The notes below the pieces were generated by a model that was not told where the DNA came from, did no database searches, and saw nothing but the letters and a program-made list of their open reading frames with translations. Shown piece by piece: positions 1 to 64,000 of a DNA stretch of 64,000 nt (the stretch's first letter is position 1; every line of letters starts with the position of its first letter). The translations under genes and the position numbers were made by a program. This DNA comes from a virus. The stretch lies in IMG/VR virus record IMGVR_UViG_3300042261_001186, positions 1 through 64,000 of that record; one strand, 5' to 3'.

Positions 1-1
1 C

Positions 2-427
2 TTATATTTTTTTAAAATGTTCATCTATTTTTCCAAATCCTGACATTCCCATTCCACCATGAGTTTCTTCATTAGTTAAGAATTCTTCATCTGGTGAATA
101 AAAAGGTTTATCTGTTACATAATAATATGGATGATATTTAGTTTTAGACTCTAACATAGCACATTGAGAATAACTTATTCTTGTTACAGGATAAGATTCA
201 CCTTCTTGAAATAACATTTCATTTTCCCAAACCAAGTCTTTTATACAGAGTAATTTTTCACCTTTTTTGTATTTAGTGTTAAATACCTTTACATCTTTTA
301 ATTTTTTCTCTTTCATTTTTAGTTTATATATTTTTTCTATGAGTAGAGAAGTGGAATACCCCTCTGTCAGTTCTATTGTTACAACTTTACCACCATATGA
401 TTTCACAAAATCTTCACCAACAATCAT
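2..427 (-). CDS. Hypothetical protein; first ~36 aa resemble the C-terminus of an HldE/RfaE-type nucleotidyltransferase (remnant fused to an unrelated ORF); runs off the window edge
   Basis: IVGEDFVKSYGGKVVTIELTEGYSTSLLIEKI matches the C-terminal signature of HldE domain II; a second Met (MKEKKLK) follows. Confidence 0.5.
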   Translation of the reverse strand: MIVGEDFVKSYGGKVVTIELTEGYSTSLLIEKIYKLKMKEKKLKDVKVFNTKYKKGEKLLCIKDLVWENEMLFQEGESYPVTRISYSQCAMLESKTKYHPYYYVTDKPFYSPDEEFLTNEETHGGMGMSGFGKIDEHFKKI

Positions 428-432
428 AATCT

Positions 433-783
433 TTATATATTTATTTTTCCAATACCATCATTTCTTGGTAAACATATTGCTGTTGCAGTGTTTGAACCAT
501 CTGATTTTCTATCATTAATAACAACTCTTTCACCTCTACCTAATCCCATAATTAAATGGTCATAGACTATTCCACAGACAAGTAATTGTTTTTCTGTAAA
601 TTTTCTAAGAGATTCTTTTCTTCCAGTTGTTATAACTATTGTATATCCTGCAATTTCCCATTCATCTAATTTTTCCAAGACTCCTGGGAGAACTTCAGTT
701 TTTTGTTTAATTAATGTTGATGATGAACCACCTTGATGTTTTATTATGCAACCGTCTATGTCTAAAAATATTGTTTTACTCAT
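433..783 (-). CDS. Small HAD-superfamily phosphatase
   Basis: TIFLDIDGCI (DxD motif I), ITTGR (motif II), INDR (motif IV-like). Confidence 0.75.
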   Translation of the reverse strand: MSKTIFLDIDGCIIKHQGGSSSTLIKQKTEVLPGVLEKLDEWEIAGYTIVITTGRKESLRKFTEKQLLVCGIVYDHLIMGLGRGERVVINDRKSDGSNTATAICLPRNDGIGKINI

Positions 784-809
784 AATTTTATTTTATTTTT
801 ATCTTATTT

Positions 810-1826
810 TTATCTTATATCTTCTTCTACAACCGTCCAAGTTGGATCATTTTTTAAAGTTTTTTTAGTATTCATTTCTGATCTAATTCTGGTTAAAATA
901 TAATACATATCATTCATGAATATACCGAATATTCTCCTTGAGAAAAGAGCCAAATCTTTTTCACTCTTAGTTTTTGAGAATGATTCTAGTTTATCATTCA
1001 AATATTTAACTGATTCCATACTTGGAACTGGTTGGTTTTGAGGAAATAATAATTGGGATTCTATCATCTTGAATTTTTCATATGATTCTTTCAATTCTTC
1101 TATGTAAGAAGTTTTTGAATCATTGAATTTCCCATAAGACATGTATATGACTTGATGTTTTGTCAGTACCCTTTTCATTTCTGGTCTATCTGAATATTGT
1201 ATCCAACTATCACCACAAGCATCAAGTGATACTGGGTCCAAAGGATTTAAACCTAAGATATTTTCATGTTTTTTATCAAATATTATTTCAAATGCTAAAT
1301 AACCATCAATTAGAAATGTCTTTATGTAATTATACAATGAATGATTTTCTATGATAGGATATCCATCTGGTTTCATTAATGTTATAAATTGAGTTTTCAA
1401 ATTATCATATATAGCATCTGTAACAATATCAAGAAAATTCCTGAGTTCATCTTTACATGCCAATTGTCTGAGTATTCTTCTTTTTTCCAAGTAAGGTCTA
1501 TCTTGGAAATCTATTTTATCTTTTTTTTGAAATGTATAGTCAGTACTAGATTCTTTAGAGTTATTTGTTAATCTTTTTTCCCAATAAGAGTCTGATAATT
1601 TATAATATACTGCTGAATTTGGTGTGAATTCCACACCAGATTTCATTCCTGCTAACCAGGATTTAAAAATCACTAAAGATTCATTGTTTATGTGAATAAT
1701 ATCAGCAGTATTGTATGCTGCACTTTTTTGTAATCCATCAGAATTGTAAAAGTCTTTGTAAATATCTATACCTTCATCTCTTCTAGCAATTCTTAAATCA
1801 CCTAATTTAATTTCTTTGTTTTCCAT
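810..1826 (-). CDS. Truncated paralog of the T4 gp20-like portal protein
   Basis: Colinear similarity to 58282..60099: DRPYLEKRRILRQ vs DRTYLDKRKILRQ; LIDGYLAFEIIFD vs LIDGYIAYEIIYD; PLDPVSL vs PLDPITL; TSYIEEL..Y..FKMIE vs TSYVENL..Y..LKMIE. Confidence 0.8.
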   Translation of the reverse strand: MENKEIKLGDLRIARRDEGIDIYKDFYNSDGLQKSAAYNTADIIHINNESLVIFKSWLAGMKSGVEFTPNSAVYYKLSDSYWEKRLTNNSKESSTDYTFQKKDKIDFQDRPYLEKRRILRQLACKDELRNFLDIVTDAIYDNLKTQFITLMKPDGYPIIENHSLYNYIKTFLIDGYLAFEIIFDKKHENILGLNPLDPVSLDACGDSWIQYSDRPEMKRVLTKHQVIYMSYGKFNDSKTSYIEELKESYEKFKMIESQLLFPQNQPVPSMESVKYLNDKLESFSKTKSEKDLALFSRRIFGIFMNDMYYILTRIRSEMNTKKTLKNDPTWTVVEEDIR

Positions 1827-1849
1827 TTTGTTTTGATTTTTTTTTGTTT

Positions 1850-2425
1850 TTAATTTGTTTTGAGTTGTTTTTTATAGCATTTTCTACATAGTGGTTTATA
1901 ACTTTCATTACCACCTATTTGTACTTGTTCGCCTTCGGTTGCTATTTTACCATTGACATATCTTATATTTAATATTGCTTTCTTTTCACATTCATGACAA
2001 AGTGTTACTAATTCCTGTATTTCATCAGCTATTGCTAATAAACAAGCTGATCCTTCAAATACATTCAATTGAAAATCACTTCTTAATCCATATGCAATGA
2101 CTGGTATATCTAAATCATCAACTATATCAGATAATTGTAAGATATGATTTCTTTTAAAGAATTGAACTTCATCTACTAATACACAATCTATTTTATCTGA
2201 ATTCTTTACATAGTCATAAATATTCATTTCATCATTTACACCTATAGCTTTTTCAGAAATACCTATTCTAGATTTAACTATATTTTCCCCATATCTATTA
2301 TCTTTAGCAGAGGTAAATATTATAGTTTTCTTCCCTCTTTCAAGGTAGTTGAAATTAACCTTTAATATATCTAAAGATTTACCAGAGGACATTGAACCAT
2401 ATCTAAAAAATAATTTAGCCATCAA
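1850..2425 (-). CDS. tdk: Thymidine kinase
   Basis: YGSMSSGKS P-loop, VDEVQF, YGLRSDF, Zn-binding CHEC...CRKC, QIGGNESY. Confidence 0.97.
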   Translation of the reverse strand: MMAKLFFRYGSMSSGKSLDILKVNFNYLERGKKTIIFTSAKDNRYGENIVKSRIGISEKAIGVNDEMNIYDYVKNSDKIDCVLVDEVQFFKRNHILQLSDIVDDLDIPVIAYGLRSDFQLNVFEGSACLLAIADEIQELVTLCHECEKKAILNIRYVNGKIATEGEQVQIGGNESYKPLCRKCYKKQLKTN

Positions 2426-2485
2426 TCAATTATATAAAAAAACACTTTAAGAGTTTAATATATAGTAATAAAAATATCTTTTAGG

Positions 2486-2941
2486 ATGGGAGTGAAGAAG
2501 TATTTGAGTTTTTTGAATGAAGAAGTATCAGAAGAAGTTCTTAAATTTAGGAGAGCTATGGGTGATTATGGAGATGATGAAATAGAATTCAAAGATTCTA
2601 GGAAATTCCAGGAAAATGGAAATCCATTTCAAGATGATGGTGATGATGATGAAGATTATGATAATTGGGACACTTTCAAAAGAGAAAAAATATTTTATTT
2701 ATTTCATGCAACAGAACAAAACCTCCTTCCAACTATAATAAGAAATGGGTTGATTGGGAGGATTTATTTAACAGATAATCCAGAAACAGCTCTAGAAAAA
2801 CACCCTGTTTTGTTAAGAATAGAAGTAAATAATTTGGGTTTGACTAAAGAAGGGGATTATTATATTGCTAACAACATAGCCCCTAATAGAATAGAAGTCA
2901 TAGGTAGTATGCAAGAATTTATAAATTATTATTCTAATTAA
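2486..2941 (+). CDS. Capsid-targeted protein with ART-fold (Tpt1/KptA NAD-binding-like) domain
   Basis: Leader KKYLSFLNE; LFHAT..LPTIIRNGL..IYLT..A..VLLRI..IAP pattern; paralog of 3305..3667. Confidence 0.55.
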   Translation: MGVKKYLSFLNEEVSEEVLKFRRAMGDYGDDEIEFKDSRKFQENGNPFQDDGDDDEDYDNWDTFKREKIFYLFHATEQNLLPTIIRNGLIGRIYLTDNPETALEKHPVLLRIEVNNLGLTKEGDYYIANNIAPNRIEVIGSMQEFINYYSN

Positions 2942-3228
2942 CCGTATGTATCTATTTCTTTAATAACTTGATCTATTTTTTTACCCAAATCAAAAGGTAA
3001 CATAGCTTGACTCCTACAAGCTTCCAACAAAGATTTCATTTGCATAGATACTTTCAAAAGAGCTGCAATGTCTCTTTCCATAGTCATATCTATTTTTTTG
3101 TTTTTAGTATATTGATCTAATTCATTTTTAAGTTTTTGATTTTCTAATCTTAAAAATTCTAATTCATAATTAGAACCTGTTGGCCCAGACCATACACTAT
3201 CATTGAAAGATGTATTTTTTTTCCTCAT
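2938..3228 (-). CDS. Hypothetical coiled-coil protein
   Basis: 96-aa ORF with heptad LRLENQKLKNEL; fills the gap between two + genes. Confidence 0.6.
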   Translation of the reverse strand: MRKKNTSFNDSVWSGPTGSNYELEFLRLENQKLKNELDQYTKNKKIDMTMERDIAALLKVSMQMKSLLEACRSQAMLPFDLGKKIDQVIKEIDTYG

Positions 3229-3304
3229 ATAGACTTTTTATTTTATATAACAAAAAAACAAGTTTTTGTTTTTAATATATATATTAAAACATACTAAAAT
3301 ATAA

Positions 3305-3667
3305 ATGATTAGAAATTATCTTAAATTTATGAATGAAGCAAATGATATAGAAGATGATGATTCTGTATTAGATGGTTCAGAACCAGATTCTTTTTATACT
3401 GATTGGGGTAAATGGAGAGATGGTAAAGGTTTTGAAAAAACAAATCCTAATGAATTTCTCTATCATTCAATAGAAGATGATTATTATGATGGTGTTATGA
3501 AAGATGGTTTAATAGGTAAAATATATTTAACAGAAACTCCACAAGAATCTGCTCAACATCATCCAATTGTTTTGAAAATTAATGTAAAAGGATTAAGATT
3601 AAGAAAAGATGGTAATCATTGGACATTTTATGGTAAAATACCAGTTTCAAAATTAGAAGAGATATAA
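3305..3667 (+). CDS. Capsid-targeted protein with ART-fold (Tpt1/KptA-like) domain
   Basis: Leader MIRNYLKFMNE; LYHSI..VMKDGLIGKIYLT..PIVLKI..GNHW..KIP; TAATATATA upstream. Confidence 0.55.
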   Translation: MIRNYLKFMNEANDIEDDDSVLDGSEPDSFYTDWGKWRDGKGFEKTNPNEFLYHSIEDDYYDGVMKDGLIGKIYLTETPQESAQHHPIVLKINVKGLRLRKDGNHWTFYGKIPVSKLEEI

Positions 3668-3681
3668 AATAATTAAAAATT

Positions 3682-4227
3682 ATGATAAAAGATAAAGAAA
3701 AAATACTTATACAAACATTATATAATTTCTATAAGGTAGAAGAACCTAAGAAAAAAGAAATATTATGGCCATCAAGTTTGTCCCCAGTTGAATTTACAGA
3801 TGGTGATCCAGTTATGTATGATGATCAAGATGGTAAAAAAAGAGCTGGTATATATAAAGGTTTTAGAAAAGAAGATGGTAAGTATAAAATTCAATTTGTT
3901 GATAATGGTGGGATAAGATATTGTTCTAGAAATAGAGTAAAAAAAATAGAAACAAAAGAAGAACCTAAAATAACTAAACAAGAATTAGATAAAATTCAAA
4001 AATTAATTAGAATTCTTAATCAAATGGTTGCAGATGGTGATTTATCACAAGAAGCTGTAGATGTTTTTGTTAAAGATTTAGAGATAGAGAAAAAACATAA
4101 ATTACTTGATCCTTATAATGAAGAAAATTGGGATGAAGATGTTCAAATAATAAAGAAAACACCTATTCAACAACCTGGTATTACATGGAAACCAGCAGAA
4201 GATAGACCTGCCTATAGAGGCTGTTAA
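3682..4227 (+). CDS. Hypothetical protein with SH3/Tudor-like beta domain and DPxxEExW tag
   Basis: FTDGDPVMY..G.Y..YKIQF; LLDPYNEENW. Confidence 0.65.
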   Translation: MIKDKEKILIQTLYNFYKVEEPKKKEILWPSSLSPVEFTDGDPVMYDDQDGKKRAGIYKGFRKEDGKYKIQFVDNGGIRYCSRNRVKKIETKEEPKITKQELDKIQKLIRILNQMVADGDLSQEAVDVFVKDLEIEKKHKLLDPYNEENWDEDVQIIKKTPIQQPGITWKPAEDRPAYRGC

Positions 4228-4237
4228 AACTAAAATT

Positions 4238-5104
4238 ATGATATTACATAACAAAGAAGTATTCCCAAAGACAATATATTGTCTTACAGATGGCATTGCC
4301 GAAGAAGTAAAAAGACCTTTTTTCAATATACAAATTAAACTAAATGGTTGTAATGCAAATTGTGAATTTTGTATTAGTAAAACTGGTAAGAAATTCAATG
4401 AAGACCTATTTTTTGATAAACTGACTGAGATAAGAGAAAAGGCTTTCATTAAAAGACTTAATATAACTGGTGGTGAACCAACAATCAATTTTGAATTATA
4501 TAACAGAATAGTTAGAAAATTAAGAGAATTATTACCTGAAACATTCATAGTCCTTAATACTAATGGATATAATTTTGAAAAAGTATTTGAATCTGATTCA
4601 CATAAATACCTTAATAATATTCAATTAAGTAGACATCATTATATTGATGAAATCAATAATAAAATATTAGGATTCAAATCTGTACCAAGAGAACTTATTA
4701 AGAAAATTAATGAAGATTTAGAACATAAATTTTTAAATTTATCATGTAATTTAATAAAAGGATACATTGATAAAGATGAAGAAGTTTATAAGTATTTAGA
4801 TGATGCTAGTGATTTAGATATAAGATGGGTTGGTTTTGTATCATTAATACCTTTGAATGATTTCTGTAAAGAAAATTATATAGATTTTGAGAGTTTAAAT
4901 CTTACAAATAAAAGATTAATTCTTATGCAAAGTCATTGTTTAAATGACACTTGTAAATGTGCAGATTACCTTTATGTACCTAATGATTTAAGTTTTCCAA
5001 TAAAAGTGTATAATAAAATTATTAAAAAATCAAATGTAAAACACATACTTGTGTTTGATGGTGAGAATTTCAATGTTGGTTTTGATGGTGAATTATTGGC
5101 TTAA
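4238..5104 (+). CDS. Radical SAM protein
   Basis: CNANCEFC (CX3CX2C), ITGGEPT, LNTNG. Confidence 0.93.
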   Translation: MILHNKEVFPKTIYCLTDGIAEEVKRPFFNIQIKLNGCNANCEFCISKTGKKFNEDLFFDKLTEIREKAFIKRLNITGGEPTINFELYNRIVRKLRELLPETFIVLNTNGYNFEKVFESDSHKYLNNIQLSRHHYIDEINNKILGFKSVPRELIKKINEDLEHKFLNLSCNLIKGYIDKDEEVYKYLDDASDLDIRWVGFVSLIPLNDFCKENYIDFESLNLTNKRLILMQSHCLNDTCKCADYLYVPNDLSFPIKVYNKIIKKSNVKHILVFDGENFNVGFDGELLA

Positions 5105-5670
5105 ATTTTATTTTCATATTTTAATTTAAGTAATAAATATTCAGTTACTATATCAAAAACTTTCATTTGATCTATATCTCCCAAACTTATTTTAACAACT
5201 CTATTTTCTTCAGTAACTTGTACACTAGATTGTTTGAAATCATTGTAATTCATTGGAAGTAAACATATGTGATACTGACCAACATTATTAACATCTTTGA
5301 AAAGAACTTTATCTACTTCAATAGGAAATAATTGATTAAGAACAATACCTGTTTTTTCATGTAATATTCTTCTAACATTTTGTGTTTCTGTCTGATCATC
5401 ATTGAAACTATCTTTGATACTAGTTAAGTAATAGTCTATTGTGTTATATTCAGATTTATCTTTATATTTAAATTTGAATGCAGGACATTTCTCATATTTA
5501 AGAAGTATGTATCCTTCATCTTTAAAATAAGGTAATATAACAACTTCAGCATCACTTATTATGATATCTTTGTCACCAAATTTGATGATAGATAATTCAT
5601 CATTTTTGAATCTTTCCTCATTTTGTTCTTGTTGAGGTTCTGATTTTTTCATTCTAGTAAATTTTTCCAT
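5101..5670 (-). CDS. Degenerate Nudix-fold protein
   Basis: VVILPY...ILL...TETQNVRRILHEKTGI resembles a Nudix box lacking key Glu/Gly residues. Confidence 0.5.
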   Translation of the reverse strand: MEKFTRMKKSEPQQEQNEERFKNDELSIIKFGDKDIIISDAEVVILPYFKDEGYILLKYEKCPAFKFKYKDKSEYNTIDYYLTSIKDSFNDDQTETQNVRRILHEKTGIVLNQLFPIEVDKVLFKDVNNVGQYHICLLPMNYNDFKQSSVQVTEENRVVKISLGDIDQMKVFDIVTEYLLLKLKYENKI

Positions 5671-5685
5671 ATTTATGTTTTATTT

Positions 5686-6939
5686 TTATTCATCCCAATC
5701 TTCTTCACCTAAAGGATCATTTTCAGAAAATATTTGTTTTGGTTCATATATTTCTAAATCATTTGGGTCACAATATTGTGACATAAAAAACATAGACCCT
5801 GGTGGTTTAATTCTTATAAATATTGGAAATTTAAATGTAGGTTCTATTCTTTGTATTTTCCCAATATGTCTTGATTCTTTGTGTCTAACAACATCACCAA
5901 CTTTAAAATCCTTTATTTCTAAAGATTCATTAGTATCATCCCAATCTTCTTCACCTAATGGATCTATTTCTGATATTCTTGGTTTTGGGATGGTTACTCT
6001 ACCAGTAACATACATATTAACAACATCATCAACATCCAATATGAATATATTTTCTCTGTCATTAACAAAATATACATTACCATTAATTATTTCATAATGT
6101 AGCAAAAAAATATCAAAGTATTTATCTTCTTTGAATTTACGCCAAGAATTACCTATCCTTACTTGTCTTGTTGTGAAAAAAACATTTTTTCTTGTTATTA
6201 TTATTCTATCTAAATATTTTTTTATTTTATTGAGTAAAATGTTACGATCTGCAATTTTAAGTAATTCATCAATATCAACCATATTTTCTGTTTTAGTCAA
6301 ATATTCATTCAATGGTTCTTTAATAGGTTTAAATCCTTTATCATTGAAATAGTTTCCAAAATTAGGATCTTTGATGTCTACTTCACCTTCATATCTTCTT
6401 TTTCTGAAAATATTGAAATTTTTATTAAAGATATTGAAATTCAATTCATTAAGGTGTTCAATTGTCCAATCTTCTTCACCCAATGGGTCTATGTCTTTCA
6501 TTTGGTTTCTGAGTTGAGCTTCTCTATTTTTATAATCCTCTATTTCATCCTTATCATATATTTTCACAGAATAGTCATCTTCATTGAATTTTGCCATATA
6601 TATGCCAGTTCCAGATTTGTTGAATTCATCTATCATTTTTTTTATCCTACTTGTCACACCTATTCTAGCATTTTCACCCCAATTAGGAAGATAGATTCCA
6701 TATTCATCATAAGGCTCCCATCCTTCAGGTCTGAATCCAGCTTCACTTTTCAAGAAAATTTTATCACCATCTATTTTGACACTTAAATCATTGAATTCTC
6801 TGATACCTCCCCAAGTAGGATTACTGAATCTGTATCTATTAACAAATCTTTTGAACATCTCTATTTTAGATAGATTTGTCAAAGGATCTGGGATTTCTTC
6901 TTTTTTTCTTTTAAATTCCTCGAAAACTTTTATCATCAA
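5686..6939 (-). CDS. Multi-module putative internal head polyprotein with three DPLGEEDW tags
   Basis: Leader MIKVFEEF; DIDPLGEEDW, EIDPLGEEDW and C-terminal NDPLGEEDWDE; last module FKVGDVVRH (KOW/SH3-like). Confidence 0.75.
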   Translation of the reverse strand: MMIKVFEEFKRKKEEIPDPLTNLSKIEMFKRFVNRYRFSNPTWGGIREFNDLSVKIDGDKIFLKSEAGFRPEGWEPYDEYGIYLPNWGENARIGVTSRIKKMIDEFNKSGTGIYMAKFNEDDYSVKIYDKDEIEDYKNREAQLRNQMKDIDPLGEEDWTIEHLNELNFNIFNKNFNIFRKRRYEGEVDIKDPNFGNYFNDKGFKPIKEPLNEYLTKTENMVDIDELLKIADRNILLNKIKKYLDRIIITRKNVFFTTRQVRIGNSWRKFKEDKYFDIFLLHYEIINGNVYFVNDRENIFILDVDDVVNMYVTGRVTIPKPRISEIDPLGEEDWDDTNESLEIKDFKVGDVVRHKESRHIGKIQRIEPTFKFPIFIRIKPPGSMFFMSQYCDPNDLEIYEPKQIFSENDPLGEEDWDE

Positions 6940-7037
6940 AACTAAACGTTTTTTTCTTTATATATAAAAAAAAGAATATATAATTTTAATATATAAGATT
7001 AATTATTTAACTTTACAAAAAAATAAACTCAAGTTAT

Positions 7038-7559
7038 ATGAAATTCAAAGATTGGTTTAATAGAAATAGCGAAGATGAAGCACCTGCCAAAAAATATGGT
7101 AATGTAAAAGAAGGCAAGACTGCAGCTGATTGGTTCAGTGGAGATAATGATGATGATGATGCTGAAGCTGAAGAAAGACGTGCTGAACAAGAATATCAAA
7201 TGCAAGAGAAAGAAAGGATGCGTCTTGAAAAGGAAAAGCGTATGGCTGGAAAAGACAAGAAACAAGAAAAAGTCTTTCAAGTTGGAGATGTTTTAGTCTT
7301 AACTAATAAAAAACCATCTAGTAAAATGCCTGCAGATGCATGGGATTTCTTGAATACATATAAAACATTCACCGTACAATCTGTTAATGATCATGGTAAA
7401 ATCAATTTGGGTTGTAGAATATCAAAAAATGAGGATGGTAAAGGTGTAGAGAAAATATTTAATTTTGGTACAGACAGATTTGATTATGCAGATGCTTCAA
7501 AAAGAGTTGCACCAGGTATAAAACCTATGGTAGATGACATTGAAGAAGATGTAGACTAA
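7038..7559 (+). CDS. Hypothetical protein with FQVGDVL beta-barrel module
   Basis: 173-aa ORF with TAATATATA upstream and a terminator downstream. Confidence 0.7.
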   Translation: MKFKDWFNRNSEDEAPAKKYGNVKEGKTAADWFSGDNDDDDAEAEERRAEQEYQMQEKERMRLEKEKRMAGKDKKQEKVFQVGDVLVLTNKKPSSKMPADAWDFLNTYKTFTVQSVNDHGKINLGCRISKNEDGKGVEKIFNFGTDRFDYADASKRVAPGIKPMVDDIEEDVD

Positions 7560-7560
7560 T

Positions 7561-7589
7561 AAAAAAAGGAGAATTTATTCTCCTTTTTT
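7561..7589. terminator. Bidirectional intrinsic terminator
   Basis: A7-GGAGAAT-TT-ATTCTCC-T6 between convergent genes. Confidence 0.75.
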
Positions 7590-8366
7590 CTTTATGGGTT
7601 TCTTTTCACTATTTATAAACCACCAATTATCTCTATATGGATCTTCTGCTTTTTTTGGTTTAGGTCTGAGTTTGAATCTACCTTCTTCATTGAATACAAC
7701 ATTATGTATACCTGTTCTACCACCTACACGTTCAACACTACCATCTTGCTTATAGACAGGTCTACCACCAATTTGTTCTATTTCATCATATTCACTCCAA
7801 AATTGTGAAGTATCAAAATAGAATGGTTTAAATCCTTCAATTGTTTTATATTCTTGATAAATGAATTCTTTATCTATCAAAACATCTCTAAATTCATTTT
7901 TACTAAGTTCTGGAATTATATATCCTATTCCTTTACATAATTTGCAATTCCAAGTGTGTTTTTCTTTCTTCTGAGTTGGGTTGTTGCATTTTTTTCTTTT
8001 CCTTTCCTTTCCAAATATCTCTTTCAAGTAAACATATTCATATTTGTCAGCATCTTTATCTTCAGGTGAGAATACTAAATTTCCTTGATTTGGTAACCAG
8101 TATGAGTTTGCGTCCTTGTCTGTTTTTGTAGGATATTCTGCAAGATTGAATTGACAACCATTACCATTAGGATTTCTCTTGTCAAATTTTATACAATATG
8201 TGTATCCATAATATAAAGTCCTATTGAAAATCTCACCTGACCATATCGCACCACCATACATCCTTACAAAGACTTTATCACCTATGTCGTATTTTATGTC
8301 TTTATATGCATCATCTTCTACCTTTTTGATTGAAGCCTCATTTAAGAATTCTTGAAATTTTTTCAT
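7575..8366 (-). CDS. Putative internal head protein, WWF-tail family (Zn-binding module)
   Basis: Leader MKKFQEFLNE; YDIGDKV; CNNPTQKKEKHTWNCKLCKG; C-terminal DPYRDNWWFINSEKKP. Confidence 0.75.
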   Translation of the reverse strand: MKKFQEFLNEASIKKVEDDAYKDIKYDIGDKVFVRMYGGAIWSGEIFNRTLYYGYTYCIKFDKRNPNGNGCQFNLAEYPTKTDKDANSYWLPNQGNLVFSPEDKDADKYEYVYLKEIFGKERKRKKCNNPTQKKEKHTWNCKLCKGIGYIIPELSKNEFRDVLIDKEFIYQEYKTIEGFKPFYFDTSQFWSEYDEIEQIGGRPVYKQDGSVERVGGRTGIHNVVFNEEGRFKLRPKPKKAEDPYRDNWWFINSEKKPIKKKGE

Positions 8367-9079
8367 TTTTTTATCGGTTTTTTCTCACTATTTATGAACC
8401 ACCAATTTTCATCTCCTGGATCATCTTCTTTTTTTTCTTTTGTTCTAACTAATAATCTTCCATTAGATTTCCAAGTTCTAACATCACTAAAATCAAGTGT
8501 AAACCAATAATTATCAACATTGAACCAAACTGGTTTATCATTGAAATAATTTTCATAAGATTCTTGGTATTTTATTTCCTTATCTTTTAAAGGTTCTCTT
8601 ATTAGTCTAAATATTTCATCATAACCTCTCATACCTGATCCTTTACAATATCTACAATTCCAAGTATGATGTGCTTTTTTTTGAGTAGGATTATCACATT
8701 TTCTTACATATTTATCAAAATATTCTTTAAGATAAATAATAGACTCACTTTTAGATTTACCATCATCTATATCTAAAACATTATTTTCATCAGTCCAATA
8801 TGCTCTTCTATCAGGATCAGATTTTTTAGGAAATTCAGAATTATAATATTCACCAGAACCTGCGCCATAATAAAAAGGTTTATCTTTTTCAACATAAACT
8901 TTTATACAATACATCATATTATGTGGTTCAACAGCTCTATTGAAAATCTCTCCTTTGAAAGTATTTAAATCTCTTCTTACTCTAAATAAAACCTTATCCC
9001 CTATATTATACTTAAAATCTTTATATTTATCTTCTTTTGGGATATTTCCTTCAAAGATAAATTCATTGTATTTCTTCAT
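8363..9079 (-). CDS. Putative internal head protein, WWF-tail family (paralog of 7575..8366)
   Basis: Leader MKKYNEFIFE; YNIGDKV; CDNPTQKKAHHTWNCRYCKG; DPGDENWWFINSEKKP. Confidence 0.75.
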   Translation of the reverse strand: MKKYNEFIFEGNIPKEDKYKDFKYNIGDKVLFRVRRDLNTFKGEIFNRAVEPHNMMYCIKVYVEKDKPFYYGAGSGEYYNSEFPKKSDPDRRAYWTDENNVLDIDDGKSKSESIIYLKEYFDKYVRKCDNPTQKKAHHTWNCRYCKGSGMRGYDEIFRLIREPLKDKEIKYQESYENYFNDKPVWFNVDNYWFTLDFSDVRTWKSNGRLLVRTKEKKEDDPGDENWWFINSEKKPIKK

Positions 9080-9903
9080 TTCTTAACAGGTTTTTTTTCA
9101 CTATTGGTAAACCACCAATTTGCATCACTTGGATCTAAAGGTTTTGATTCTGGTTTTGGTGGTTTTGGTTTGGCTTTATAGAGTTTTAATCTATCTGTCC
9201 AATAAACTACTTCCAAATCACCAGATATTGAAATACCTTCATTGCGATCTACATAATTTTCGCTTTCTGAATCATCTTCCCAGTAAAAATCATCAAATTC
9301 ATATCTTGTTCTTACGATATCTTTAAACATATCTGATTTCATAGTACCAACCAGGGCGAGGGCAGTGTTATTACTTTGGACTGTAAATTCTTTACCTTTA
9401 AGAAGTTCTTTCAATTCCAAAAGAACTCGATCTACATAAACATTTCCACCTTTTGATTTGTGTTTTTTTACTATTTCACTCAAATAAATGTAATTATCTT
9501 CTTCTTTTTTTTCTTCAGGTTTCTTGTCTGTTTTTTTAACTTTCTTTGTTTCAACTTTACCAGTACTTGAGATATGAAATTCTTTTCTACCTTTTTCATC
9601 TTCCCAATCTTCTTCATCCTCTTGTAACCTCAAATTCCAAGCAGGAAACCACCAATCATTTACCAAATACAACCTTCCATTATAAGGACCATATTTTTTG
9701 AGTCCTTTGGCCCCCATATTGGTTAGTACTTCACCAATTTGTTTTGTACTACTAATATTGTCAACGACACCAACTTCATCATCATATTCATAATCATCTA
9801 CCATACCAGATACTATTACTCTATCTCCAACTTTGAAGACTGGTCTGAGTTTTTTTTCTGTTATTTCTGCTTCATTTAAAAAGGATGAAAAATTATATAC
9901 CAT
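9076..9903 (-). CDS. Putative internal head protein, WWF-tail family
   Basis: Leader YNFSSFLNE; FKVGDRV; DPSDANWWFTNSEKKP. Confidence 0.75.
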   Translation of the reverse strand: MVYNFSSFLNEAEITEKKLRPVFKVGDRVIVSGMVDDYEYDDEVGVVDNISSTKQIGEVLTNMGAKGLKKYGPYNGRLYLVNDWWFPAWNLRLQEDEEDWEDEKGRKEFHISSTGKVETKKVKKTDKKPEEKKEEDNYIYLSEIVKKHKSKGGNVYVDRVLLELKELLKGKEFTVQSNNTALALVGTMKSDMFKDIVRTRYEFDDFYWEDDSESENYVDRNEGISISGDLEVVYWTDRLKLYKAKPKPPKPESKPLDPSDANWWFTNSEKKPVKK

Positions 9904-9912
9904 TAATTCAAA

Positions 9913-10308
9913 TTATTTTTTTTCTTTAGGTTTAGTTCCAGCTTTCTTTGCTATCTTGCTATTCTGGAACCACCATTGGTCATCATTTGGATCAAATGGT
10001 TTTAATTCAACAAATTTCTTTGGATCATTTGTTTCTATATTTGCTAATGGAACATAAAAACAACAACCTTTCTTACCAATATCTCCATGACCTTGGTGAA
10101 GTTGTTTACTAAATGGGTCTTTGAATTCTATTAGCAAATTACCATATTCACCAATTTTCAAGATTTTACCGACTCTATCATCAAGATTGACATCATCATG
10201 ATATCCTCTGGTCATAACCATATCACCGACTTTTAAGTCACCTCTTTTTATGGTTGGTGTCATTCTAACTGCACCATAGTAATCATATTCTTCTCTTATG
10301 TATTCCAT
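9913..10308 (-). CDS. Putative internal head protein, WWF-tail family
   Basis: LKVGDMV KOW-like module; DPNDDQWWFQNS. Confidence 0.72.
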   Translation of the reverse strand: MEYIREEYDYYGAVRMTPTIKRGDLKVGDMVMTRGYHDDVNLDDRVGKILKIGEYGNLLIEFKDPFSKQLHQGHGDIGKKGCCFYVPLANIETNDPKKFVELKPFDPNDDQWWFQNSKIAKKAGTKPKEKK

Positions 10309-10377
10309 ATAATTATCATTAATTTTTAATTAATTTAATAGTATTATATATAAAAATATTTTTACCTGTTTTTAAAT

Positions 10378-10404
10378 AAAAAAACCCTAAATTTTAGGGT
10401 TTTT
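10378..10404. terminator. Intrinsic terminator
   Basis: A7-CCCTAA-ATT-TTAGGG-T5 hairpin. Confidence 0.7.
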
Positions 10405-10409
10405 AATTC

Positions 10410-10760
10410 TTAATTTGTATCCAAAATTCTCTAAATCTTTTCTGTGTTTTTGTCTCTGTTGTCATCTGGTAATATCATATCAAAATTAACATAAACCCAA
10501 TTAAACATTCTATTGTTTCCAGCAGGTATTGCTACAACTGTTCCACTACCATATAAAAAATCAAAAACTCTATCACCAACTTCAGGGGTTTCACCATAGT
10601 CTATTCTCTATATTCTGGCTGGTCTTTGGATAACTACACCTTCTGCTCTCCTGTTTGGTCCCCTACCCCTTTGTAATACTATATTTTCATCCCATACTTC
10701 TTCATCATATGGATCTATGTCACTATGAACATTTTCAAATTTTTTGAATTTTTTTATCAT
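10410..10760 (-). pseudogene. Leader- and tag-bearing gene interrupted by in-frame TAG (absent from ORF track)
   Basis: Manual translation MIKKFKKFENVHSDIDPYDEEVW...RPARI*RIDYGETPEVGDRVFDFLYGSGTVV...TEKI*RILDTN*; TAG at 10608-10610 and 10431-10433. Confidence 0.7.
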
Positions 10761-10761
10761 A

Positions 10762-11250
10762 TTAACCATTCCAATTTTCTTCACCTAAAGGATCTATTCT
10801 ATTGAAAACATTGGTGTCATTGGTTTTGGCCCATTCAGCATAACCTTTTAAGAAATCTATCAAGTCTTGCATTTTATCTAATGTTTCCTTTGAATAAGTA
10901 TCTATCTCTAAATATCTCATAACATCTTCATCTTCAAGATATCCTATGATTTTTGGATCTAATCCATAAAAAGCCAAGTCTTCAAAAGATAATTCTGCAT
11001 CAGTTGATTTGATATATTTCAAATGTGCTAATTCCCTTGCCAAATCAGATAATTTATTATAACCAGATTTATTAACAAAAGTTTGTTTAACTGCTCTTAG
11101 ATTACCTCTAACAAATATATCTTCTATGATCGAAACTATAGTTAAAACACCATTGAGGAATTTATTTTTACCTATTTTTCTCATTATACCAACAATTCTT
11201 CTTGTCATTGGGTTTTTAGCTTCATTGAATTTTTCAAATTTTGTTAACAT
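10762..11250 (-). CDS. Putative internal head protein with C-terminal DPLGEENW tag
   Basis: Leader MLTKFEKFNE; ends IDPLGEENWNG. Confidence 0.75.
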   Translation of the reverse strand: MLTKFEKFNEAKNPMTRRIVGIMRKIGKNKFLNGVLTIVSIIEDIFVRGNLRAVKQTFVNKSGYNKLSDLARELAHLKYIKSTDAELSFEDLAFYGLDPKIIGYLEDEDVMRYLEIDTYSKETLDKMQDLIDFLKGYAEWAKTNDTNVFNRIDPLGEENWNG

Positions 11251-11266
11251 ATTAAATTATTATTTT

Positions 11267-11629
11267 TTATTTCCATTCGACATCATTGTCATAGTCTTCA
11301 TAATCCATATAATCGTCATACGGGAATTTACCATAACTTGTTCCAAAAAATTTATTTATGGTATCATATTCTTCTTTTGTTATATTCTTAACACCTATAG
11401 AGTCCAAAACTTCTTGACCATTTTCAAATTCAATGTCTTCATTTGATCCAAAACCAAAACTATATTGACCTTGATGTTGTTGAAATTTTTTCTGGAAAAT
11501 ATTCCATTCAGCATCTGTCATTATGCTAAATCCTTCAACATCAAATTCATCAGCATAATCAGCACTGAAATCCAGCAATACATAGCCGGATTCAGTGCCT
11601 TCATTCAAGAAACTTAAAATACTTTTCAT
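11267..11629 (-). CDS. Acidic putative internal head protein
   Basis: Leader MKSILSFLNE; directly downstream of gltX on the same strand. Confidence 0.7.
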   Translation of the reverse strand: MKSILSFLNEGTESGYVLLDFSADYADEFDVEGFSIMTDAEWNIFQKKFQQHQGQYSFGFGSNEDIEFENGQEVLDSIGVKNITKEEYDTINKFFGTSYGKFPYDDYMDYEDYDNDVEWK

Positions 11630-11630
11630 A

Positions 11631-13226
11631 TTATTTTTTCTTCATTTTTATCTTATAATTGGTCATACGATCTAATGTACCTTCTTTACCTATAATTTCC
11701 ATTATATCAAATAATGAAGGACCATTACCCATACCTGTTAAAACCAATCTCAAAGCTGGAGCAACAGCACCAAAACTCTTACCACTAGCATTTACATAAC
11801 CTTCAAAAGCTTTTTGTATATCTTCTGAAATCCAATTATTAACACCTGCAAATATATCTTTCAAAGCAGCAACAATTTCAATACTTTCTTGATTCCATTT
11901 CTTCTCAACAGTTTTCTTATCATATTCTGTAGGTGGTTCAAATAAATATAATGAAGCATCATAAATATCTTTTACAAAATTTACTTTACCTTTATTCATA
12001 TCAACCATCTTTGCAATAGTTCTATCTGGAAGATTAATTCCTCTTTCTTTTAACATTGGTTTCAATTGATCAACTATTTGTTCACTTGGTATTTGTCTCA
12101 AGTATTGACCATTGTACCATTTAGCTTTATCAATATTGAATTTAGCACCAGCTTTACCACATCTTTCTAAAGAGAAAGATTGTGCTAATTCATCCATAGA
12201 CATAATTTCTTGTTCAGTACCTGGATTCCATCCGAGGAATGCCAAGAAATTAACAAATGCTTCTGGTAAATAACCTGAATCTTTATAACCACTTGAACTC
12301 TTTTCTGGAGTTTTAGGATCAGTCCATTTCAAAGGAAATACTGGGAATCCCATTTCATCACCATTTCTTTTTGACAATTTACCTTGTCCACCTGGGTTAA
12401 GTAAGAGTGCCAAGTGAGCAAATTCTGGAGCATCCCAGCCAAATGATTCATATAAATATATGTGAAGTGGAGCACTTGGAAGCCATTCTTCACCTCTAAT
12501 TACATGACTTGTTCTCATTAAATGGTCATCAACTATGTTAGCCAAGTGATAGGTTGGAAGACCATCTGACTTAAATAGAACCTTATCATCAAGTGTATTT
12601 GTGTTTGCTACAACTGGTCCTCTGATGATATCATTAACGGTTATTTGATAATCGGCTGGAAATTTTACCCTAACGACATAAGGGACTTTCTTAGCCATAA
12701 GTTCTTGAACTTCATCTTCTGAAAGAGTTAAAGAATTTTTCATTTTCATTCTTGTACTATGATCATATTGTGGTGATTGAACACCAGCTTGAAGTAAGTC
12801 AGATTTCATTTTTTCAATATCATCAGGTGTGTCAAAACAATAATATGCATGACCATTATCAATAAGTTGTTTAGCATACTTAGGATAAATATCATATCTT
12901 TCACTTTGACGATAAGGACCATAAGGACCACCTAACCAAGGGGCTTCTTCTGGTGATATACCACACCAATCCAATGATTTTCTGATATATTCTTCAGCAC
13001 CTGGAACAAATCTTTGTTGATCAGTATCTTCAATACGGAGATAGAATACTCCACCATGTTTCTTAGCAAAAAGATAATTGTATAGGGCAGTTCGCACCCC
13101 GCCAATATGGAGCGGACCCGTCGGGCTTGGAGCAAATCTGGTACGTACTTCCCCACTGACACTTTCTTTCATAAGACTGATAAATTTATCAAATTCTGTT
13201 ATGTTTTTCAAATTAAAATTTTTCAT
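11631..13226 (-). CDS. gltX: Glutamate--tRNA ligase (Bacteroidota-like) with N-terminal leader extension
   Basis: VRTRFAPSPTGPLHIGG (HIGH), RIEDTD, SHVIRGEEW, KLSKR, GFPVFPL.W insert; ~22-aa extension ending FISLMKES. Confidence 0.97.
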   Translation of the reverse strand: MKNFNLKNITEFDKFISLMKESVSGEVRTRFAPSPTGPLHIGGVRTALYNYLFAKKHGGVFYLRIEDTDQQRFVPGAEEYIRKSLDWCGISPEEAPWLGGPYGPYRQSERYDIYPKYAKQLIDNGHAYYCFDTPDDIEKMKSDLLQAGVQSPQYDHSTRMKMKNSLTLSEDEVQELMAKKVPYVVRVKFPADYQITVNDIIRGPVVANTNTLDDKVLFKSDGLPTYHLANIVDDHLMRTSHVIRGEEWLPSAPLHIYLYESFGWDAPEFAHLALLLNPGGQGKLSKRNGDEMGFPVFPLKWTDPKTPEKSSSGYKDSGYLPEAFVNFLAFLGWNPGTEQEIMSMDELAQSFSLERCGKAGAKFNIDKAKWYNGQYLRQIPSEQIVDQLKPMLKERGINLPDRTIAKMVDMNKGKVNFVKDIYDASLYLFEPPTEYDKKTVEKKWNQESIEIVAALKDIFAGVNNWISEDIQKAFEGYVNASGKSFGAVAPALRLVLTGMGNGPSLFDIMEIIGKEGTLDRMTNYKIKMKKK

Positions 13227-13323
13227 GTTTGTCGTTTTATTTTTTATTATATATTAACTTTCATTTGCAAATATATTGAATTTTTTTAACATTAATATTA
13301 AAACTATATATAAATTTTAATAT

Positions 13324-14040
13324 TTAATTTTTATCTGATGGCATATCTTTCTCATCTCTACAATCTTCACACCATCCCCTAATTAGGTCATCTGGTCTGT
13401 TGAATTGTCCACAATGTATACATCTACAATCTTCTCTACAGAAATTACAAATACCATTTGTCATCAAAATGTTAGGTGTGTAAGCACCACACATTCTACA
13501 TTCACTTCCTCTCATTTCCATCCTATCAAAATAATTGTCATCATCATAATAAGGATTCCATATATTTTCTTCTTCATTCCAATTTTCTTCACCATAAGGA
13601 TCAAGTTCTGTACTTTCAAATCTGTAACCCCATTCTTCTTCATCATATGGGTCTATGTCTGGATTCATGAGTTTTATTATTTTTTTACCATTTGAAACAT
13701 AAACTTTTAGGTCTTCTCCAGGATTACCACCATATCTACCAAGATATCTTATACCTTTGTCATCTGTTATAACTATTTGACTATCATCATTGACTTTTAC
13801 ATCTTTTATTATACAACTTACTCTTTTCTCATAATTCTGGTCCAAGGCACAAGGAAAACTCACTAATTTTCCAATCATCAATTCTTTCAATTTGTTTTCA
13901 AAATCTATAAAAATACCATAAGGATAATATTCACCATTACGAATAGTTTTTTGAAATTCTTTAGATAAACCAGAAAAAGTAAATGGTTGTATATCTAAAT
14001 CTAAATTTTCTTTTATGTATTTTTTGAATTTTTTAATCAT
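13324..14040 (-). CDS. Putative internal head protein with two tags and a C-terminal Cys-rich Zn-binding module
   Basis: Leader MIKKFKKYIKE; DIDPYDEEEW..FES, ELDPYGEENW; CRMC, CNFC, CIHC, CEDC. Confidence 0.75.
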   Translation of the reverse strand: MIKKFKKYIKENLDLDIQPFTFSGLSKEFQKTIRNGEYYPYGIFIDFENKLKELMIGKLVSFPCALDQNYEKRVSCIIKDVKVNDDSQIVITDDKGIRYLGRYGGNPGEDLKVYVSNGKKIIKLMNPDIDPYDEEEWGYRFESTELDPYGEENWNEEENIWNPYYDDDNYFDRMEMRGSECRMCGAYTPNILMTNGICNFCREDCRCIHCGQFNRPDDLIRGWCEDCRDEKDMPSDKN

Positions 14041-15329
14041 AATTTTTCATTACTTTGTTTATCTATCTTATTAAGATAATTTGATTTATCTCTCCTTAAT
14101 GTTTCAATATATTTAGGTTTTCTTGCTCTTTTCTTTCTTTGTTCTCTACTAACTACAAAATATGGATCTTCAATATAATCAGTTTCTACACCAATTACAT
14201 CAGGACGATTATAAGTCTCAGCATCAGGTCCTTTGTTAAATGATGGTCCTGCATTTTGTTCAGCTGGTGTTCCGCTTGAACCATATCCTGTTACATTTCT
14301 ATAATCAGCTTCTTCATTAGTAAAATCTTCAAATGTTTTTAAGTTATTCATTTTTATGTTAGTTTTTTTTGATTCGTACCATTCTATGTCTTCTTCTTTA
14401 TATTTTTCTATTCTACTTCTATTTGCCGCTGAACATACAAATGTGAGATAATCACCAGATACATCAGCGGAAATAGGCATCCCATCTTTAGCTTTTGGGT
14501 TTTTCTTATGAATCGAATATCTTGTACCACCACCCATTTTATGTTTCCTCCCAAGAACAACATATTCAGTATCCCTAAATGAGACAACATCTCCTGGACT
14601 GAATTTTTCATTTACAGCAGATTCAAACCATTTGATATCTTCTTCATTGTAATCTTCTTTTTTAGACAAAAATTCTATTTCATCTTCTGTCGCAGTGACA
14701 CTCACTGGTCCTGTGTTGTGCATCATGAAATTGAATTTGTTTTCTAGGACATCTTTTTTAAAGAGGTCAGGTCCTTTGAATTTTACTTTATCTCCCATTT
14801 TGAACATTGGTTTTTCTGAAACACTTTCATACCATTGTATGTCTTCTTCCTCATATGTTTCTTTTTCACTTGTATTTTTAAACCACCTACCATCAACACC
14901 TGCTATATTACCATATGGTAATGTTGGTTTATGTATATTTTCGGGCTTAATGTAAACTATACTATAATATCCATCTATCTGATCATCCACATTGACTATC
15001 TTACACATAGTACCTGTTTTTAGGTTATAAGGATTTCTTTCTTTTGCAATTACAATATCATTAATTTCAAATCCATATTTGTTACTTTCAAACCATTGTA
15101 TATCTTCATCTTCATATTTTTCTTCTTTATCAAAATAAATACCTTGAACATAATTCATATTTACATATACATTATCACGAATAAATCTTATACTATAATA
15201 ATCATCAATTCTATCATCTAATGCTGTTATCATACATACCGTTCCAGGTGGAATAAGATATGGGTTATCATCTTTGGCCAAAACTATTTCATCTATTTTA
15301 AATTTAGGAATAAAATTTATGTTTTCCAT
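14037..15329 (-). CDS. Repeat-module putative polyprotein (four KOW/SH3-like units each ending in an EDIxW[FY]ES motif)
   Basis: KYEDEDIQWFES, TYEEEDIQWYES, DYNEEDIKWFES, KYKEEDIEWYES, then internal leader MNNLKTFEDFTNE. Confidence 0.78.
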   Translation of the reverse strand: MENINFIPKFKIDEIVLAKDDNPYLIPPGTVCMITALDDRIDDYYSIRFIRDNVYVNMNYVQGIYFDKEEKYEDEDIQWFESNKYGFEINDIVIAKERNPYNLKTGTMCKIVNVDDQIDGYYSIVYIKPENIHKPTLPYGNIAGVDGRWFKNTSEKETYEEEDIQWYESVSEKPMFKMGDKVKFKGPDLFKKDVLENKFNFMMHNTGPVSVTATEDEIEFLSKKEDYNEEDIKWFESAVNEKFSPGDVVSFRDTEYVVLGRKHKMGGGTRYSIHKKNPKAKDGMPISADVSGDYLTFVCSAANRSRIEKYKEEDIEWYESKKTNIKMNNLKTFEDFTNEEADYRNVTGYGSSGTPAEQNAGPSFNKGPDAETYNRPDVIGVETDYIEDPYFVVSREQRKKRARKPKYIETLRRDKSNYLNKIDKQSNEKL

Positions 15330-17831
15330 TTATACCCAATTTTTATTTATATAATTATCAGTGTAGATATTCCTATCTGCATTATCCACCAATATTATCT
15401 TTTCACCATTATATATCATATGTTGATTCAATATATTTACTATTTCTTGCTCATCAGGTATAATATCATTCAATACCCTTAAATTAGTATATTTGATATT
15501 AGAACCTTCAACAACTAAATCTGCTTCATTTTCAAATGATTGTACATAAATACTATCATAGAAAGTTTCCTTTATAATTTTGAATGTTGTTGATGCTGTG
15601 TGCAGTTCCATATTATTAACAGGTTTGTAACCAGCATTAATCAAATATGTATAACCTGTTGTATCAAGCCATCCTATAGTTTGCATTTGATATGTATCTG
15701 AATTAAAGAATTTAATATTATAATCATCATCTCTTTGATAAACTTTCATTTCGATTACTTGTTGTCTTTGATCCATATTTATTACAAGACCATACCAAAT
15801 ATTTGTTAATAAATTCAATCCTTGCAATTTATAAAATCTGTCGTTTATTTGGAAATTAATATCATTTTTATGATACCAAATCCTATATCCTTTAACATTT
15901 TCATCTAAATTATTCAAAAACCAAAAATTTGCTGTTGTACTAATATCATATGTTTTCCAAGCATTTTTATTTGGTTTATCTTCACTCCATCCATTATTAA
16001 AATTAAACCAACAAACAAATGATCTATTACCTGATTCAGTTAAAATATTATCAGTTTTCTTATAGATAACAGCTTGTTTTCCTATAACATCTTTGAAATC
16101 ATAATGAGATTTAGAAAATTCAAAAGTTCCATTGGTTAATGTTTCTTGAACTCTTATAGTTTTACTATTCACTATGTATCTCATAGGATCAAAAGTGAAA
16201 GGTTTAAGTTGTTCTATATTAGTAATCTTAACTTCATCTTGTTCTCTCTCAACACCCATTAATTCATCAAGTGTTGTATTTTTGGTTAATGTATCAAGTA
16301 AAGCTTTTGATTCTTCATGAAGATTTCTAATATTTGCTTTTTGTTCATATTTTTCTAATATGACTTTATAGTAGTATCCTGCATTCATAACATCTCTAAA
16401 AATTTGTGCATGTTTCACATAATATAATCTATTTATTGGACAGAAAAATATTATATCATTTTCTGATGGTCTTTTATCTATACCAAATTTTCTTTTAAAT
16501 TCATCTTTTAAAATATGAATTTCAAAAGTATCAAATAAATCCAAATTGAATTGATTAAATTTAACCATATTATCTGGGAATTTATTATCTGGTACTAAAA
16601 CCTTAACTTTTTTCATATCAACAACATTATATAATTGATATTCATGTAAAATAAAATCTGTACCATTAGCATCAACATCTGTTAAATGATAATCTATTTC
16701 CCAAGCAAAAATACTATTAAGTTGATTTGCCATAGTATTAGCAAAATCCATAATTTGTGTTATACTATAAGGTTGCCATAGTGTTCCTGATGAGGCTTGA
16801 TTAGTTGCATTAATTCCAGTCATAACACCACCTGTTGGTACATTGGTTGTTGGTTCTTTTGAATAACAACTTAAACCTTGAGTATAAAAATTCATATTTA
16901 AATCATATGATGACATTGCACTTGTTGGTTGACCATTACCAGGAGCATCACTATAAGTTTTACCTGATGTTGTACTTATATTCCAACCACAAGTATCTGT
17001 ATTTCCAGTTAATCTATTAATGTAAGGAATTATACAATCTTGTCTTATACCATATCTATTTGTTTTGAGATAATTAGCAGAAACATTTTGGAAATCTCCT
17101 ATTAAAATTACATCATAAACATTTAATGGTTCAGATAATGGATAAATAGTTTTTATTTTATATTCTATTCTAGCAAATCTTAAATTATTAAATCTAAAAG
17201 TTGATATGTTAGCTTTTGTTAATGGTTCCCATTTTGAATAAGTTCTACCATTATCTTGGGTTACTCTATAATGTAATTCTAAATTTCCTATATCATCTGT
17301 TATTACTTGAAAATCTGAAATAGAAAATACTTTATAAATATCTTTTGGTATTAAAACAACTTCATTTATTGTATCAGTTAATGTAAATGGACCATCAGTA
17401 TAATTAAATTCATAATCTCCTGATATTATAACAGCAGGACTTACAGCATCATCTCCTATATAAATATTAGTTGGTGCTAAAGAATCTACTCTGTCATCTA
17501 CCCTGAAATAGAATAATTCTATATCAAAAGGAACATTTGGTAATATTGTTATTCCAGTTAATTCTGATATTGGTCTCATTTCACTCCAACAATCTTGACA
17601 TTCTGCTTCTTCATTGTTGTATTTACTTTGATATTTAAAATAAACATTAAGATATTGGGAATTATCTATATCTCCTCTAACAACTTGTTCATAAGAAGTT
17701 ATATTTTTTATTCCTAGAATTGGTGCAGTTGGTCTAAGGTACAATGTTTTATTGGTTGGAGTAAGTGTTTCCGTACCTATGAAATTCATTGTATAAGTAC
17801 CATCGAATTTTTTGCTTAATAAGTAATTCAC
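15330..17831 (-). CDS. Virion structural protein with T4 gp14-like neck (head-tail adaptor) domain and extra beta domains
   Basis: FNQFNLDLFDTFEIHI..F...FG...RPSENDIIFFCPINRLYYV pattern resembles gp14; C-terminal LamG-like strands; GTG start. Confidence 0.6.
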   Translation of the reverse strand: MNYLLSKKFDGTYTMNFIGTETLTPTNKTLYLRPTAPILGIKNITSYEQVVRGDIDNSQYLNVYFKYQSKYNNEEAECQDCWSEMRPISELTGITILPNVPFDIELFYFRVDDRVDSLAPTNIYIGDDAVSPAVIISGDYEFNYTDGPFTLTDTINEVVLIPKDIYKVFSISDFQVITDDIGNLELHYRVTQDNGRTYSKWEPLTKANISTFRFNNLRFARIEYKIKTIYPLSEPLNVYDVILIGDFQNVSANYLKTNRYGIRQDCIIPYINRLTGNTDTCGWNISTTSGKTYSDAPGNGQPTSAMSSYDLNMNFYTQGLSCYSKEPTTNVPTGGVMTGINATNQASSGTLWQPYSITQIMDFANTMANQLNSIFAWEIDYHLTDVDANGTDFILHEYQLYNVVDMKKVKVLVPDNKFPDNMVKFNQFNLDLFDTFEIHILKDEFKRKFGIDKRPSENDIIFFCPINRLYYVKHAQIFRDVMNAGYYYKVILEKYEQKANIRNLHEESKALLDTLTKNTTLDELMGVEREQDEVKITNIEQLKPFTFDPMRYIVNSKTIRVQETLTNGTFEFSKSHYDFKDVIGKQAVIYKKTDNILTESGNRSFVCWFNFNNGWSEDKPNKNAWKTYDISTTANFWFLNNLDENVKGYRIWYHKNDINFQINDRFYKLQGLNLLTNIWYGLVINMDQRQQVIEMKVYQRDDDYNIKFFNSDTYQMQTIGWLDTTGYTYLINAGYKPVNNMELHTASTTFKIIKETFYDSIYVQSFENEADLVVEGSNIKYTNLRVLNDIIPDEQEIVNILNQHMIYNGEKIILVDNADRNIYTDNYINKNWV

Positions 17832-17881
17832 AAAAAAGAGATTTTTTTTTTAATATATATAAAAAAACAAAAACCGGAAAA

Positions 17882-17953
17882 ATGAACAATCTAAAAACTT
17901 TCGAAGAATATGGTCTTTTTAAAAGAAAAGAATTGACCAGCAAAAAAACATAA
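17882..17953 (+). CDS. Tiny leader-only ORF (possible gene remnant)
   Basis: MNNLKTFEEYGLFKRKELTSKKT*; TAATATATA at 17851. Confidence 0.4.
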   Translation: MNNLKTFEEYGLFKRKELTSKKT

Positions 17954-18019
17954 AAAGGGAGATGATATAGGACTTATGTCATTGAATTTTCCAATGTAAA
18001 CAAAAATAAAAATAAAAAT

Positions 18020-18280
18020 ATGAGAAAGACAAAAACAACAACAAAAGGTGGTAAGCAATTGAAGAAATTCGAGCAATTTGATCCTGAAGCAGTTCAAGAT
18101 GAAGATATTGCTATTGATGTTGCTAGACTTCAAAAAATGTTAAATATGGCAACTCCTATATTAACTGAAATAGGTAATATCATTGAACAAGATGCAGATA
18201 GAACTATAGGTGTTGAATATAGACAAAAAGTTGATTCTGCAATAGCAATGATAGATGATTTGAAAATTATGTACACATAA
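18020..18280 (+). CDS. Small hypothetical protein
   Basis: 86 aa, leader-like LKKFEQF. Confidence 0.65.
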   Translation: MRKTKTTTKGGKQLKKFEQFDPEAVQDEDIAIDVARLQKMLNMATPILTEIGNIIEQDADRTIGVEYRQKVDSAIAMIDDLKIMYT

Positions 18281-18299
18281 AAAATAAAAATATAATAAA

Positions 18300-19421
18300 A
18301 TGACTTATATACAACCAAATATGTTGTTGACACCAACTGAAAAACTCATAAAACCTTATGAGTGTTCATTCATTGTCATCGAAGGACCAAACATGAAAGG
18401 TAAATTGAATTTGGAAGGCTTGGAAATAAGATATGATTCATTTTATTTATCACAATTGGTTTTAAATACCACATCGAGTGATCAACCCCTTATGTATGGT
18501 TTCCTTGGTGAGAGTGTAACTTTTTTGATGGTCAGAGCAAAATATCTTCCAGCTGATCCAAACTGGGCTATAGAAACAGATCAATTCATAGAATATTATT
18601 TTAAGGATGATCCAACTCAAATAAGAACTATGAGTCAATTAATGGTATTAACTGGTAATAGTACAAAGAGAATACCTCAAATATTCTTCAATAATCCTAA
18701 TCAGACTTATAAAGTTTATTTGGAAGTATTAATGGCTAACTTACCACAAGAAAGTATGACTAATACAAATCAATATACTCAAAATAGTTCATACAGTGGA
18801 TTGTATTGGAATTCAATAACATCTGATTCAGTAAATTATATTTTACCAACAACTACTGGTTCAACAGAATTGATGATATTGGATGCAACAGGAAGTACAG
18901 TTTGTGTTATCCCTTATGATAATATTAGGACTATATTGAAAGTTAGTTCAACAACTTTATTAATAGGTTTGGACACTGAAGAAAAAATAAAATTAGAATT
19001 TTTAAGTGAATTTAATTGTAATCAAGCTAATAGTAGGATTAATTGGGTATTAGAAGATAGGAGAAGGAGAATATTAACTACTTCATCACCAGATATAGAT
19101 ATAACAGCACCTGTTTTTACTTGGAATAATGTTTTAACTGGAAGTACAACAGGTATAACAAGTGGAACAACAACAGAATATTTATTACCAAGTGGAACAA
19201 CTTATACTACAACTTTGTTGAAAGAAATATTTATTTCAGGTATAACTGATACTGTTGATGGTACTAAGAGTATATATGACACTGAAATAGTGATATATGT
19301 ATTGAATGATTTTGTACCAACTACATCAATAACAGCTGTAGACACGTATAATGTTTTGTTTACTATTAGAGATATTGCAAATAATGAAAATACTGAACAA
19401 AAATATATCAGAATTTATTAA
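18300..19421 (+). CDS. Putative virion structural protein (C-terminal Ig-like segment)
   Basis: Thr-rich with many TGST/SGIT motifs; DITAPVF...ITDTVDG...Y.VLFTIRDIANN Ig-like pattern; upstream of the fibre gene. Confidence 0.6.
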   Translation: MTYIQPNMLLTPTEKLIKPYECSFIVIEGPNMKGKLNLEGLEIRYDSFYLSQLVLNTTSSDQPLMYGFLGESVTFLMVRAKYLPADPNWAIETDQFIEYYFKDDPTQIRTMSQLMVLTGNSTKRIPQIFFNNPNQTYKVYLEVLMANLPQESMTNTNQYTQNSSYSGLYWNSITSDSVNYILPTTTGSTELMILDATGSTVCVIPYDNIRTILKVSSTTLLIGLDTEEKIKLEFLSEFNCNQANSRINWVLEDRRRRILTTSSPDIDITAPVFTWNNVLTGSTTGITSGTTTEYLLPSGTTYTTTLLKEIFISGITDTVDGTKSIYDTEIVIYVLNDFVPTTSITAVDTYNVLFTIRDIANNENTEQKYIRIY

Positions 19422-19435
19422 AAAAAATAAAGATA

Positions 19436-20041
19436 ATGACATACAATTATAATTTAGAGAATTTTTTGATAACTCCATTTGGAACAGATAAAAGATTATT
19501 TATCTATGATAAGAATAATGTTTTTGTTGATAGTATAATAACTGATATATCTCATTATTTTGTAAAAAATAATTGTTTGGTTATAAAAATAACCAATAAG
19601 AATGATTTAATATTAAGTTTTGAAAGTAGGGAAGTTGCTAAACTTGCTCTAGAAAAATTAGATTTATATAGAAAAAATCTAATGGTTACAAATGATTTCA
19701 TATTAAGACCAAACAGACCAACATTTAACACTATGAATAGAAATATGTTAGCTAATATAACAGTCACTGATGGTGATTTAGCATTAAATACTGTTGTTCA
19801 ACAACAACCAACTTCAAGGGTTGAAGTTATAGTAAGAGGTAGTAGTCATATTTCTTGTGGGTATCCAGATGGTTCAAATATAGGATGTTACTTCACTTCT
19901 GTTACTGATGCAGGAGATCCAACAAAAGCTAGAATAAATGATGGTGATGTAATGTTAGGTGATCAATTGTATTGGATTGGTTCAATTGCCAATTTTAATT
20001 TGGATGATACTGATTATTTGGATTTTGATTTCCTAATCTAA
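19436..20041 (+). CDS. Putative virion structural/fibre-associated protein
   Basis: CYF...GDQLYWIGSIANFNLD..D..DF C-terminus; adjacent to the giant fibre gene. Confidence 0.55.
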   Translation: MTYNYNLENFLITPFGTDKRLFIYDKNNVFVDSIITDISHYFVKNNCLVIKITNKNDLILSFESREVAKLALEKLDLYRKNLMVTNDFILRPNRPTFNTMNRNMLANITVTDGDLALNTVVQQQPTSRVEVIVRGSSHISCGYPDGSNIGCYFTSVTDAGDPTKARINDGDVMLGDQLYWIGSIANFNLDDTDYLDFDFLI

Positions 20042-20095
20042 TTTCATTTTTTAAGTTTTTTTATTTAATATATAAGAGAAAACTTTCATCATAAA

Positions 20096-23000
20096 ATGAA
20101 TCCAAGAGATAATATTAGTGGTAAACAGATAGAAGACTCAACAATACAACAAAATAAACTTAATTTATCTAATCCAGGTTTTTTTGATTCTAATTCTGCA
20201 GCAACAGTTAGCTATGTTAATGCTTTATATTTATCTGGTATAACGAGTGGTATAACATCTGGTACTAGTGGTGTTTCTGGTAGTTCAGGAACATCAGGTA
20301 AAGATGGTAATTTTTTTGGAACATCAGGATCATCAGGTGAAAGTGGATCATCAGGTACTGCAGGTAGTTCAGGAACATCAGGTTCAGGAACATCAGGTAG
20401 TTCAGGTAAATCAGGTAGAGATGGTGTAGATGGTATTGATGGGACATCAGGATTAACAGGTTCTAGTGGTACATCAGGTAAAGATGGTAATTTTTTTGGA
20501 ACATCAGGATCATCAGGTGAAAGTGGATCATCAGGTACTGCAGGTAGTTCAGGAACATCAGGTTCAGGAACATCAGGTAGTTCAGGTAAATCTGGTAGAG
20601 ATGGTGAAAGAGGTTATGATGGTGCAGATGGAACTGCAGGAACAAGTGGTGAAACAGATGGTACTTCTGGTACTTCAGGTGTAGGTATTGGTGGTACTGC
20701 AGGAACAAGTGGTGAAACAGATGGTACTTCTGGTACTTCAGGTACATCAGGAACAAGTGGTGAAACAGATGGTACATCAGGAAGTTCAGGTATAAGTGGA
20801 ACATCAGGTAGTTCAGGTAAAACTGGTAGTTCAGGTACATCAGGTAGTTCAGGTACTTCAATAAGAAAAGAGGTTTGGAGTTCAACAACCAATTATTTTT
20901 TAGGTGATATAGTTAAATATTCTTCTGAATTCGGTGGTGATTTATATGAATACATAGCAGTTAATTCTAATATAAATGTACCACCAGATACAAGTTTTAC
21001 TTATTGGAATCTTATAGGAATAAGACATGAAAATTGGATTACTGAAATTTATTATGTTTTAGGTGACATTGTTAAATATAATAATTTAATGTATGTTGCT
21101 ATAAATAATGGTTTAGGTGTACCTCCAATAGGTGATCCACAATCAGCTTTATATTGGTTATCTATGGGAAGTGGTAGTTCAGGAACAAGTGGTACTTCAG
21201 GTGAAACAGATGGTACATCAGGTAGTTCAGGAAGATCAGGTACATCAGGTAGTTCAGGAAGATCAGGTACATCAGGTAGTTCAGGTATTACAGGAACATC
21301 AGGTACATCAGGTGAAGGTTCTCCGGGTATAGATGGCACATCAGGTACATCAGGTACAGATGGATTATTGCCAGAAATAGGAAATCAATATGATATAATA
21401 TTTAGAGAAACTGGTACAACTTATGGATATAATACAACTAGTGGTTTCACTTTTAATTCGGCCACAGATTATTTGAAAATAGGTAATATTTCAGAAGCAA
21501 CCACTAGAATTCATATTTATGGTGAAAATGTAGGTTCATATTTGAATGTGGCTGATGTTAGTCCAGATTCAGCAATTTTCATTGATGGTAATTCAACATC
21601 AGATAAAAGTATAATTTATGGTGATGCTGGTGTAAAGAAATGGGCAACTCAAACATATAGAGAAGAAAATGGAGATTTTTATTATATTTATAACATACAG
21701 ACAAACAATATAAGTCAGGTTTATTCAAGATCTGGTCGTTCTGGAATCAATAAACAATCTAATGTTATGGATTATCATCCACAATATATGGATAAAGTTA
21801 ATGGTTTATTGAATGATATGGAAATTAGAGGTTGGTATGATAGATTATACCAAGCATTGTATGAAGTTCAAATATCTGTTCAAGGATCACCTGATCAATT
21901 TCATTGGAGAAAATCTAGAGATAATGGTGTTACTTGGAATAGTTGGTCACCAAATATTTTATGTGTTACGGGTTCTACAAACGCTGTTGATTTAGAACAT
22001 TATATAACAGTTTATTTTAAACATTTAACTGGACATACAACTTTTGATAGATGGCAATTTACAGCATTTCCACAATTACCACAAGGCTCCTTTACAGTAG
22101 CACCAAATGGTTATACTGAAATTTTAATAACAGATGATTATACACAACCAATACCAGTATATTCTGATGTAACTAATGAATTATCTACAACTTTTACTGG
22201 ATTTGAGGAATGTTTAGCTGACACAACATCAGCCATATTTGTAGGTTGGGAATTACCTTATAATTCAATATATTTTAATAATGGTCAAAATGGTAGTGGA
22301 GTAACATTAAAATTTGAATATTATTCACCATCAGGATGGACAGAAATACAAACTGGAGAAAATCTTGGAACAATACAAGATTTTACTGATAATTTATCAA
22401 AAGATGGTAAAGTAGAATGGGATAGACAAGAATTGAATTGGGTTGAATATCAATTACCAGGTAAAGGTTCTAGTTATTTGTTGTATTGGGTTAGAATAAC
22501 AACAACTACAAATCCATATACAACACCAGTACTTGATTCTCTTTCTTTAGGTGGAACAGTGCGTTTAGGTGTTTATAGTGCCCATATGGATGCAAATCCT
22601 TCTTTTTATGTAGATGGTACAGGTAGAGTTATAATGGGTGATTACAATAATGTACTAACAAATAGTCCATATACTAATATTGGTTATTTAGGTATTAATA
22701 CAACAGAACCACAGGATATAGTTCATATTTTTGGTTTAGATAATGCATCTGATAATACAGATACTATGCATAATCATATTATGATTGATGGTGTACCAGA
22801 TGGTGATAAAGGTATATTGTTTGCAGATAATGGAGTAAAGAAATTTGAAGATTATTTATATCGTAATGAAGGTGGTGAATTTAAATACACATATAGTTAT
22901 GCTAATGATAAAGATATAATGGTTATATCTGAAGGTGGTAGATTTGGTATAAATTGGTCATCTCCAAATATGAATCCACATGCTGAATATTTAAATACAA

Positions 23001-26000
23001 TTGATCCAGAAAACGGTGTTGATAGTTTAATTGTTGGTGGATTATATGATAAAAGAATAGTAAGATATTATGAAATAAAAATAACAAATATAGTTTCAAC
23101 ACCAAATGAATATCAATGGAGGTCATCTACTGATTATGGTACAACATGGACATCTTGGTCTAGTACAGAAACTTGTTCTTATGGTTCATTTCTTTTGGAT
23201 AATGGTATAGATGTGTCTTTTAAAAATATTGCTGGACACTCATTAAATGATTCATGGAGATTCTGGGCTTTTCCACAATTACCAGGTGCATCACTTTTAG
23301 TATCACCAGATTTATTTAAATCTGTGGCAGTTTGTTATGATATTTCTGCAGTAACACCTATTTATTATGATAAAACTTATAATTCTGCATCAATATTTGC
23401 AAATGGGTTTATGATGTTAAGTGGCACCACATCTTTGATGTATGTTGCAAATTCAAGAAAATTTAATAGTATTTATGTTGGTATTTCAAATCCTGGTTCT
23501 GGAGTGACTTTAAAAGTTGAATATTTGAGTTCAAGTGGTTGGACAGAAATGACATTTGTTAATTCCAATTACATTGATCAAACAAATAATTTAACTCAAT
23601 CAGGACTTATAAGTTGGGATACATCAGAAATGTCAGATTGGATAAGTGGTGTGGCAACTGGTATGACTGATTCATATAATTGGTTAAGATTAACATCAAC
23701 TACATCAATAATCATATCACCATATTGTTATTTAGTTGCATTACATGGTTTAAGAAGATTTGGAGTTCGTTCTGGTGCATTTGATCCATTACCTTCATTT
23801 TATATTGATGCACTTGGTCGTACAATTATGGGTGATTATAACAGATTAAACCCTATACCATTGAATGGTTATTTGGGTATAAATATGACAAATCCACAAA
23901 ACCTAATCCATTCTTTTGGTATAGACAACATTCCAGATTCAGAAGATGATATGCATAATAATATTATGATTGATGGTATTTCTGATGGTGATAAAGGTAT
24001 AGTATGGGCAGATAATGGTGTTAGAAAATGGAGTGATTATATTTATAGAAATGAATATGGGGAATTTAAATATACATATAATTATGAATCTCAAAGGGAT
24101 CAATTAGTCACATCTGAAGGTGGTAGATTTGGATACAATAAACAATCTAATATACCACAATATCATGCTGGATATTTAAATCAATTTAATGATGGATTAG
24201 ATGATTTAATAATCAATGGACTATATGATAAAACATATCAAACAAAATATGAAATTTATATTTCAACAACAGGTATAACTGATACTTTTAAATGGAGAAA
24301 AAATGAAGATCAAACACTTTTTACCGATTGGATAACAGGTATAACTTGTTATACTGGTGGAACATTAATTGATAGTGGTATTATTTTAACTTTTGAAAAT
24401 TCAAATGGTCATAGTTTAAATGATAATTGGTATTTTATTGGTTATCCTCAATTACCACAATCTACTATGTCTGTTGGTCCACCAATGTTTAATGAAATAT
24501 TGGGTACTATAGATTATAATACTACTAATTATAATGATTTGACATACACAATGTCAACATCAGATTTAAATCCTAATATAGTATGGCCAACAGGAATTAC
24601 AAATGCTTTGTATATTGGTGATGTTCATAGATTTAATGGTATGATGTTAAATATCACAACTCCAGCAAGTGGAGTAACATTAGTTGCTGAATATTATGAT
24701 ATCAATTCTGGTTGGACAATATTGAGTTCAGATAATAATTTTATAGATAAAACATATAATTTAACTCAAACTGGTAACATTCATTGGGAGAAATCCACTA
24801 TGAATTGGGTAACTACTTTTCCATCAGGTATAACAGAAAGTGAATATGATTTGTATTGGATAAGATTAAGAAGTACAACAAGTGTTTTACAAACACCAAA
24901 TATAATTACTGTTTTACCACATAATAAAAATAGATTTTCTGTATATTCTGCACATTTAGATGAAAATCCAAATTTTTATATTGATTCATCAGGACGTTTA
25001 TTTGATTTACAACAAGGTATTATTGGTTCAACTGGATATTCTGTGTCTTCTAAATTTGAAGTTTATTCAGATATTGGAAAATTGTTAGATGTTAAAACAG
25101 ATGGTTCAATATATTTAAATCAATATAATACAACTGGATTTTTAAAAACTAGTGGAACAACTGGTGAAGTATATGTAGATACTACTAATTATGCTGGTTC
25201 ATCAGGAACTTCAGGTTTTTTACCATTGATTGGAAATAATGGTGATTTAATAATAAGGGATACAGGTGAAACTTATGGATACAATTCAGTTGCTGTAAAT
25301 CCTACTGTTTTATTGTCTTTAGGTCAAGAAACTGGTGAACCTAATGGTTTTAGATGGACAAATGAAGATTCAATTATTTCTTTTGATATTACTGGACATA
25401 CATTTTCAATAATACCAACAGGCTCTACTTTTGAAGTTTGGATTCATGGTGTTAAATATAATTTAACAGGTGATACAATTTCAATACCAACAGGTGTAAC
25501 ACAAAAATATTTTATTTACTATGACAATAATTGTGAATTAACATATGGTAATTCATTTGATAAAACATATGTTTTTGATAAACTTTTTGTTGCTGTTGCA
25601 TATTGGGATGCTGAATATCAAAATTTAATATACTTAGGAGATGAAAGACATGGTATGATAATGGATGCTGCTACACATTATTTATGGCATCTTGCTTTAG
25701 GTACTGCTTATATATCAGGTTTGGATGTGACAAATATTACGATAGGAGATGGTTCTTTAAATAAACATGCTGCATATTCAGTATTAAGTGGTGTTATAAT
25801 GGATGAAGATATTACACATACAATAGGTAATCATTTATCTGGATTTACAACTAAAATATTTTATTTAACAGGTAGTACTATACATTGGGAAATAGGTAAT
25901 AATGATTTACCAGTTTTGACAGGTGGAACCGGTTTGATGGTTTATAATAAACAATCAGGAACAACTTGGACTTTAAAAAACCCAGCAGATGGTTCTTATG

Positions 26001-29000
26001 TCTTGTATCATATTGTTGCAACAAATGATATTTTAGATTATATTCATGTGATAATTGGTCAAAATGAATATTCAACTTTACAGTTGGCTACTGATGGTGC
26101 AGTTACTGAAATAGGTAATTTAAAATTGGAAGGTCTCATTGTTCAAGAATATGCTCCAATAGCAACTATTATTTATCAAACTTCAAGTGGTTTCACTAAT
26201 TCAGTGAAAGGTAGGATTGTACTTGATGTAAATGGTAATAGTTGGATAGATTGGAGAGGTTACAGCCTTGGTTCAGTTGGTGGTGGCGGTGGCGGTGGTG
26301 GAATTGGTATAGATGGTACATCAGGAACAAGTGGAACATCAGGAACAAGTGGAATATCAGGTAGTTCTGGAACATCAGGTAGTTCTGGAACATCAGGAAC
26401 ATCAGGAACATCAGGAACATCAGGAACATCAGGTATTGATGGTACATCAGGAACAAGTGGAATAGATGGAACATCTGGGACAAGTGGAACATCAGGTAGT
26501 TCAGGAAAATCAGGTAGTTCAGGAACATCAGGAACATCAGGTAGTTCAGGTACATCAGGAACATCAGGAACATCAGGTATAGGATTAAATGAAAGAGGTG
26601 TATGGACTGGTTCTACACAGTATTTCAAAAATGACATAGTTTATTATAGTGATAGTGGTATGTCAGGTAGTTTTATTGCTATAACAAATGTTATTGGATT
26701 TTCACCTGCTGAATCAGGATCATGGTCTATTTTAGCTTTAAATGGAACATCAGGAATTAGTGGAACATCAGGAGTATCAGGTAGTTCAGGTACAAGTGGA
26801 ACAAGTGGAACATCAGGTAGTTCAGGTACAAGTGGAACATCAGGTAGTTCAGGTACAAGTGGAACAAGTGGTACATCAGGTAGTTCAGGTACAAGTGGTA
26901 CATCAGGTAGTTCAGGTACAAGTGGTACATCAGGTAGTTCAGGTACAAGTGGTACATCAGGTAGTTCAGGTAGTTCAGGTACAAGTGGAACATCGGGTAC
27001 ATCAGGAAGTTCAGGTACATCTGGAACATCAGGTACAAGTGGAACATCAGGAAGTTCAGGTACATCTGGTAAAGCTGGTAGTTCAGGAACATCTGGTACA
27101 AGTGGTACATCAGGTAGTTCAGGTATATCAGGTAGTTCAGGTACATCAGGTAGTTCAGGTACAAGTGGTACATCAGGTAGTTCAGGTATATCAGGTAGTT
27201 CAGGTACATCAGGTAGTTCAGGTACAAGTGGTACATCAGGTAGTTCAGGTACAAGTGGTACATCAGGTACATCAGGTAGTTCAGGTACAAGTGGTACATC
27301 AGGTACATCAGGAAGTTCAGGTACAAGTGGTACATCAGGAAGTTCAGGTACAAGTGGTACATCAGGAAGTTCAGGTACAAGTGGTACATCAGGAAGTTCA
27401 GGTACAAGTGGTACATCAGGAAGTTCAGGTACAAGTGGTACATCAGGAAGTTCAGGTACAAGTGGTACATCAGGTAGTTCAGGAACATCAGGTAGTTCAG
27501 GTATATCAGGTACATCAGGTACATCAGGAAGTTCAGGTACAAGTGGTACATCAGGAAGTTCAGGTACAAGTGGTACATCAGGTAGTTCAGGTACAAGTGG
27601 TACATCAGGTACATCAGGAAGTTCAGGTACATCAGGTACAAGTGGTACATCAGGAACATCAGGTAGTTCAGGAACATCAGGAACATCAGGTAGTTCAGGA
27701 ACATCAGGAACATCAGGTAGTTCAGGTACATCAGGTAGTTCAGGAACATCAGGAACATCAGGTAGTTCAGGTACAAGTGGTACAAGTGGTAGTTCAGGTA
27801 CAAGTGGTACAAGTGGTAGTTCAGGTACAAGTGGTACAAGTGGTACATCAGGTAGTTCAGGTACAAGTGGTACAAGTGGTACATCAGGTAGTTCAGGAAT
27901 GTCATATATTACTACTAGAATTCCAGTTGTTGATTCAGATTATACTGTTTCAGGTATAACTAATCAAACTATTTCATATACATCTTTATCAACAAAAAGA
28001 ACAATTACATTACCTCCTGCAACAACTTTTGGTCAAATTATTCAGATTAATGATGAAAATGGTAATGTGACGCCAACAAATAGATTGAAAATAATTTGTA
28101 ATAATAGTGGGGAAACAATTGCTGGCGATACTTATAATCTTCAAATATCCAAATATAATAATGTACAATATAAAAGTGATGGTTTAGGTCATTGGTCAAT
28201 ATTCAATAGAAATCAAAGATTATCAACAGGTGTTATATTAAAACCAACTTATACTGAATCAAATTCTGGTAATACTGTTTCTATTGGATCGGATGGTTTA
28301 TATAATTTGGGAAAAAATACTGATGGTAGTGGTCTTATTAGATCATGGGAAATTACAGGAACTACATTATCTTTAACAAATAGAATGACAAATTATGTAG
28401 TAGCAAATTATAATTCTGGTTCACCATATATTCATGTTATTACTGATGTTACATTAATTAATGAAACTACAATAATTCCATTATTTACAATATATCTTGA
28501 AGACAATAATACTCATGTAATAGATTGGGATAGTTTAGGTTTAGCATTGGTTAATAAAATTCATCAATCTATTGTTAAGACACAGAGATATAGATTACAA
28601 AGTGGTTTAGTTTTAGGTGAACTCCCAACAAGATATGTTACTTTGACAGAAGGTATAGTTTGGATAGGAGCAAATAGTTTTACTTTATCAGCATTTAATT
28701 CTAGTGGTAATACTATGTATTTTTTACATCATACAACTGGTGGTACTTGGTCTTCACCAGAACTTGTAACACAATATAATAATACTCAATATGATAATTT
28801 AACTGGTTTACATAAGGTTTCTGGTGGTCATTATGTTGTCAATTATATTTATCGTGGTGTTGAGATAGAAGAGGAATGTTATATGGTTTTGGGTGGTGCA
28901 AATTATACATTACTTGAAGCTCAAGGAAGTTTACCACCAACTGATTTACCACCTATTATATCATCACATTCGATATTAACTGGTCGTATTATTGTTTCAC

Positions 29001-31249
29001 AAGGTGAAGATGTGTCTTATCAAATAGATAGTATATTTTCTGCTGCATTTGCATTATCTACATCTGTTAATCATAATGATTTAACTGGTTTATTTGGTTC
29101 ATCACCATATTATCATATGAGTTTAGATATGTGGTCAGCTTTATCAGGTGTTACAACAGGTACGACTTTTGGTAGTTCAGGTACATCTGGTGTAGGTAGT
29201 CCTGGAACAAGTGGAACATCAGGAACATCTGGAAGTTCAGGAACATCTGGTGTAGGAAGTCCTGGTTCATCTGGTACAAGTGGTACATCAGGTAAAGATG
29301 GACAATCTGATAAATATGCTACAACATCTAATACATCTATAACATTACCATTGACTCCAGGTTCAAATGTTTATTTAACTGGTGGTACTAGTTTATCATA
29401 TACATTAGCACAAACTGTTATTGTTTCATATTCATCTGGTCAAACATTTACTGCATCAATAGTAGATTATGATCCTTTAACTGGTGCATTCATATTAAAT
29501 GTTATTGATTCTAATGGATCTGGTTCATTGAATCCTTGGGAAATAAATTTAAATGGTGCACCTGGGCCAGCAGGAACATCAGGAACAAGTGGAACATCTG
29601 GGAAAGCAGGAAGTTCAGGTACAAGTGGTACATCAGGAACATCAGGAACATCAGGTAGTTCTGGAACTTCAGGTACATCAGGTAGTTCAGGAACATCAGG
29701 TAGTTCTGGAACAAGTGGTACATCAGGTAGTTCAGGAACAAGTGGAACATCTGGGAAAGCAGGAAGTTCAGGTACAAGTGGTACATCAGGAACATCAGGA
29801 ACATCAGGTAGTTCTGGTACATCAGGAATATCAGGTAGTTCTGGTACATCAGGAACATCAGGTAGTTCTGGAACAAGTGGTAGTTCTGGTACATCAGGAA
29901 CATCAGGTAGTTCTGGAACAAGTGGTAGTTCTGGTACATCAGGAACATCAGGTAGTTCTGGAACAAGTGGTAGTTCTGGTACATCAGGAACATCAGGTAG
30001 TTCAGGAACATCAGGAACATCAGGTAGTTCTGGAACATCAGGAACATCAGGAACATCAGGAACATCAGGAACATCAGGAACATCAGGTAGTTCTGGAACA
30101 TCAGGAACATCAGGAACATCAGGAACATCAGGAACATCAGGTAATTCAGGTAGTTCTGGAACATCAGGTAGTTCTGGTACAAGCGGTACAAGTGGTACAT
30201 CAGGAACATCAGGAACATCAGGTATAGCAGGTAGTTCTGGTACAAGCGGTACAAGTGGTACATCAGGTAGTTCTGGTACATCAGGTATAGCAGGTAGTTC
30301 TGGTACATCAGGTAGTTCAGGTACAAGTGGAACAAGTGGAACATCTGGAACATCAGGAACATCAGGTAGTTCAGGAACATCAGGTATAGCAGGAACATCA
30401 GGTAGTTCTGGTACATCAGGTATAGCAGGAACATCAGGTAGTTCTGGTACATCAGGTATAGCAGGAACATCAGGTAGTTCAGGTACAAGTGGTACATCAG
30501 GTAGTTCAGGTACAAGTGGCACATCAGGTAGTTCAGGTACATCAGGTAGTTCAGGTACAAGTGGTACATCAGGTACAAGTGGAACATCAGGAACAAGTGG
30601 AACATCAGGAACAAGTGGTAAAGATGGTAGTTCAGGAACATCAGGAACATCAGGTAGTTCAGGTACAAGTGGTACATCAGGTAGTTCAGGAACATCTGGA
30701 ACATCAGGTATAGCAGGTAGTTCTGGTACATCAGGTAGTTCAGGTACATCAGGTATAGCAGGTAGTTCTGGTACATCAGGTATAGCAGGTAGTTCAGGAA
30801 CAAGTGGAACATCTGGAACATCAGGGACTAGTGGTACATCAGGAACAAGTGGTAAAGCAGGTAGTTCAGGCACATCAGGTGTAGCAGGTAGTTCAGGTAC
30901 AAGTGGAGTATCTTTTAACAATAAGTCTATAACTGTTGAAAATCCAACTGCGTCTGAAAACATAATAATGTTTTATACTTTTGATGCAATAACTGTATCT
31001 AATATTCAAGCTGTTGTTAAGGGAACAACACCATCTATAACAATAGATTTGACACAAAATACAGATGTTTCTGCAGTTGGTACATCCATATTGACAGCAC
31101 CTGCAATTATAACAGGAACTACTACTGGTCAAAATTTAACTAGTTATGCAAATCCAAATATTCCAGCTAACAGATGGGTCATACTTGTATCAAGTGCAAC
31201 AAGTGGTACAATAACATCATTAACTGTAACAATTAAACATACACAATAA
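20096..31249 (+). CDS. Giant (3717 aa) fibre-like protein with (Gly-Thr/Ser-Ser)n tracts, CBM5/12-like motifs and three ~390-aa internal repeats
   Basis: Single open frame; Gly every third residue in long tracts; W...Y..GDIV.Y motifs; repeated [IL]GIN..P...H..G / IDG...DK.I...D.GV blocks. Confidence 0.85.
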   Translation: MNPRDNISGKQIEDSTIQQNKLNLSNPGFFDSNSAATVSYVNALYLSGITSGITSGTSGVSGSSGTSGKDGNFFGTSGSSGESGSSGTAGSSGTSGSGTSGSSGKSGRDGVDGIDGTSGLTGSSGTSGKDGNFFGTSGSSGESGSSGTAGSSGTSGSGTSGSSGKSGRDGERGYDGADGTAGTSGETDGTSGTSGVGIGGTAGTSGETDGTSGTSGTSGTSGETDGTSGSSGISGTSGSSGKTGSSGTSGSSGTSIRKEVWSSTTNYFLGDIVKYSSEFGGDLYEYIAVNSNINVPPDTSFTYWNLIGIRHENWITEIYYVLGDIVKYNNLMYVAINNGLGVPPIGDPQSALYWLSMGSGSSGTSGTSGETDGTSGSSGRSGTSGSSGRSGTSGSSGITGTSGTSGEGSPGIDGTSGTSGTDGLLPEIGNQYDIIFRETGTTYGYNTTSGFTFNSATDYLKIGNISEATTRIHIYGENVGSYLNVADVSPDSAIFIDGNSTSDKSIIYGDAGVKKWATQTYREENGDFYYIYNIQTNNISQVYSRSGRSGINKQSNVMDYHPQYMDKVNGLLNDMEIRGWYDRLYQALYEVQISVQGSPDQFHWRKSRDNGVTWNSWSPNILCVTGSTNAVDLEHYITVYFKHLTGHTTFDRWQFTAFPQLPQGSFTVAPNGYTEILITDDYTQPIPVYSDVTNELSTTFTGFEECLADTTSAIFVGWELPYNSIYFNNGQNGSGVTLKFEYYSPSGWTEIQTGENLGTIQDFTDNLSKDGKVEWDRQELNWVEYQLPGKGSSYLLYWVRITTTTNPYTTPVLDSLSLGGTVRLGVYSAHMDANPSFYVDGTGRVIMGDYNNVLTNSPYTNIGYLGINTTEPQDIVHIFGLDNASDNTDTMHNHIMIDGVPDGDKGILFADNGVKKFEDYLYRNEGGEFKYTYSYANDKDIMVISEGGRFGINWSSPNMNPHAEYLNTIDPENGVDSLIVGGLYDKRIVRYYEIKITNIVSTPNEYQWRSSTDYGTTWTSWSSTETCSYGSFLLDNGIDVSFKNIAGHSLNDSWRFWAFPQLPGASLLVSPDLFKSVAVCYDISAVTPIYYDKTYNSASIFANGFMMLSGTTSLMYVANSRKFNSIYVGISNPGSGVTLKVEYLSSSGWTEMTFVNSNYIDQTNNLTQSGLISWDTSEMSDWISGVATGMTDSYNWLRLTSTTSIIISPYCYLVALHGLRRFGVRSGAFDPLPSFYIDALGRTIMGDYNRLNPIPLNGYLGINMTNPQNLIHSFGIDNIPDSEDDMHNNIMIDGISDGDKGIVWADNGVRKWSDYIYRNEYGEFKYTYNYESQRDQLVTSEGGRFGYNKQSNIPQYHAGYLNQFNDGLDDLIINGLYDKTYQTKYEIYISTTGITDTFKWRKNEDQTLFTDWITGITCYTGGTLIDSGIILTFENSNGHSLNDNWYFIGYPQLPQSTMSVGPPMFNEILGTIDYNTTNYNDLTYTMSTSDLNPNIVWPTGITNALYIGDVHRFNGMMLNITTPASGVTLVAEYYDINSGWTILSSDNNFIDKTYNLTQTGNIHWEKSTMNWVTTFPSGITESEYDLYWIRLRSTTSVLQTPNIITVLPHNKNRFSVYSAHLDENPNFYIDSSGRLFDLQQGIIGSTGYSVSSKFEVYSDIGKLLDVKTDGSIYLNQYNTTGFLKTSGTTGEVYVDTTNYAGSSGTSGFLPLIGNNGDLIIRDTGETYGYNSVAVNPTVLLSLGQETGEPNGFRWTNEDSIISFDITGHTFSIIPTGSTFEVWIHGVKYNLTGDTISIPTGVTQKYFIYYDNNCELTYGNSFDKTYVFDKLFVAVAYWDAEYQNLIYLGDERHGMIMDAATHYLWHLALGTAYISGLDVTNITIGDGSLNKHAAYSVLSGVIMDEDITHTIGNHLSGFTTKIFYLTGSTIHWEIGNNDLPVLTGGTGLMVYNKQSGTTWTLKNPADGSYVLYHIVATNDILDYIHVIIGQNEYSTLQLATDGAVTEIGNLKLEGLIVQEYAPIATIIYQTSSGFTNSVKGRIVLDVNGNSWIDWRGYSLGSVGGGGGGGGIGIDGTSGTSGTSGTSGISGSSGTSGSSGTSGTSGTSGTSGTSGIDGTSGTSGIDGTSGTSGTSGSSGKSGSSGTSGTSGSSGTSGTSGTSGIGLNERGVWTGSTQYFKNDIVYYSDSGMSGSFIAITNVIGFSPAESGSWSILALNGTSGISGTSGVSGSSGTSGTSGTSGSSGTSGTSGSSGTSGTSGTSGSSGTSGTSGSSGTSGTSGSSGTSGTSGSSGSSGTSGTSGTSGSSGTSGTSGTSGTSGSSGTSGKAGSSGTSGTSGTSGSSGISGSSGTSGSSGTSGTSGSSGISGSSGTSGSSGTSGTSGSSGTSGTSGTSGSSGTSGTSGTSGSSGTSGTSGSSGTSGTSGSSGTSGTSGSSGTSGTSGSSGTSGTSGSSGTSGTSGSSGTSGSSGISGTSGTSGSSGTSGTSGSSGTSGTSGSSGTSGTSGTSGSSGTSGTSGTSGTSGSSGTSGTSGSSGTSGTSGSSGTSGSSGTSGTSGSSGTSGTSGSSGTSGTSGSSGTSGTSGTSGSSGTSGTSGTSGSSGMSYITTRIPVVDSDYTVSGITNQTISYTSLSTKRTITLPPATTFGQIIQINDENGNVTPTNRLKIICNNSGETIAGDTYNLQISKYNNVQYKSDGLGHWSIFNRNQRLSTGVILKPTYTESNSGNTVSIGSDGLYNLGKNTDGSGLIRSWEITGTTLSLTNRMTNYVVANYNSGSPYIHVITDVTLINETTIIPLFTIYLEDNNTHVIDWDSLGLALVNKIHQSIVKTQRYRLQSGLVLGELPTRYVTLTEGIVWIGANSFTLSAFNSSGNTMYFLHHTTGGTWSSPELVTQYNNTQYDNLTGLHKVSGGHYVVNYIYRGVEIEEECYMVLGGANYTLLEAQGSLPPTDLPPIISSHSILTGRIIVSQGEDVSYQIDSIFSAAFALSTSVNHNDLTGLFGSSPYYHMSLDMWSALSGVTTGTTFGSSGTSGVGSPGTSGTSGTSGSSGTSGVGSPGSSGTSGTSGKDGQSDKYATTSNTSITLPLTPGSNVYLTGGTSLSYTLAQTVIVSYSSGQTFTASIVDYDPLTGAFILNVIDSNGSGSLNPWEINLNGAPGPAGTSGTSGTSGKAGSSGTSGTSGTSGTSGSSGTSGTSGSSGTSGSSGTSGTSGSSGTSGTSGKAGSSGTSGTSGTSGTSGSSGTSGISGSSGTSGTSGSSGTSGSSGTSGTSGSSGTSGSSGTSGTSGSSGTSGSSGTSGTSGSSGTSGTSGSSGTSGTSGTSGTSGTSGTSGSSGTSGTSGTSGTSGTSGNSGSSGTSGSSGTSGTSGTSGTSGTSGIAGSSGTSGTSGTSGSSGTSGIAGSSGTSGSSGTSGTSGTSGTSGTSGSSGTSGIAGTSGSSGTSGIAGTSGSSGTSGIAGTSGSSGTSGTSGSSGTSGTSGSSGTSGSSGTSGTSGTSGTSGTSGTSGTSGKDGSSGTSGTSGSSGTSGTSGSSGTSGTSGIAGSSGTSGSSGTSGIAGSSGTSGIAGSSGTSGTSGTSGTSGTSGTSGKAGSSGTSGVAGSSGTSGVSFNNKSITVENPTASENIIMFYTFDAITVSNIQAVVKGTTPSITIDLTQNTDVSAVGTSILTAPAIITGTTTGQNLTSYANPNIPANRWVILVSSATSGTITSLTVTIKHTQ
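20291..20592 (+). repeat. Direct duplication with 180-bp period
   Basis: acatcaggtaaagatggtaatttttttggaacatcaggatcatcagg... at 20291 and again at 20471, near-identical for about 120 bp. Confidence 0.85.
21473..25000 (+). repeat. Three tandem ~1.2-kb diverged domain repeats in the fibre gene
   Basis: Units start near 21473, 22685 and 23870; each has YR.E.G[DE]F.Y.Y, G.YD, [FY]PQLP, [LS]Y.W.R and P.FY[IV]D..GR. Confidence 0.85.
26312..27900 (+). repeat. 9-bp-unit coding repeat tracts (ggw acw/agt tcw/agt)
   Basis: GTS/GSS triplets over about 1.5 kb, interrupted by one CBM-like motif. Confidence 0.95.
29570..30910 (+). repeat. 9-bp-unit coding repeat tract (GTS/GSS/GIA)
   Basis: Continuous Gly-X-Y triplets. 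Confidence 0.95.
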
Positions 31250-31299
31250 TATGTTATGAACCTTTGAATTAAAATATATAAACAAAAATAAAATAATAA

Positions 31300-33282
31300 A
31301 TGGCTACAAGAGTTAAAACAATAGAATTTGCAACAACAACAATAAATACAACTTTAGCTGCAGCTACAAATAGAGATTTAACTGGTTCAACATCTATTTA
31401 TATACCAGAAACAGGAGGAACTTTTGCATTTGTTTCAGTTATTCTTCAAGTAGAATGTACTGGAGATAATGCAGCATCAGCATCTTTAACTGCACCAACA
31501 TTGGGTATAACACTTGGTGCTGTTGCTATTAGTACAGCAGCTGGTACTAATCCTGTTGCAAATTCTGGTGAACAAGAAGAATGGACATTTACTAGAAATG
31601 TAACTAGTTATTTTACAACAAACTGGACAGGTACAAATATGGCTTGGTATACAAGAGTTAATTTTTCAGGTATTGCAACATGTAATCATTCTTCAAAAAT
31701 TATTATAACTTATCAATATGATGATGCTAATGCTGTAGATAGACAAATAAAAACTATTAGAATACCAATAGAATCTACAAGAACTTTATTAACAACAACA
31801 TATCAAACAATTGGTGGAGCAACAGCAATACCAGCATTGACAAATTTTGGTGCTTCACCATACTTACCTGAAACAGGTATAACAATCAGACAAATATTTT
31901 TAGAATTATGGGGACAATCTGGTATTGCCTCAACTGGACAATTTACTATCACAATAAGAATTAATGGTACTACTACAATAGCTTTAAGTAGAGCAGCAGT
32001 TACTTTGAATTCAGCCCCTTGGTATAGAATGACTGCAGATATTTCAGCATTAGATTTATCAGCTGCTAGATCATTAGAAGCAATAGTTTCAACAACAACA
32101 TCTAGAGTTTGTACATTTGGAGGTCAAATTGTAGTTACTTATGAATTTAATACTACAACAAGTACAACAATTTATAATAGTTTAATGTTAGGTGCAGTAG
32201 ATACTGCAGGTTGGATTGGTGGAACTACTGCTACAGATCAAGGTGTATGGGAAAGAAATATTTATATAGAAGAACCAGATACCATAACTTTCAAGGAAAG
32301 TGGATTGTGTCTATACCAAAATGATTCTGGTGGTTATACATTTAATGTTAGAGTTTCTGGAGATACAACTGAACAAACAACTGTTCAGGCTTATGTTAAT
32401 ACTGCTGGAACACTTCAATGTGGAAATTATTCAATGATACATAGGATAGATGCTGGAGGACAAAAAGGACAAAATGGTATATCTCTAGTTAGAGGTAAAA
32501 ATTTATATAGAGTTTGTTTTTATTCTGGTACAGCACAAGCTGGTTGGAATTTATCAGGATATTTAATATTAAATTATACATCAGGTAAACATCCAGATGG
32601 GGTAGGAGTACATGCACATAGTGTTTATCAACATGTTACAGATAATATTACAGCAGGTGGTTCAAGAGTAAATACATCTGCTACAGTAGCAGCAACAATA
32701 CCAGAAACATATTATTATTTATTAGGATATTTATTTTGGGTAAATTATAGTAGTATTGGAAATGGTACTACTGGTGGATTAGATATTGATTTTACTGTTG
32801 ATGCTGAAGTAATATCAACTGATCTAACACAAGGTGGTGATGGTTGGGTAACTTTATATAATGGGACAGCTAGAAATGATTCTGATAATATGAATGGTTA
32901 CATATATGCAGCAGCTCGTAATAATTTCACTAGATGGAATGGTGATACTGATTCTGAAAGATTAGATATAAAAACATCTAGAAAATATAGATTATCAACA
33001 GGTCCACTATGGACTGGTTCTATGGGATATTGGTACACATATAATGCTATATCATATGTAGTATCTGGAACATGTACTGGATATAGTGGAGATGGTAGTG
33101 GAATACCAGTTGATATTTATAGAGTTATATCCAGTTCTCAAGATGAAATGATATTAAATTTAACTACATCTGCAGGTGGGACATTTTCTGGATTTTGGAT
33201 AGATAATACAGATACATTATATGCAACAGCAAGACAAGATGATTCACATGTTGGTAGAAGTACAAATGGTATAGCAGGTTAA
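31300..33282 (+). CDS. Thr/Gly-rich putative tail/fibre-associated structural protein
   Basis: 660 aa, beta-rich composition, follows the fibre gene, AAATATATA upstream. Confidence 0.65.
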   Translation: MATRVKTIEFATTTINTTLAAATNRDLTGSTSIYIPETGGTFAFVSVILQVECTGDNAASASLTAPTLGITLGAVAISTAAGTNPVANSGEQEEWTFTRNVTSYFTTNWTGTNMAWYTRVNFSGIATCNHSSKIIITYQYDDANAVDRQIKTIRIPIESTRTLLTTTYQTIGGATAIPALTNFGASPYLPETGITIRQIFLELWGQSGIASTGQFTITIRINGTTTIALSRAAVTLNSAPWYRMTADISALDLSAARSLEAIVSTTTSRVCTFGGQIVVTYEFNTTTSTTIYNSLMLGAVDTAGWIGGTTATDQGVWERNIYIEEPDTITFKESGLCLYQNDSGGYTFNVRVSGDTTEQTTVQAYVNTAGTLQCGNYSMIHRIDAGGQKGQNGISLVRGKNLYRVCFYSGTAQAGWNLSGYLILNYTSGKHPDGVGVHAHSVYQHVTDNITAGGSRVNTSATVAATIPETYYYLLGYLFWVNYSSIGNGTTGGLDIDFTVDAEVISTDLTQGGDGWVTLYNGTARNDSDNMNGYIYAAARNNFTRWNGDTDSERLDIKTSRKYRLSTGPLWTGSMGYWYTYNAISYVVSGTCTGYSGDGSGIPVDIYRVISSSQDEMILNLTTSAGGTFSGFWIDNTDTLYATARQDDSHVGRSTNGIAG

Positions 33283-33432
33283 AAAAATAATTTAAAATGA
33301 TATGTTTAATATAGTTTTAAGAAATCCTAAAATAACAAGTAATTTTGATATAAAATTATCAGATGGTACTGTTGTTAGGAGAATATTTATGATAACGTAA
33401 AAAATCATATTTTTTAATTAATATATAAAGAT

Positions 33433-33957
33433 ATGAAAAAATTGAAAACTTTTGAAAGTTATGGAGACACTGGACATCAAGACCGTCCAAAGAATGACAA
33501 ATCATTAATTATGAAACATATAAATCATGAATATACTGATCATAATTCTGAACCAAGTCAATCTATAGATCCAATTAATGAAAAAATAAAGGTTATAGTA
33601 GGAAACATAGTAAAAACAAAAGTTTATTTCAAAATGCTTAGAGATACTACATCTCATGTATATAAAAATTTATTAGCTCAATATCCTAGAAATGTTGATG
33701 CTTTTACTGAAACAGTAACAAACAAAGATGTCATTCTTGGAGAATTGGTCGAAGGTGTTTATGATATAATAAATGAATCTGATACTATGAAAAGATTAGA
33801 AGATATGATTGATATTTTAGAACAAATAGAAACTTATACAGGTCAAGGAAATATAGACAGGATTTTAAAAGGTGAATTGAATATATATGAAGATGAAGAT
33901 GAAGGTGAAGAATCAGATATAGAAGATGAAGATGAAGGACTTCCAGGTGAAGGTTAA
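33433..33957 (+). CDS. Putative internal head protein, acidic tail
   Basis: Leader MKKLKTFES; weak paralogy to 33972..34322 (IV.NIVK.K....M..DT..H). Confidence 0.72.
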   Translation: MKKLKTFESYGDTGHQDRPKNDKSLIMKHINHEYTDHNSEPSQSIDPINEKIKVIVGNIVKTKVYFKMLRDTTSHVYKNLLAQYPRNVDAFTETVTNKDVILGELVEGVYDIINESDTMKRLEDMIDILEQIETYTGQGNIDRILKGELNIYEDEDEGEESDIEDEDEGLPGEG

Positions 33958-33971
33958 AAAACAAAAAGAAT

Positions 33972-34322
33972 ATGAAAAAACTCAAGACTTACAATAGATT
34001 CGATTTGAAAGAAGCTGTCACAAGACCTTCAGATTTAAGTGCTTTAGATGTATTAATAGAAAACATTGTAAAGAAAAAGAATTTAATTTTAATGATGAAT
34101 GATACTTTTAATCATATTAGTGATGAAATAAAAAGTGTTATGCCAAGTGATATGAGTGAATTTATGCAAAGTTTGGGTAAAGAAGAAAGACAAATATGGA
34201 AAACTATAGAGTCTTTAAATGATTTAATGGTAGATGGATACCCTAGTATAAAAGATTCTTTTGAAGAAGTGATAGATGATATTAAGATATTAGAAAAACA
34301 TTTAACAAAAAAAGGTAGATAA
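33972..34322 (+). CDS. Putative internal head protein
   Basis: Leader MKKLKTYNRFDLKE; paralog of the preceding gene. Confidence 0.7.
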   Translation: MKKLKTYNRFDLKEAVTRPSDLSALDVLIENIVKKKNLILMMNDTFNHISDEIKSVMPSDMSEFMQSLGKEERQIWKTIESLNDLMVDGYPSIKDSFEEVIDDIKILEKHLTKKGR

Positions 34323-34324
34323 AA

Positions 34325-34663
34325 ATGACATTGACTTTTAATAAATATTTTGAAAATCATTCTGATGTTGACACATATAGTGAAGAAAATTGGGACAACT
34401 ATGATGAACAAAAAATAACAAGTAGATATAATATTTATCTGTGTGTTAGGGATAACCAAGATTTTGCAGCTGGACATGTGTACATTGTTGTTGGAATAAA
34501 TCAAAATGTGATAGGGCCGAATATAGTTGATACTAGAGTAAAGGTTAAAGGATTGATGGCAGATGAATATATAAATATAGATTTTAATGCTGGTGAAGAC
34601 CCTTATAGAAGAGCTTTAGCTAATGGATCATTAATTTATATAGGAAAATTAGATGAATTTTAA
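34325..34663 (+). CDS. Putative internal head protein with N-terminal tag variant
   Basis: MTLTFNKYFENHSDVDTYSEENW. Confidence 0.7.
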   Translation: MTLTFNKYFENHSDVDTYSEENWDNYDEQKITSRYNIYLCVRDNQDFAAGHVYIVVGINQNVIGPNIVDTRVKVKGLMADEYINIDFNAGEDPYRRALANGSLIYIGKLDEF

Positions 34664-35009
34664 TATGATAACAAAATTTAATAAATATGAGAAAATATTT
34701 GAGAGTCTCCCAAGACAATCAACTGTCGATCAATTAAAAAGGATAAGACAAGAGATAAACAAATCTCAAAACATAAAAGTTGGTCCTGAAGAATCCACTA
34801 TGAGTGGTGATGTTGGTGACAGAGTAATAGATGATTTGGTTAAACATAAAGGTAAACAAGAAATGAATAATCTATTTTGGTGGGATAATCCATTAGATAG
34901 AAAAATTGATTCTTATGAGACTTTTGTGAAAGATGATTCAAGAACATCTCTTGGTTATACAACTAAAGGTGACCCAATTAAACATAGGGGAACTGATTAT
35001 AAAAATTAA
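34653..35009 (+). CDS. Putative internal head protein
   Basis: Likely start MITKFNKYEKIFES (34665). Confidence 0.68.
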   Translation: MNFNMITKFNKYEKIFESLPRQSTVDQLKRIRQEINKSQNIKVGPEESTMSGDVGDRVIDDLVKHKGKQEMNNLFWWDNPLDRKIDSYETFVKDDSRTSLGYTTKGDPIKHRGTDYKN

Positions 35010-35019
35010 TTAATGAATT

Positions 35020-35394
35020 ATGAAAAATTTAAAAACTATGGATGAATTTATAAATGAAGGTTTTTCTAACATATTTGGAGGTAAGACCAATTATGATTTA
35101 CTAAAAATTATAAATGTTCAATTGGATGAAGTTGAAAAAAACGCTAAGTTAAATTTAACTATGTATAAAGAATTTGATATATTTAACAAATCTTTTCTTG
35201 CTGCAATAGATACAATAAACTCTTTTAATGTGAAACCTGATAATTCATATTATAAAGATGTTCATCAAGCAATAGATAAATTATATTCTTTAGTTCCATT
35301 CAAAGGAAGTAATCCTATGGCTTGGAAAAAAACAGTTGAAAAATTTAATAAAATGACATTAAAATATAATTCACATAAAAATTTAAGATGGTAA
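35020..35394 (+). CDS. Putative internal head protein
   Basis: Leader MKNLKTMDEFINE. Confidence 0.7.
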   Translation: MKNLKTMDEFINEGFSNIFGGKTNYDLLKIINVQLDEVEKNAKLNLTMYKEFDIFNKSFLAAIDTINSFNVKPDNSYYKDVHQAIDKLYSLVPFKGSNPMAWKKTVEKFNKMTLKYNSHKNLRW

Positions 35395-36584
35395 TAAAAA
35401 AAAACATAAACAAAATGATAAAAAATTACAAAAACTTCATAGGTGAAAGTGTAGAAAATAAAGGAAAAGGTCCAGGTAATAATGATTTGTTTCCTTCAAC
35501 TCCTTTTAAACAAACTTTAAATCGTCCAAATCAAACAATGGATTTTTTAAGAGTTGGTAAACATATTTTAACTAGTAAAATAGATGGTTTCATTGATAGT
35601 GTTCAAAATGAAAACATTTTTATAACAGATAGACTTACTGGTGAAATAAAAAAATATACACTAAAGGAAGTTTTGAGAGAAATGACCAAAGCAAAACCAG
35701 TCGAAGGTAAAAATACACCAGTTGAAGGTTTTACTGGAACACCAAGATGGGCTCAAAAACCAACATTGGTAAAAGAAAAAATAGAGGCTGTCCATACCAT
35801 ATTGACTCCAGAAGATGAATTAGATGGTGAAATAAGTGAAGATGAAATGAATGAATATATAAATAAAGTTAATAAAAGAAATGATACAAGATTTAAATAT
35901 ACTGAAGAAGATGAGTTTGGAGAACATTCAGATGAAAATTTTGGTTTAAATACCCATCATGGAATGTACAGAAATGAAGACTACCCTCAATACACACCTA
36001 GTGTTGGAAATGATGATGATGAAGAATTATCTGGAGATACATACAATCCTGGTTTACTAAGTGATGCTGATGTCAATTCACCTATATATGATAAAGTTGA
36101 AATAGAAGAAAATGAAATAGATGAAAGATTTAGACCATCATCATTAGCTGATGATATGGCTTATAAAAGTGGTAAAGAAAAACTAAAAAAATTTGGAATA
36201 GATTTAGATGAAGAAGATGAAGGTGAAGAAGGTATAGATAATTTTATATTTGGAAAAAAACCTAAAAGAAATAGAGGCACAGAAGACAACCCTGAAGGTA
36301 ATACAAATCCTATAAGTGAAAGTTGGAACAAATACTGGGAAACCTTTGATCCATTAAGAGAAAGACTTGAAGAAGAAGATTATGAAGATGTTATGGATAT
36401 AAACCCTGATATATTTGAAGAAGAAAAAGAAGAAGAGGAATATGAAGAACCAGAAGGATCAGAAGACAATCCAATTCAAATGAGAAAAAGATTGAAAATA
36501 GAAGACTATTCTGAAGACAATCCAGAACCACAATATGGTGATGATAGGTTTGATCAATTTGGATTCAATGAAAATCAAGAATAA
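35388..36584 (+). CDS. Highly acidic, low-complexity putative head core protein
   Basis: Likely start at 35415, MIKNYKNFIGES; D/E-rich with repeated EDNP. Confidence 0.72.
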   Translation: MVIKKNINKMIKNYKNFIGESVENKGKGPGNNDLFPSTPFKQTLNRPNQTMDFLRVGKHILTSKIDGFIDSVQNENIFITDRLTGEIKKYTLKEVLREMTKAKPVEGKNTPVEGFTGTPRWAQKPTLVKEKIEAVHTILTPEDELDGEISEDEMNEYINKVNKRNDTRFKYTEEDEFGEHSDENFGLNTHHGMYRNEDYPQYTPSVGNDDDEELSGDTYNPGLLSDADVNSPIYDKVEIEENEIDERFRPSSLADDMAYKSGKEKLKKFGIDLDEEDEGEEGIDNFIFGKKPKRNRGTEDNPEGNTNPISESWNKYWETFDPLRERLEEEDYEDVMDINPDIFEEEKEEEEYEEPEGSEDNPIQMRKRLKIEDYSEDNPEPQYGDDRFDQFGFNENQE

Positions 36585-36587
36585 ATT

Positions 36588-36740
36588 ATGAAATATTTAA
36601 AACTTTTTGAAGCTGATATTGAAGAAGATGAATATGAAGGTAATGTTGATATGAATAAACACATGTTGATACATGCCTTAGAAACATTGTTTCATTCTTG
36701 GGGTGGAGACACACCACCTGGAAAATTCTTAACAAAATAA
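36588..36740 (+). CDS. Small leader-bearing protein (50 aa, absent from ORF track)
   Basis: MKYLKLFEADIEEDEYEG...WGGDTPPGKFLTK*. Confidence 0.6.
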   Translation: MKYLKLFEADIEEDEYEGNVDMNKHMLIHALETLFHSWGGDTPPGKFLTK

Positions 36741-36750
36741 TTTTTTAAAA

Positions 36751-37482
36751 ATGAGAAACCTAAAACATAGATTAGATTATATAAGAGAGGAATTGAAAGA
36801 TTATAAAGATGTTGATGATTGGTTAAAAAAATCTGAATGGAAACCTCTTAAACATGAAAAACGCATCCCTTTATCACAAGTGGAAAAACTCTGTTATGAT
36901 GCATTTGTAATAGGTTCTAAAGGTGATATGAGTTTTAAAACTTGGTGGAGTGACCAAAAATTGAATGAAAATATGTTACCAAAACAACCTATCAAAAAAG
37001 TTAAATGTTTAGAATGTGGAGAAAGTGTTTGTGATAATTTAGGTTACAAAATAGGACATTTATATAACAGACATAATTGTAAACCAAGTGTTGATGATTA
37101 CATTGCAAAAAATATGTTGAAAAAATATTTCCCTTCTATTGTAAAGGAATCTAATTCTTCTAAGTATAATTGGATGCAACATCCAGATTATCCAGAACCA
37201 CCTGTTCTTAATGAAACAATTACTAACCCTGATGTTGATCCTTATGGTGAAGAGAATTGGGGACCAACAAAAAGATATAAAGTTTACAAAACTGTTTATG
37301 AAAGATCTCGTGTAGAATATGTTGGTTATGTTGATGCAGAAAATGAAGAAGAAGCAATCAACAAAAGTGATTACATTACTAATTGGGAACAATATAATAA
37401 TGATATAATAAATGAAGATATTGAAAATATAACTGCTGTTGAAACAGATGATGAAGTGATATATTTTCAAAATGGTAATTAA
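36751..37482 (+). CDS. Multi-module putative internal protein with C2H2-like Zn finger and DPYGEENW tag
   Basis: CLECG...HLYNRH; modules separated by LNE/VKES/LNE; DVDPYGEENW. Confidence 0.7.
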   Translation: MRNLKHRLDYIREELKDYKDVDDWLKKSEWKPLKHEKRIPLSQVEKLCYDAFVIGSKGDMSFKTWWSDQKLNENMLPKQPIKKVKCLECGESVCDNLGYKIGHLYNRHNCKPSVDDYIAKNMLKKYFPSIVKESNSSKYNWMQHPDYPEPPVLNETITNPDVDPYGEENWGPTKRYKVYKTVYERSRVEYVGYVDAENEEEAINKSDYITNWEQYNNDIINEDIENITAVETDDEVIYFQNGN

Positions 37483-37487
37483 AATAT

Positions 37488-37566
37488 ACAGCGTGACTTA
37501 GGACCGCCTGTTATGACTTCGGTCATTTTTATAAAACTCGGGAATTCGCTGCTCCCGGGTTTTTTT
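37488..37566 (+). ncRNA. Candidate structured cis-regulatory RNA upstream of DNA polymerase
   Basis: GC-rich island: ACAGCG/CGCCTGT stem, ATGAC-TTCG-GTCAT (cUUCGg) hairpin, then CTCGGGA/TCCCGGG-T7 hairpin whose loop CGCTG complements CAGCG. Confidence 0.5.
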
Positions 37567-37620
37567 ATTAAACATATTTCCGTTTTTTTTCTATAAACAT
37601 AAATTAAATCTTATTTATTA

Positions 37621-39132
37621 ATGGTTGTAGATTTCGAATATTCGAATAAAATTCTAAAAGTATCTTATATTGGGGAAAATGGTAATGTAAAAATGAAACA
37701 TTACAATTGGCCTAATCCTCAAAAATATGTTGTCTGTCCCGATGATGATAGAGATAAAAGTGGTAAATATACCACATGGGATGGTAATGCAGTTAAATTA
37801 GTCTACACTAGAAATCCAGATAGATATTCAGTTTATGATTACTTAGATAGTTTACCTGAAGAAGAACAAGAAGTAATCTTCAAATATAATGAACCAGAAA
37901 TATTCTTCATAGATATTGAAAATGAAATTTTAGATTCAAAACCTACCCCTCAATTAGCACAAGGTGCAATTCAATCCATTTCAATAGTTGTTAGAAATAA
38001 AGTCCTTGTTATGGGAACAAGTGACTTATCTAAAGACCAAGAGAAATCAATAAGAGAAGATATCAATAATTATTTTGCCAAATTCAATACAGATTATGAT
38101 TTCAAATTTATAAGATATAAGAATGAGTATGATATGATGCTCAACTTCTTTGAAAAATATGTACCTAAAATGCCAGTGGTTACTGGATGGAATTTCACAG
38201 AATATGACTGGGTCTATTTAGTTAATAGGGCTAGGAAAATTGGAGTTGATCCAACTGCAGCATCTTTAACTAGAGTTTTGAAACAACCATTCAATAAGAT
38301 GAACAAAAAGAAAAACCAAAAAGAATCTTTTTGTGAACATCCAGCACATAAAATAGTTGTGGATTATATGGAATTGTATGAAAAATACAATTCCACAATT
38401 AAAATCAAAGAATCAAATAGTTTGGATTTTGTCGCAGATGGTATTCTTGGAGTTAAGAAAGTTAACTATGAAGGCTCATTAAAAACATTGATAAACAGCG
38501 ATTACAAGAAGTTTATCTTCTATAATGCTGTTGACTCTATTCTTGTACAGAAAATACATGAAACAACTAAATGGGTTGATATTCTTTATGGTATTTCTAC
38601 ACTTTCTAAAATCAAAATACTTGATGCTTATTCTACTTTACCTGTAACAGAAGGTATTCTTAGAAGGAAATTAAAGAAAGAGAAGAATGTTATACTTTGT
38701 AAACTTGAAAGAGATTTTACAAATGACACCTTGATAATGGAAGCAGAAAGAGGTGTTAAGGGTGGTTGGGTTAAAGACCCAGTTAAAGGTATGGCAATGT
38801 GGGTGGCTTGTTATGACTTTTCATCACTTTATCCTACAACCATAAGACAATTCAACATTTCTGCTGATTCATATAAAGGTATTTTATCTCCAACAAAAGA
38901 CTTTGCTGTTTTCAATGGACATAGAGTTGAATTGGAAGATGGAGACATAGTTCTTTTGAATGGTACTGTGTTCAAAAATGAAGTGGGTATAATCAACCAA
39001 ACGATGACCGACATCTTTGCTGATAGGAGAAGGTACAAAGGGTATATGAATTTTGAACATGAGGACCTAGAGGCCTTTAAAAAGGATTTAAAGATAGCCG
39101 AGGAAGAGTTGTTATCCTGCTTACAGAATTAA
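37621..39132 (+). CDS. Family B DNA polymerase, N-terminal subunit (split gp43A-like)
   Basis: Exo I DIENE, Exo II GWNFTEYD, Exo III YNAVD, GGWV..P, motif A YDFSSLYP; ends after the first fingers helix with no motif B/C. Confidence 0.9.
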   Translation: MVVDFEYSNKILKVSYIGENGNVKMKHYNWPNPQKYVVCPDDDRDKSGKYTTWDGNAVKLVYTRNPDRYSVYDYLDSLPEEEQEVIFKYNEPEIFFIDIENEILDSKPTPQLAQGAIQSISIVVRNKVLVMGTSDLSKDQEKSIREDINNYFAKFNTDYDFKFIRYKNEYDMMLNFFEKYVPKMPVVTGWNFTEYDWVYLVNRARKIGVDPTAASLTRVLKQPFNKMNKKKNQKESFCEHPAHKIVVDYMELYEKYNSTIKIKESNSLDFVADGILGVKKVNYEGSLKTLINSDYKKFIFYNAVDSILVQKIHETTKWVDILYGISTLSKIKILDAYSTLPVTEGILRRKLKKEKNVILCKLERDFTNDTLIMEAERGVKGGWVKDPVKGMAMWVACYDFSSLYPTTIRQFNISADSYKGILSPTKDFAVFNGHRVELEDGDIVLLNGTVFKNEVGIINQTMTDIFADRRRYKGYMNFEHEDLEAFKKDLKIAEEELLSCLQN

Positions 39133-39134
39133 AT

Positions 39135-39163
39135 AAAAAACCCAGATTTTAGTCTGGGTTTTT
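39135..39163. terminator. Bidirectional intrinsic terminator
   Basis: A6-CCCAGA-TTTTAG-TCTGGG-T5. Confidence 0.8.
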
Positions 39164-39165
39164 CT

Positions 39166-39303
39166 TTAGATTTGTGTTAGATAATTTAGTTTCATCCATT
39201 CCTTGTAAGTGAGGGAAATGTCACCTCTCTTAAATTCAGAATAACTATCCAAATAGAATTGATCATCTTTGTTTTCTTTGTACCACTTATTAAATCCTTT
39301 CAT
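39166..39303 (-). CDS. Small hypothetical protein (45 aa)
   Basis: MKGFNKWYKENKDDQFYLDSY...; lies between rtcB and the terminator. Confidence 0.5.
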   Translation of the reverse strand: MKGFNKWYKENKDDQFYLDSYSEFKRGDISLTYKEWMKLNYLTQI

Positions 39304-39321
39304 ATAAATTGTTTTTAAATG

Positions 39322-40758
39322 TTAGTATTTACCTCTTGCTTCTCTTGATTTCTTACGATCTCTACGGAAGTCTTTTTCTTTATCAGTACGGTATTTCTGA
39401 ACTATTTCATCTTTCCTACCTTTTTTCTGTAAGTCTTTCTTTTCTTTCCAAGAAATTGCTTTACCTGTATCTTTAACATTCCAGATAGGTTTTATCCTAT
39501 CAAGTATAGTTGCAGTAGGTTCAATCAATTTCTCAATAACTTCAGAATTTTTGTAAGCAAAAACTGATTCATCCAAAGTTTCCTTGCAAACAGATGTTGT
39601 GTAGATACCTTTCATAGTTTCCTTGACTTGTTCTACAGTAACCATCTCTTTTGCTTTGGAACGTGACCATTTCCTACCTGAACCATGAGGACCACTAAAT
39701 AAAAAATCTGGATTTGATTTACCTTCACATATTAAGATACCATCTTTTTGATTAAATGGTATAATCATTTTCTGTCCAGTATAAGATGCAATTGCCCCTT
39801 TCCTTATAATCATATCTTTTGGGTCAATATAATTATGTATGGTTGAAATAATTTCATCAAATTTCACGATACCAATAATATCTTTAATAATATTTAACAT
39901 TGCCATTCTGTTCCATTCTGCATATTTTTGAGCAAATATCATATCAAACATATAATTAATCATATTTTCACCTACTAAATATTCTTTATTAACACCTAAT
40001 TTATATTTTTCTTTTAATTCTTGAATTTTTTTAGGTATTAAATTCATTGGAAAAGTATTCAATTTAATATCATCTAATTCTTTGTTATAAACATCTGGTG
40101 TGACAGACATTTGAGATTTAGCTACATTGGACCAATAATCATATATTTTTAAACCAAAATTTCTAGAACCTGAATGAATAGTAATCCAATAATCACCATT
40201 AGAATCAATACCAAGTTCCTGGAAATGATTTCCAGATCCGAGAGTCCCTATGGCATTCCAAAATTTATTTTCTTCAATTTTAATATCTTTTAATTTTTTG
40301 GATAACCATTTTTCATTGTATGTTGGTGCAATATATAATGTACCAAATTTTTTATTATATTCAGTTACAAAATTATCTGCAACCATTTGTACTTCATCAA
40401 AAGGAATATCAGTGAAAACTGGATTTTGATTAACATTGAATCCCATAGGTATTGAATTTTTAACATCAATATCAAATTGTTTCAAGTCTAATTTATATGT
40501 TCTTGAAAATTTAGCTGATAACATCCCACAACCAAGATCGCACCCAATGTGGGCTGGGTTTAACATTGTGTTGTTTAATGGCATACAAAATCCAATAACT
40601 ATTGATTTCCCAACATGTGTATCACATTGAATCCTTATTGGAACACCTTCAGAAACAGGTTGATCTAAAATAGCTTGAATTAAAGAATATGCTTCCAATT
40701 CAACATCATCTGTTAATATTTTACAATCTTTGTTATATTTACCTTTTAATTCTATCAT
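39322..40758 (-). CDS. rtcB: RtcB RNA ligase
   Basis: DTHVG, GCDLGCGM, GTLGSGNHF, IHSGSR, HNYID, RKGA, HGSGR, DES..AYK. Confidence 0.95.
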   Translation of the reverse strand: MIELKGKYNKDCKILTDDVELEAYSLIQAILDQPVSEGVPIRIQCDTHVGKSIVIGFCMPLNNTMLNPAHIGCDLGCGMLSAKFSRTYKLDLKQFDIDVKNSIPMGFNVNQNPVFTDIPFDEVQMVADNFVTEYNKKFGTLYIAPTYNEKWLSKKLKDIKIEENKFWNAIGTLGSGNHFQELGIDSNGDYWITIHSGSRNFGLKIYDYWSNVAKSQMSVTPDVYNKELDDIKLNTFPMNLIPKKIQELKEKYKLGVNKEYLVGENMINYMFDMIFAQKYAEWNRMAMLNIIKDIIGIVKFDEIISTIHNYIDPKDMIIRKGAIASYTGQKMIIPFNQKDGILICEGKSNPDFLFSGPHGSGRKWSRSKAKEMVTVEQVKETMKGIYTTSVCKETLDESVFAYKNSEVIEKLIEPTATILDRIKPIWNVKDTGKAISWKEKKDLQKKGRKDEIVQKYRTDKEKDFRRDRKKSREARGKY

Positions 40759-40778
40759 AATGGTTTTCTCCTATAATG

Positions 40779-40786
40779 CAAAATTA
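40779..40786 (-). promoter_or_regulatory. Bacteroidota-type -7 promoter element (TAnnTTTG)
   Basis: TAATTTTG(C) 20 nt upstream of the rtcB start. Confidence 0.55.
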
Positions 40787-40813
40787 CAAAATATTTATAA
40801 CATAAAAAAATAA

Positions 40814-41566
40814 TTAAAGAGACAAGTATATTCTTGATTTTTTATTCTCGACATCTACTTTATTATCATATAAATTATGTTTTTTTAATAATTCACGAAT
40901 AGTTCTACGACTATGATTTGTTTTTTTAGAAATGTATGATATGAGTCCTTTTTTAGAATTACCAAATTCATTTATGTGACCTAATAATTTTTCTTTTTCT
41001 ATTTTATGATAATTATCTTTTCTTTGTTCATCAGTAAGAATATTTTTATCTCTAATTCCTTCTCTTATGATAGAATTTATTTTTTTTCTTGTTAATTTAA
41101 TTTCTTCATTAAAATTTTTAAATATTTGTGAATCTGAGAAACCATCATTATATAATTTATATACCATAGTTCTAGTTTCATTTGAAACTATTTTATATTG
41201 TCCATTTAATTCAAATGGTCTTTTACATTTTGATGAATTTAACATAGATTGTTTAATTTTTTCAATTATTTTTTCTTTGTTTGGATTATTTGTTATACCA
41301 TCATTTGTATTACCACCTTTACAAATATTATAACCATTTGGTGATAATGTATTTTCTAATTCAATATAATAAATTTCCATTTCATTCAAAATTTCTCTTG
41401 TTGTTGTTCCAGACCATATTATATCTTTTTTAAAATTATTTTTACCATATTTTTTTATTGCTGATTTAATAATTGGACCAGAGCCAAAATATCCATTTCT
41501 ACTATGAATACTTTGACCAATATATATTTTGTTATTTATTTTATTTGTTATTCTATATATTTCCAT
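40814..41566 (-). CDS. GIY-YIG homing endonuclease (free-standing, Seg-like)
   Basis: EIYRITNKINNKIYIGQS, YFGSG, GYNI; C-terminal HTH-like segments. Confidence 0.9.
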   Translation of the reverse strand: MEIYRITNKINNKIYIGQSIHSRNGYFGSGPIIKSAIKKYGKNNFKKDIIWSGTTTREILNEMEIYYIELENTLSPNGYNICKGGNTNDGITNNPNKEKIIEKIKQSMLNSSKCKRPFELNGQYKIVSNETRTMVYKLYNDGFSDSQIFKNFNEEIKLTRKKINSIIREGIRDKNILTDEQRKDNYHKIEKEKLLGHINEFGNSKKGLISYISKKTNHSRRTIRELLKKHNLYDNKVDVENKKSRIYLSL

Positions 41567-41680
41567 AATTATTATATGTTAATTATATATTAATGTTTCA
41601 AAATTAATAAAACTTGGCCTTTTTTATTATATATATAGTTAAGGAATTTATTTTTTGGGGATATTGTCCCCAAAAAAAAA

Positions 41681-42556
41681 ATGCCTATGAAGAAACAAAT
41701 TTTTAAACAGGATGTTATTGGCCCCCAAGATTTTGACAATTTAGTCAAAAAAATGAGGGGCTTTTTTATTGAAAAAAATTACAAAGAAGTTTATCCACAA
41801 CCCATTAGATCAATAATGGCAGCATGTGAAGATCCAAAAACATTAAGATCATTTACATTTGATGGTAATACTTGGCCATTGAGTCAAACGAATCAAATGA
41901 ATTTGGAAATGATTTTATTAACAATGCCAGAAGAAGCTGATGGTATTTATTGTATGACAACTAGTTACAGAGACGAACCTAATCCAATACCTGGGAGGCA
42001 TGATAAGATATTCCCTATGTGGGAATTTGAACATAAAGGTAATTTTCAAGATTTAGTACAAACATTAAGTGAATTAAGTGTTCATTTAGGATTTGTAAAA
42101 AGTGTAGAAGATATACCAATTTTTACTTATGATGAATTATGTGAACATTATAAAGTAGATAGTTTAGAATCTGAACATGAAACTTTAATGTGGAAAGAAT
42201 ATGGTGATGTAGTTGGTATCACTTATTTTCCAGAAAGAACACATCCATTTTGGAATATGAAACATGATGGGTTAAGTCATAAAGGAGAAAGGTTATTTAA
42301 CAAAACAGATTTCATTATTTGTGGTCAAGAAACTTTTGGCTCAGCAGAAAGATCAGTTGATCCTGAACAAATGAGAAATAGTTTTCATAGTATATCTGAT
42401 GGTATGTATGCAAAATTATTATATAATGAGTTTAGTAAAGAAAGAGTAATTTCAGAATTGGAATCTTACTTATCTTTACCAATGATAGAGAGGTTTGGCG
42501 CGGGAATCGGGTTTACAAGACTATATAGAGCTATGAAATTAAAGGGGTTAATTTAA
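41681..42556 (+). CDS. Class II aaRS catalytic-domain-only protein (AsnRS/AspRS-like paralog lacking anticodon domain)
   Basis: Motif 2 YRDE..GRH..F...EFE, ETFGSAER, motif 3 GAGIGFTRL; only 291 aa. Confidence 0.85.
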   Translation: MPMKKQIFKQDVIGPQDFDNLVKKMRGFFIEKNYKEVYPQPIRSIMAACEDPKTLRSFTFDGNTWPLSQTNQMNLEMILLTMPEEADGIYCMTTSYRDEPNPIPGRHDKIFPMWEFEHKGNFQDLVQTLSELSVHLGFVKSVEDIPIFTYDELCEHYKVDSLESEHETLMWKEYGDVVGITYFPERTHPFWNMKHDGLSHKGERLFNKTDFIICGQETFGSAERSVDPEQMRNSFHSISDGMYAKLLYNEFSKERVISELESYLSLPMIERFGAGIGFTRLYRAMKLKGLI

Positions 42557-42567
42557 CCCCTTTTTTT
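42541..42567 (+). terminator. Intrinsic terminator
   Basis: AAAGGGGTTAA-T-TTAACCCC-T7. Confidence 0.75.
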
Positions 42568-42663
42568 ATTAAACTTATTAAAATTATCATTATATAATAT
42601 ATGATAGATAAGATTTACGTCATTTTTTATTTATCATATTAATTTAATTATTTTTGGTTAGTT

Positions 42664-42709
42664 AAAAGAACAGTTAGTGGGCAAAGAACGTGCTAACTGT
42701 TCTTTTTTT
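42664..42709 (+). terminator. Long hairpin with U-tract
   Basis: AAAAGAACAGTTAG-15 nt-CTAACTGTTCTTTT. Confidence 0.55.
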
Positions 42710-42746
42710 ATTTTTTCTGTTTTTTTTATTTAATATATAGTTTCAT

Positions 42747-44159
42747 ATGATAACTAAATATTCAAAATATTTAAAACAAAACGAAGCTGATGATAATTCA
42801 GACTTTGATTATTTTGATGATTATGAGGAAACTAAACCTACATTGCCTAAAAAATCATCTCCAACTAAGAAAAATCTTTGGAATTTCAAAGGATTCATGG
42901 AACCTGAAGATCCAGATCAATTAGAACTTGATCTTGGTATAGAAAACCCTAGGAAGATAAAAGCTGCTGAGCTCAAAAAAATGGTTGATGATAAGGCTAA
43001 AAAAGAAAAAGAAGTTAGACAACCTACACATGTAGATACTGGAGATTATGTTGAAGTAGTGGATTTTGAAGATTTAAAAGAAGATCAATTAGAATTTTTA
43101 AAATCCGCACCTAATTTCTATGTTAGAGATATAGTTAATAGTAAAAGTTATCCATATGAAGTAGGAGAACCTTATGTAAACATAGGTTTCAGATCACCTT
43201 TCAAAATGTCTAGATTTAAAGTTATAGATAAATCTCATTGTAAGTACAAAATTTTATTTTTGAATTTTGATTTACCAGTAGATATACATGGTGAAAAAGA
43301 CGTCAATAATTTCTTCAGGGATTCAAAAACTATGTCTGAATTATTCAACAAACTTTTTGCAGAGAAAGAAGATGACATATTGGTTAGTTTTAATATGTAT
43401 GATGACATATATAGAATAAAATATGATTATTATATTAATGGTATATGTTTAAAAGATTATGATTTTGTATTTTTTGGACTCATATCTAATTTTACTTCAA
43501 TAGCAAAAATGCTCATAGATTATTTACAAAAACAGAAAATACCTTTCTTAAAATATGGTACTTTCAAAGAATATGATAACAAAGCCTTTGAATTACATTT
43601 ACTTGATTCTCTTGGATATCCATACATACCATCTATAATGGTTACGAAATTAACTAAAAAGATAATAGATATTGTTCAAAATGATTTTGAATTCCCTGTT
43701 ATAGTTAAGGATGTAAATACTAATAGAGGTGAAGGAGTATACAAAATAGATGATATGGAAGGGTTGTTGAAGACTTTCAGACGTAATAGTAGATTAATGT
43801 TAATACAAAAACATATACCTAATGATGGAGATTTTAGGGTTATAACAATTAAGAGAAAAGTAGAATTAGTTATAAAGAAGAAAAGGATAAGTAAAACTGA
43901 ATTCAGGGCTAATGTTGCTAGAGGTGGAAAGGCTATAAAAGGATCATTACCTCCACATATTCTTAAAATGTGTGAAGATATTTCTAAACATTTGGATAGT
44001 GATATTATTGGTTTTGATATAATACAAGATATGACTAATGGTGAATATTATGTAATGGAAACCAATGCTGGTCCACATTTTCCAACATTTTCTGTTATAT
44101 CTGGTGTGAATATACCAGAAATCATAGTTAATTATATAATGAGATTAATAGAAAAATAG
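42747..44159 (+). CDS. RimK-family ATP-grasp ligase with N-terminal leader and extra modules
   Basis: FPVIVK...RGEGV, IQKHI, DFRV, FRANVARGG, IIGFDI, VMETNAGP; leader MITKYSKYLKQNE. Confidence 0.88.
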   Translation: MITKYSKYLKQNEADDNSDFDYFDDYEETKPTLPKKSSPTKKNLWNFKGFMEPEDPDQLELDLGIENPRKIKAAELKKMVDDKAKKEKEVRQPTHVDTGDYVEVVDFEDLKEDQLEFLKSAPNFYVRDIVNSKSYPYEVGEPYVNIGFRSPFKMSRFKVIDKSHCKYKILFLNFDLPVDIHGEKDVNNFFRDSKTMSELFNKLFAEKEDDILVSFNMYDDIYRIKYDYYINGICLKDYDFVFFGLISNFTSIAKMLIDYLQKQKIPFLKYGTFKEYDNKAFELHLLDSLGYPYIPSIMVTKLTKKIIDIVQNDFEFPVIVKDVNTNRGEGVYKIDDMEGLLKTFRRNSRLMLIQKHIPNDGDFRVITIKRKVELVIKKKRISKTEFRANVARGGKAIKGSLPPHILKMCEDISKHLDSDIIGFDIIQDMTNGEYYVMETNAGPHFPTFSVISGVNIPEIIVNYIMRLIEK

Positions 44160-44167
44160 AGAGATAT

Positions 44168-44635
44168 ATGATAACAAAATATGAAGAATTTATAAATGAG
44201 AATATTTTAGACAAAATTATGGGTGGTATTGATCGTGGTATTGGTAAATTTCATACTTCTACTAGACCTATTAGAAAAGCTATTAGTACAACTTTCATAC
44301 CTGAAAAAATGTATAAAACAATTAAAAATAAATTTGAACAAATTAAATTAAATTTTGATTTTGAAAATTTAGAATTAGTAGCTGACCCAATTGATAGAGA
44401 TACAAAATTTTTGGTTTACACTGATGAAGATGAGATAAAATTGGAAATAAATATGTTTTATATTCCAATAATATATTTTAATGGTGAAGATATAACAAGT
44501 AAATTGAATTCTTTTTTGACTATGGATATTTATAAGTATTTTATTACAAAATGGAATTATGGTAATACAAATAAAATATCTGGTCAAATTTTTTCAGATG
44601 TTGATTCTTTAGGAGAAGAAGATTGGTCTAAGTAA
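44168..44635 (+). CDS. Putative internal head protein with C-terminal tag
   Basis: MITKYEEFINE; ends DVDSLGEEDWSK. Confidence 0.72.
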   Translation: MITKYEEFINENILDKIMGGIDRGIGKFHTSTRPIRKAISTTFIPEKMYKTIKNKFEQIKLNFDFENLELVADPIDRDTKFLVYTDEDEIKLEINMFYIPIIYFNGEDITSKLNSFLTMDIYKYFITKWNYGNTNKISGQIFSDVDSLGEEDWSK

Positions 44636-44644
44636 TTAAATTAT

Positions 44645-45031
44645 ATGATAAAGAATTTTAAATTATTTGAAGAATTTTCAACAAAAAGATACTACAAGGT
44701 AGTCACAAAAGATTTAAAATCTTTAGGTTTGAGAAAAAATCCTACTATAATGACTTTTCCAATTGGTGAATGGGTTTATGAACAAAAACCAACTAAGGAC
44801 CAAGGTGGTTGGGGTGGAACGGGTGGTATTTGGGTGGCTAATGGATTACAAGGTGGTAAAGGATTGATGAAATATCTAAGAAAAAAAGCAATAAAGGAAG
44901 ATAAACCAGAATTTCTTGAATGTAGATTATTTGAAGTTGAAATAGGGGAGATTTTATATTCAAATTCTTATAGGACAAAGACAGACAAAGTAAAATTAAA
45001 AAAAGAAATTAAAAATGATAAAGAATTTTAA
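44645..45031 (+). CDS. Putative internal head protein
   Basis: MIKNFKLFEE leader, identical to the next two genes. Confidence 0.72.
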   Translation: MIKNFKLFEEFSTKRYYKVVTKDLKSLGLRKNPTIMTFPIGEWVYEQKPTKDQGGWGGTGGIWVANGLQGGKGLMKYLRKKAIKEDKPEFLECRLFEVEIGEILYSNSYRTKTDKVKLKKEIKNDKEF

Positions 45032-45554
45032 ATTATTTGAAACCACACATAAAGATGTTGATCCGCTCGGTGAAGAGAAATGGGAAGAAGATTCATCTTA
45101 TAATATATTGTATGTTTCCTCTATGGAAACGACTGATCATTATTTTTACCTAGATTGTGTGGAAGGATACATAGATGAATCATATTACACACCTGAAGGT
45201 AAACTTCTATATGTTGATTTCTCTTATATAATAAATGGTGATAGAAAGAAAGCTTGCAGTCATTCTCCTTATGTGGTGGATAGAATTGAAGATTTTGATT
45301 TGGGGAAAATGAAAAGTCTTTATTATAATTTGGAAGGTGACACCAGAAAAAAATATTATGATAAATCTGGACATTGTACTTTCATACGTAAGGAAATAAT
45401 GACAAAAGAAGAATTCCTTAAAATATCCCATGACATATTTGATGAAAATGCAAATAATTTGATACAAATACTTAAAAAAAAGATAATAGAAACTGAAAAT
45501 AGAATAGAGAAATTGAAAAAAAGAGAAATAGGTTTCAACACCAACATAGAATGA
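45015..45554 (+). CDS. Putative internal head protein with N-terminal tag
   Basis: MIKNFKLFETTHKDVDPLGEEKW. Confidence 0.72.
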   Translation: MIKNFKLFETTHKDVDPLGEEKWEEDSSYNILYVSSMETTDHYFYLDCVEGYIDESYYTPEGKLLYVDFSYIINGDRKKACSHSPYVVDRIEDFDLGKMKSLYYNLEGDTRKKYYDKSGHCTFIRKEIMTKEEFLKISHDIFDENANNLIQILKKKIIETENRIEKLKKREIGFNTNIE

Positions 45555-45871
45555 TAAAGAATTTTAAATTGTTTGAAAATAAACACAAAGACATAGACCC
45601 ATTTAGTGAAGAACAATGGGAGGATGCTGAAATTGAAATAGGTACTAACATATATTTGAAGAAAGATAGGAATTATTTTAATAGACACAAAAACAAATTG
45701 TATGGTACCGTTGTTGACATAGATGACAAAGGTATAGTCGAAATGGTCAACTATGTTTATATTGAAAATGGAAAAACTTTCACCAAGAAAAGAATAACAT
45801 GGAAAGTTTCAATGAAATATTTAAAGCACCATATAAGAACTATGGAATATACTTTATACGCTAATAATTAA
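45551..45871 (+). CDS. Putative internal head protein with N-terminal tag
   Basis: MIKNFKLFENKHKDIDPFSEEQW. Confidence 0.72.
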   Translation: MIKNFKLFENKHKDIDPFSEEQWEDAEIEIGTNIYLKKDRNYFNRHKNKLYGTVVDIDDKGIVEMVNYVYIENGKTFTKKRITWKVSMKYLKHHIRTMEYTLYANN

Positions 45872-45914
45872 TGAATTTTATTTTTAATATATAGAATAAA
45901 ATCAATTTGATTTT

Positions 45915-47384
45915 ATGGATTTGTTATTGAGAGATAGGAATAAAATCACAAATATAGTAGATGTATTAAGGAAAAACAAGCCTGAAGGTGGTGCAAATTT
46001 TTTTGATAGAGTTGATGAATTTGTGAGAGACCCTAAAAATGTTGATATGGTATTCAATCTCATAAATAAAATCAAACAAGATTATGGTCAAAATTTTAAT
46101 CTTATAGTCACAGGAAAATTTGGTGATTGGGTTTTTAATCTCATAAAAACCAATAAAATCAATGTAAATGGAGTAGTTATACATGTTAGTGGATCACTTA
46201 GAAGTGCAGCAAAAAATAAAACATTTCAAATAATAGGTGGAAATGAAAATCAAGCATATAATAAAAAATTTATATTATTGGATGATAGTTTTTATTCAGG
46301 TACTACAAAGAAAGAAATAGATAAACATTTAAATAAATATAATTCTAAAATAATAAGTACATATGTTTTCTATGATGGGTCTTTTCAAAAAAGACCAGAT
46401 GTATTCTCTGTTTATAGGCATTGTAATTATAATAAAGAAGATATCTTACCAGTAAAGAAATTACTTAGTATACTTAATGGAATAGATGATGCCAATATAC
46501 CTTATGATTTGTTGGAAAATCAAATAATGATAGGTCAGATAAGAAGTGTTAAGGAATTATTAAGGGAGATACAGATAGTCAGAGGTAAGTTTGGCAAACA
46601 GAATTTAGATATCAAATCTTATGGATATAAAAGGGAATATGAACATAAGAAAATGAAGAAATATGGGGATTTTGTTAACGAGTCAAAAAAAAAATATTTG
46701 ACCTTTGACGATTTAGAATTCAAAAAACACCCACTCGCAGAAGTTTATGATGAAATGGTTGCCATTGGTGGTTTTGATCCATTTGGGGATGAAAGGAAAC
46801 CATTGCAACAGGCAAAAATGAAATTTGAAAATGGTTATGGTGTATCTGTGTTATTGGGAGATTTATTTTATTCTAATGGTGTAGATACTTATGAAATCAT
46901 GTGCTTTGATGATAAAAATAAATTCATAGGGGATCCACTTGGTCATTTGACTAAAGATGAGGTCAATCATGAAATGATGAAATTACAGAGAAGGAAACAT
47001 CCTATTCAAAAATTCACAACAGAAGATCCTTATGGTGAAGAAGATTGGTCAGATGATATATATGAATCTATTATTAATAAAGGTGACTTTGAAATGACTA
47101 CAATTCAATTATGGCATAAATATATAAGATTTGGAAGAAAAGAAACTATAGATAGATTTAGGAAAAATGTTCTTGAATTCAAAACAGATAGTAAAGGATT
47201 AAAAGAATATAAAGGAAAGATAATAGGGTTTTATCCTTTACATAATAATAAGACAAGGGAGATAATAATATTATTTGACACTAAAGAATATGGGACTTTG
47301 AAAGTAAATGATAAATATCCTATAATAGTAAAATCTGAAGTGAATGAACATTTGAAAAAATATGAAGATTTTATAAATGATTAA
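45915..47384 (+). CDS. Phosphoribosyltransferase-domain fusion / putative polyprotein
   Basis: PRPP loop KFILLDDSFYSGTT; internal leader KMKKYGDFVNES; TEDPYGEEDW..IYES; ends LKKYEDFIND. Confidence 0.78.
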   Translation: MDLLLRDRNKITNIVDVLRKNKPEGGANFFDRVDEFVRDPKNVDMVFNLINKIKQDYGQNFNLIVTGKFGDWVFNLIKTNKINVNGVVIHVSGSLRSAAKNKTFQIIGGNENQAYNKKFILLDDSFYSGTTKKEIDKHLNKYNSKIISTYVFYDGSFQKRPDVFSVYRHCNYNKEDILPVKKLLSILNGIDDANIPYDLLENQIMIGQIRSVKELLREIQIVRGKFGKQNLDIKSYGYKREYEHKKMKKYGDFVNESKKKYLTFDDLEFKKHPLAEVYDEMVAIGGFDPFGDERKPLQQAKMKFENGYGVSVLLGDLFYSNGVDTYEIMCFDDKNKFIGDPLGHLTKDEVNHEMMKLQRRKHPIQKFTTEDPYGEEDWSDDIYESIINKGDFEMTTIQLWHKYIRFGRKETIDRFRKNVLEFKTDSKGLKEYKGKIIGFYPLHNNKTREIIILFDTKEYGTLKVNDKYPIIVKSEVNEHLKKYEDFIND

Positions 47385-48102
47385 AAATTTCCAATCATAT
47401 AATGAAAGTGTAGTTCCAAATTCAGTTGTATTCAATATTAGGGATTATTGTACAACTTATGATAATATTCATAAGTTGAATTATAGAAATGTTGAAACAG
47501 GTGATGTTTTTAGGATATTTGATTTGTTCAAAGGGACTTTTGGTTTGTTTATAAATGATAATGATTTTAGAATATTTCAAGAAAATGATACAGAATTTAG
47601 ACTTTTTGATACAAAAAAAGGGAAACATCTTGAATTATGGCCAAATATGGGCTGGAAAAATACTTGGATTAATCAGACAAATAAAAATGATAAAGATAAT
47701 AAAAAATGGCTTGATAAATATAGAATAGGTAGAGAAGATAAAAAGAAAGTAATAATTCCTATTGAAGGTTATATAACAACATATGATGTAAATAGATTTT
47801 TAACTGATATAAGAACAGAACTTAAATATGGGTATAGAACTTTGATTGGTTATATTAAGCAAGGATATCGAGAAGAACAACTTATTGGAGTAAGACAACC
47901 TAGATATATAACAATTCAAGAAAATAATGGTTATGAAGGAAGAAATACTAATTTCAATGTAGTTTATATAGATATGTCCAATGGTAGTGACCCCTATGGG
48001 ACTAGGGGAATATTAAATATTGCTAAACCTGTTAAATTAAAACAGACTTTAAGAAAATTCACTGAAATAGATCCATTAGGAGAGGAAGATTGGGATGATT
48101 AA
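47377..48102 (+). CDS. Putative internal head protein with C-terminal tag
   Basis: MIKNFQSYNES; ends EIDPLGEEDWDD. Confidence 0.72.
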   Translation: MIKNFQSYNESVVPNSVVFNIRDYCTTYDNIHKLNYRNVETGDVFRIFDLFKGTFGLFINDNDFRIFQENDTEFRLFDTKKGKHLELWPNMGWKNTWINQTNKNDKDNKKWLDKYRIGREDKKKVIIPIEGYITTYDVNRFLTDIRTELKYGYRTLIGYIKQGYREEQLIGVRQPRYITIQENNGYEGRNTNFNVVYIDMSNGSDPYGTRGILNIAKPVKLKQTLRKFTEIDPLGEEDWDD

Positions 48103-48802
48103 ATTTTTCAAATATATTCAATTTATATTAGAACATAATGTAATTCATGATAAAGACATAAATATAAACTTATTCATTTCTTTAATCAGAAGAATTTATG
48201 GTGATGATATATTGATATTCAAATTTGATTATTTAGAAAAAATAGAAAATTTTTTAACCAGACCAGATAATTTTGATTTAATAAAGAAATTATTCTCAAA
48301 TATAGATAAAAATTCTGACATAATAGTTAGTGGTAGTTTTGGTAAATATATATTTAATATAATTGATAATTTGGATTTTGATGGTAATGTAATACTAGTA
48401 AATGGTAGTATTAGAAAAGTAATGGAAGATAAAGACAACAAAGTTGAAATTATAGACTATAGATATAGAGATATAAAAAATAAAAAATTTATTTTTGTAG
48501 ACGATAGTTTTGTCAAAGGAGGTACAAGAGATAGGATAAATGAGTTTTTAAGTAAATACAATAGTGAAATAGTTAAGACATATACATTTTACACCCATTA
48601 TAAAATGGATAAAAATGATGTTTTTTCTTTTTATTGTTATGGTAAATCAAACTTAATTCCAATACCTATTCATAAATCACTTGATAAAATAAAAAATATA
48701 AATCTATTCAATTTCAAAAATATACTGATAAGAAAAATAGATTTAGGTGAAATAACAAATTTAAATGATTTAGTAAAAACAATAATAAAATTAGATGAAT
48801 AG
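48095..48802 (+). CDS. Phosphoribosyltransferase-domain protein (paralog of the N-terminus of 45915..47384)
   Basis: KFIFVDDSFVKGGT; IIVSGSFG, VNGSIR; leader FKYIQFILE. Confidence 0.75.
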   Translation: MIKFFKYIQFILEHNVIHDKDININLFISLIRRIYGDDILIFKFDYLEKIENFLTRPDNFDLIKKLFSNIDKNSDIIVSGSFGKYIFNIIDNLDFDGNVILVNGSIRKVMEDKDNKVEIIDYRYRDIKNKKFIFVDDSFVKGGTRDRINEFLSKYNSEIVKTYTFYTHYKMDKNDVFSFYCYGKSNLIPIPIHKSLDKIKNINLFNFKNILIRKIDLGEITNLNDLVKTIIKLDE

Positions 48803-49244
48803 TATTAAGGTTATATTCCTAGATTTAGATGGTGTTTTAGTATTAAATGGTAGTGTTTGTATGAAATGTTGTGAACATCTTAATATTTTAACAAAAGAAA
48901 CCAATGCAAAGATAGTAATATCTTCTACTTGGAGAGTTAAAGGAATAGAATATGTAAAGGATTATTTAAAAGATTACATCAATGGTGATATAATAGATTT
49001 AACACCATCATTAAAAGCTAATTCTTTCAAAGCTCCTAGAGGAACTGAAATAAAAGAATGGCTTAGAACATTTGTTGGTAAGAAAAATTGTGTTGAAAGT
49101 TATGTAATTTTAGATGATAGTAAAGATTATCTTATTTCCCAAATAGATAATTATGTAAATATAAATCATAATAAAGGTTTTGATAAAATATCTTTGAAAA
49201 AAGCTATAGATATCCTAAGTATAATAAAACCTCCAGTTTTTTAA
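48795..49244 (+). CDS. HAD domain protein of the Swiss-Army-Knife RNA-repair type
   Basis: FLDLDGVL, IVISSTWR, RGTEI..W, YVILDD. Confidence 0.85.
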   Translation: MNSIKVIFLDLDGVLVLNGSVCMKCCEHLNILTKETNAKIVISSTWRVKGIEYVKDYLKDYINGDIIDLTPSLKANSFKAPRGTEIKEWLRTFVGKKNCVESYVILDDSKDYLISQIDNYVNINHNKGFDKISLKKAIDILSIIKPPVF

Positions 49245-49254
49245 TAAAATTTCG

Positions 49255-49281
49255 TAACCTTTTTTATCTCTCCGTGTCTAA
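49255..49281 (+). promoter_or_regulatory. Candidate ECF-sigma promoter
   Basis: GTAACC-N15-GTCTAA upstream of a secreted peptide and anti-sigma-like pair. Confidence 0.4.
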
Positions 49282-49369
49282 TATGTGAAAATGGAAAAAT
49301 TAAACTTTTTCTTATTTATATATAGAATAAATAAAAATAACAAATTAAAAAATAACAAATAATAAAACA

Positions 49370-49606
49370 ATGAAAAAAACAATAATGATAGGATTATTCC
49401 TGATGTTGGGAATAATGGCAGAAGCGAGATTTGGTGGTGAAGACAATAAATTTGTAGAAATGAACAAAACAATTGAAATGAATATTAATTTATCACCTAT
49501 AACACCAACAGAAGCAACATTTGAGGATGTTGATTTAAATACAGATACAATTTCCATAGAGAAATTATCACCTAAGACTCCTGAAGTCAGCTTCGAAGAA
49601 GTTTAA
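49370..49606 (+). CDS. Small secreted protein with signal peptide
   Basis: MKKTIMIGLFLMLGIMAEA signal; duplicated LSPxTPxE[AV].FE motif. Confidence 0.7.
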   Translation: MKKTIMIGLFLMLGIMAEARFGGEDNKFVEMNKTIEMNINLSPITPTEATFEDVDLNTDTISIEKLSPKTPEVSFEEV

Positions 49607-49608
49607 AA

Positions 49609-49965
49609 ATGGACAATTATAACAAAATAGACGACATTATCAGAAATTATCTACAGACAGAAGATATCTGTTTGTCAGATGATTTTGATGATAATGTGAT
49701 GTCTCTTTGTTTAAATTATCAATTAAAGAAGAAAAAAAGATTTAATTTATTTAAGAATATTGCTATAACAAGTATAGTTGTACTTGTAATTATATTAATG
49801 TTATTTACCCCAATAAATAGTTTCTTAATTTATTTATTAGGGAAAATAACATTAATAGGTTTATTTAAATATTATGTTTTTATGACTATAATAACAACTA
49901 TATTTTTCTATAGTATATTATTTAAATTAATAGTTTATAAGATTAACTATAGTGAAGTTCTCTAA
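49609..49965 (+). CDS. Two-TM membrane protein, anti-sigma-like
   Basis: LSDDFDDNVM N-terminal motif followed by two hydrophobic segments. Confidence 0.55.
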   Translation: MDNYNKIDDIIRNYLQTEDICLSDDFDDNVMSLCLNYQLKKKKRFNLFKNIAITSIVVLVIILMLFTPINSFLIYLLGKITLIGLFKYYVFMTIITTIFFYSILFKLIVYKINYSEVL

Positions 49966-50500
49966 AATAGTCAAATGCCATTTTAAAAAGTGGACCTGGT
50001 ACTCCATGTTCTAATTCAGGTATAATTAAGATTTCTCCACCAGCTTCTTCAAATCCAACTTTTTGTAGAAAATCAACCACTAAGTGACCATCAACACCAC
50101 CTCTATTTTTTCTATCTCTTTCACCAATGATCATCATTTGTTCTCCAAAGACAGGAATATCTTTATAATCATCAGGGAGAGTTTGAAGTGTAGGGGCTTC
50201 ACTTGTAGGTGCAATAGCAGGATTGAAATGAAGACCTTTAAGTTTATATTTATTACATAAATGGAAACCTAAATGCCCACCTGCTGAATAACCTATAATC
50301 ATATCAACATGTTCATCTTCTACTATTTTTTCCAAATGTGGAAATAGATAATCTCCTTCATACCAATAGATTTCAGGATAGACTAATTCGTCTCCAAATG
50401 CAGTGAAGGTTCTAATGAAAAAGGGTTCTTTTTCAAAAGGTATTAAATTGTTGTCCTCGTCTCTCATTGAGCAAGAACCAGTGATAAACATAACTTTCAT
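49943..50500 (-). CDS. YqiA-like alpha/beta hydrolase
   Basis: GYSAGG nucleophile elbow, FNPA, GERD, EHG. Confidence 0.8.
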   Translation of the reverse strand: MKVMFITGSCSMRDEDNNLIPFEKEPFFIRTFTAFGDELVYPEIYWYEGDYLFPHLEKIVEDEHVDMIIGYSAGGHLGFHLCNKYKLKGLHFNPAIAPTSEAPTLQTLPDDYKDIPVFGEQMMIIGERDRKNRGGVDGHLVVDFLQKVGFEEAGGEILIIPELEHGVPGPLFKMAFDYFRELHYS

Positions 50501-50528
50501 ATTTTATATATATTATTGTTTTATACTG

Positions 50529-50536
50529 CAAATATA
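50529..50536 (-). promoter_or_regulatory. Bacteroidota-type -7 element
   Basis: TATATTTG(C) 28 nt upstream of the hydrolase start. Confidence 0.5.
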
Positions 50537-50560
50537 GGTGAATTTTTTATTAAATAAAAA

Positions 50561-50590
50561 TTTGTATTTTAATAAAAAGTGTTATCTTTG
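50561..50590 (+). promoter_or_regulatory. Bacteroidota-type promoter (-33 TTTG / -7 TATCTTTG)
   Basis: TTTG at 50561 and TATCTTTGC at 50583, upstream of clpC. Confidence 0.5.
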
Positions 50591-50661
50591 CATAAAATGA
50601 TAAAAAAATGAAAATAAATTTTAATATATATATACATAAATAAAAAATAAACATTTATCAA

Positions 50662-52866
50662 ATGAAGATAAAAAAATTCAAACTAGATTTATCTGAAGGC
50701 CGTAAGCCTAAAGGTTATAACAGAGTGGTCAATGAGGGCAATATGCCAGAAGATCAAGGTTTCGAAGGTGAGGAAAGACCACCACAAGATGAACAGGCTC
50801 CAGTTGATGCTGAAGAAAGACCTGCAACTCCAGTGTTGGATAATTTTGGTATAGATTTAACTAAAAGGGCTGAAGAAGATAAATTGGATCCAGTCATTGG
50901 TAGACACAAAGAAATCATTGAATTGTCTTGGATACTTTGTCGTAAGAACAAGAATAACCCTGTTTTGATTGGTGATGCTGGTGTTGGTAAAACAGCTATA
51001 GTTGAAGGGTTAGCACAATTGATAGTTAAAGGAAAATGTCCTAGTAAACTGAAAGGTAAAAAGATTATGACACTTGACATTGGTAGTTTACTTGCTGGTG
51101 CAAAATATAGAGGACAATTTGAAGAAAGAGTAAAAGCTATTGTTCAAGAACTCTCTGCAAATAAAGAATGGGCAAATAGGGTTTTAGGATCAAAACAAGG
51201 TGATATTATTTTATTCATTGATGAAGTCCATATGATAGTTGGTGCTGGTGGTGAAACAGATGCTGCAAATATGTTGAAACCTGCTTTGGCTAGAGGTGAA
51301 CTTCAATGTATTGGTTGTACAACATTAAATGAATATAGAGAATCTATTGAAAAAGATAATGCTCTTGAAAGAAGATTCCAAAAAGTTATGGTTGAACAAA
51401 CTTCATTGGATGATACTTTGGAAATTTTGAAAAGAATTAAAGAAAGATATGAAGATTATCATATTGTTACTTATACTGATGATGCTTTGAAAGCTTGTGT
51501 TTCACTTGCTGATAAACATCTTCAAGATAGATTTTTCCCAGATAAGGCAATTGACTTATTGGATGAAGCTGGTGCTAAAGCCCACTTGGAAGATGCAAAT
51601 GTTCCAGAAGAAATTACTTCTTTGGAAGAAGATCTTGAAAAAATGAGTGCTGAAAAAATGCTTCATTTACAAGCAGGTAGATATGATGAAGCACAGGCAG
51701 TAAGACAAAAAGAAGTTGCTGCTGATGCTAAGTTGAAAGAAATGAGAGGCAAATGGGAAGAAGAAAATAACTTGAAAAGAGTTGAAATCACTGCTGATAG
51801 TGTTGCTGAAATTTTCTCTATTAAAACAGGTATTCCAGTTGAGAAATTCAATGAAGATGAAGGTGCAAAACTCATGAAAATGGGTGAAAATTTAAAGATG
51901 GATATCATTGGACAAGATGAAGCCATAGCTAAAATTTCTAAATGTGTAAAGAGAAATAGAGCAGGATTGAAAGATCCAAAAAAACCAATGGGTGTATTCC
52001 TTTTCTTAGGTCCAACAGGTGTTGGTAAAACACAAACCGTAAAATCTTTGGCTAAACATTTGTTTGGTTCAGAAGATAATATGATTAGGGTTGATATGAG
52101 TGAATATGCTGAAAGTCACAACAGATCAAGAATGATTGGTGCTCCTCCAGGATATGTTGGTTATGGTGAAGGTGGACAATTAACTGAAAAAGTTAGAAGA
52201 AAACCATATAGTGTTGTTCTTTTGGATGAAATTGAAAAAGCACACCCTGAAGTTTTGACTTTATTCTTACAGGCATTTGATGATGGTATTATGACTGATG
52301 GTTCAGGTAGAAAAGTTAGTTTCAAAAACACTATTATGATTATGACTTCTAATATTGGAACTAATGTTGTAAAACAAGCTAGACCAATGGTTGGTTATGT
52401 AAATGCGCCAGCTGAACAGAAAGAAGTTGAAATGAAAGATCAAATGAAAAAAGAATTGAACAAAAGACTTCCTGCTGAATTCTTGAATAGAATTGATGAT
52501 GTTATTATATTCAATTCTTTAGGTAAAGAAAATCTTTTCAAAATCATTGATATTGAAATTGGTCAATTGGTTAAAAGAATAAAAGAATTAGGTTATACAT
52601 TAACCTTAACAGAAAAAGCAAAAGAATTTCTTCTTGAAAAAGGATTTGATGAAAAAATGGGTGCAAGACCTTTAAAAAGAGCTATTCAAACATATATTGA
52701 AGATCCTTTAGCAGATTTAATGTTAAGTAAGAAAATAACAGATAATATTAACATTGATTATGATGAAGCAGCTAAGAAACTTTTGATAAATGGTGAACCA
52801 GTTAATGAAAGTTTCAATATGTTAGACACCGTTAAAAAATTTGGAGAATATAAAAAACTTTTCTAA
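50662..52866 (+). CDS. clpC: ClpC-type Hsp100 AAA+ ATPase lacking the N-terminal domain
   Basis: LDPVIGR, GDAGVGKT, FIDEVH, UVR-like middle domain (RYDEAQAVRQKE), GPTGVGKT, GAPPGYVG, MVGY ClpP-loop-like, GARPLKR. Confidence 0.9.
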   Translation: MKIKKFKLDLSEGRKPKGYNRVVNEGNMPEDQGFEGEERPPQDEQAPVDAEERPATPVLDNFGIDLTKRAEEDKLDPVIGRHKEIIELSWILCRKNKNNPVLIGDAGVGKTAIVEGLAQLIVKGKCPSKLKGKKIMTLDIGSLLAGAKYRGQFEERVKAIVQELSANKEWANRVLGSKQGDIILFIDEVHMIVGAGGETDAANMLKPALARGELQCIGCTTLNEYRESIEKDNALERRFQKVMVEQTSLDDTLEILKRIKERYEDYHIVTYTDDALKACVSLADKHLQDRFFPDKAIDLLDEAGAKAHLEDANVPEEITSLEEDLEKMSAEKMLHLQAGRYDEAQAVRQKEVAADAKLKEMRGKWEEENNLKRVEITADSVAEIFSIKTGIPVEKFNEDEGAKLMKMGENLKMDIIGQDEAIAKISKCVKRNRAGLKDPKKPMGVFLFLGPTGVGKTQTVKSLAKHLFGSEDNMIRVDMSEYAESHNRSRMIGAPPGYVGYGEGGQLTEKVRRKPYSVVLLDEIEKAHPEVLTLFLQAFDDGIMTDGSGRKVSFKNTIMIMTSNIGTNVVKQARPMVGYVNAPAEQKEVEMKDQMKKELNKRLPAEFLNRIDDVIIFNSLGKENLFKIIDIEIGQLVKRIKELGYTLTLTEKAKEFLLEKGFDEKMGARPLKRAIQTYIEDPLADLMLSKKITDNINIDYDEAAKKLLINGEPVNESFNMLDTVKKFGEYKKLF

Positions 52867-52882
52867 ATTTTTAGATAAAAAT

Positions 52883-52912
52883 AAAAACCCAACAATTTTG
52901 TTGGGTTTTTTT
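52883..52912. terminator. Intrinsic terminator
   Basis: A5-CCCAACA-ATTT-TGTTGGG-T7. Confidence 0.8.
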
Positions 52913-52919
52913 ATTTTTG

Positions 52920-52927
52920 TATATTTG
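52920..52927 (+). promoter_or_regulatory. Bacteroidota-type -7 element
   Basis: TATATTTG(C) immediately before ATG 52932 (leaderless-like spacing). Confidence 0.5.
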
Positions 52928-52931
52928 CATT

Positions 52932-53312
52932 ATGAAAAAAATATCCATTGATTTTGATGAAACACTTGATAATGAGTGTGTTCAAACTTTTGTGTCTAAA
53001 TTAGTCAATGATGGTCATGATGTACATATTGTAACTTCAAGACCAAGTGAAACTCATATGTGGTATGTTGAATTATGGAGTAATAATGATTTATATGAAG
53101 TTGCAGAGAAATTGAAAATAAAAGATGAAAATATTCATTTTACTAGTTATGTATCAAAGTTCATATTTTTTTCTGAATTGGAAAACCAAGATTTTGATTT
53201 TCATTTAGATAATGATGAATTAGAAATAAAAGATATAAATAAATACACCAAAGTCAAAGGTATTTTATTTGATGAAAATTGGGAAACTAACATAGAAAAA
53301 CTCTTATTATAA
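52932..53312 (+). CDS. HAD-like phosphatase
   Basis: ISIDFDETL, IVTSR, K, HLDND; start corrected to MKKISIDF. Confidence 0.75.
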   Translation: MKKISIDFDETLDNECVQTFVSKLVNDGHDVHIVTSRPSETHMWYVELWSNNDLYEVAEKLKIKDENIHFTSYVSKFIFFSELENQDFDFHLDNDELEIKDINKYTKVKGILFDENWETNIEKLLL

Positions 53313-53752
53313 TGCAAACATTTTTACCATATGAATCTTTTACTGAAACTGCTAGAGTATTAGATTATAGGAGATTGAATAGTCAACGTAGAGAAGCACA
53401 TGGTATTATAAAAATATTATCAGGTGAATCTAAAGGTAAAGGTTGGATTAACCATCCAGCAGTTAAAATGTGGGAAGGTTATGATGAAATGTTGAAACTA
53501 TATTTTAATGTCATAGTTAAGGAATGGGTAGATAGAGGATATGTCAACAATTATGAATATTTTGATATTGATGAAACCAAATTAGTCTCTCCTTGGTGGC
53601 TTGGGGATAAGGATTTTCATAGGGCTATGAGAAGTAGATTAATAGAGAAAAATGAAGATTTTTATTTACCTAAATTTCCAAAAGATAAAGGTTTCAATGA
53701 TGGTAAATATTTTTGGCCAGTAAATCTAACTAAAACTTATAGGATTATATAA
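53312..53752 (+). CDS. Pyrimidine-dimer DNA glycosylase (DenV)-related protein
   Basis: MQTFLPY..F...A..LD..RL..QR.E, HPAVKMWEGY, W..RGY, PWWLG, H. Confidence 0.8.
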   Translation: MQTFLPYESFTETARVLDYRRLNSQRREAHGIIKILSGESKGKGWINHPAVKMWEGYDEMLKLYFNVIVKEWVDRGYVNNYEYFDIDETKLVSPWWLGDKDFHRAMRSRLIEKNEDFYLPKFPKDKGFNDGKYFWPVNLTKTYRII

Positions 53753-53756
53753 AAAG

Positions 53757-53788
53757 AAAAAAATCCGGACACATTGCCGGATTTTTTT
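53757..53788. terminator. Bidirectional terminator after the major capsid gene
   Basis: A7-TCCGG-ACACATTG-CCGGA-T7. Confidence 0.8.
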
Positions 53789-53831
53789 CATTATTACTAA
53801 GATAAGTATTCTGTTATCTGTAGTTGTTAGG

Positions 53832-55631
53832 TTAGATTAATACACCATGAGAATCTGTAACCTCAATAGCCATGAATTGTTTTTCTGGGAAGAAACCAAT
53901 ATCAGCTACTGCATATCTTGAACGGATAAGCATTCTTGGTGCCCATGTTGCTTCAGAAATCAATGAAATTGATTGTGCCATCAAATAAGGGATAAATAGA
54001 AGACCTGGTTGGTCAACACTATTTTTCCTACCTAAATAGATGTAGTTATCATCCCATCTCATATAAGGATCAACATAGATTGAAATTGCGCCTACATTAC
54101 CCATTGGGTAAAGTTGACCATTGGTACTCAATTTACCAGCATTAACTGGGTTGATTGTGTAACCAGCGATATCTTGAATAACAGATGCTAAGTTACCATT
54201 TGTTACCATGTATTGTGCTGGTCCAATTCTACCATCAGTTGCGATAAAGTTAGAAGCGTTATTGATTTTGGCAATAAGTTTTCTCTGGATTGAGTGAGTT
54301 GTTTCACCCATTGCTCCACCGTTTGCTGTTGTTGACAAAGCATCGATGTAGGTATCAACATTAAGGTCAAATTTTGAAATCAAACCTGTTGCGTCTTTAG
54401 GAGCCGTGTAAGAAACTCTGTTCTTCATAGCCAAAGTTCTGATTTTACCAACAATTTCCTTAGAAATTACTTGGGTCAATTCATTAATTAAAACACCTTC
54501 AAGTTTCTGAACAATGTCCATACCTGTTGCTGCTTTAATATCTTCAATTTGGGTTCTCTTCAATGTTGAAGAAATTTCAACATCACCAACTTGAATTGCC
54601 TTTGTGAAGACATCTGGACCAATTACACCAGGATAAGTTTTTTCATCTTGGTATCTTGTCATTCCACCACCTGGAGCTGTTGTATTTCCCCAACCATCTT
54701 CCATATTAGAAACCCAACCTGCTGAGAATCCAGGAATATGATCTTCAAGTAATGAAATCAATTCAACACCCCAGTTACCTGATGTAGTACCTGTTGTTGC
54801 ACCAGTCAAACATGTAAAACCACTAGCTGATAAATAAGCTGTGATAGAACCTGATTGTGGGAATGTGTTTAACATTTGATCCCAAGCTGAACCATCTTGT
54901 GGTGTCATTGAACCAACAGTGAAACCAGCTTGACGATAACATCTAAACATTGGGTAACCATCAACTCTTGAGAAACCTAAGAATTCTAACCAGTTTGCAT
55001 AACCTGCACCTGTTGTTGAAGATGGACCTGCACCTGAGAATAATGTGGTTGAAATACCACCTGCACCTAAGTGAACCCATGCTCTTTTTGATAAACCACC
55101 AACTCTTTCTTGAATATCCAAGATTACGAGTTCTGCTTGAATAGCTGCTTTTAAATTAGCATCTTCAGTTGTTGAACCAGTTGATTTTACTTTAAAAACC
55201 AATGGTCTTTGTTTAGGATCAGCATCACCGTGGAAATCACCACCACCTTGGTTGTAAGCATTGTCATATTTAAAATCTACAAACAATAATTCAATTCTTG
55301 GAGAAGCGGTTGGCTTTACAGCAACCAAATCCAAACCAATTGTTTGAGCTGCAATCTTCATTGCAACTGGGAGTAAATTCTGTGCAACGTCACCACTACC
55401 CATTGTGCCACCCCCTTGCCAAGTTGAACCTGGAATTGTGGAGATAACTGGAGCTTGTACATAACCAGCACCATTGCCATTCAATGTTGCATAACCAACA
55501 TTTTCATTCATTTGATGCATTTCTGCATACTCGGACATCCATGCTCTTTTTTCATCATCTTGAACTCTGAGAGCGTCAAGAATTGGAGCCCATTTTTTTA
55601 CTGCTTTCGCACTATCTACTATAAAATTCAT
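53832..55631 (-). CDS. Major capsid protein (T4 gp23-like)
   Basis: KKWAPIL N-terminus, IAAQTIGLDLVAVKP, QIEDIKA..G.D, VYVDPY-like IYVDPY, LFIPY, PRMLIRSRYA; downstream of the protease/scaffold gene. Confidence 0.92.
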   Translation of the reverse strand: MNFIVDSAKAVKKWAPILDALRVQDDEKRAWMSEYAEMHQMNENVGYATLNGNGAGYVQAPVISTIPGSTWQGGGTMGSGDVAQNLLPVAMKIAAQTIGLDLVAVKPTASPRIELLFVDFKYDNAYNQGGGDFHGDADPKQRPLVFKVKSTGSTTEDANLKAAIQAELVILDIQERVGGLSKRAWVHLGAGGISTTLFSGAGPSSTTGAGYANWLEFLGFSRVDGYPMFRCYRQAGFTVGSMTPQDGSAWDQMLNTFPQSGSITAYLSASGFTCLTGATTGTTSGNWGVELISLLEDHIPGFSAGWVSNMEDGWGNTTAPGGGMTRYQDEKTYPGVIGPDVFTKAIQVGDVEISSTLKRTQIEDIKAATGMDIVQKLEGVLINELTQVISKEIVGKIRTLAMKNRVSYTAPKDATGLISKFDLNVDTYIDALSTTANGGAMGETTHSIQRKLIAKINNASNFIATDGRIGPAQYMVTNGNLASVIQDIAGYTINPVNAGKLSTNGQLYPMGNVGAISIYVDPYMRWDDNYIYLGRKNSVDQPGLLFIPYLMAQSISLISEATWAPRMLIRSRYAVADIGFFPEKQFMAIEVTDSHGVLI

Positions 55632-55709
55632 TTTTTTAAGTTTTTTTTTTATTATATATTTGTTTTAAAAAGTCATTTTTTTCCAAAATGATTTTAATTC
55701 AAATTATAA

Positions 55710-58181
55710 TTATCTTTGATTTAATCTTTTCAAATATGCATCTACTTGAGAATCACTGAGTTTTGTGTTATCAAATCCGCTATAGCTTTCTTTTAGCAGA
55801 GTAACCTTACCCATATTTTTCTTAGCATATTCATGGAGGTTTCTGGAATTCCAGAAGCTTTCCATTTTGTCCTCAGTCAGGTTAGTATAAAATTGTGCAC
55901 TGCTTATAACACTACCTTGAACTTCTGGTTTTAAACTTTCCCAAATCGGTCTGAGATCGCTGGGGATATTGTCAATTAAGATTTCATTAAAGCTTCTGTT
56001 TTGAACAGTCAACGCTCTAGACATAATTTTCAAAACTTCATTTTCTGATGTGTAATACTTGCTTTCGTTCATTGCAGCTACTACTTTTTCTTTATCTTGT
56101 GGAGAAAGACTATAGAATGCAGTCTTTTTCTTTTCTGACAAGAAACTTAAAAAATGTGGGTCTTTATCATCTGAGGCTTCTCTTTTTTTAGTCTCATTGA
56201 TTTGCTTCAATATCATCCTCTTTAATGCGTTTTTAGATTCAAAAATCCTGTTACCAATTGGTGACAATCTTGATTCTTGAATTTCTTGTACTTCACCAGT
56301 ATCTGACAATTTTACAACTGCAATACCATTATCAGTATTCATAGCTAAAATTTCACCAGTCTTGTCATCATCAATTTTAACAACTTGACCTGGAGTCAAT
56401 TCTACACCATCAATATCATCTTCAATTTCTTCAGCGTTTACGCCATCAACATCAAAATCATCTAAATCATCTTGACCTTGTGCCTGACCTTGTCCTTGAA
56501 CTTGACCCTGACCTCGGATTGGTTGAGCTTGACCTTGACCTTGAATTTGTCCTTGTCCTTGGACTTGACCCTGACCTTGTGGTTGAATCAATCCTTGACC
56601 TTGAACTTGACCTTGGCCTTGTCCCATTTGTGCTTGTCCTTGTGAATCTTCATCATAATATTTAGATACATTATTTGTTTTGAAATCTCCCATTCTTTGT
56701 TCAGGTGATTCAATTGTTTCTCTGAGCATACCTAAACCTTTTGAGTTTAATTTTTCAGAAATGTATCTACCATATTCTATGTTTTTATCCAATGCTTCTG
56801 CGATGTAATTTTCATAAGCAATTGAATCTGTTAAATTTTCTGCGATATATTCAGCATATTTAATGCTATTATCTAATTGTTCACCAATGTATTCTGAATA
56901 TTTAATACTATTGTCAACATGTTCAGCAACATATTCTGAGTATTTGATATTATTATCAACATGTTCAGCAACATATTCTGCATAAGCAATGTTCTTTTCT
57001 ACATTTTCAGCAATGTATTCTGAATAAGCAATATTCTTATCAAGATTTTCAGCTACATATTGTGAATAATCAATTGATTTGTCTACATTTTCAGCAATGT
57101 ATTCTGAATATTTGATAGTATGATCAACGTTTTCAGCAATATATTCTGAAAAATCTATGGATTTATCCAATGTTTCAGCAATGTAATTTTGATAATCAAT
57201 TGATTTATCAACTGATTCAGCTACATATTCTGAATAACCAATGGCTTTTTCCAAGCTTTCAGCCAAATAATCATTGTATTGAATAAGTTTGTCTGTTTTG
57301 CTTTGAAGTTTTTCTTCTAATTTTTCGTTGGTTTTTTTGATTGTTTTGTTTTCTTGAACTAATACCTGCATTGTTTCTGCAAGATAATCAAGATAAGAGG
57401 TTATTTTCTTAAAGCCCTCATTGAAGGATTCGTACTTCTCGTATAAATTATTAAGTTTTTTAGGATCAAAATTACCACTCTTTACGGTTTGACTAATTTC
57501 TCTTTTTGTTTTGGTAATTTCTTCTGTTAAATAATTTGAGTACCTTTCCATTTGTTCTTTTGTTATAAATTCATTTTTATCCATATTAAACAAATCGTTT
57601 ATTTTTGACTCATCGGATATTTCGAATATCCTAAAGTTAGCACTCTCATTGAATCCCAAAGATTCATTTAAAGTGCGAATTTCCATCTTTGCTGAGCTAA
57701 ATCCAGGATCAGCAACAGCATCATAAGTAAATAATTTTTTAATGGTAACATGACCATTAGATTCAGTTACACCAGCAGCTCTAGATGATACAAAAATTGG
57801 AAATCCATCATCGACCAAAGCTTGAGCTTCTTTACCCCAATGAGTATTTAACAATCTTATTTCTCCATCAACCCTATTCTTTTCCTTAACAAAAAAAGCC
57901 TTCTCAACAACGTGTGACACTCTTGAGAGGCTTGTATCGAAAACATCTGGGTGATCGAATTCACCATAAACAACTCCTAATGTTTTTTTTCTTTCTAGTA
58001 ACTCATCCAAATGAGGCAAAAAACCAGCTGAATCATAAATTCGCTCATTGCGATTCTTAACACCAAATTCTGTAAATACACCGCCCAAGAGTATATTCTT
58101 CTTTCCATTATTGGCATTAACAGATTCATTTAATTTTTGTAACCCACTGGTAGAATTTTCAATGATTAAAACATTCTTCAT
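55710..58181 (-). CDS. Prohead protease (gp21-like) fused to scaffold/core region (gp22-like)
   Basis: KNRNERIY, GEFDHP, VSH, VSSRAAG, TYDAVADPGFSSA; followed by 14-aa repeats and a Q/G-rich linker. Confidence 0.92.
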   Translation of the reverse strand: MKNVLIIENSTSGLQKLNESVNANNGKKNILLGGVFTEFGVKNRNERIYDSAGFLPHLDELLERKKTLGVVYGEFDHPDVFDTSLSRVSHVVEKAFFVKEKNRVDGEIRLLNTHWGKEAQALVDDGFPIFVSSRAAGVTESNGHVTIKKLFTYDAVADPGFSSAKMEIRTLNESLGFNESANFRIFEISDESKINDLFNMDKNEFITKEQMERYSNYLTEEITKTKREISQTVKSGNFDPKKLNNLYEKYESFNEGFKKITSYLDYLAETMQVLVQENKTIKKTNEKLEEKLQSKTDKLIQYNDYLAESLEKAIGYSEYVAESVDKSIDYQNYIAETLDKSIDFSEYIAENVDHTIKYSEYIAENVDKSIDYSQYVAENLDKNIAYSEYIAENVEKNIAYAEYVAEHVDNNIKYSEYVAEHVDNSIKYSEYIGEQLDNSIKYAEYIAENLTDSIAYENYIAEALDKNIEYGRYISEKLNSKGLGMLRETIESPEQRMGDFKTNNVSKYYDEDSQGQAQMGQGQGQVQGQGLIQPQGQGQVQGQGQIQGQGQAQPIRGQGQVQGQGQAQGQDDLDDFDVDGVNAEEIEDDIDGVELTPGQVVKIDDDKTGEILAMNTDNGIAVVKLSDTGEVQEIQESRLSPIGNRIFESKNALKRMILKQINETKKREASDDKDPHFLSFLSEKKKTAFYSLSPQDKEKVVAAMNESKYYTSENEVLKIMSRALTVQNRSFNEILIDNIPSDLRPIWESLKPEVQGSVISSAQFYTNLTEDKMESFWNSRNLHEYAKKNMGKVTLLKESYSGFDNTKLSDSQVDAYLKRLNQR
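56754..57278 (-). repeat. 13 tandem 14-aa (42-bp) repeats YxEY[IV]AExxDxxI
   Basis: YSEYVAESVDKSID / YSEYIAENVDKSID / YAEYVAEHVDNNIK etc. Confidence 0.9.
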
Positions 58182-58246
58182 GTGTTATCTATTTTTTTAT
58201 TTATATATTGTAATAAAAAAGTCAATTTTTTCCATTTTGATAAAAT

Positions 58247-58276
58247 AAAAAAACCCAGGTAAATTACCTGGGTTTT
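58247..58276 (-). terminator. Intrinsic terminator after the portal gene
   Basis: A7-CCCAGGTAA-A-TTACCTGGG-T4. Confidence 0.8.
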
Positions 58277-58281
58277 GTATT

Positions 58282-60099
58282 TTAAAATGTTGGGGCTTGA
58301 CCACCTCCTTGACCACCTTGTGGTGGTGCAGCACCTTGACCTCCTTGAGCTGGGGCTTGAGCACCTCCTTGAGCACCGCCCATTTGAGCACCACCACCCA
58401 TTTGAGCACCACCACCCATTTGAGCACCACCACCAAATTCTCCACCACCCATCTGAGCACCGCCACCGCCGAAGTCACCTCCACCGAAACCACCACCGCC
58501 GAAGTCACCTCCACCACCTGGCATTCCACCCATTTCACCACCTTCTGGACCAGCAGCATTACCTGCCCTCTTACGTTCAAGCATTTTATATTTGTTATTC
58601 TCTTCAATATCAGCATCACTGAATTTCATAATATGTCTGATAATCCATTCATTACTTAAATATGGTTTACCTTCAGGATCTTGAATTGAAGAACTTAATG
58701 TCTGTGCAATTTGAGCTCTCTCACTCAAATTCTTTAAATGTCTCCATTCTTCAAATAAAGTATCAGAAATAAAATCTAATCTTATTGCATCATTAAAATC
58801 AACATCATCTTTCAATTCTGGAAAATCTAAAATCATTTGAATTTTCAAAGGTTTCAAAATAATTTCTTTGAAAATAGTTCTTATTCTATTAATATAATTT
58901 TTAAATTTTACTTCATCTCTAGTAACAGCAGCATTTGAATCATAAGCATAAGTACCACCACCATTATCTTCATCAAATCTTTGGAATGGTAATTTACTAG
59001 CTCTTTTTAAAATTTTATAAAACCATTGAAGAACAATATCTTCATTCAAATTCACTTGGTTAGGTTGTAATATTTCAATTGATGGTGTACCACCATTACC
59101 TTCTGGGAACCAGAAATCTTTACTAAATGGAATATTTGTACTACCATTAATAGAAACGGTACCCATCCTATCATCCCATTGAACATCATCATGATATTCA
59201 CTCATCAATTCATAAATTTGTTGTTCAGCTTGTTGTCTAGATAAACCACCTACTGGTATAACAAATTTCTTGTAAATGGAAGCTTGATTAATATTATAAA
59301 GTAATCTAGCTTGTTCAATCATTTTTAATTGATTGTAAGGTCTGATCAAATTTTCAACATAAGATGTTTCTCCATATTCATTATTATTAGAATATGAAAT
59401 ATAAATAATCTGTGAATCTAATAATATTTTTCTCATCTGAGGATTATCTGGATGTTGAATCCAAATCATAGTATTAGTATTAGGATCAGTTGCAACAATT
59501 AAAGTAATTGGATCAAGAGGGGCTAAATCAATAATATTTTTTTGTTTGTCATCATAAATTATTTCATATGCAATATATCCATCAATTAAAAGATTTTTTA
59601 AATATTGCCATGCAATTTGACCTTCATTAAAATTAAATGTGTTTATGAGTTTTGTAAAATTTTCTTGATATTTTTGTCTTATTGTTTGTTCATAATTATC
59701 TGGTATATCTTTTACATAACAAAATCTATTATTGTCATCATATATAATACATTCATCTGCAATTTGTGTGATAAAATCTTTTATTTCATCTTTAATGGAA
59801 TATTGTCTTAATATTTTTCTTTTATCAAGATATGTTCTATCTAAATAAGCGATTGATTTTTTATCTAAAAATCTAGCAATAGTTTTTTTAGTAAATAAGT
59901 CATACATATTTGAACTATTAGGTTGATAAAGAACATCTGTTGTTTCTTCATGTACACCCATAGCATAAGCATTTCTAATTCTCATATCATTGTATTCCAA
60001 CCCACCAAACATTGTGGATAAACTTCGTAATATTTTGTTGAACAAACCAAAATTTGTGTTGTTAGTTTGGTTTCCTCCATATCTATTATATGATGCCAT
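58282..60099 (-). CDS. Portal protein (T4 gp20-like) with Gly-rich C-terminal tail
   Basis: IDG.IAYE, PYNQLKMIE, DFWFP..GG, I..L, SKLPF.RF, TRDEVKF..YI.R.R; position in the gp20-21-23 module. Confidence 0.93.
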   Translation of the reverse strand: MASYNRYGGNQTNNTNFGLFNKILRSLSTMFGGLEYNDMRIRNAYAMGVHEETTDVLYQPNSSNMYDLFTKKTIARFLDKKSIAYLDRTYLDKRKILRQYSIKDEIKDFITQIADECIIYDDNNRFCYVKDIPDNYEQTIRQKYQENFTKLINTFNFNEGQIAWQYLKNLLIDGYIAYEIIYDDKQKNIIDLAPLDPITLIVATDPNTNTMIWIQHPDNPQMRKILLDSQIIYISYSNNNEYGETSYVENLIRPYNQLKMIEQARLLYNINQASIYKKFVIPVGGLSRQQAEQQIYELMSEYHDDVQWDDRMGTVSINGSTNIPFSKDFWFPEGNGGTPSIEILQPNQVNLNEDIVLQWFYKILKRASKLPFQRFDEDNGGGTYAYDSNAAVTRDEVKFKNYINRIRTIFKEIILKPLKIQMILDFPELKDDVDFNDAIRLDFISDTLFEEWRHLKNLSERAQIAQTLSSSIQDPEGKPYLSNEWIIRHIMKFSDADIEENNKYKMLERKRAGNAAGPEGGEMGGMPGGGGDFGGGGFGGGDFGGGGAQMGGGEFGGGAQMGGGAQMGGGAQMGGAQGGAQAPAQGGQGAAPPQGGQGGGQAPTF

Positions 60100-60129
60100 T
60101 TTATTTATTTATTTTTTATTCTATAAATC

Positions 60130-60138
60130 TATATATTA
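60130..60138 (-). promoter_or_regulatory. Putative late promoter TAATATATA (representative; at least 13 exact copies upstream of genes)
   Basis: Also at + 2456, 3273, 6987, 17851, 20066, 33419, 42731, 45885, 50622 and - 13248, 41584, 62147, each 5-45 nt before a start codon. Confidence 0.7.
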
Positions 60139-60142
60139 ATAA

Positions 60143-60928
60143 TTATTGTGCATTTTCATATAGCTTATATTGGTTCTCTATTAACTTCAATTTTTGGTAA
60201 TATTCCTTAACATCATTGTCATAATCCTCAACGGTTTTTTCATAAAGTTCTAATATCTGAGCAAGTTTCAATTTTTCTTTTTCTATATCTGTTTCTTTCA
60301 TAGCTTGAATCATAATATTCTTATTAACTATTTTTGTATTAATAAAAATAAATCTCGGAAGTATATTTGTAGAAACTACATATACTTCAGGACTGCCTTT
60401 TTCTAACCCAACTATTTTAGTATAATCAAATGCTGTTATTGCATAATTAAAATCATTGGCTTTAAGAGATTTGTAAACAGATTCAAAATTTACTTTCAAA
60501 GGTGGTTCATTATTGACATTACCACCACTATCATTGTTTTTAACATTTTTCAATATTATGGATTTGAACATACCTAACAATTTATCAAAATAAACTATCT
60601 TGTATTTATATGGCAAATAATCTAAATTAACAGCATATATTATCCTTTTTTGTAATTCTGCATTATATCTATCATCAATAACAAAAATAGGACACCATAA
60701 TTTATTACCATTATAATTGTATCTTATTAAATAAAATTTACCTGTTTTTATATTTCCATTAAAAGATTTAGTAAATTCTAGATTACCATTTTTTGTTAAA
60801 TCAAATATGATTCTTGTGGATTCTTCAACTAATCTTTTGATGTTACCACCAGTCATAGAAGCATTGTATTCACCCATTAATTTAGTACAATATGACCCAA
60901 ATGATTCTAATCCTTTATATGATTCCAT
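60143..60928 (-). CDS. T4 gp2-like DNA end protector protein
   Basis: GKFYLIRY...W.PIFV...YAVNLDYLP..K pattern; adjacent to the gp4-like gene. Confidence 0.6.
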   Translation of the reverse strand: MESYKGLESFGSYCTKLMGEYNASMTGGNIKRLVEESTRIIFDLTKNGNLEFTKSFNGNIKTGKFYLIRYNYNGNKLWCPIFVIDDRYNAELQKRIIYAVNLDYLPYKYKIVYFDKLLGMFKSIILKNVKNNDSGGNVNNEPPLKVNFESVYKSLKANDFNYAITAFDYTKIVGLEKGSPEVYVVSTNILPRFIFINTKIVNKNIMIQAMKETDIEKEKLKLAQILELYEKTVEDYDNDVKEYYQKLKLIENQYKLYENAQ

Positions 60929-60931
60929 ATT

Positions 60932-61456
60932 TTAAAATACTTTTGTTAGATTATGTTCTTCGAAGTATTTTTCTGTCAAAACTACAAATTCTATCCCTCT
61001 TTTGTTACAATATTCTTTTGCTGCTTTCCATTTTGCCAAATTCCTCAAAAACATTTTCATCCTATATTCATAATTTTCTAATGCTTTCAAAGTATCTTTT
61101 TTTGGAGCAACTGGTGGTATGGTTTCATTATAAGGTTTTATTTCAATAGCTGTTTTTGAAATACTACCATCTGTTTTTTCTATTTCACAATATGCATCAG
61201 GGTGATATCTATGGGTTTCCCATTTACCATTTATTTGAATTTCATATGGTATGGTCATACCTTCAACATTCCATTTTAAAACTCTTGGTTCATTGTCCAA
61301 ATAAAAATACAATTTATATTCCCATGAGGATCTCCAATATATTACACTTGGATCACCTAAATATTTTGAAGGGTGAATAAGATGATATTCACCATGTTTA
61401 TATCTTTCAGTACCATCTGCTCTTTTAACACCATTTGGTTTTGCTCTATAACCCAT
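60932..61456 (-). CDS. Head completion nuclease (T4 gp4-like, TnsA-fold)
   Basis: KYLGDP..I.WRSSWE, IPY, HRYHPD, IEIKP, N.AKW.AA..YC, LTEK. Confidence 0.92.
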   Translation of the reverse strand: MGYRAKPNGVKRADGTERYKHGEYHLIHPSKYLGDPSVIYWRSSWEYKLYFYLDNEPRVLKWNVEGMTIPYEIQINGKWETHRYHPDAYCEIEKTDGSISKTAIEIKPYNETIPPVAPKKDTLKALENYEYRMKMFLRNLAKWKAAKEYCNKRGIEFVVLTEKYFEEHNLTKVF

Positions 61457-61984
61457 TTTCTTTCATTTTCTTTTTTAATTCAAACCATTTATTTAAATTA
61501 TCTTTTTTCCAAAGTGGTTGAAGATTTATTAAAGCATTAACAATAAATCTCGCCAAGCATAATAATATGGTCTTAATTTTTTATCATCATAATATTTTTT
61601 TCTTCTATATTCATTAATTATTTCTTTATTTGTTTCTCTCCATTTTTTTACACTATCAGAATGTTGTTTTTTGTTATTTTTATAATATTCCCTACTTTTA
61701 ATTAATATTTCCTCCTTATTTTCATTGTAATATTTTTCTGATTTTTCTTTGAATTTATCAATATTATTTTGATAATATTTTTTAATTCTATCTTTAATTA
61801 ATTCTTTATTATTTTCTCTATATTTTTTTTCTTTAATTAGAATTTCGTTTTTATTTTTTTCATAATATTCAATATTTCTTTTGTCAATTTTTTCTTTGTT
61901 TAAAATATAATATTCAGCATTTTGTTTTTTAATTTTTTCTTTATTTTTTTCTTTATACTCTTTCATTTTTTCTTTATTTCTCAT
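61447..61984 (-). pseudogene. HNH homing endonuclease remnant with internal deletion/frameshift
   Basis: Repetitive Y..NKE.I N-terminus ends RDLLLML*; an overlapping other frame reads IVNALINLQPLWKKDNLNK (HNH C-terminus) but the catalytic HxDH segment is missing. Confidence 0.7.
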
Positions 61985-62123
61985 CTTTTTCTTTATCTTT
62001 TTTTATTAAATCAATAATATATTGTGTCATTGTAGTATAATTATCTTTTGATTTTTTAGAAATGTAATCATACAATTCTTTATGTATCCGAAAATTGAAT
62101 AATATTTTTTTATCTTTTAACAT
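61974..62123 (-). CDS. Small ribbon-helix-helix-like protein (49 aa, absent from ORF track)
   Basis: MLKDKKILFNFRIHKELYDYISKKSKDNYTTMTQYIIDLI; TAATATATA upstream. Confidence 0.6.
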   Translation of the reverse strand: MLKDKKILFNFRIHKELYDYISKKSKDNYTTMTQYIIDLIKKDKEKDEK

Positions 62124-62204
62124 TTTTCTTTATATTGTCTTTACATTATATATTAAATAAAAAAGGTCAAAAATTTCTATTTTGAAATAAATGACCTTTA
62201 TTTT

Positions 62205-62579
62205 TCAGTAATTGTGGAAGCCTTCACCATCATTCGATGAATCAAGACTCACTATTACAACTTTTTCTTGGTTAGCTTTCTTTTGATTGATTTCATTATA
62301 TCCAGCTGCCATACCTCTTTTAAATACTTCTGAAAAATAAGGTAATGCTAATCTGTATTTTTTCTCATTAAAATTGTACCATTTTTGGAACATGTAAAGG
62401 AGTCCAGTTTGAAGACAATCATTTTTGTCATCTGCTGTTTTGTACATATTGTTCTTTTTTCTGATCATGTTTTCACCTATTAAGACAAGCATTCTTTCTG
62501 CTTTTTTGGTCAAGGTTCCTTTACCTTTGGATAAAACAATTTCATAAAATAAATCGTCGTCGTTTAAATAATTGGCCAT
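62205..62579 (-). CDS. Late-transcription sigma factor (T4 gp55-like)
   Basis: YLNDDDL..EI, LIGE, Y..DDKNDC..G, F.E....ALPYFSE...R. Confidence 0.75.
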   Translation of the reverse strand: MANYLNDDDLFYEIVLSKGKGTLTKKAERMLVLIGENMIRKKNNMYKTADDKNDCLQTGLLYMFQKWYNFNEKKYRLALPYFSEVFKRGMAAGYNEINQKKANQEKVVIVSLDSSNDGEGFHNY

Positions 62580-62734
62580 TTCTTAAAAAATTTTTTTTTT
62601 TAATTTTTTTAATTAAATTTGTAACTTGGGGAGAAAATGCTCGAAATGCTTGTAGATGCTAGAATCTTCTTGAAATGGCCTTTATTGCTGTAGTTTGTAT
62701 TTAATCCTTATAGATAGTGGTCAATGAAAAGTTT

Positions 62735-62770
62735 AAAAAAAAATCCCATATAACCTATATGGGATTTTTT
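62735..62770. terminator. Intrinsic terminator
   Basis: A9-TCCCATATA-ACC-TATATGGGA-T6. Confidence 0.8.
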
Positions 62771-62785
62771 CAATTTTACAAATTA

Positions 62786-63082
62786 TTAAAATCTGATAGA
62801 ATCATCTCTGGTATATACACCATCAACATAAAAAAATATTTTTCTTAATTCATCAACATTATATATGTTTTCTATAATAATCAAAACATCTTCTTTAGTT
62901 GGAAGATGGTAATTATTTCTATCGTAAAAATAATATAAAATATCATTTAATTTTCCACGATCATCTTTATATAATTGTTTGATTTTATTGGATATTTCAG
63001 TTTTATATTTTTCTATACTCCAATTTAAAGGTTGATTACCAAAAAGTTCATTAAAGTCATTAAATTCAAATAATCTTTTCAT
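62786..63082 (-). CDS. Putative internal head protein
   Basis: Leader MKRLFEFNDFNE. Confidence 0.65.
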   Translation of the reverse strand: MKRLFEFNDFNELFGNQPLNWSIEKYKTEISNKIKQLYKDDRGKLNDILYYFYDRNNYHLPTKEDVLIIIENIYNVDELRKIFFYVDGVYTRDDSIRF

Positions 63083-63097
63083 ATTTCTTATTTTTTT

Positions 63098-64000
63098 TTA
63101 GTTAATCATCGCTTTTTTATATTGTGTTTTTTGATCTCTAGTCTTATTCAATTCTTGATATAAAACATGTCTGTGTGTCAAAAGATTGTCGAAAGACAAT
63201 TTCAAATCTTCATTTCTTTCAATCAATGCTTGATGATTTTTCATTTCATCAATTGCTTCATTAACATCTTTAATGTCAAGTTCAATAGATTTTTCTCTAT
63301 CTTCCAAAGTTTTGATTTGTTTCATTTCTTTTGAAAGTTTGTTTTCATAGAAATGTGTTAAATCATAATCCAAATCTTTCTTAACATCATTGATAAGTTC
63401 GTTAACAGATTCATATTGATAGAATGAACTACCTGTACGAATATCTCTGCTATACAAACACATTTTGTTCTTGTAATTGAAAGCGTAAGATTCCAAATAA
63501 GGATTCAAAATGTTTGTGATTTTCAAAGCTATATCTAATTCAACTAAATTGTTGAGGTTTTCTTTAATTGTATTAAGCAATAAGAAATAATCTCTCTTCA
63601 AGTAAGGAATAATTGGTGAATTGAAAATATTTTCAAGTGATGTTTCAGCATCCAATTTTTCTTCATTAATGAACAAAGATTTATCACTTTTTGTTGAAAG
63701 ACTTAACATAACATTTTCATCAATTTTGAAAGAAATTTTGTTATCTTCAATTGTTGACAATTTCATACATTGTTCCAAAATTCTGATTTCTTTGATTTTA
63801 TCTTCATCTTTGATGTAATCTTCAGCCAAAACTTGTTTAACTTCATTTTCATCGATTAAGAACCATCTATCTGCCAAGTAAGCCATATAACCATCACCAA
63901 CTTTTTCAACTATGGTATAAACTTTTTCACCTTTACCAGAGTTTGACATATTTTGTCTTTCCAATGGGGATCTAGTTAAATTAAAAACAAATTTCTTAAT
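63098..64000 (-). CDS. Hypothetical protein with C-terminal coiled coil (5' end probably outside the window)
   Basis: Open frame of at least 288 aa, apparently open to the window edge. Confidence 0.7.
   Translation of the reverse strand: MKKFVFNLTRSPLERQNMSNSGKGEKVYTIVEKVGDGYMAYLADRWFLIDENEVKQVLAEDYIKDEDKIKEIRILEQCMKLSTIEDNKISFKIDENVMLSLSTKSDKSLFINEEKLDAETSLENIFNSPIIPYLKRDYFLLLNTIKENLNNLVELDIALKITNILNPYLESYAFNYKNKMCLYSRDIRTGSSFYQYESVNELINDVKKDLDYDLTHFYENKLSKEMKQIKTLEDREKSIELDIKDVNEAIDEMKNHQALIERNEDLKLSFDNLLTHRHVLYQELNKTRDQKTQYKKAMIN

Follow-up and report, generated by a model that had tools for sequence, protein, structure and literature searches.

A probable T4-like capsid-targeting propeptide shared by many genes of a huge Bacteroidota-type phage

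In phage T4, the capsid-targeting sequence (CTS) of internal proteins has been mapped functionally: the part of PMC9026906 considered here assigns residues 4 and 7 to targeting and residues 8 and 10 to processing, and it describes T4-type internal proteins as basic. The translated T4 proteins IPII and IPIII begin MKTYQEFIAE/A (a slash marks the known or putative cleavage point throughout). For giant phages of the phiKZ type, the sections of PMC5694885 used here report that many head-internal proteins are processed, and that paralogues have identical N-terminal stretches while their remainders have diverged.

We analysed a window of 64,000 nucleotides (65 ORFs) from a 130-kb contig (191 ORFs) that is a piece of a huge Bacteroidota-type, T4-related phage. 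Its head genes, 76% identical to those of the complete 735-kb record LR756501 (1036 ORFs), encode portal, protease and capsid proteins of the T4 type. The relatives compared were LR756501, LR756502, LR756504, LR745206, 12 IMG/VR loci and Tenacibaculum phage PTm1, the last as a negative control (cultured, Bacteroidota host, 29.7% G+C, a fused protease-scaffold with different repeats). The head genes lie on the minus strand and encode a major capsid protein of the T4 gp23 family (53832..55631, 599 aa; Pfam Gp23 E 3.5e-26; PDB gp23 chains E ~6e-4), a head maturation protease with a scaffold-like extension (55710..58181, 823 aa, the protease being residues 1-260), a portal protein of the T4 gp20 family (58282..60099; Pfam Portal_T4 E 7.9e-72) and a head closure protein with a TnsA-like fold (60932..61456; phrog_218 'head closure' E 6.9e-40; Pfam Tn7_TnsA-like_N). 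The protease matches phrog_207 'head maturation protease' over residues 1-255 (E 2.5e-28) and, weakly, Pfam Peptidase_S77. It is 24% identical to T4 gp21 over 156 aa (pairwise E 2e-7), its GEFDHP and VSSR align with the gp21 His and Ser motifs, and its N-terminus (...GLQKLNE19/S) resembles LLIE9 of gp21.

The extension contains about 13 tandem 14-residue repeats (56742..57296, minus strand; protease residues ~296-480) with the unit Y-S-E-Y-[IV]-A-E-N-[VL]-D-K-S-I-x, which at the DNA level have a period of 42 and 9.4 copies. Judged by sequence, this unit is the leader pattern of the genes described below, a point that is new here, and its portion Y-S-E-Y-I-A-E-N is nearly the Y-Q-E-F-I-A-E of the T4 CTS. 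The 7-residue form [FY]..[FY][LIVMF].E occurs 47 times in the 41,090 residues of the contig: 19 matches are N-terminal (21 with two downstream-Met starts), 10 lie elsewhere, and the protease-scaffold protein holds 16 of the 28 that are not N-terminal, although these 16 represent one amplified repeat and not 16 independent events. The repeats are conserved in LR756501, LR756502, LR756504, LR745206 and 11 of the 12 IMG/VR loci; the twelfth (L011) was left unscored, as its protease ORF runs past the end of the locus. No sequence similarity was found between the extension and T4 gp22 (E 12), and a scaffold role is suggested by the fusion to the protease, by the coiled-coil-like character of the repeats and by the name that the PTm1 homologue has in GenBank. 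A candidate propeptide of the capsid protein (55503-55631, minus strand; residues 1-43) ends ...EYAEMHQMNE43/NVGYATLN. Four relatives share the block W-M-[SA]-E-Y-A-E-x-H-Q-[MI]-[NH]-E-N, and PTm1 reads ...MLTINE/N; because the candidate propeptide aligns only weakly with that of T4 (E 0.039), the cleavage site after E43 is a putative one. The leader and the capsid protein have an aliphatic-x-Glu end in common, the conserved capsid site being [MI]-[NH]-E/N, which comes behind an N-terminal block resembling that of T4.

The leader was scored with the strict pattern ^M.{0,7}[FY]..[FYM].{0,2}E within the first 16 residues, and in the larger counts a downstream Met up to 20 residues in was accepted as an alternative start. 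Strict matches are found on 16 of the 65 ORFs in the window (18 with downstream Met) where the match rate of internal 16-residue windows predicts 1.5, and on 36 of the 191 ORFs of the contig (40 with downstream Met; 4.7 expected). In LR756501, 125 of 1036 ORFs bear the leader (19.3 expected), so that the share is 12% there and 21% on the contig. With the relaxed pattern, which allows any of FYLIMW at both hydrophobic positions, 26-30 ORFs of the window match (8.7 expected). An earlier note on this DNA had counted about 30 leader genes; every N-terminus it quoted is real and stands at a called ORF start in the window, and the observation holds, but the number was a modest overcount, since we estimate 17 strict and about 6 probable cases, or ~23. 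One strict match is false, that at 53312-53752: it lies in a protein of the T4 endonuclease V family whose Pfam domain begins at residue 1. The first aromatic residue is mostly residue 4-7, the second follows 3 residues on, and the Glu stands 1-3 residues after the second. On the cleavage side, P3 is mostly L/F/I, P2 mostly N or F, and P1' mostly G/N/A/S/T/E. The earlier designation of the leader as T4 internal-protein-like appears apt, as by sequence it agrees with the T4 CTS at four functionally mapped positions.

On the minus strand of the window, the gene at 7575..8366 begins MKKFQEFLNE/A (263 aa), with F4, F7, L8 and E10 in the T4 register, and has two tandem paralogues, 8363..9079 (MKKYNEFIFE/G, 238 aa) and 9076..9903 (MVYNFSSFLNE/A, 275 aa). 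The small gene at 10608..10760 has its likely start at the Met of MIKKFKKFE/N, then HSDIDPYDEEVW. Next to it are 10762..11250 (MLTKFEKFNE/A, 162 aa) and the relaxed case 11267..11629 (MKSILSFLNE/G, 120 aa), which matches phrog_27815 (unknown function) over residues 18-109; 13324..14040 (MIKKFKKYIKE/N, 238 aa) and 62786..63082 (MKRLFEFNDFNE/L, 98 aa) are also on this strand. On the plus strand, 2486..2941 begins MGVKKYLSFLNE/E (151 aa; AATATATAG motif at 2457-2465) and 3305..3667 begins MIRNYLKFMNE/A (120 aa), its LR756501 relative starting MRIKSCTDFINE/A. Further leader genes are the relaxed case 33433..33957 (MKKLKTFE/S, 174 aa; motif at 33420-33428), 34665..35009 (likely start MITKFNKYEKIFE/S; LR756501 orthologue MITKFNKYDKVFE/S), the relaxed case 35020..35394 (MKNLKTMDEFINE/G, 124 aa) 35415..36584 (likely start MIKNYKNFIGE/S) and 36588..36740 (MKYLKLFE/A, 50 aa), again relaxed. 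The gene at 44168..44635 (MITKYEEFINE/N, 155 aa) precedes three tandem paralogues whose MIKNFKLFE leaders are nearly identical at the DNA level: 44645..45031 (MIKNFKLFE/E, 128 aa), 45015..45554 (MIKNFKLFE/T, then HKDVDPLGEEKW; 179 aa) and 45551..45871 (MIKNFKLFE/N, then KHKDIDPFSEEQW; 106 aa). Finally, 47377..48102 begins MIKNFQSYNE/S (241 aa) and neighbours the PRTase-like gene 48095. A second motif, DPxGEExW, which is acidic and contains Trp, was seen after several leaders and at the end of many other small proteins.

Some leader-bearing proteins are enzymes, and the cargo list of the earlier note survives in part. It holds for glutamyl-tRNA synthetase (GluRS; 11631..13226, minus strand), which has a 22-residue N-terminal add-on, MKNFNLKNITEFDKFISLMKE/SVSG, ahead of Pfam tRNA-synt_1c from residue 26. 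The orthologues of LR756501 and LR756504 have this add-on with its leader-like motif as well, but those of LR745206 and LR756502 lack it and begin straight at the catalytic core. It also holds for the RimK-like ATP-grasp protein (42747..44159, plus strand; Pfam RimK E 9e-20, enzyme domain at residues 293-464), which starts in leader-like fashion with MITKYSKYLKQNE/A, as does its LR756501 orthologue (MMAKVHNYTAYFE/K). For the PRTases it holds partly: the weak PRTase-like protein at 48095..48802 (plus strand, 235 aa) has the leader MIKFFKYIQFILE/H, whereas the larger one at 45915..47384 (plus strand) has no N-terminal leader and carries an in-frame internal MKKYGDFVNE/S at residue 245. ClpC is doubtful, as the N-terminus of the ClpC-like protein matches under the relaxed pattern only and the orthologues are without leader, and no ART-like protein was found among the leader proteins in Pfam searches up to E 0.5.

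The leader genes are also linked statistically to the motif upstream of the head genes. The promoter-like motif AATATATA[AG] lies 21 nt upstream of the capsid gene (55652..55660, minus strand) and before the protease (58201-58209), portal (60129-60137) and fibre (20067-20075) genes; we infer that it is 'late' only from the genes behind it. It likewise precedes the GluRS operon (13247-13255), with both promoter-like motifs upstream of the GluRS gene, and leader-gene operons at 42732-42740, before the RimK-like gene, and at 45886-45894. On the contig, 24 of the 64 genes in units headed by AATATATA[AG] have the leader, compared to none of the 33 in units with only the host-type TAnnTTTG motif (Fisher p 9.7e-6). 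The corresponding numbers in LR756501 are 65 of 290 and 10 of 108 (odds ratio 2.8, p 0.0024). Leader proteins are also poor in membrane-like segments, which are found in 0 of 40 of them versus 18 of 151 others on the contig, and in 6 of 125 versus 142 of 911 in LR756501.

Since the leader copies the scaffold repeat and ends in the cutting motif of the head protease, it is most likely an address label for the capsid that is clipped off. We regard it as probable, on sequence grounds, that the shared N-terminus is a propeptide of the T4 capsid-targeting kind which brings a wide range of proteins into the head; their cleavage, packaging and injection we only infer. The leader would form a short amphipathic helix (aromatic, x, x, aromatic, aliphatic, x, Glu) equivalent to one copy of the scaffold repeat, through which tagged proteins would join the prohead scaffold core late in infection. 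The gp21-type protease would then cut after the Glu, in the leaders and in every scaffold repeat, whereupon the scaffold peptides would exit and the cargo would remain in the head with the DNA. Several observations weigh against this reading: the leader set is very large where T4 has only a handful, a role inside the virion is not obvious for a tagged tRNA synthetase, the leader proteins in mature form have a mildly acidic median pI of 5.3 (6.2 for the rest) where T4-type internal proteins are described as basic, 16 of the 40 leader genes sit in units in which neither promoter-like motif was found, and LR756501 does have leaders in host-motif-only units.

The acidity also speaks for a different fate of the tagged proteins, which is possible but considerably less likely: scaffold and protease would read the tag, yet the proteins would not be delivered cargo, serving as auxiliary core or assembly factors, or as enzymes that are inactive until late clipping and then degraded or expelled. 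This shares its base with the capsid-loading reading (scaffold-repeat motif, protease-type site, head-gene promoter-like motif), and most T4 core proteins are cleaved and exit the head, according to the part of PMC9026906 considered. That same part, however, reports that the T4 CTS alone sufficed for foreign proteins to be retained in the head and delivered. A structural helper role is also unlikely for a set of more than 100 fast-changing proteins that are unrelated to each other and include GluRS and an ATP-grasp ligase.

It is improbable that the leader helix addresses another partner, as a degron or adaptor tag for a phage Clp-type unfoldase or a docking helix of some other late assembly. 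The contig does encode a ClpB/C-like ATPase and DPxGEExW suggests more than one tag system, but this would leave unexplained why the tag coincides with the repeat unit in the extension of the head protease and why tag and capsid site have a common end. Slightly less probable still is mere inheritance, by expansion of a few families and 5' ends swapped by recombination, with no targeting function. The tandem paralogues and the near-identical MIKNFKLFE leaders fit such a history. However, with the leader removed, BLAST clustering places the 40 contig proteins in 30 clusters and the 125 of LR756501 in 106, and the add-on is present on a cellular-type GluRS. Best-hit pairs between the contig and LR756501 keep the pattern while residues change, or gain or lose it. 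These many unrelated clusters and pairs, and the variable GluRS tag, indicate that the leader is modular, and its mixed codons (F/Y swaps, TTT/TTC, TAT/TAC, GAA/GAG, several Leu codons) point to selection on the peptide and not the DNA. A by-product of A+T-rich codons and Bacteroidota translation start preferences is very improbable and already contradicted, for although a G+C content of 27% makes K, N, I, F, Y and E the most frequent residues and MKK or MIK starts are numerous, only 796 of 32,307 internal windows (2.5%) and 10 of 685 internal Met (1.5%) match, 1000 shuffles of residues 2-16 give a mean of 7.0 (sd 2.4, max 16) against 36 observed, PTm1, of the same host phylum and similar G+C, shows no enrichment (4 matches on 315 ORFs, 4.8 expected), and host-motif-only units of the contig are free of leaders.

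Compared with known systems, phiKZ, 201phi2-1 and SPN3US resemble this phage in having a gp21-related protease; theirs removes propeptides of head, inner-body and ejection proteins by cutting after Glu (S/A/G-x-E), as is predicted here. Most of their propeptides span 80-130 residues and have a small P3, in contrast to ~10 residues and an aliphatic or aromatic P3 here, and SPN3US has 8 of about 50 head proteins cleaved, whereas the tag here is on far more genes. This phage also differs from them in its T4-type head module. Encapsulins provide a comparison of the 'works like' kind only. In their cargo loading, a short terminal peptide suffices to bring unrelated enzymes into an HK97-fold shell; it is usually C-terminal, binds the shell protein itself and stays uncleaved, with neither scaffold nor protease. 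The T4 CTS, which the prohead protease gp21 cuts off IPI, IPII, IPIII and Alt, is N-terminal and ~10 residues long like the leader, and has aromatic residues at 4 and 7, an aliphatic one at 8 and Glu at 10 (MKTYQEFIAE/A versus MKKFQEFLNE/A). The two phages also have in common a protease of gp21 type, a gp20 portal and a gp23 capsid protein, and in both the tag is on otherwise unrelated, fast-changing proteins. Here the protease is fused to a scaffold-like extension whose repeat unit is the tag, whereas in T4 gp21 and gp22 are separate, although the gp22 N-terminus MLKEQLIAE/A resembles the CTS. Unlike in T4, the spacing is variable (Glu 1-3 residues past the second aromatic), the putative cargo is acidic and includes enzymes, and the handful of tagged T4 genes compares with ~40 on 130 kb here and ~125 in the 735-kb relative.

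All of the recurrent N-termini quoted in the earlier note are present in ORFs of the window, and the excess that it described is real, although its figure of about 30 leader genes is too high, a credible total for the window being about 23. Leaders were counted with a strict pattern (M, 0-7 residues, F/Y, two residues, F/Y/M, 0-2 residues and E, all within the first 16 residues), which matches 16-18 of the 65 window ORFs against 1.5 expected; a relaxed pattern matches 26-30 ORFs against 8.7 expected. One strict match in the window, that of endonuclease V (53312), was judged false. Over the whole contig (G000:C1), the strict pattern is found in 36 of 191 ORFs, or in 40 of 191 when a downstream Met among the first 20 residues is also allowed as start codon. 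As background, 796 of 32,307 internal windows (2.5%) and 10 of 685 windows beginning at an internal Met match the pattern, and 1000 shufflings of residues 2-16 gave a mean of 7.0 matches and a maximum of 16. The complete 735-kb relative LR756501 has 1036 crude ORFs, of which 125 bear strict leaders where 19.3 would be expected; in 111 of these the leader is at the first start codon. The leader genes are distributed along the whole genome. In our control genome, that of the cultured relative Tenacibaculum phage PTm1 (224,680 bp, 29.7% G+C), 4 of 315 ORFs match where 4.8 would be expected; given this lack of an excess, neither base composition nor host translation signals can be the cause of the leader.

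In the 40 contig ORFs, the predicted leader is 9-15 residues long and anchored to the start Met, in agreement with a T4-type capsid targeting sequence (CTS), which is a propeptide of 10-19 residues at the extreme N-terminus. Its F/Y pair is spaced 3 residues apart, the first aromatic falling on one of residues 4-7 in 36 of 40 cases, in keeping with the hydrophobic or aromatic residues at the T4 targeting positions (4 and 7). The Glu, which is at P1 by definition of the pattern, lies 1-3 residues past the second aromatic. At P3, 36 of the 40 leaders have L, F, I, M, V or Y (mostly L, F or I), and P2 is mostly N or F. The leaders thus end in aliphatic-x-Glu, as T4-type propeptides do, and this P3-P1 pattern is common to the leaders, to the repeats in the protease-scaffold protein (I/V-A-E) and to a conserved site in the capsid protein.

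The contig is a single piece of 130,397 bp, the first 64 kb of which form the window. The G+C content of the window is 24-36% (4-kb windows), and its gene starts are A-rich and devoid of Shine-Dalgarno sequences. Pfam and PHROGs searches identified a T4-type head module on the minus strand, consisting of a capsid protein of the gp23 family (53832-55631), an 823-aa head maturation protease (55710-58181), a gp20-type portal (58282-60099) and a head closure protein (60932-61456). The region 53832-58181 is matched over its full length with 76% identity in LR756501/LR756503 (735,411 bp, 'uncultured phage'), and more weakly in LR756502, LR756504 and LR745206 (634-642 kb). Al-Shayeb et al. 2020 (PMC7162821) describe a 735-kb phage genome and place the five genomes above 634 kb in the Mahaphage clade, with Bacteroidetes as predicted hosts. 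Other products recognized by Pfam and PHROGs include the glutamyl-tRNA synthetase (GluRS), a RimK-like ATP-grasp protein, a ClpB/C-like ATPase, thymidine kinase, a radical SAM protein, RtcB, a DNA polymerase B piece and endonuclease V, among others. The DNA polymerase B ORF (503 aa; region 37621-41566) encodes the exonuclease domain but only the beginning of the polymerase domain, and the genes for RtcB and a GIY-YIG endonuclease come next on the opposite strand, so that the polymerase appears to be encoded by a split or interrupted gene. The 291-aa protein encoded at 41681-42556 is a class II aminoacyl-tRNA synthetase core alone (Pfam tRNA-synt_2, E 2.3e-13; phrog_29758).

A prohead protease of the gp21 family is encoded with the head genes. 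It matches phrog_207 (E 2.5e-28), and its catalytic domain aligns with T4 gp21 by BLASTP (24% identity over 156 residues, E 2e-7), including the His and Ser motifs (GEFDHP and VSSRAAG in the contig, GELNHP and VSSRGLG in T4). The capsid protein N-terminus (AKAVKKWAPILD) weakly resembles the N-terminus and propeptide of gp23 (AELLNKWKPLLE; E 0.039), and is followed by a block, W-M-[SA]-E-Y-A-E-x-H-Q-[MI]-[NH]-E-N, that is conserved in all four large relatives; at this position PTm1 has ...MLTINE/N (here and below, a slash marks the predicted cleavage point after Glu). By analogy with gp23, in which the corresponding site is ...SFLTE65/AEIGGDHGYNATN, the capsid protein is probably cut after E43. 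A PDB sequence search aligned the capsid protein over its C-terminal half only.

The main new result is that the leader is the repeat unit of the protease's own extension. Beyond its catalytic domain, the protease carries about 13 tandem 14-residue repeats (residues ~296-480) of the form Y-S-E-Y-[IV]-A-E-N-[VL]-D-K-S-I-x, encoded by DNA with a period of 42 and 9.4 copies. When we searched the 41,090 residues of the contig for the 7-residue leader form [FY]..[FY][LIVMF].E, we obtained 47 matches, of which 19 are N-terminal, 2 follow downstream-Met starts, 16 lie in the protease-scaffold protein and 10 elsewhere. The 16 scaffold matches represent one amplified unit rather than 16 events, and the background chance of the motif occurring within any given 14-residue unit is of the order of 0.003. 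The repeats are conserved in the orthologues of LR756501 (13 copies), LR756502 (11), LR756504 (12) and LR745206 (11), as well as in 11 of 12 IMG/VR loci, the twelfth being unscored as its protease ORF runs off the end of the locus. LR756500 (462 kb) has degenerate repeats, and the leader is present in 1 of 38 ORFs of a 41-kb piece of it. PTm1 encodes a fused 'prohead core scaffolding protein and protease', the repeats of which differ from those of the contig. By analogy, the extension of the contig's protease may be a scaffold; it has no similarity to the T4 scaffold protein gp22. For residues 290-485 of the protease, which span the repeats, paired with residues 1-45 of the 7575 protein, a complex prediction run without controls gave a score of zero, which speaks neither for nor against binding. 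Repeats were also seen elsewhere in LR756501: a 207-aa mini-protein (619760-620383) contains three scaffold-repeat copies (YAEYLAEQID, YQEYIAEQLD and YSEYVAEHID), and a 1691-aa protein (21458-26533) contains seven F-V-K-Y-[LI]-I-E repeats spaced about 58-61 residues apart.

Selection acts on the leader as a peptide. At its conserved positions different codons are used (TTT 39, TTC 14; TAT 19, TAC 8; GAA 32, GAG 8), Leu is encoded by several kinds of codons, and F and Y interchange. In view of this codon variety and of the PTm1 control, nucleotide-level recombination or a translation signal was rejected as the origin of the leader. The tag is borne by unrelated proteins, as expected of a modular T4-type CTS: without their leaders, the 40 contig proteins fall into 30 BLASTP clusters, 25 of which are singletons, and the 125 leader proteins of LR756501 fall into 106 clusters. 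Among 81 best-hit pairs between the contig and LR756501, the leader is present in both partners in 6, in the contig only in 5, in LR756501 only in 7 and in neither in 63; where both partners have it, the residues differ and the pattern is retained. Membrane-like segments were found in none of the 40 leader proteins versus 18 of the 151 others in the contig, and in 6 of 125 versus 142 of 911 in LR756501. The leader proteins are mildly acidic (median pI of the mature part 5.3), small basic homologues of T4 IPI-III were not found among them, and Pfam and PHROGs searches gave no internal-protein matches. The predicted cargo proteins are not homologues of the T4 internal proteins, and their likeness to these is limited to the tag. 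Only one PHROG family, of unknown function, was named for the leader proteins, and for the two that were searched against the ESM Atlas (7578-8366 and 47377-48099) all matches were below the bar.

The enzymes that the earlier note listed as leader-bearing form a mixed group. The clearest case of tag modularity is GluRS (11631-13226), in which the Pfam catalytic domain begins at residue 26 and is preceded by MKNFNLKNITEFDKFISLMKE/SVSG. Its LR756501 orthologue has a similar add-on and that of LR756504 has ...KKDYSDFLKE/S plus a linker, whereas those of LR745206 and LR756502 lack the add-on and begin directly at MNIVTRIAPSPTG. The leader of the RimK-like protein is also supported, its LR756501 orthologue beginning MMAKVHNYTAYFE/K. 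The weakly PRTase-like protein 48095 and its neighbour 47377 both bear leaders. The other PRTase-like protein (45915-47384) does not have one at its N-terminus, and instead contains MKKYGDFVNE/S in frame at residue 245. Complete internal leaders were also seen in the contig ORFs 81151-81861 (residue 176, VIKNYTTFINE/G) and 123260-123838 (residue 93, VVKNFRDYLNE/S); such leaders may reflect either internal starts or the fusion of genes with retention of a cleavage site at the junction. The ClpC-like protein is doubtful, its start matching the relaxed pattern only and its orthologues having no leader, and no ART-like protein was detected by Pfam at E values up to 0.5 among 22 proteins (20 leader-bearing ones and the neighbours 14040 and 15333). 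Leader-type starts are absent from thymidine kinase, the DNA polymerase piece, RtcB, the radical SAM protein, the HAD proteins and the GIY-YIG endonuclease, and likewise from the capsid, portal and protease proteins.

The leader genes are statistically linked to a motif found upstream of the head genes. The 45 nt that precede ORFs are 18-fold enriched in the 8-mer AATATATA, and AATATATA[AG] precedes the capsid, protease, portal and fibre genes as well as operons that hold most leader genes. The phage-specific promoter-like form (TT)TAATATATA[AG] is located at 55652-55660, 58201-58209 and 60129-60137 for the capsid, protease and portal genes, at 20067-20075 for the fibre gene, at 13247-13255 for the GluRS operon, at 42732-42740 and 45886-45894 for leader-gene operons, and at other positions, with two preferred spacings to the ATG (about 5-7 nt and 18-23 nt). 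It lies 21 nt upstream of the fibre ORF (20096-31249), the 3717-aa product of which has collagen triple-helix repeats (Pfam E 1.4e-133) and PHROG tail-fibre matches. A second motif, TAnnTTTG, which we take to fit the Bacteroidota host-type promoter consensus, is found upstream of RtcB and several small-gene arrays; in the case of GluRS and the ClpC-like gene, both motifs precede the gene. In crude transcription units (same strand, gaps below 45 nt), units of the contig with AATATATA[AG] contain 24 leaders in 64 genes, compared to 0 in 33 for units with TAnnTTTG only (Fisher p 9.7e-6) and 16 in 94 for units with neither motif. The contrast is weaker in LR756501 and has the same direction (65 of 290 versus 10 of 108, odds ratio 2.8, p 0.0024; 50 of 638 with neither). 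Judging from the structural genes behind the motif, the AATATATA[AG] units are probably late. A point against the reading as a CTS is that, for 40% of the leader genes, neither motif was recognised in the unit.

Two further motifs were observed near leaders or in small-gene arrays. D-x-D-P-[YFL]-x-E-E-x-W occurs within about 6 residues after the leader at 45015-45554, 45551-45871 and 10608-10760 in the window, and after leaders at 73904, 91673, 92289, 96534 and 124221 in the contig; the same motif, as DP[FY]GEE[ND]W, occurs at the ends of many small proteins at 102-107 kb, and it also fits hydrophobic-x-Glu. At 99278-106064 of the contig, tandem genes of about 90 aa each end in Y-[KD]-E-E-[DN]-I-E-W-[LV], with each stop overlapping the next ATG and a Shine-Dalgarno-like GAGGAGG inside the K-E-E codons. 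For these reasons the Y-[KD]-E-E 'C-terminal tag' may be a shadow of translational coupling, which would be unusual for a Bacteroidota-type phage. A C-terminal tag of the form RDxxIxxIL was found in none of the 191 contig ORFs.

From their sequences, the leaders appear to be T4-style targeting and cleavage tags, identical to the scaffold repeat and placed on an unusually large share of the genes. The leader helix would enter the scaffold core, the protease would cleave after Glu in tags, repeats and capsid propeptide alike, and the cargo would be retained in the filled head and enter the host. The very large size of the leader set, and its acidity, are points against reading the leader as a CTS. 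A bolder form of the targeting reading, which we regard as possible but would put forward only tentatively, is that at least 100 different leader-addressed soluble proteins, GluRS and the ATP-grasp ligase among them, travel in the megaphage particles and are delivered together with the DNA. Their address would be one copy of the 14-residue scaffold repeat, so that cargo would co-assemble with the scaffold and be freed by the same cuts that dismantle it, and the T4 CTS would be a relic of such a repeat. If this were true, the largest known phages would enter the cell with ready-made, fast-evolving enzymes and unknown effectors, beyond DNA and a few proteins, which would change the study of early takeover and counter-defence. 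With the tag as a simple sequence criterion, candidate virion cargo of uncultured phages could be listed from metagenomes, and the tag's identity with the scaffold repeat suggests a testable mechanism and origin for T4-type targeting sequences. Phage-based delivery in laboratory systems could also profit in practice from a short tag by which arbitrary proteins are loaded into a very large capsid.

Among the papers searched, none joins the capsid targeting sequence with huge phages, and among those since 2019 that name this sequence, none of the listed titles points to an expansion of the tag of this kind. For the giant phages SPN3US and phiKZ, PMC5694885 gives A-x-E or S/A/G-x-E sites, the propeptides being mostly long. 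The Prevotella phage Lak-A1 (MK250016) differs in that it lacks Y-S-E-Y-I-A-E repeats, its protease extension being acidic low-complexity sequence; several proteins near its head genes begin MNKxIKxL[LIM]E[SN]LFD[DE], a different recurrent leader that also ends in aliphatic-x-Glu. The closest likeness is to T4. According to the review PMC9026906, in T4 the first 10 residues suffice for targeting, which depends mainly on residues 4 and 7, processing depends on residues 8 and 10, and Asp at position 10 stops processing with targeting unaffected. T4 IPIII and IPII, as translated from AF158101, both begin MKTYQEFIAE/A; the contig's MKKFQEFLNE/A has F4, F7, L8 and E10, and the scaffold repeat Y-S-E-Y-I-A-E is nearly identical to the T4 CTS core Y-Q-E-F-I-A-E. 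Moreover, the T4 scaffold gp22 begins MLKEQLIAE/A and holds many [LI]-A-E sites, and the T4 protease inhibitor Inh begins MIDKDYIAE, so that the likeness between tag and scaffold is visible in T4 too.

What the first reader, a model, noticed from the sequence alone, without database searches (positions are those of the whole stretch)
3682..48102. Shared short tag D-P-[LYF]-x-E-E-x-W on unrelated capsid-targeted proteins: candidate undescribed cargo-addressing system
Seen: 15 copies in 12 otherwise unrelated ORFs. They are 3682 (DPYNEENW), 5686 (DPLGEEDW x3), 10760 (DPYDEEVW), 10762 (DPLGEENW), 13324 (DPYDEEEW, DPYGEENW), 34325 (DTYSEENW), 36751 (DPYGEENW), 44168 (DSLGEEDW), 45015 (DPLGEEKW), 45551 (DPFSEEQW), 45915 (DPYGEEDW) and 47377 (DPLGEEDW). 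The tag usually sits at the extreme C-terminus, just after the N-terminal leader, or at internal module boundaries. Eleven of the 12 proteins also carry an N-terminal or internal capsid-targeting-like leader. The tag is absent from tdk, rtcB, the polymerase and the outer structural proteins. Codons vary between copies, so the conservation is at protein level. I know of no described phage motif like this. Inference: it is a second address signal that survives protease maturation, binding for example the core/portal for ordered ejection, the phage ClpC, or a host target after injection.
Basis: partly seen in the sequence, partly recalled or inferred. Interest (0 to 1): 0.92.

Follow-up and report, generated by a model that had tools for sequence, protein, structure and literature searches.

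The report
Portable acidic tag on huge-phage proteins
One lineage of uncultured giant lake phages attaches the same eight-residue acidic, tryptophan-containing peptide to roughly a tenth or more of its otherwise unrelated proteins; it looks like a docking label, most likely linked to head assembly, but what reads it is unknown.

Summary
All 15 copies of D-[PST]-[LYF]-x-E-E-x-W sit in frame in the 12 named ORFs. The 130-kb contig has 51 copies, against 0.002-0.006 expected. The scan had already noted this tag in other windows of this genome.

New here:
- **Distribution.** The tag is confined to one sub-clade of Mahaphage-type huge phages. The 735-kb LR756501 has 105 copies, and four more distant huge phages have none. 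IMG/VR holds at least 116 stretches, at 19-51% GC. Near the capsid gene, tags occur only where its identity to ours is 75% or more.
- **Nature.** It behaves as a disordered, portable short linear motif. It sits after a T4-like leader, at C-termini or in linkers, and AlphaFold2 gives it low confidence. It is kept in some orthologues and gained or lost in others.
- **Carriers.** They evolve fast and include small proteins made of pieces of capsid, portal, head protease and scaffold.

Best reading, at confidence 0.4: a docking peptide for the prohead interior. No reader was found and nothing shows packaging. In cells the motif turns up only as single copies, mostly in enolase.

The parts
4108..4131 (+). 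Tag DPYNEENW, internal (residue 143 of 181) in ORF 3682-4227. It lies between a Tudor/SH3-like plus helical part and a basic tail.
   Evidence: The tag is kept at the same column in 3 of 3 orthologues. Weak Tudor match, E 0.009.
5686..6939 (-). Carrier with three DPLGEEDW tags (6466-6489, 5941-5964, 5695-5718). The last is C-terminal with 2 residues after W. The start MIKVFEEF is leader-like.
   Evidence: No Pfam family. No homologue in LR756501.
10434..10769 (-). Leader plus tag (MIKKFKKFENVHSDI-DPYDEEVW, tag at 10692-10715). The frame is closed by an in-frame TAG at 10608-10610 and then stays open for 58 more codons that encode an SH3-like stretch.
10762..11250 (-). Carrier with leader MLTKFEKFNEA and C-terminal tag DPLGEENW-NG (10771-10794).
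   Evidence: The LR756501 relative m0130 has no tag.
13324..14040 (-). Carrier with leader MIKKFKKYIKEN and two tags 9 residues apart (13630-13653 DPYDEEEW, 13579-13602 DPYGEENW), followed by a Cys-rich zinc-ribbon-like tail.
   Evidence: The zinc-ribbon module recurs behind tags in 3 other loci.
34325..34663 (+). Carrier MTLTFNKYFENHSDV-DTYSEENW (tag at 34370-34393, Thr in place of Pro).
   Evidence: My gene caller missed it because of an overlapping minus-strand frame.
36751..37482 (+). Carrier with an internal tag DPYGEENW (37237-37260).
   Evidence: The LR756501 relative m0113 aligns only to residues 1-134 and has no tag.
44168..44635 (+). Carrier with leader MITKYEEFINEN and C-terminal tag DSLGEEDW-SK (44603-44626).
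45015..45554 (+). Carrier MIKNFKLFETTHKDV-DPLGEEKW (tag at 45060-45083).
45551..45871 (+). Carrier MIKNFKLFENKHKDI-DPFSEEQW (tag at 45596-45619).
   Evidence: A search of 5.8 billion proteins found only itself.
45915..47384 (+). Carrier with a phosphoribosyltransferase-like N-terminal domain, an internal leader-like KKYGDFVNES, and tag DPYGEEDW (47025-47048) in the linker between two C-terminal domains.
   Evidence: The tag is at the same column in 7 of 7 relatives that hold this region. AlphaFold2 on residues 240-489 puts the tag block at pLDDT 56 and the next ten residues below 50, between domains at 83-90.
47377..48102 (+). Carrier with leader MIKNFQSYNES and C-terminal tag DPLGEEDW-DD (48070-48093).
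55710..58181 (-). Context, untagged: prohead protease (residues 1-255) fused to a scaffold-like part. That part holds 14 heptads [YF]xx[YF][ILV][AGS]E, 13 of them at exact 14-residue spacing, which resemble the leaders. The C-terminal domain has clade-specific gains of basic residues.
53832..55631 (-). Context, untagged: major capsid protein. Pieces of it recur as small tagged ORFs elsewhere in this contig and in related phages.
58282..60099 (-). Context, untagged: portal protein. A piece (residues about 277-339) recurs in small tagged ORFs of related phages.

Best explanation
The tag is a lineage-specific, intrinsically disordered short linear motif. Its wider consensus is [S/N]-[D/E]-[I/V/L]-D-P-[Y/F/L]-G-E-E-[D/N]-W-[D/E]-[D/E].

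My best reading is that it works as a docking peptide read in trans by one common receptor, and that this receptor belongs to the T4-type prohead (core or inner shell). The tag would then help load or hold a large, fast-evolving set of accessory proteins in the head, alongside or instead of the older leader that resembles a capsid targeting sequence.

**Shown:** the motif is real, selected at protein level, portable, disordered in models, confined to one sub-clade, enriched on leader-bearing proteins, and present on small proteins built from head-protein pieces.

**Inferred:** that it binds anything, that the partner is in the prohead, and that carriers are packaged or ejected.
For: 1. **Selection on the peptide.** 43-51 copies are observed against 0.002-0.006 expected. 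Tag codon use matches the genome's in this contig. The same peptide occurs in loci of 19-51% GC.
2. **Portable and dispensable.** The tag is gained or lost among orthologues: g169 and L034 have it in a linker insertion and m1009 does not; g031 lacks it and m0116 and L100 have it. Elsewhere it is strictly kept, in 3 of 3 g008 orthologues and in 7 of 7 g046 relatives that hold the region.
3. **Disordered and exposed.**
   - Of 390 tags in 327 unique carriers, 83 are N-terminal, 138 C-terminal and 169 internal.
   - In an AlphaFold2 model of a leader-tag-LRR protein (mean pLDDT 91.5), residues 1-23 are almost all below 50 although they are conserved across the 17-sequence alignment (D, P, E, E and W invariant, Y and G nearly so).
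   - In g046 the tag lies in the dip between two confident domains.
4. **Link to the head system.**
   - The leader-by-tag odds ratio is 11.3 here and 5.1 in LR756501.
   - The leaders match the 14 heptads of the protease-scaffold protein.
   - gp21-type proteases cut after L/I-x-E, and the T4 capsid targeting sequence is a 10-residue propeptide (PMC9026906, passages read).
5. **Carriers that are head proteins by homology.** Three have scaffold repeats (L023, L069, L104). Three are truncated protease paralogues (L045, L038, m0015). About 10 hold capsid-protein pieces and 3 hold portal pieces. These are the top sources among the 39 large untagged proteins that were matched by any of the 327 tagged queries. 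A diverged prohead-protease paralogue is reported in giant phage SPN3US (PMC5694885, abstract).
6. **Carriers behave like T4 internal proteins**, which are diverse and share only their targeting peptide (PMC3012670, passage). Only 7 of 31 carriers, against 75 of 156 non-carriers, have an LR756501 orthologue covering 60% or more, at median identity 34% against 61%.
7. **A T4 precedent for C-terminal propeptides:** Alt is processed at both ends (PMC9026906, passage).
8. **Weak and post hoc.** The tag clade has a cluster of gained basic residues in the C-terminal domain of the protease-scaffold protein: E>H at 783, N>K at 787, E>K at 788, S>K at 818, V>R at 819.
Against: - No proteomic or binding data exist for any of these phages.
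- 61 of 89 carriers in LR756501 and 13 of 31 here have no leader by regex, so the link to the leader is statistical, not obligatory.
- The leader system and every domain of the head module also exist in tagless relatives. No receptor domain that arose together with the tag was found.
- The capsid protein shows 11 clade-specific positions and no gain of basic residues.
- Carriers make up 8.5% of LR756501 genes (89 of 1051) and 17% of the genes on this contig (31 of 187). That is a very large share for capsid cargo.
- Some carriers are enzymes with no obvious reason to be packaged, such as a CCA-adding/polyA-polymerase-type enzyme and a phosphoribosyltransferase-like protein.
- Why pieces of capsid, portal and protease should themselves be cargo is unexplained.
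Confidence: 0.4

Rival explanations
1. The tag is a docking peptide for a hub outside the capsid. Candidates are a phage AAA+ unfoldase or protease adaptor (a degron or timing signal), a phage-built cytoplasmic compartment or condensate, or a host protein. It would mark the accessory proteome for a common fate unrelated to packaging.
For: - It has the same motif properties as in the best explanation: disordered, at termini or in linkers, portable.
- Most carriers lack a leader.
- Carriers include enzymes and 25 of 130 scanned carriers with leucine-rich repeats, which are typical binders of other proteins.
- The share of the proteome is large.
- 87 of 138 C-terminal tags leave exactly two residues after W, as in motifs that are read together with the free C-terminus.
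- Clp-type ATPases exist in this contig and in LR756501.
Against: - Enrichment on leader-bearing proteins (odds ratios 5-11).
- Carriers that are pieces of scaffold, protease, capsid and portal proteins point to the head.
- The window's Clp-type ATPase is not a conserved syntenic gene of the tag clade.
- No candidate hub was identified.
Confidence: 0.22
2. The tag is mainly a recognition or cleavage site of a specific protease, or a self-cleaving Asp-Pro site. It would release modules from polyproteins and remove N- and C-terminal propeptides.
For: - All three placements are places where cutting makes sense: behind a leader, before a short C-terminal tail, and between modules.
- Multi-tag proteins look like strings of modules, with 3-5 tags in g112, g114 and g117.
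- An 8-residue, highly specific motif is typical of viral polyprotein proteases (recalled).
- A gp21-type protease is encoded next to the capsid gene.
Against: - gp21-type enzymes cut after Glu in L/I-x-E (PMC9026906, passage), and the tag is not of that form.
- A hydrophobic-x-Glu site stands directly before only 11-28% of tags, and Asp is about as frequent as Glu at that position.
- Removing the last 2-12 residues of small single-domain proteins has no evident purpose unless the tail is an address first.
- No second protease was identified.
Confidence: 0.12
3. The tag has no reader. It is a favoured acidic, helix-starting linker or cap, for solubility, for keeping DNA away, or for binding cations, and it spread because it is harmless at module borders.
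For: - It lies in linkers and at termini.
- Nearly the same octapeptide occurs inside the folded enolase barrel in many bacteria. 49 of 60 single-copy genomic matches share that sequence context, and 2 of 2 tested are enolase. The sequence can therefore be a plain structural element.
Against: A passive linker would not keep D, P, E, E and W invariant in 390 copies across 19-51% GC. It would not hold an invariant but unstructured N-terminal position, and it would not be kept at the same column in 7 of 7 relatives with diverged flanks.
Confidence: 0.08
4. The conserved unit works at nucleic-acid level, with the peptide as a by-product. It could be a 24-base recombination site for shuffling modules, or a translational-coupling element at gene ends.
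For: - In LR756501 the tag codons are biased well beyond genome usage: CCT 69 of 103, TAC 78 of 104, GGT 69 of 102 (p 1e-13, 1e-16, 1e-5).
- Tags sit at module and gene borders.
- In the 106-110 kb gene array of this contig, 7 of 8 C-terminal tags read TGG-GAG-G, which is Shine-Dalgarno-like, just before the next start.
- Many metagenome contigs match the window only over the 24 bases of a tag.
Against: - In this contig codon use inside tags equals genome usage.
- The peptide is kept across 19-51% GC.
- The DNA pattern is in frame in a called gene in 103 of 105 hits in LR756501 and 41 of 47 here. By position the rest here fall in small uncalled frames or just behind in-frame stops. The backwards-read control gives 0.
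- N-terminal and internal tags are not near gene starts.

This may explain how the tag spreads, but not why it is kept.
Confidence: 0.05

Closest known systems
Capsid targeting sequence of phage T4 internal proteins IPI-III and Alt
   Same: It is a short portable peptide and the only thing shared by diverse, fast-evolving proteins (PMC3012670, PMC9026906, passages). These phages also have a gp21-type prohead protease and leaders of the same look. The tag is enriched on those leader proteins.
   Different: The tag is a different, acidic, Trp-containing octapeptide. Only 83 of 390 copies are N-terminal, and those lie after the presumed cleavage site of the leader. It does not end in L/I-x-E. It arose later than the leader, in one sub-clade. 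Targeting is untested.
Encapsulin cargo-loading peptides
   Same: Short terminal peptides on unrelated cargo, read by the inner face of an HK97-fold shell. 138 of 390 tags are C-terminal.
   Different: There is no sequence likeness as far as I recall. Tags also occur N-terminally and internally. The capsid protein shows no clade-specific change that would suggest a new pocket. Binding is untested.
Propeptide-bearing ejection or inner-body proteins of giant phages phiKZ and SPN3US
   Same: Many head-internal proteins are processed by a gp21-type protease. A diverged protease paralogue is reported in SPN3US (PMC5694885, abstract and passages; PMC9026906, passages).
   Different: Those use long propeptides of 100 residues or more, and no shared short motif downstream of the cut is described. 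The phages here are an unrelated clade.
Sequence look-alikes: an enolase barrel segment and the archaeal Nop10 linker
   Same: Enolases of many bacteria hold S-[IL]-E-D-P-[FY]-G-E-E-D-W. Archaeal Nop10 holds R-F-S-P-E-D-P-Y-G-E, the best match of the tag profile in the Protein Data Bank.
   Different: The Nop10 match has E 0.43, which is chance level. In enolase the stretch is part of a fold, not a tag. No TruB/Cbf5-type partner is encoded in four phage genomes searched. Both are best read as convergence.

Membership tests
Short linear motif in a disordered region | Ten residues or fewer with a few invariant positions and variable flanks | tested here: met
   D, E, E and W are invariant and P is in 98-99% of 390 tags. 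The flanks are only biased.
Short linear motif in a disordered region | Lies outside folded domains and is predicted disordered | tested here: met
   Residues 1-23 are almost all at pLDDT below 50 beside an LRR domain above 94. In g046 the tag block scores 56 and the following linker below 50, between domains at 83-90, so there it is less clear-cut.
Short linear motif in a disordered region | Gained and lost among orthologues; present on unrelated proteins | tested here: met
Short linear motif in a disordered region | Binds a defined partner domain | not testable with these tools
   No partner was identified.
T4-type capsid targeting sequence | N-terminal propeptide of about 10-20 residues | tested here: not met
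   307 of 390 tags are internal or C-terminal. The separate leader does meet this feature.
T4-type capsid targeting sequence | Ends in an L/I-x-E site cut by the prohead protease | tested here: not met
   The tag ends in W-[D/E]. A hydrophobic-x-E site directly before it is seen in only 11-28% of tags.
T4-type capsid targeting sequence | Sufficient to load a foreign protein into the prohead core | not testable with these tools
   This needs an experiment, and no cultured relative exists.
Encapsulin-type cargo-loading peptide | Terminal peptide that binds the inner face of the HK97-fold shell protein | not tested
   The one complex job went to another candidate. The capsid protein shows no suggestive clade-specific changes.
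gp21-type cleavage site | Glu at P1 with Leu or Ile at P3 | tested here: not met
   The tag itself has no such form. At the residue two before the tag's Asp, D and E are about equally frequent.

The most novel reading that the evidence does not exclude
A clade of huge phages has invented an eight-residue address label. Together with a T4-like leader, it loads a hundred or more different fast-evolving proteins per genome into the capsid for delivery into the next host. The load would include leucine-rich-repeat binders, enzymes, zinc-ribbon proteins and truncated copies of its own capsid, portal and protease. That would be an injected effector arsenal far larger than any known for a phage, in which the head-protein fragments could act as decoys or as poisons of rival phages' assembly.
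Probability: 0.22. Interest if true: 0.85.

Novelty: new variant of a known kind. Interest (0 to 1): 0.74.

Why it matters
**Scientific value**
- If the tag is an address, it is the first short shared sorting signal found in the largest known phages.
- It would define their cargo or accessory proteome by sequence alone: 89 proteins in the 735-kb genome and hundreds in metagenomes.
- Questions that cannot be approached for uncultured viruses would become testable, such as what huge capsids carry besides DNA and how cargo is chosen.

**Practical value**
- A compact tag that loads proteins into a very large capsid would be a useful packaging handle.

Tried and rejected
**Tests that gave no answer**
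- **Complex prediction.** I tested the C-terminal 224 residues of the protease-scaffold protein (alignment A2, 54 rows) against 34-residue C-terminal tag tails (A3, 77 rows). The verdict was 'no answer', score 0.00, and no controls were run. This is not evidence either way. Capsid protein, portal and the Clp-type ATPase were not tested because the cap is one job.
- **Sequencing runs.** No RNA holder is listed, which says nothing about expression.
- **Read laying.** The many 'joints' and loose ends at tag positions have sides of 21-26 letters. I read them as other tag-bearing genes of the metagenome matching the 24-base tag, not as real rearrangements. No variants inside tags were listed.

**Ideas rejected or left unsupported**
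- **A tag coupled to a following SH3-like domain: rejected.** Only 7 of 86 domain hits have a tag within 45 residues upstream.
- **g045 relatives.** A search of 5.8 billion proteins found only itself. A local iterative search among 198 modules found none.
- **A different tag in tagless relatives.** The 5-mer enrichment was dominated by internal repeats (scaffold heptads, SGTSG) and showed nothing in L002-L004. This was a weak test.
- **A receptor domain that arose with the tag.** Every head-module segment except a low-complexity Gly/Gln linker is also present in the tagless clade.
- **The Nop10 look-alike.** At E 0.43 it is chance level. No TruB_N family match was found in this contig, LR756501, LR756504 or LR745206. 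Host TruB was not tested.
- **Stop-codon recoding.** TAG closes only 7 of 187 called genes and one in-frame TAG was seen, but no general pattern was shown.

**Other searches**
- Earlier findings by words and by sequence returned nothing.
- Literature: 6 papers hold one of the motif strings, none about phages (listing only). 'Capsid targeting' has 0 occurrences in PMC7162821. The supplements of that paper, which I could not see, may hold annotation tables.

**Limits**
- Gene calls are from my own greedy longest-ORF script, not a trained gene finder. It missed ORF 34325-34663 and some small ORFs.
- The leader regexes are crude. Their hit rate is 1-2% at internal Met residues.
- In alignment A1 the references for minus-strand ORFs were shifted by one codon: the first Met was dropped and the stop included. 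This should not change the Pfam tallies.

Full report
**What the window is.** The window is the first 64 kb of a single 130,397-base contig with 28.6% GC. It encodes:
- a glutamyl-tRNA synthetase, a family-B DNA polymerase fragment, RtcB and a Clp-type AAA+ ATPase;
- a T4-like head module: portal (58282-60099), a prohead protease fused to a long scaffold-like part (55710-58181), and the major capsid protein (53832-55631), all on the minus strand.

Its closest named relative is the uncultured 735,411-base phage LR756501.1, with 74% polymerase identity and long synteny. A 735-kb genome is described as the largest of the 'Mahaphage' clade, predicted to infect Bacteroidetes (PMC7162821, passages read; the accession itself does not occur in that text). 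Near-identical contigs occur in lake-water metagenomes of two studies, one of which may be the source.

**Observation.** On the whole contig the motif D[PST][LYF]xEExW occurs 50 times in six frames, and 51 with a looser pattern. 43 of these lie in 31 of the 187 genes I called. Residue shuffling of those proteins gives 0.002 copies on average and the analytic expectation is 0.006. Codons vary at synonymous sites and match genome-wide usage.

**Where else the tag occurs.**
- A degenerate DNA pattern finds 105 copies in LR756501 (0 for the pattern read backwards). It finds none in LR756504, LR745206, LR756500 or Prevotella phage Lak-A2.
These loci hold 319 tags in 889 kb and span 19-51% GC.
- In one genome per prokaryote species (596 billion bases) the same pattern finds 60 stretches, each with a single copy. 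49 of them share the context of one roughly 430-residue protein, and 2 of 2 tested are enolase. Five or six are phage-like tails on short contigs binned as Bacteroidota or other taxa.
- Among 67 IMG/VR loci around relatives of the capsid protein, tags occur in 5 of 12 loci with 75% identity or more (8 tags) and in 0 of 55 loci with 69% or less.

The tag is therefore a recent invention of one sub-clade, after which it multiplied.

**Anatomy.** I pooled 327 unique carrier proteins from this contig, LR756501 and the IMG/VR loci. They hold 390 tags: 83 within 30 residues of the start, 138 within 6 residues of the end, and 169 internal.
- D, E, E and W are invariant by the search definition and P is in 98-99%. 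Y and G dominate outside this contig.
- Upstream there is a bias to [S/N]-[D/E]-[I/V/L]. Downstream there are acidic residues.
- C-terminal tags most often leave exactly two residues after W (87 of 138).
- N-terminal tags follow a leader of the form M-I-K-x-F-x-x-F-E.

In an AlphaFold2 model of a leader-tag-LRR protein (17-sequence alignment, mean pLDDT 91.5), residues 1-23 are almost all below pLDDT 50 (segments 1-18 and 20-23). The repeat domain from residue 31 is above 94. In the window protein 45915-47384 the tag lies in the confidence dip between two domains.

Orthologue comparisons show both strict retention and gain or loss:
- The tag is kept in 3 of 3 g008 orthologues and in 7 of 7 g046 relatives that hold the region.
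- In the g169 family it sits in a linker insertion present in 2 of 3 orthologues.
- g031 lacks it, and two orthologues carry it in a C-terminal extension.

These are the properties of a short linear motif read in trans.

**Who carries it.**
- Carriers are 31 of 187 called genes here and 89 of 1051 in LR756501.
- They are poorly conserved. 7 of 31 carriers, against 75 of 156 non-carriers, have an LR756501 orthologue covering 60% or more, at median identity 34% against 61%.
- Pfam finds little. Of 130 carriers of 150 residues or more, 25 have leucine-rich repeats and 2 match the prohead protease family. One each matches a CCA-adding/polyA-polymerase type, a TPM phosphatase and a few zinc-binding families.
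- In the window only a weak Tudor match and a sub-threshold phosphoribosyltransferase match appear.
- Replication and translation enzymes and the full-length capsid, portal and protease proteins are untagged.

**Link to the head system.** The leader is enriched among carriers, with odds ratio 11.3 here and 5.1 in LR756501. This also holds when carriers with only N-terminal tags are left out.

The leader resembles one unit of the scaffold part of the protease protein. That part has 14 heptads [YF]xx[YF][ILV][AGS]E, 13 of them spaced exactly 14 residues apart, each ending in a hydrophobic-x-Glu site. T4 gp21 cuts after L/I-x-E, and the first 10 residues of IPIII suffice for capsid targeting (PMC9026906, passages). 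The T4 leader sequence itself I only recall.

Leaders also occur in the tagless relatives, so the leader system is older than the tag.

The unexpected finding is that many small tagged ORFs are pieces of head proteins. About 10 match parts of the capsid protein, 7-8 match the protease or its scaffold repeats, and 3 match the portal. These proteins are the top sources among the 39 large untagged proteins that any tagged ORF matched.
- Two such ORFs lie on this contig (108962-109195 and 109298-109921), and others are in LR756501 (m0015, m0059).
- In locus L086, ten consecutive small genes end in the tag, and several of them are capsid or protease pieces in scrambled order.
- They are conserved between phages at about 30% identity, so they are not fresh debris.

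**Search for a reader.** Every segment of the head module is present in both the tagged and the tagless clade. The capsid protein has 11 clade-specific positions, none a gain of charge. The protease-scaffold protein has 42, with a cluster of gained basic residues in its last 40 residues. That made its C-terminal part my one candidate for a complex prediction. The outcome is reported under Tried and rejected only. No reader is identified.

**Nucleic-acid level.** In this contig nothing beyond the peptide is conserved. In LR756501 the tag codons are strongly biased to CCT, TAC and GGT. In the gene array at 106-110 kb of this contig the Trp-Glu codons read TGGGAGG just before the next start. I take these as signs of how the tag spreads (copying or recombination at the tag) and of dual use at gene ends. 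They do not explain why the tag is kept.

**Verdict.** The tag is a real, undescribed, clade-specific portable peptide.
- The best-supported mechanism is a docking label tied to the prohead interior (confidence 0.4).
- The main rival is a docking label for a hub outside the capsid (0.22).
- Lesser rivals are a processing site (0.12), a passive linker (0.08) and a nucleic-acid element (0.05).

It works like a targeting peptide but is not a member of the T4 targeting-sequence family, because two defining features are not met. Earlier notes of this scan on other windows of the same genome reached a similar reading. The additions here are the clade boundary, the census in LR756501 and IMG/VR, the disorder models, the orthologue gain and loss, the head-protein fragments, the codon contrast and the enolase and Nop10 look-alikes.

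Noticed in passing
Contig 108962-109195 and 109298-109921 (beyond the window); L086:1-3300; L038, L045, L063, L084, L089, L107; LR756501 m0015, m0059: Small ORFs ending in the tag are pieces of the major capsid protein, prohead protease, scaffold repeats or portal. They are arranged out of order in translationally chained arrays and are conserved between phages at about 30% identity. Their purpose is unexplained; decoys, assembly poisons and core components are all possible.
   Followed up: partly
window 55710-58181 (-): The prohead protease is fused to a scaffold-like part with 14 heptads [YF]xx[YF][ILV][AGS]E, 13 of them at exact 14-residue spacing. These look like the N-terminal leaders of many genes, so a leader may be one scaffold unit that co-assembles with the core. 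A Gly/Gln-rich linker and an SH3-like piece follow.
   Followed up: partly
window 10434-10769 (-): An in-frame TAG (10608-10610) splits a leader-tag-SH3-like gene, and the frame ends at a second TAG. TAG closes only 7 of 187 called genes. This could be a pseudogene, readthrough or local recoding.
   Followed up: partly
contig 92270 and 93355 (-), beyond the window: Two tag modules lie directly after in-frame TAA or TGA stops with no start codon. The frame of gene 92289-93134 stays open 100 codons beyond its stop. These may be broken polyprotein modules or readthrough.
   Followed up: no
contig 100088-106064 (+), and window about 59170-59270 (-): A second shared gene-end peptide in arrays, ...[YH]-[KE]-E-E-[ND]-I-E-W-[LVI], resembles a portal segment (...EYHDDVQWDD). 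Portal-piece ORFs of other phages end in ...KKDVEWE.
   Followed up: no
LR756501.1, whole record: Tag codons are biased to GAT-CCT-TAC-GGT far beyond genome usage (p 1e-13 to 1e-16), unlike in this contig. This suggests recent copying of the tag at DNA level in that genome.
   Followed up: partly
L122-L181 (prokaryote genomes): The exact octapeptide DP[FY]GEEDW is part of the conserved S-[IL]-E-D-P... strand-helix segment of enolase in lactobacilli, Patescibacteria, Pelagibacteraceae and others. In solved structures, archaeal Nop10 has RFSPEDPYGE.
   Followed up: partly
window 37621-39132 (+): The family-B DNA polymerase ORF is only 503 residues. It covers the exonuclease domain and the first third of the polymerase domain, so the gene may be split, as in LR756501 (504 residues).
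   Followed up: no
window 58282 to about 58560 (-): The portal ends in a long Gly/Phe/Met/Gln-rich low-complexity tail (GGGDFGGGGFGGG...AQMGGG...).
   Followed up: no
window 20096-31249 (+): A 3717-residue ORF is rich in SGTSG-type repeats. Its LR756501 counterpart is 2372 residues.
   Followed up: no
window 3682-4227 (+) and orthologues: Three orthologues end in a conserved ...[RS]-G-C terminus after a basic tail behind the tag.
   Followed up: no
whole contig: The genome tool lists this 130-kb linear record with a completeness estimate of 100. Its blocks are syntenic with separate parts of a 735-kb genome (about 58-145 kb and 695-730 kb of LR756501). Whether it is a fragment or a much smaller relative is open.
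   Followed up: no
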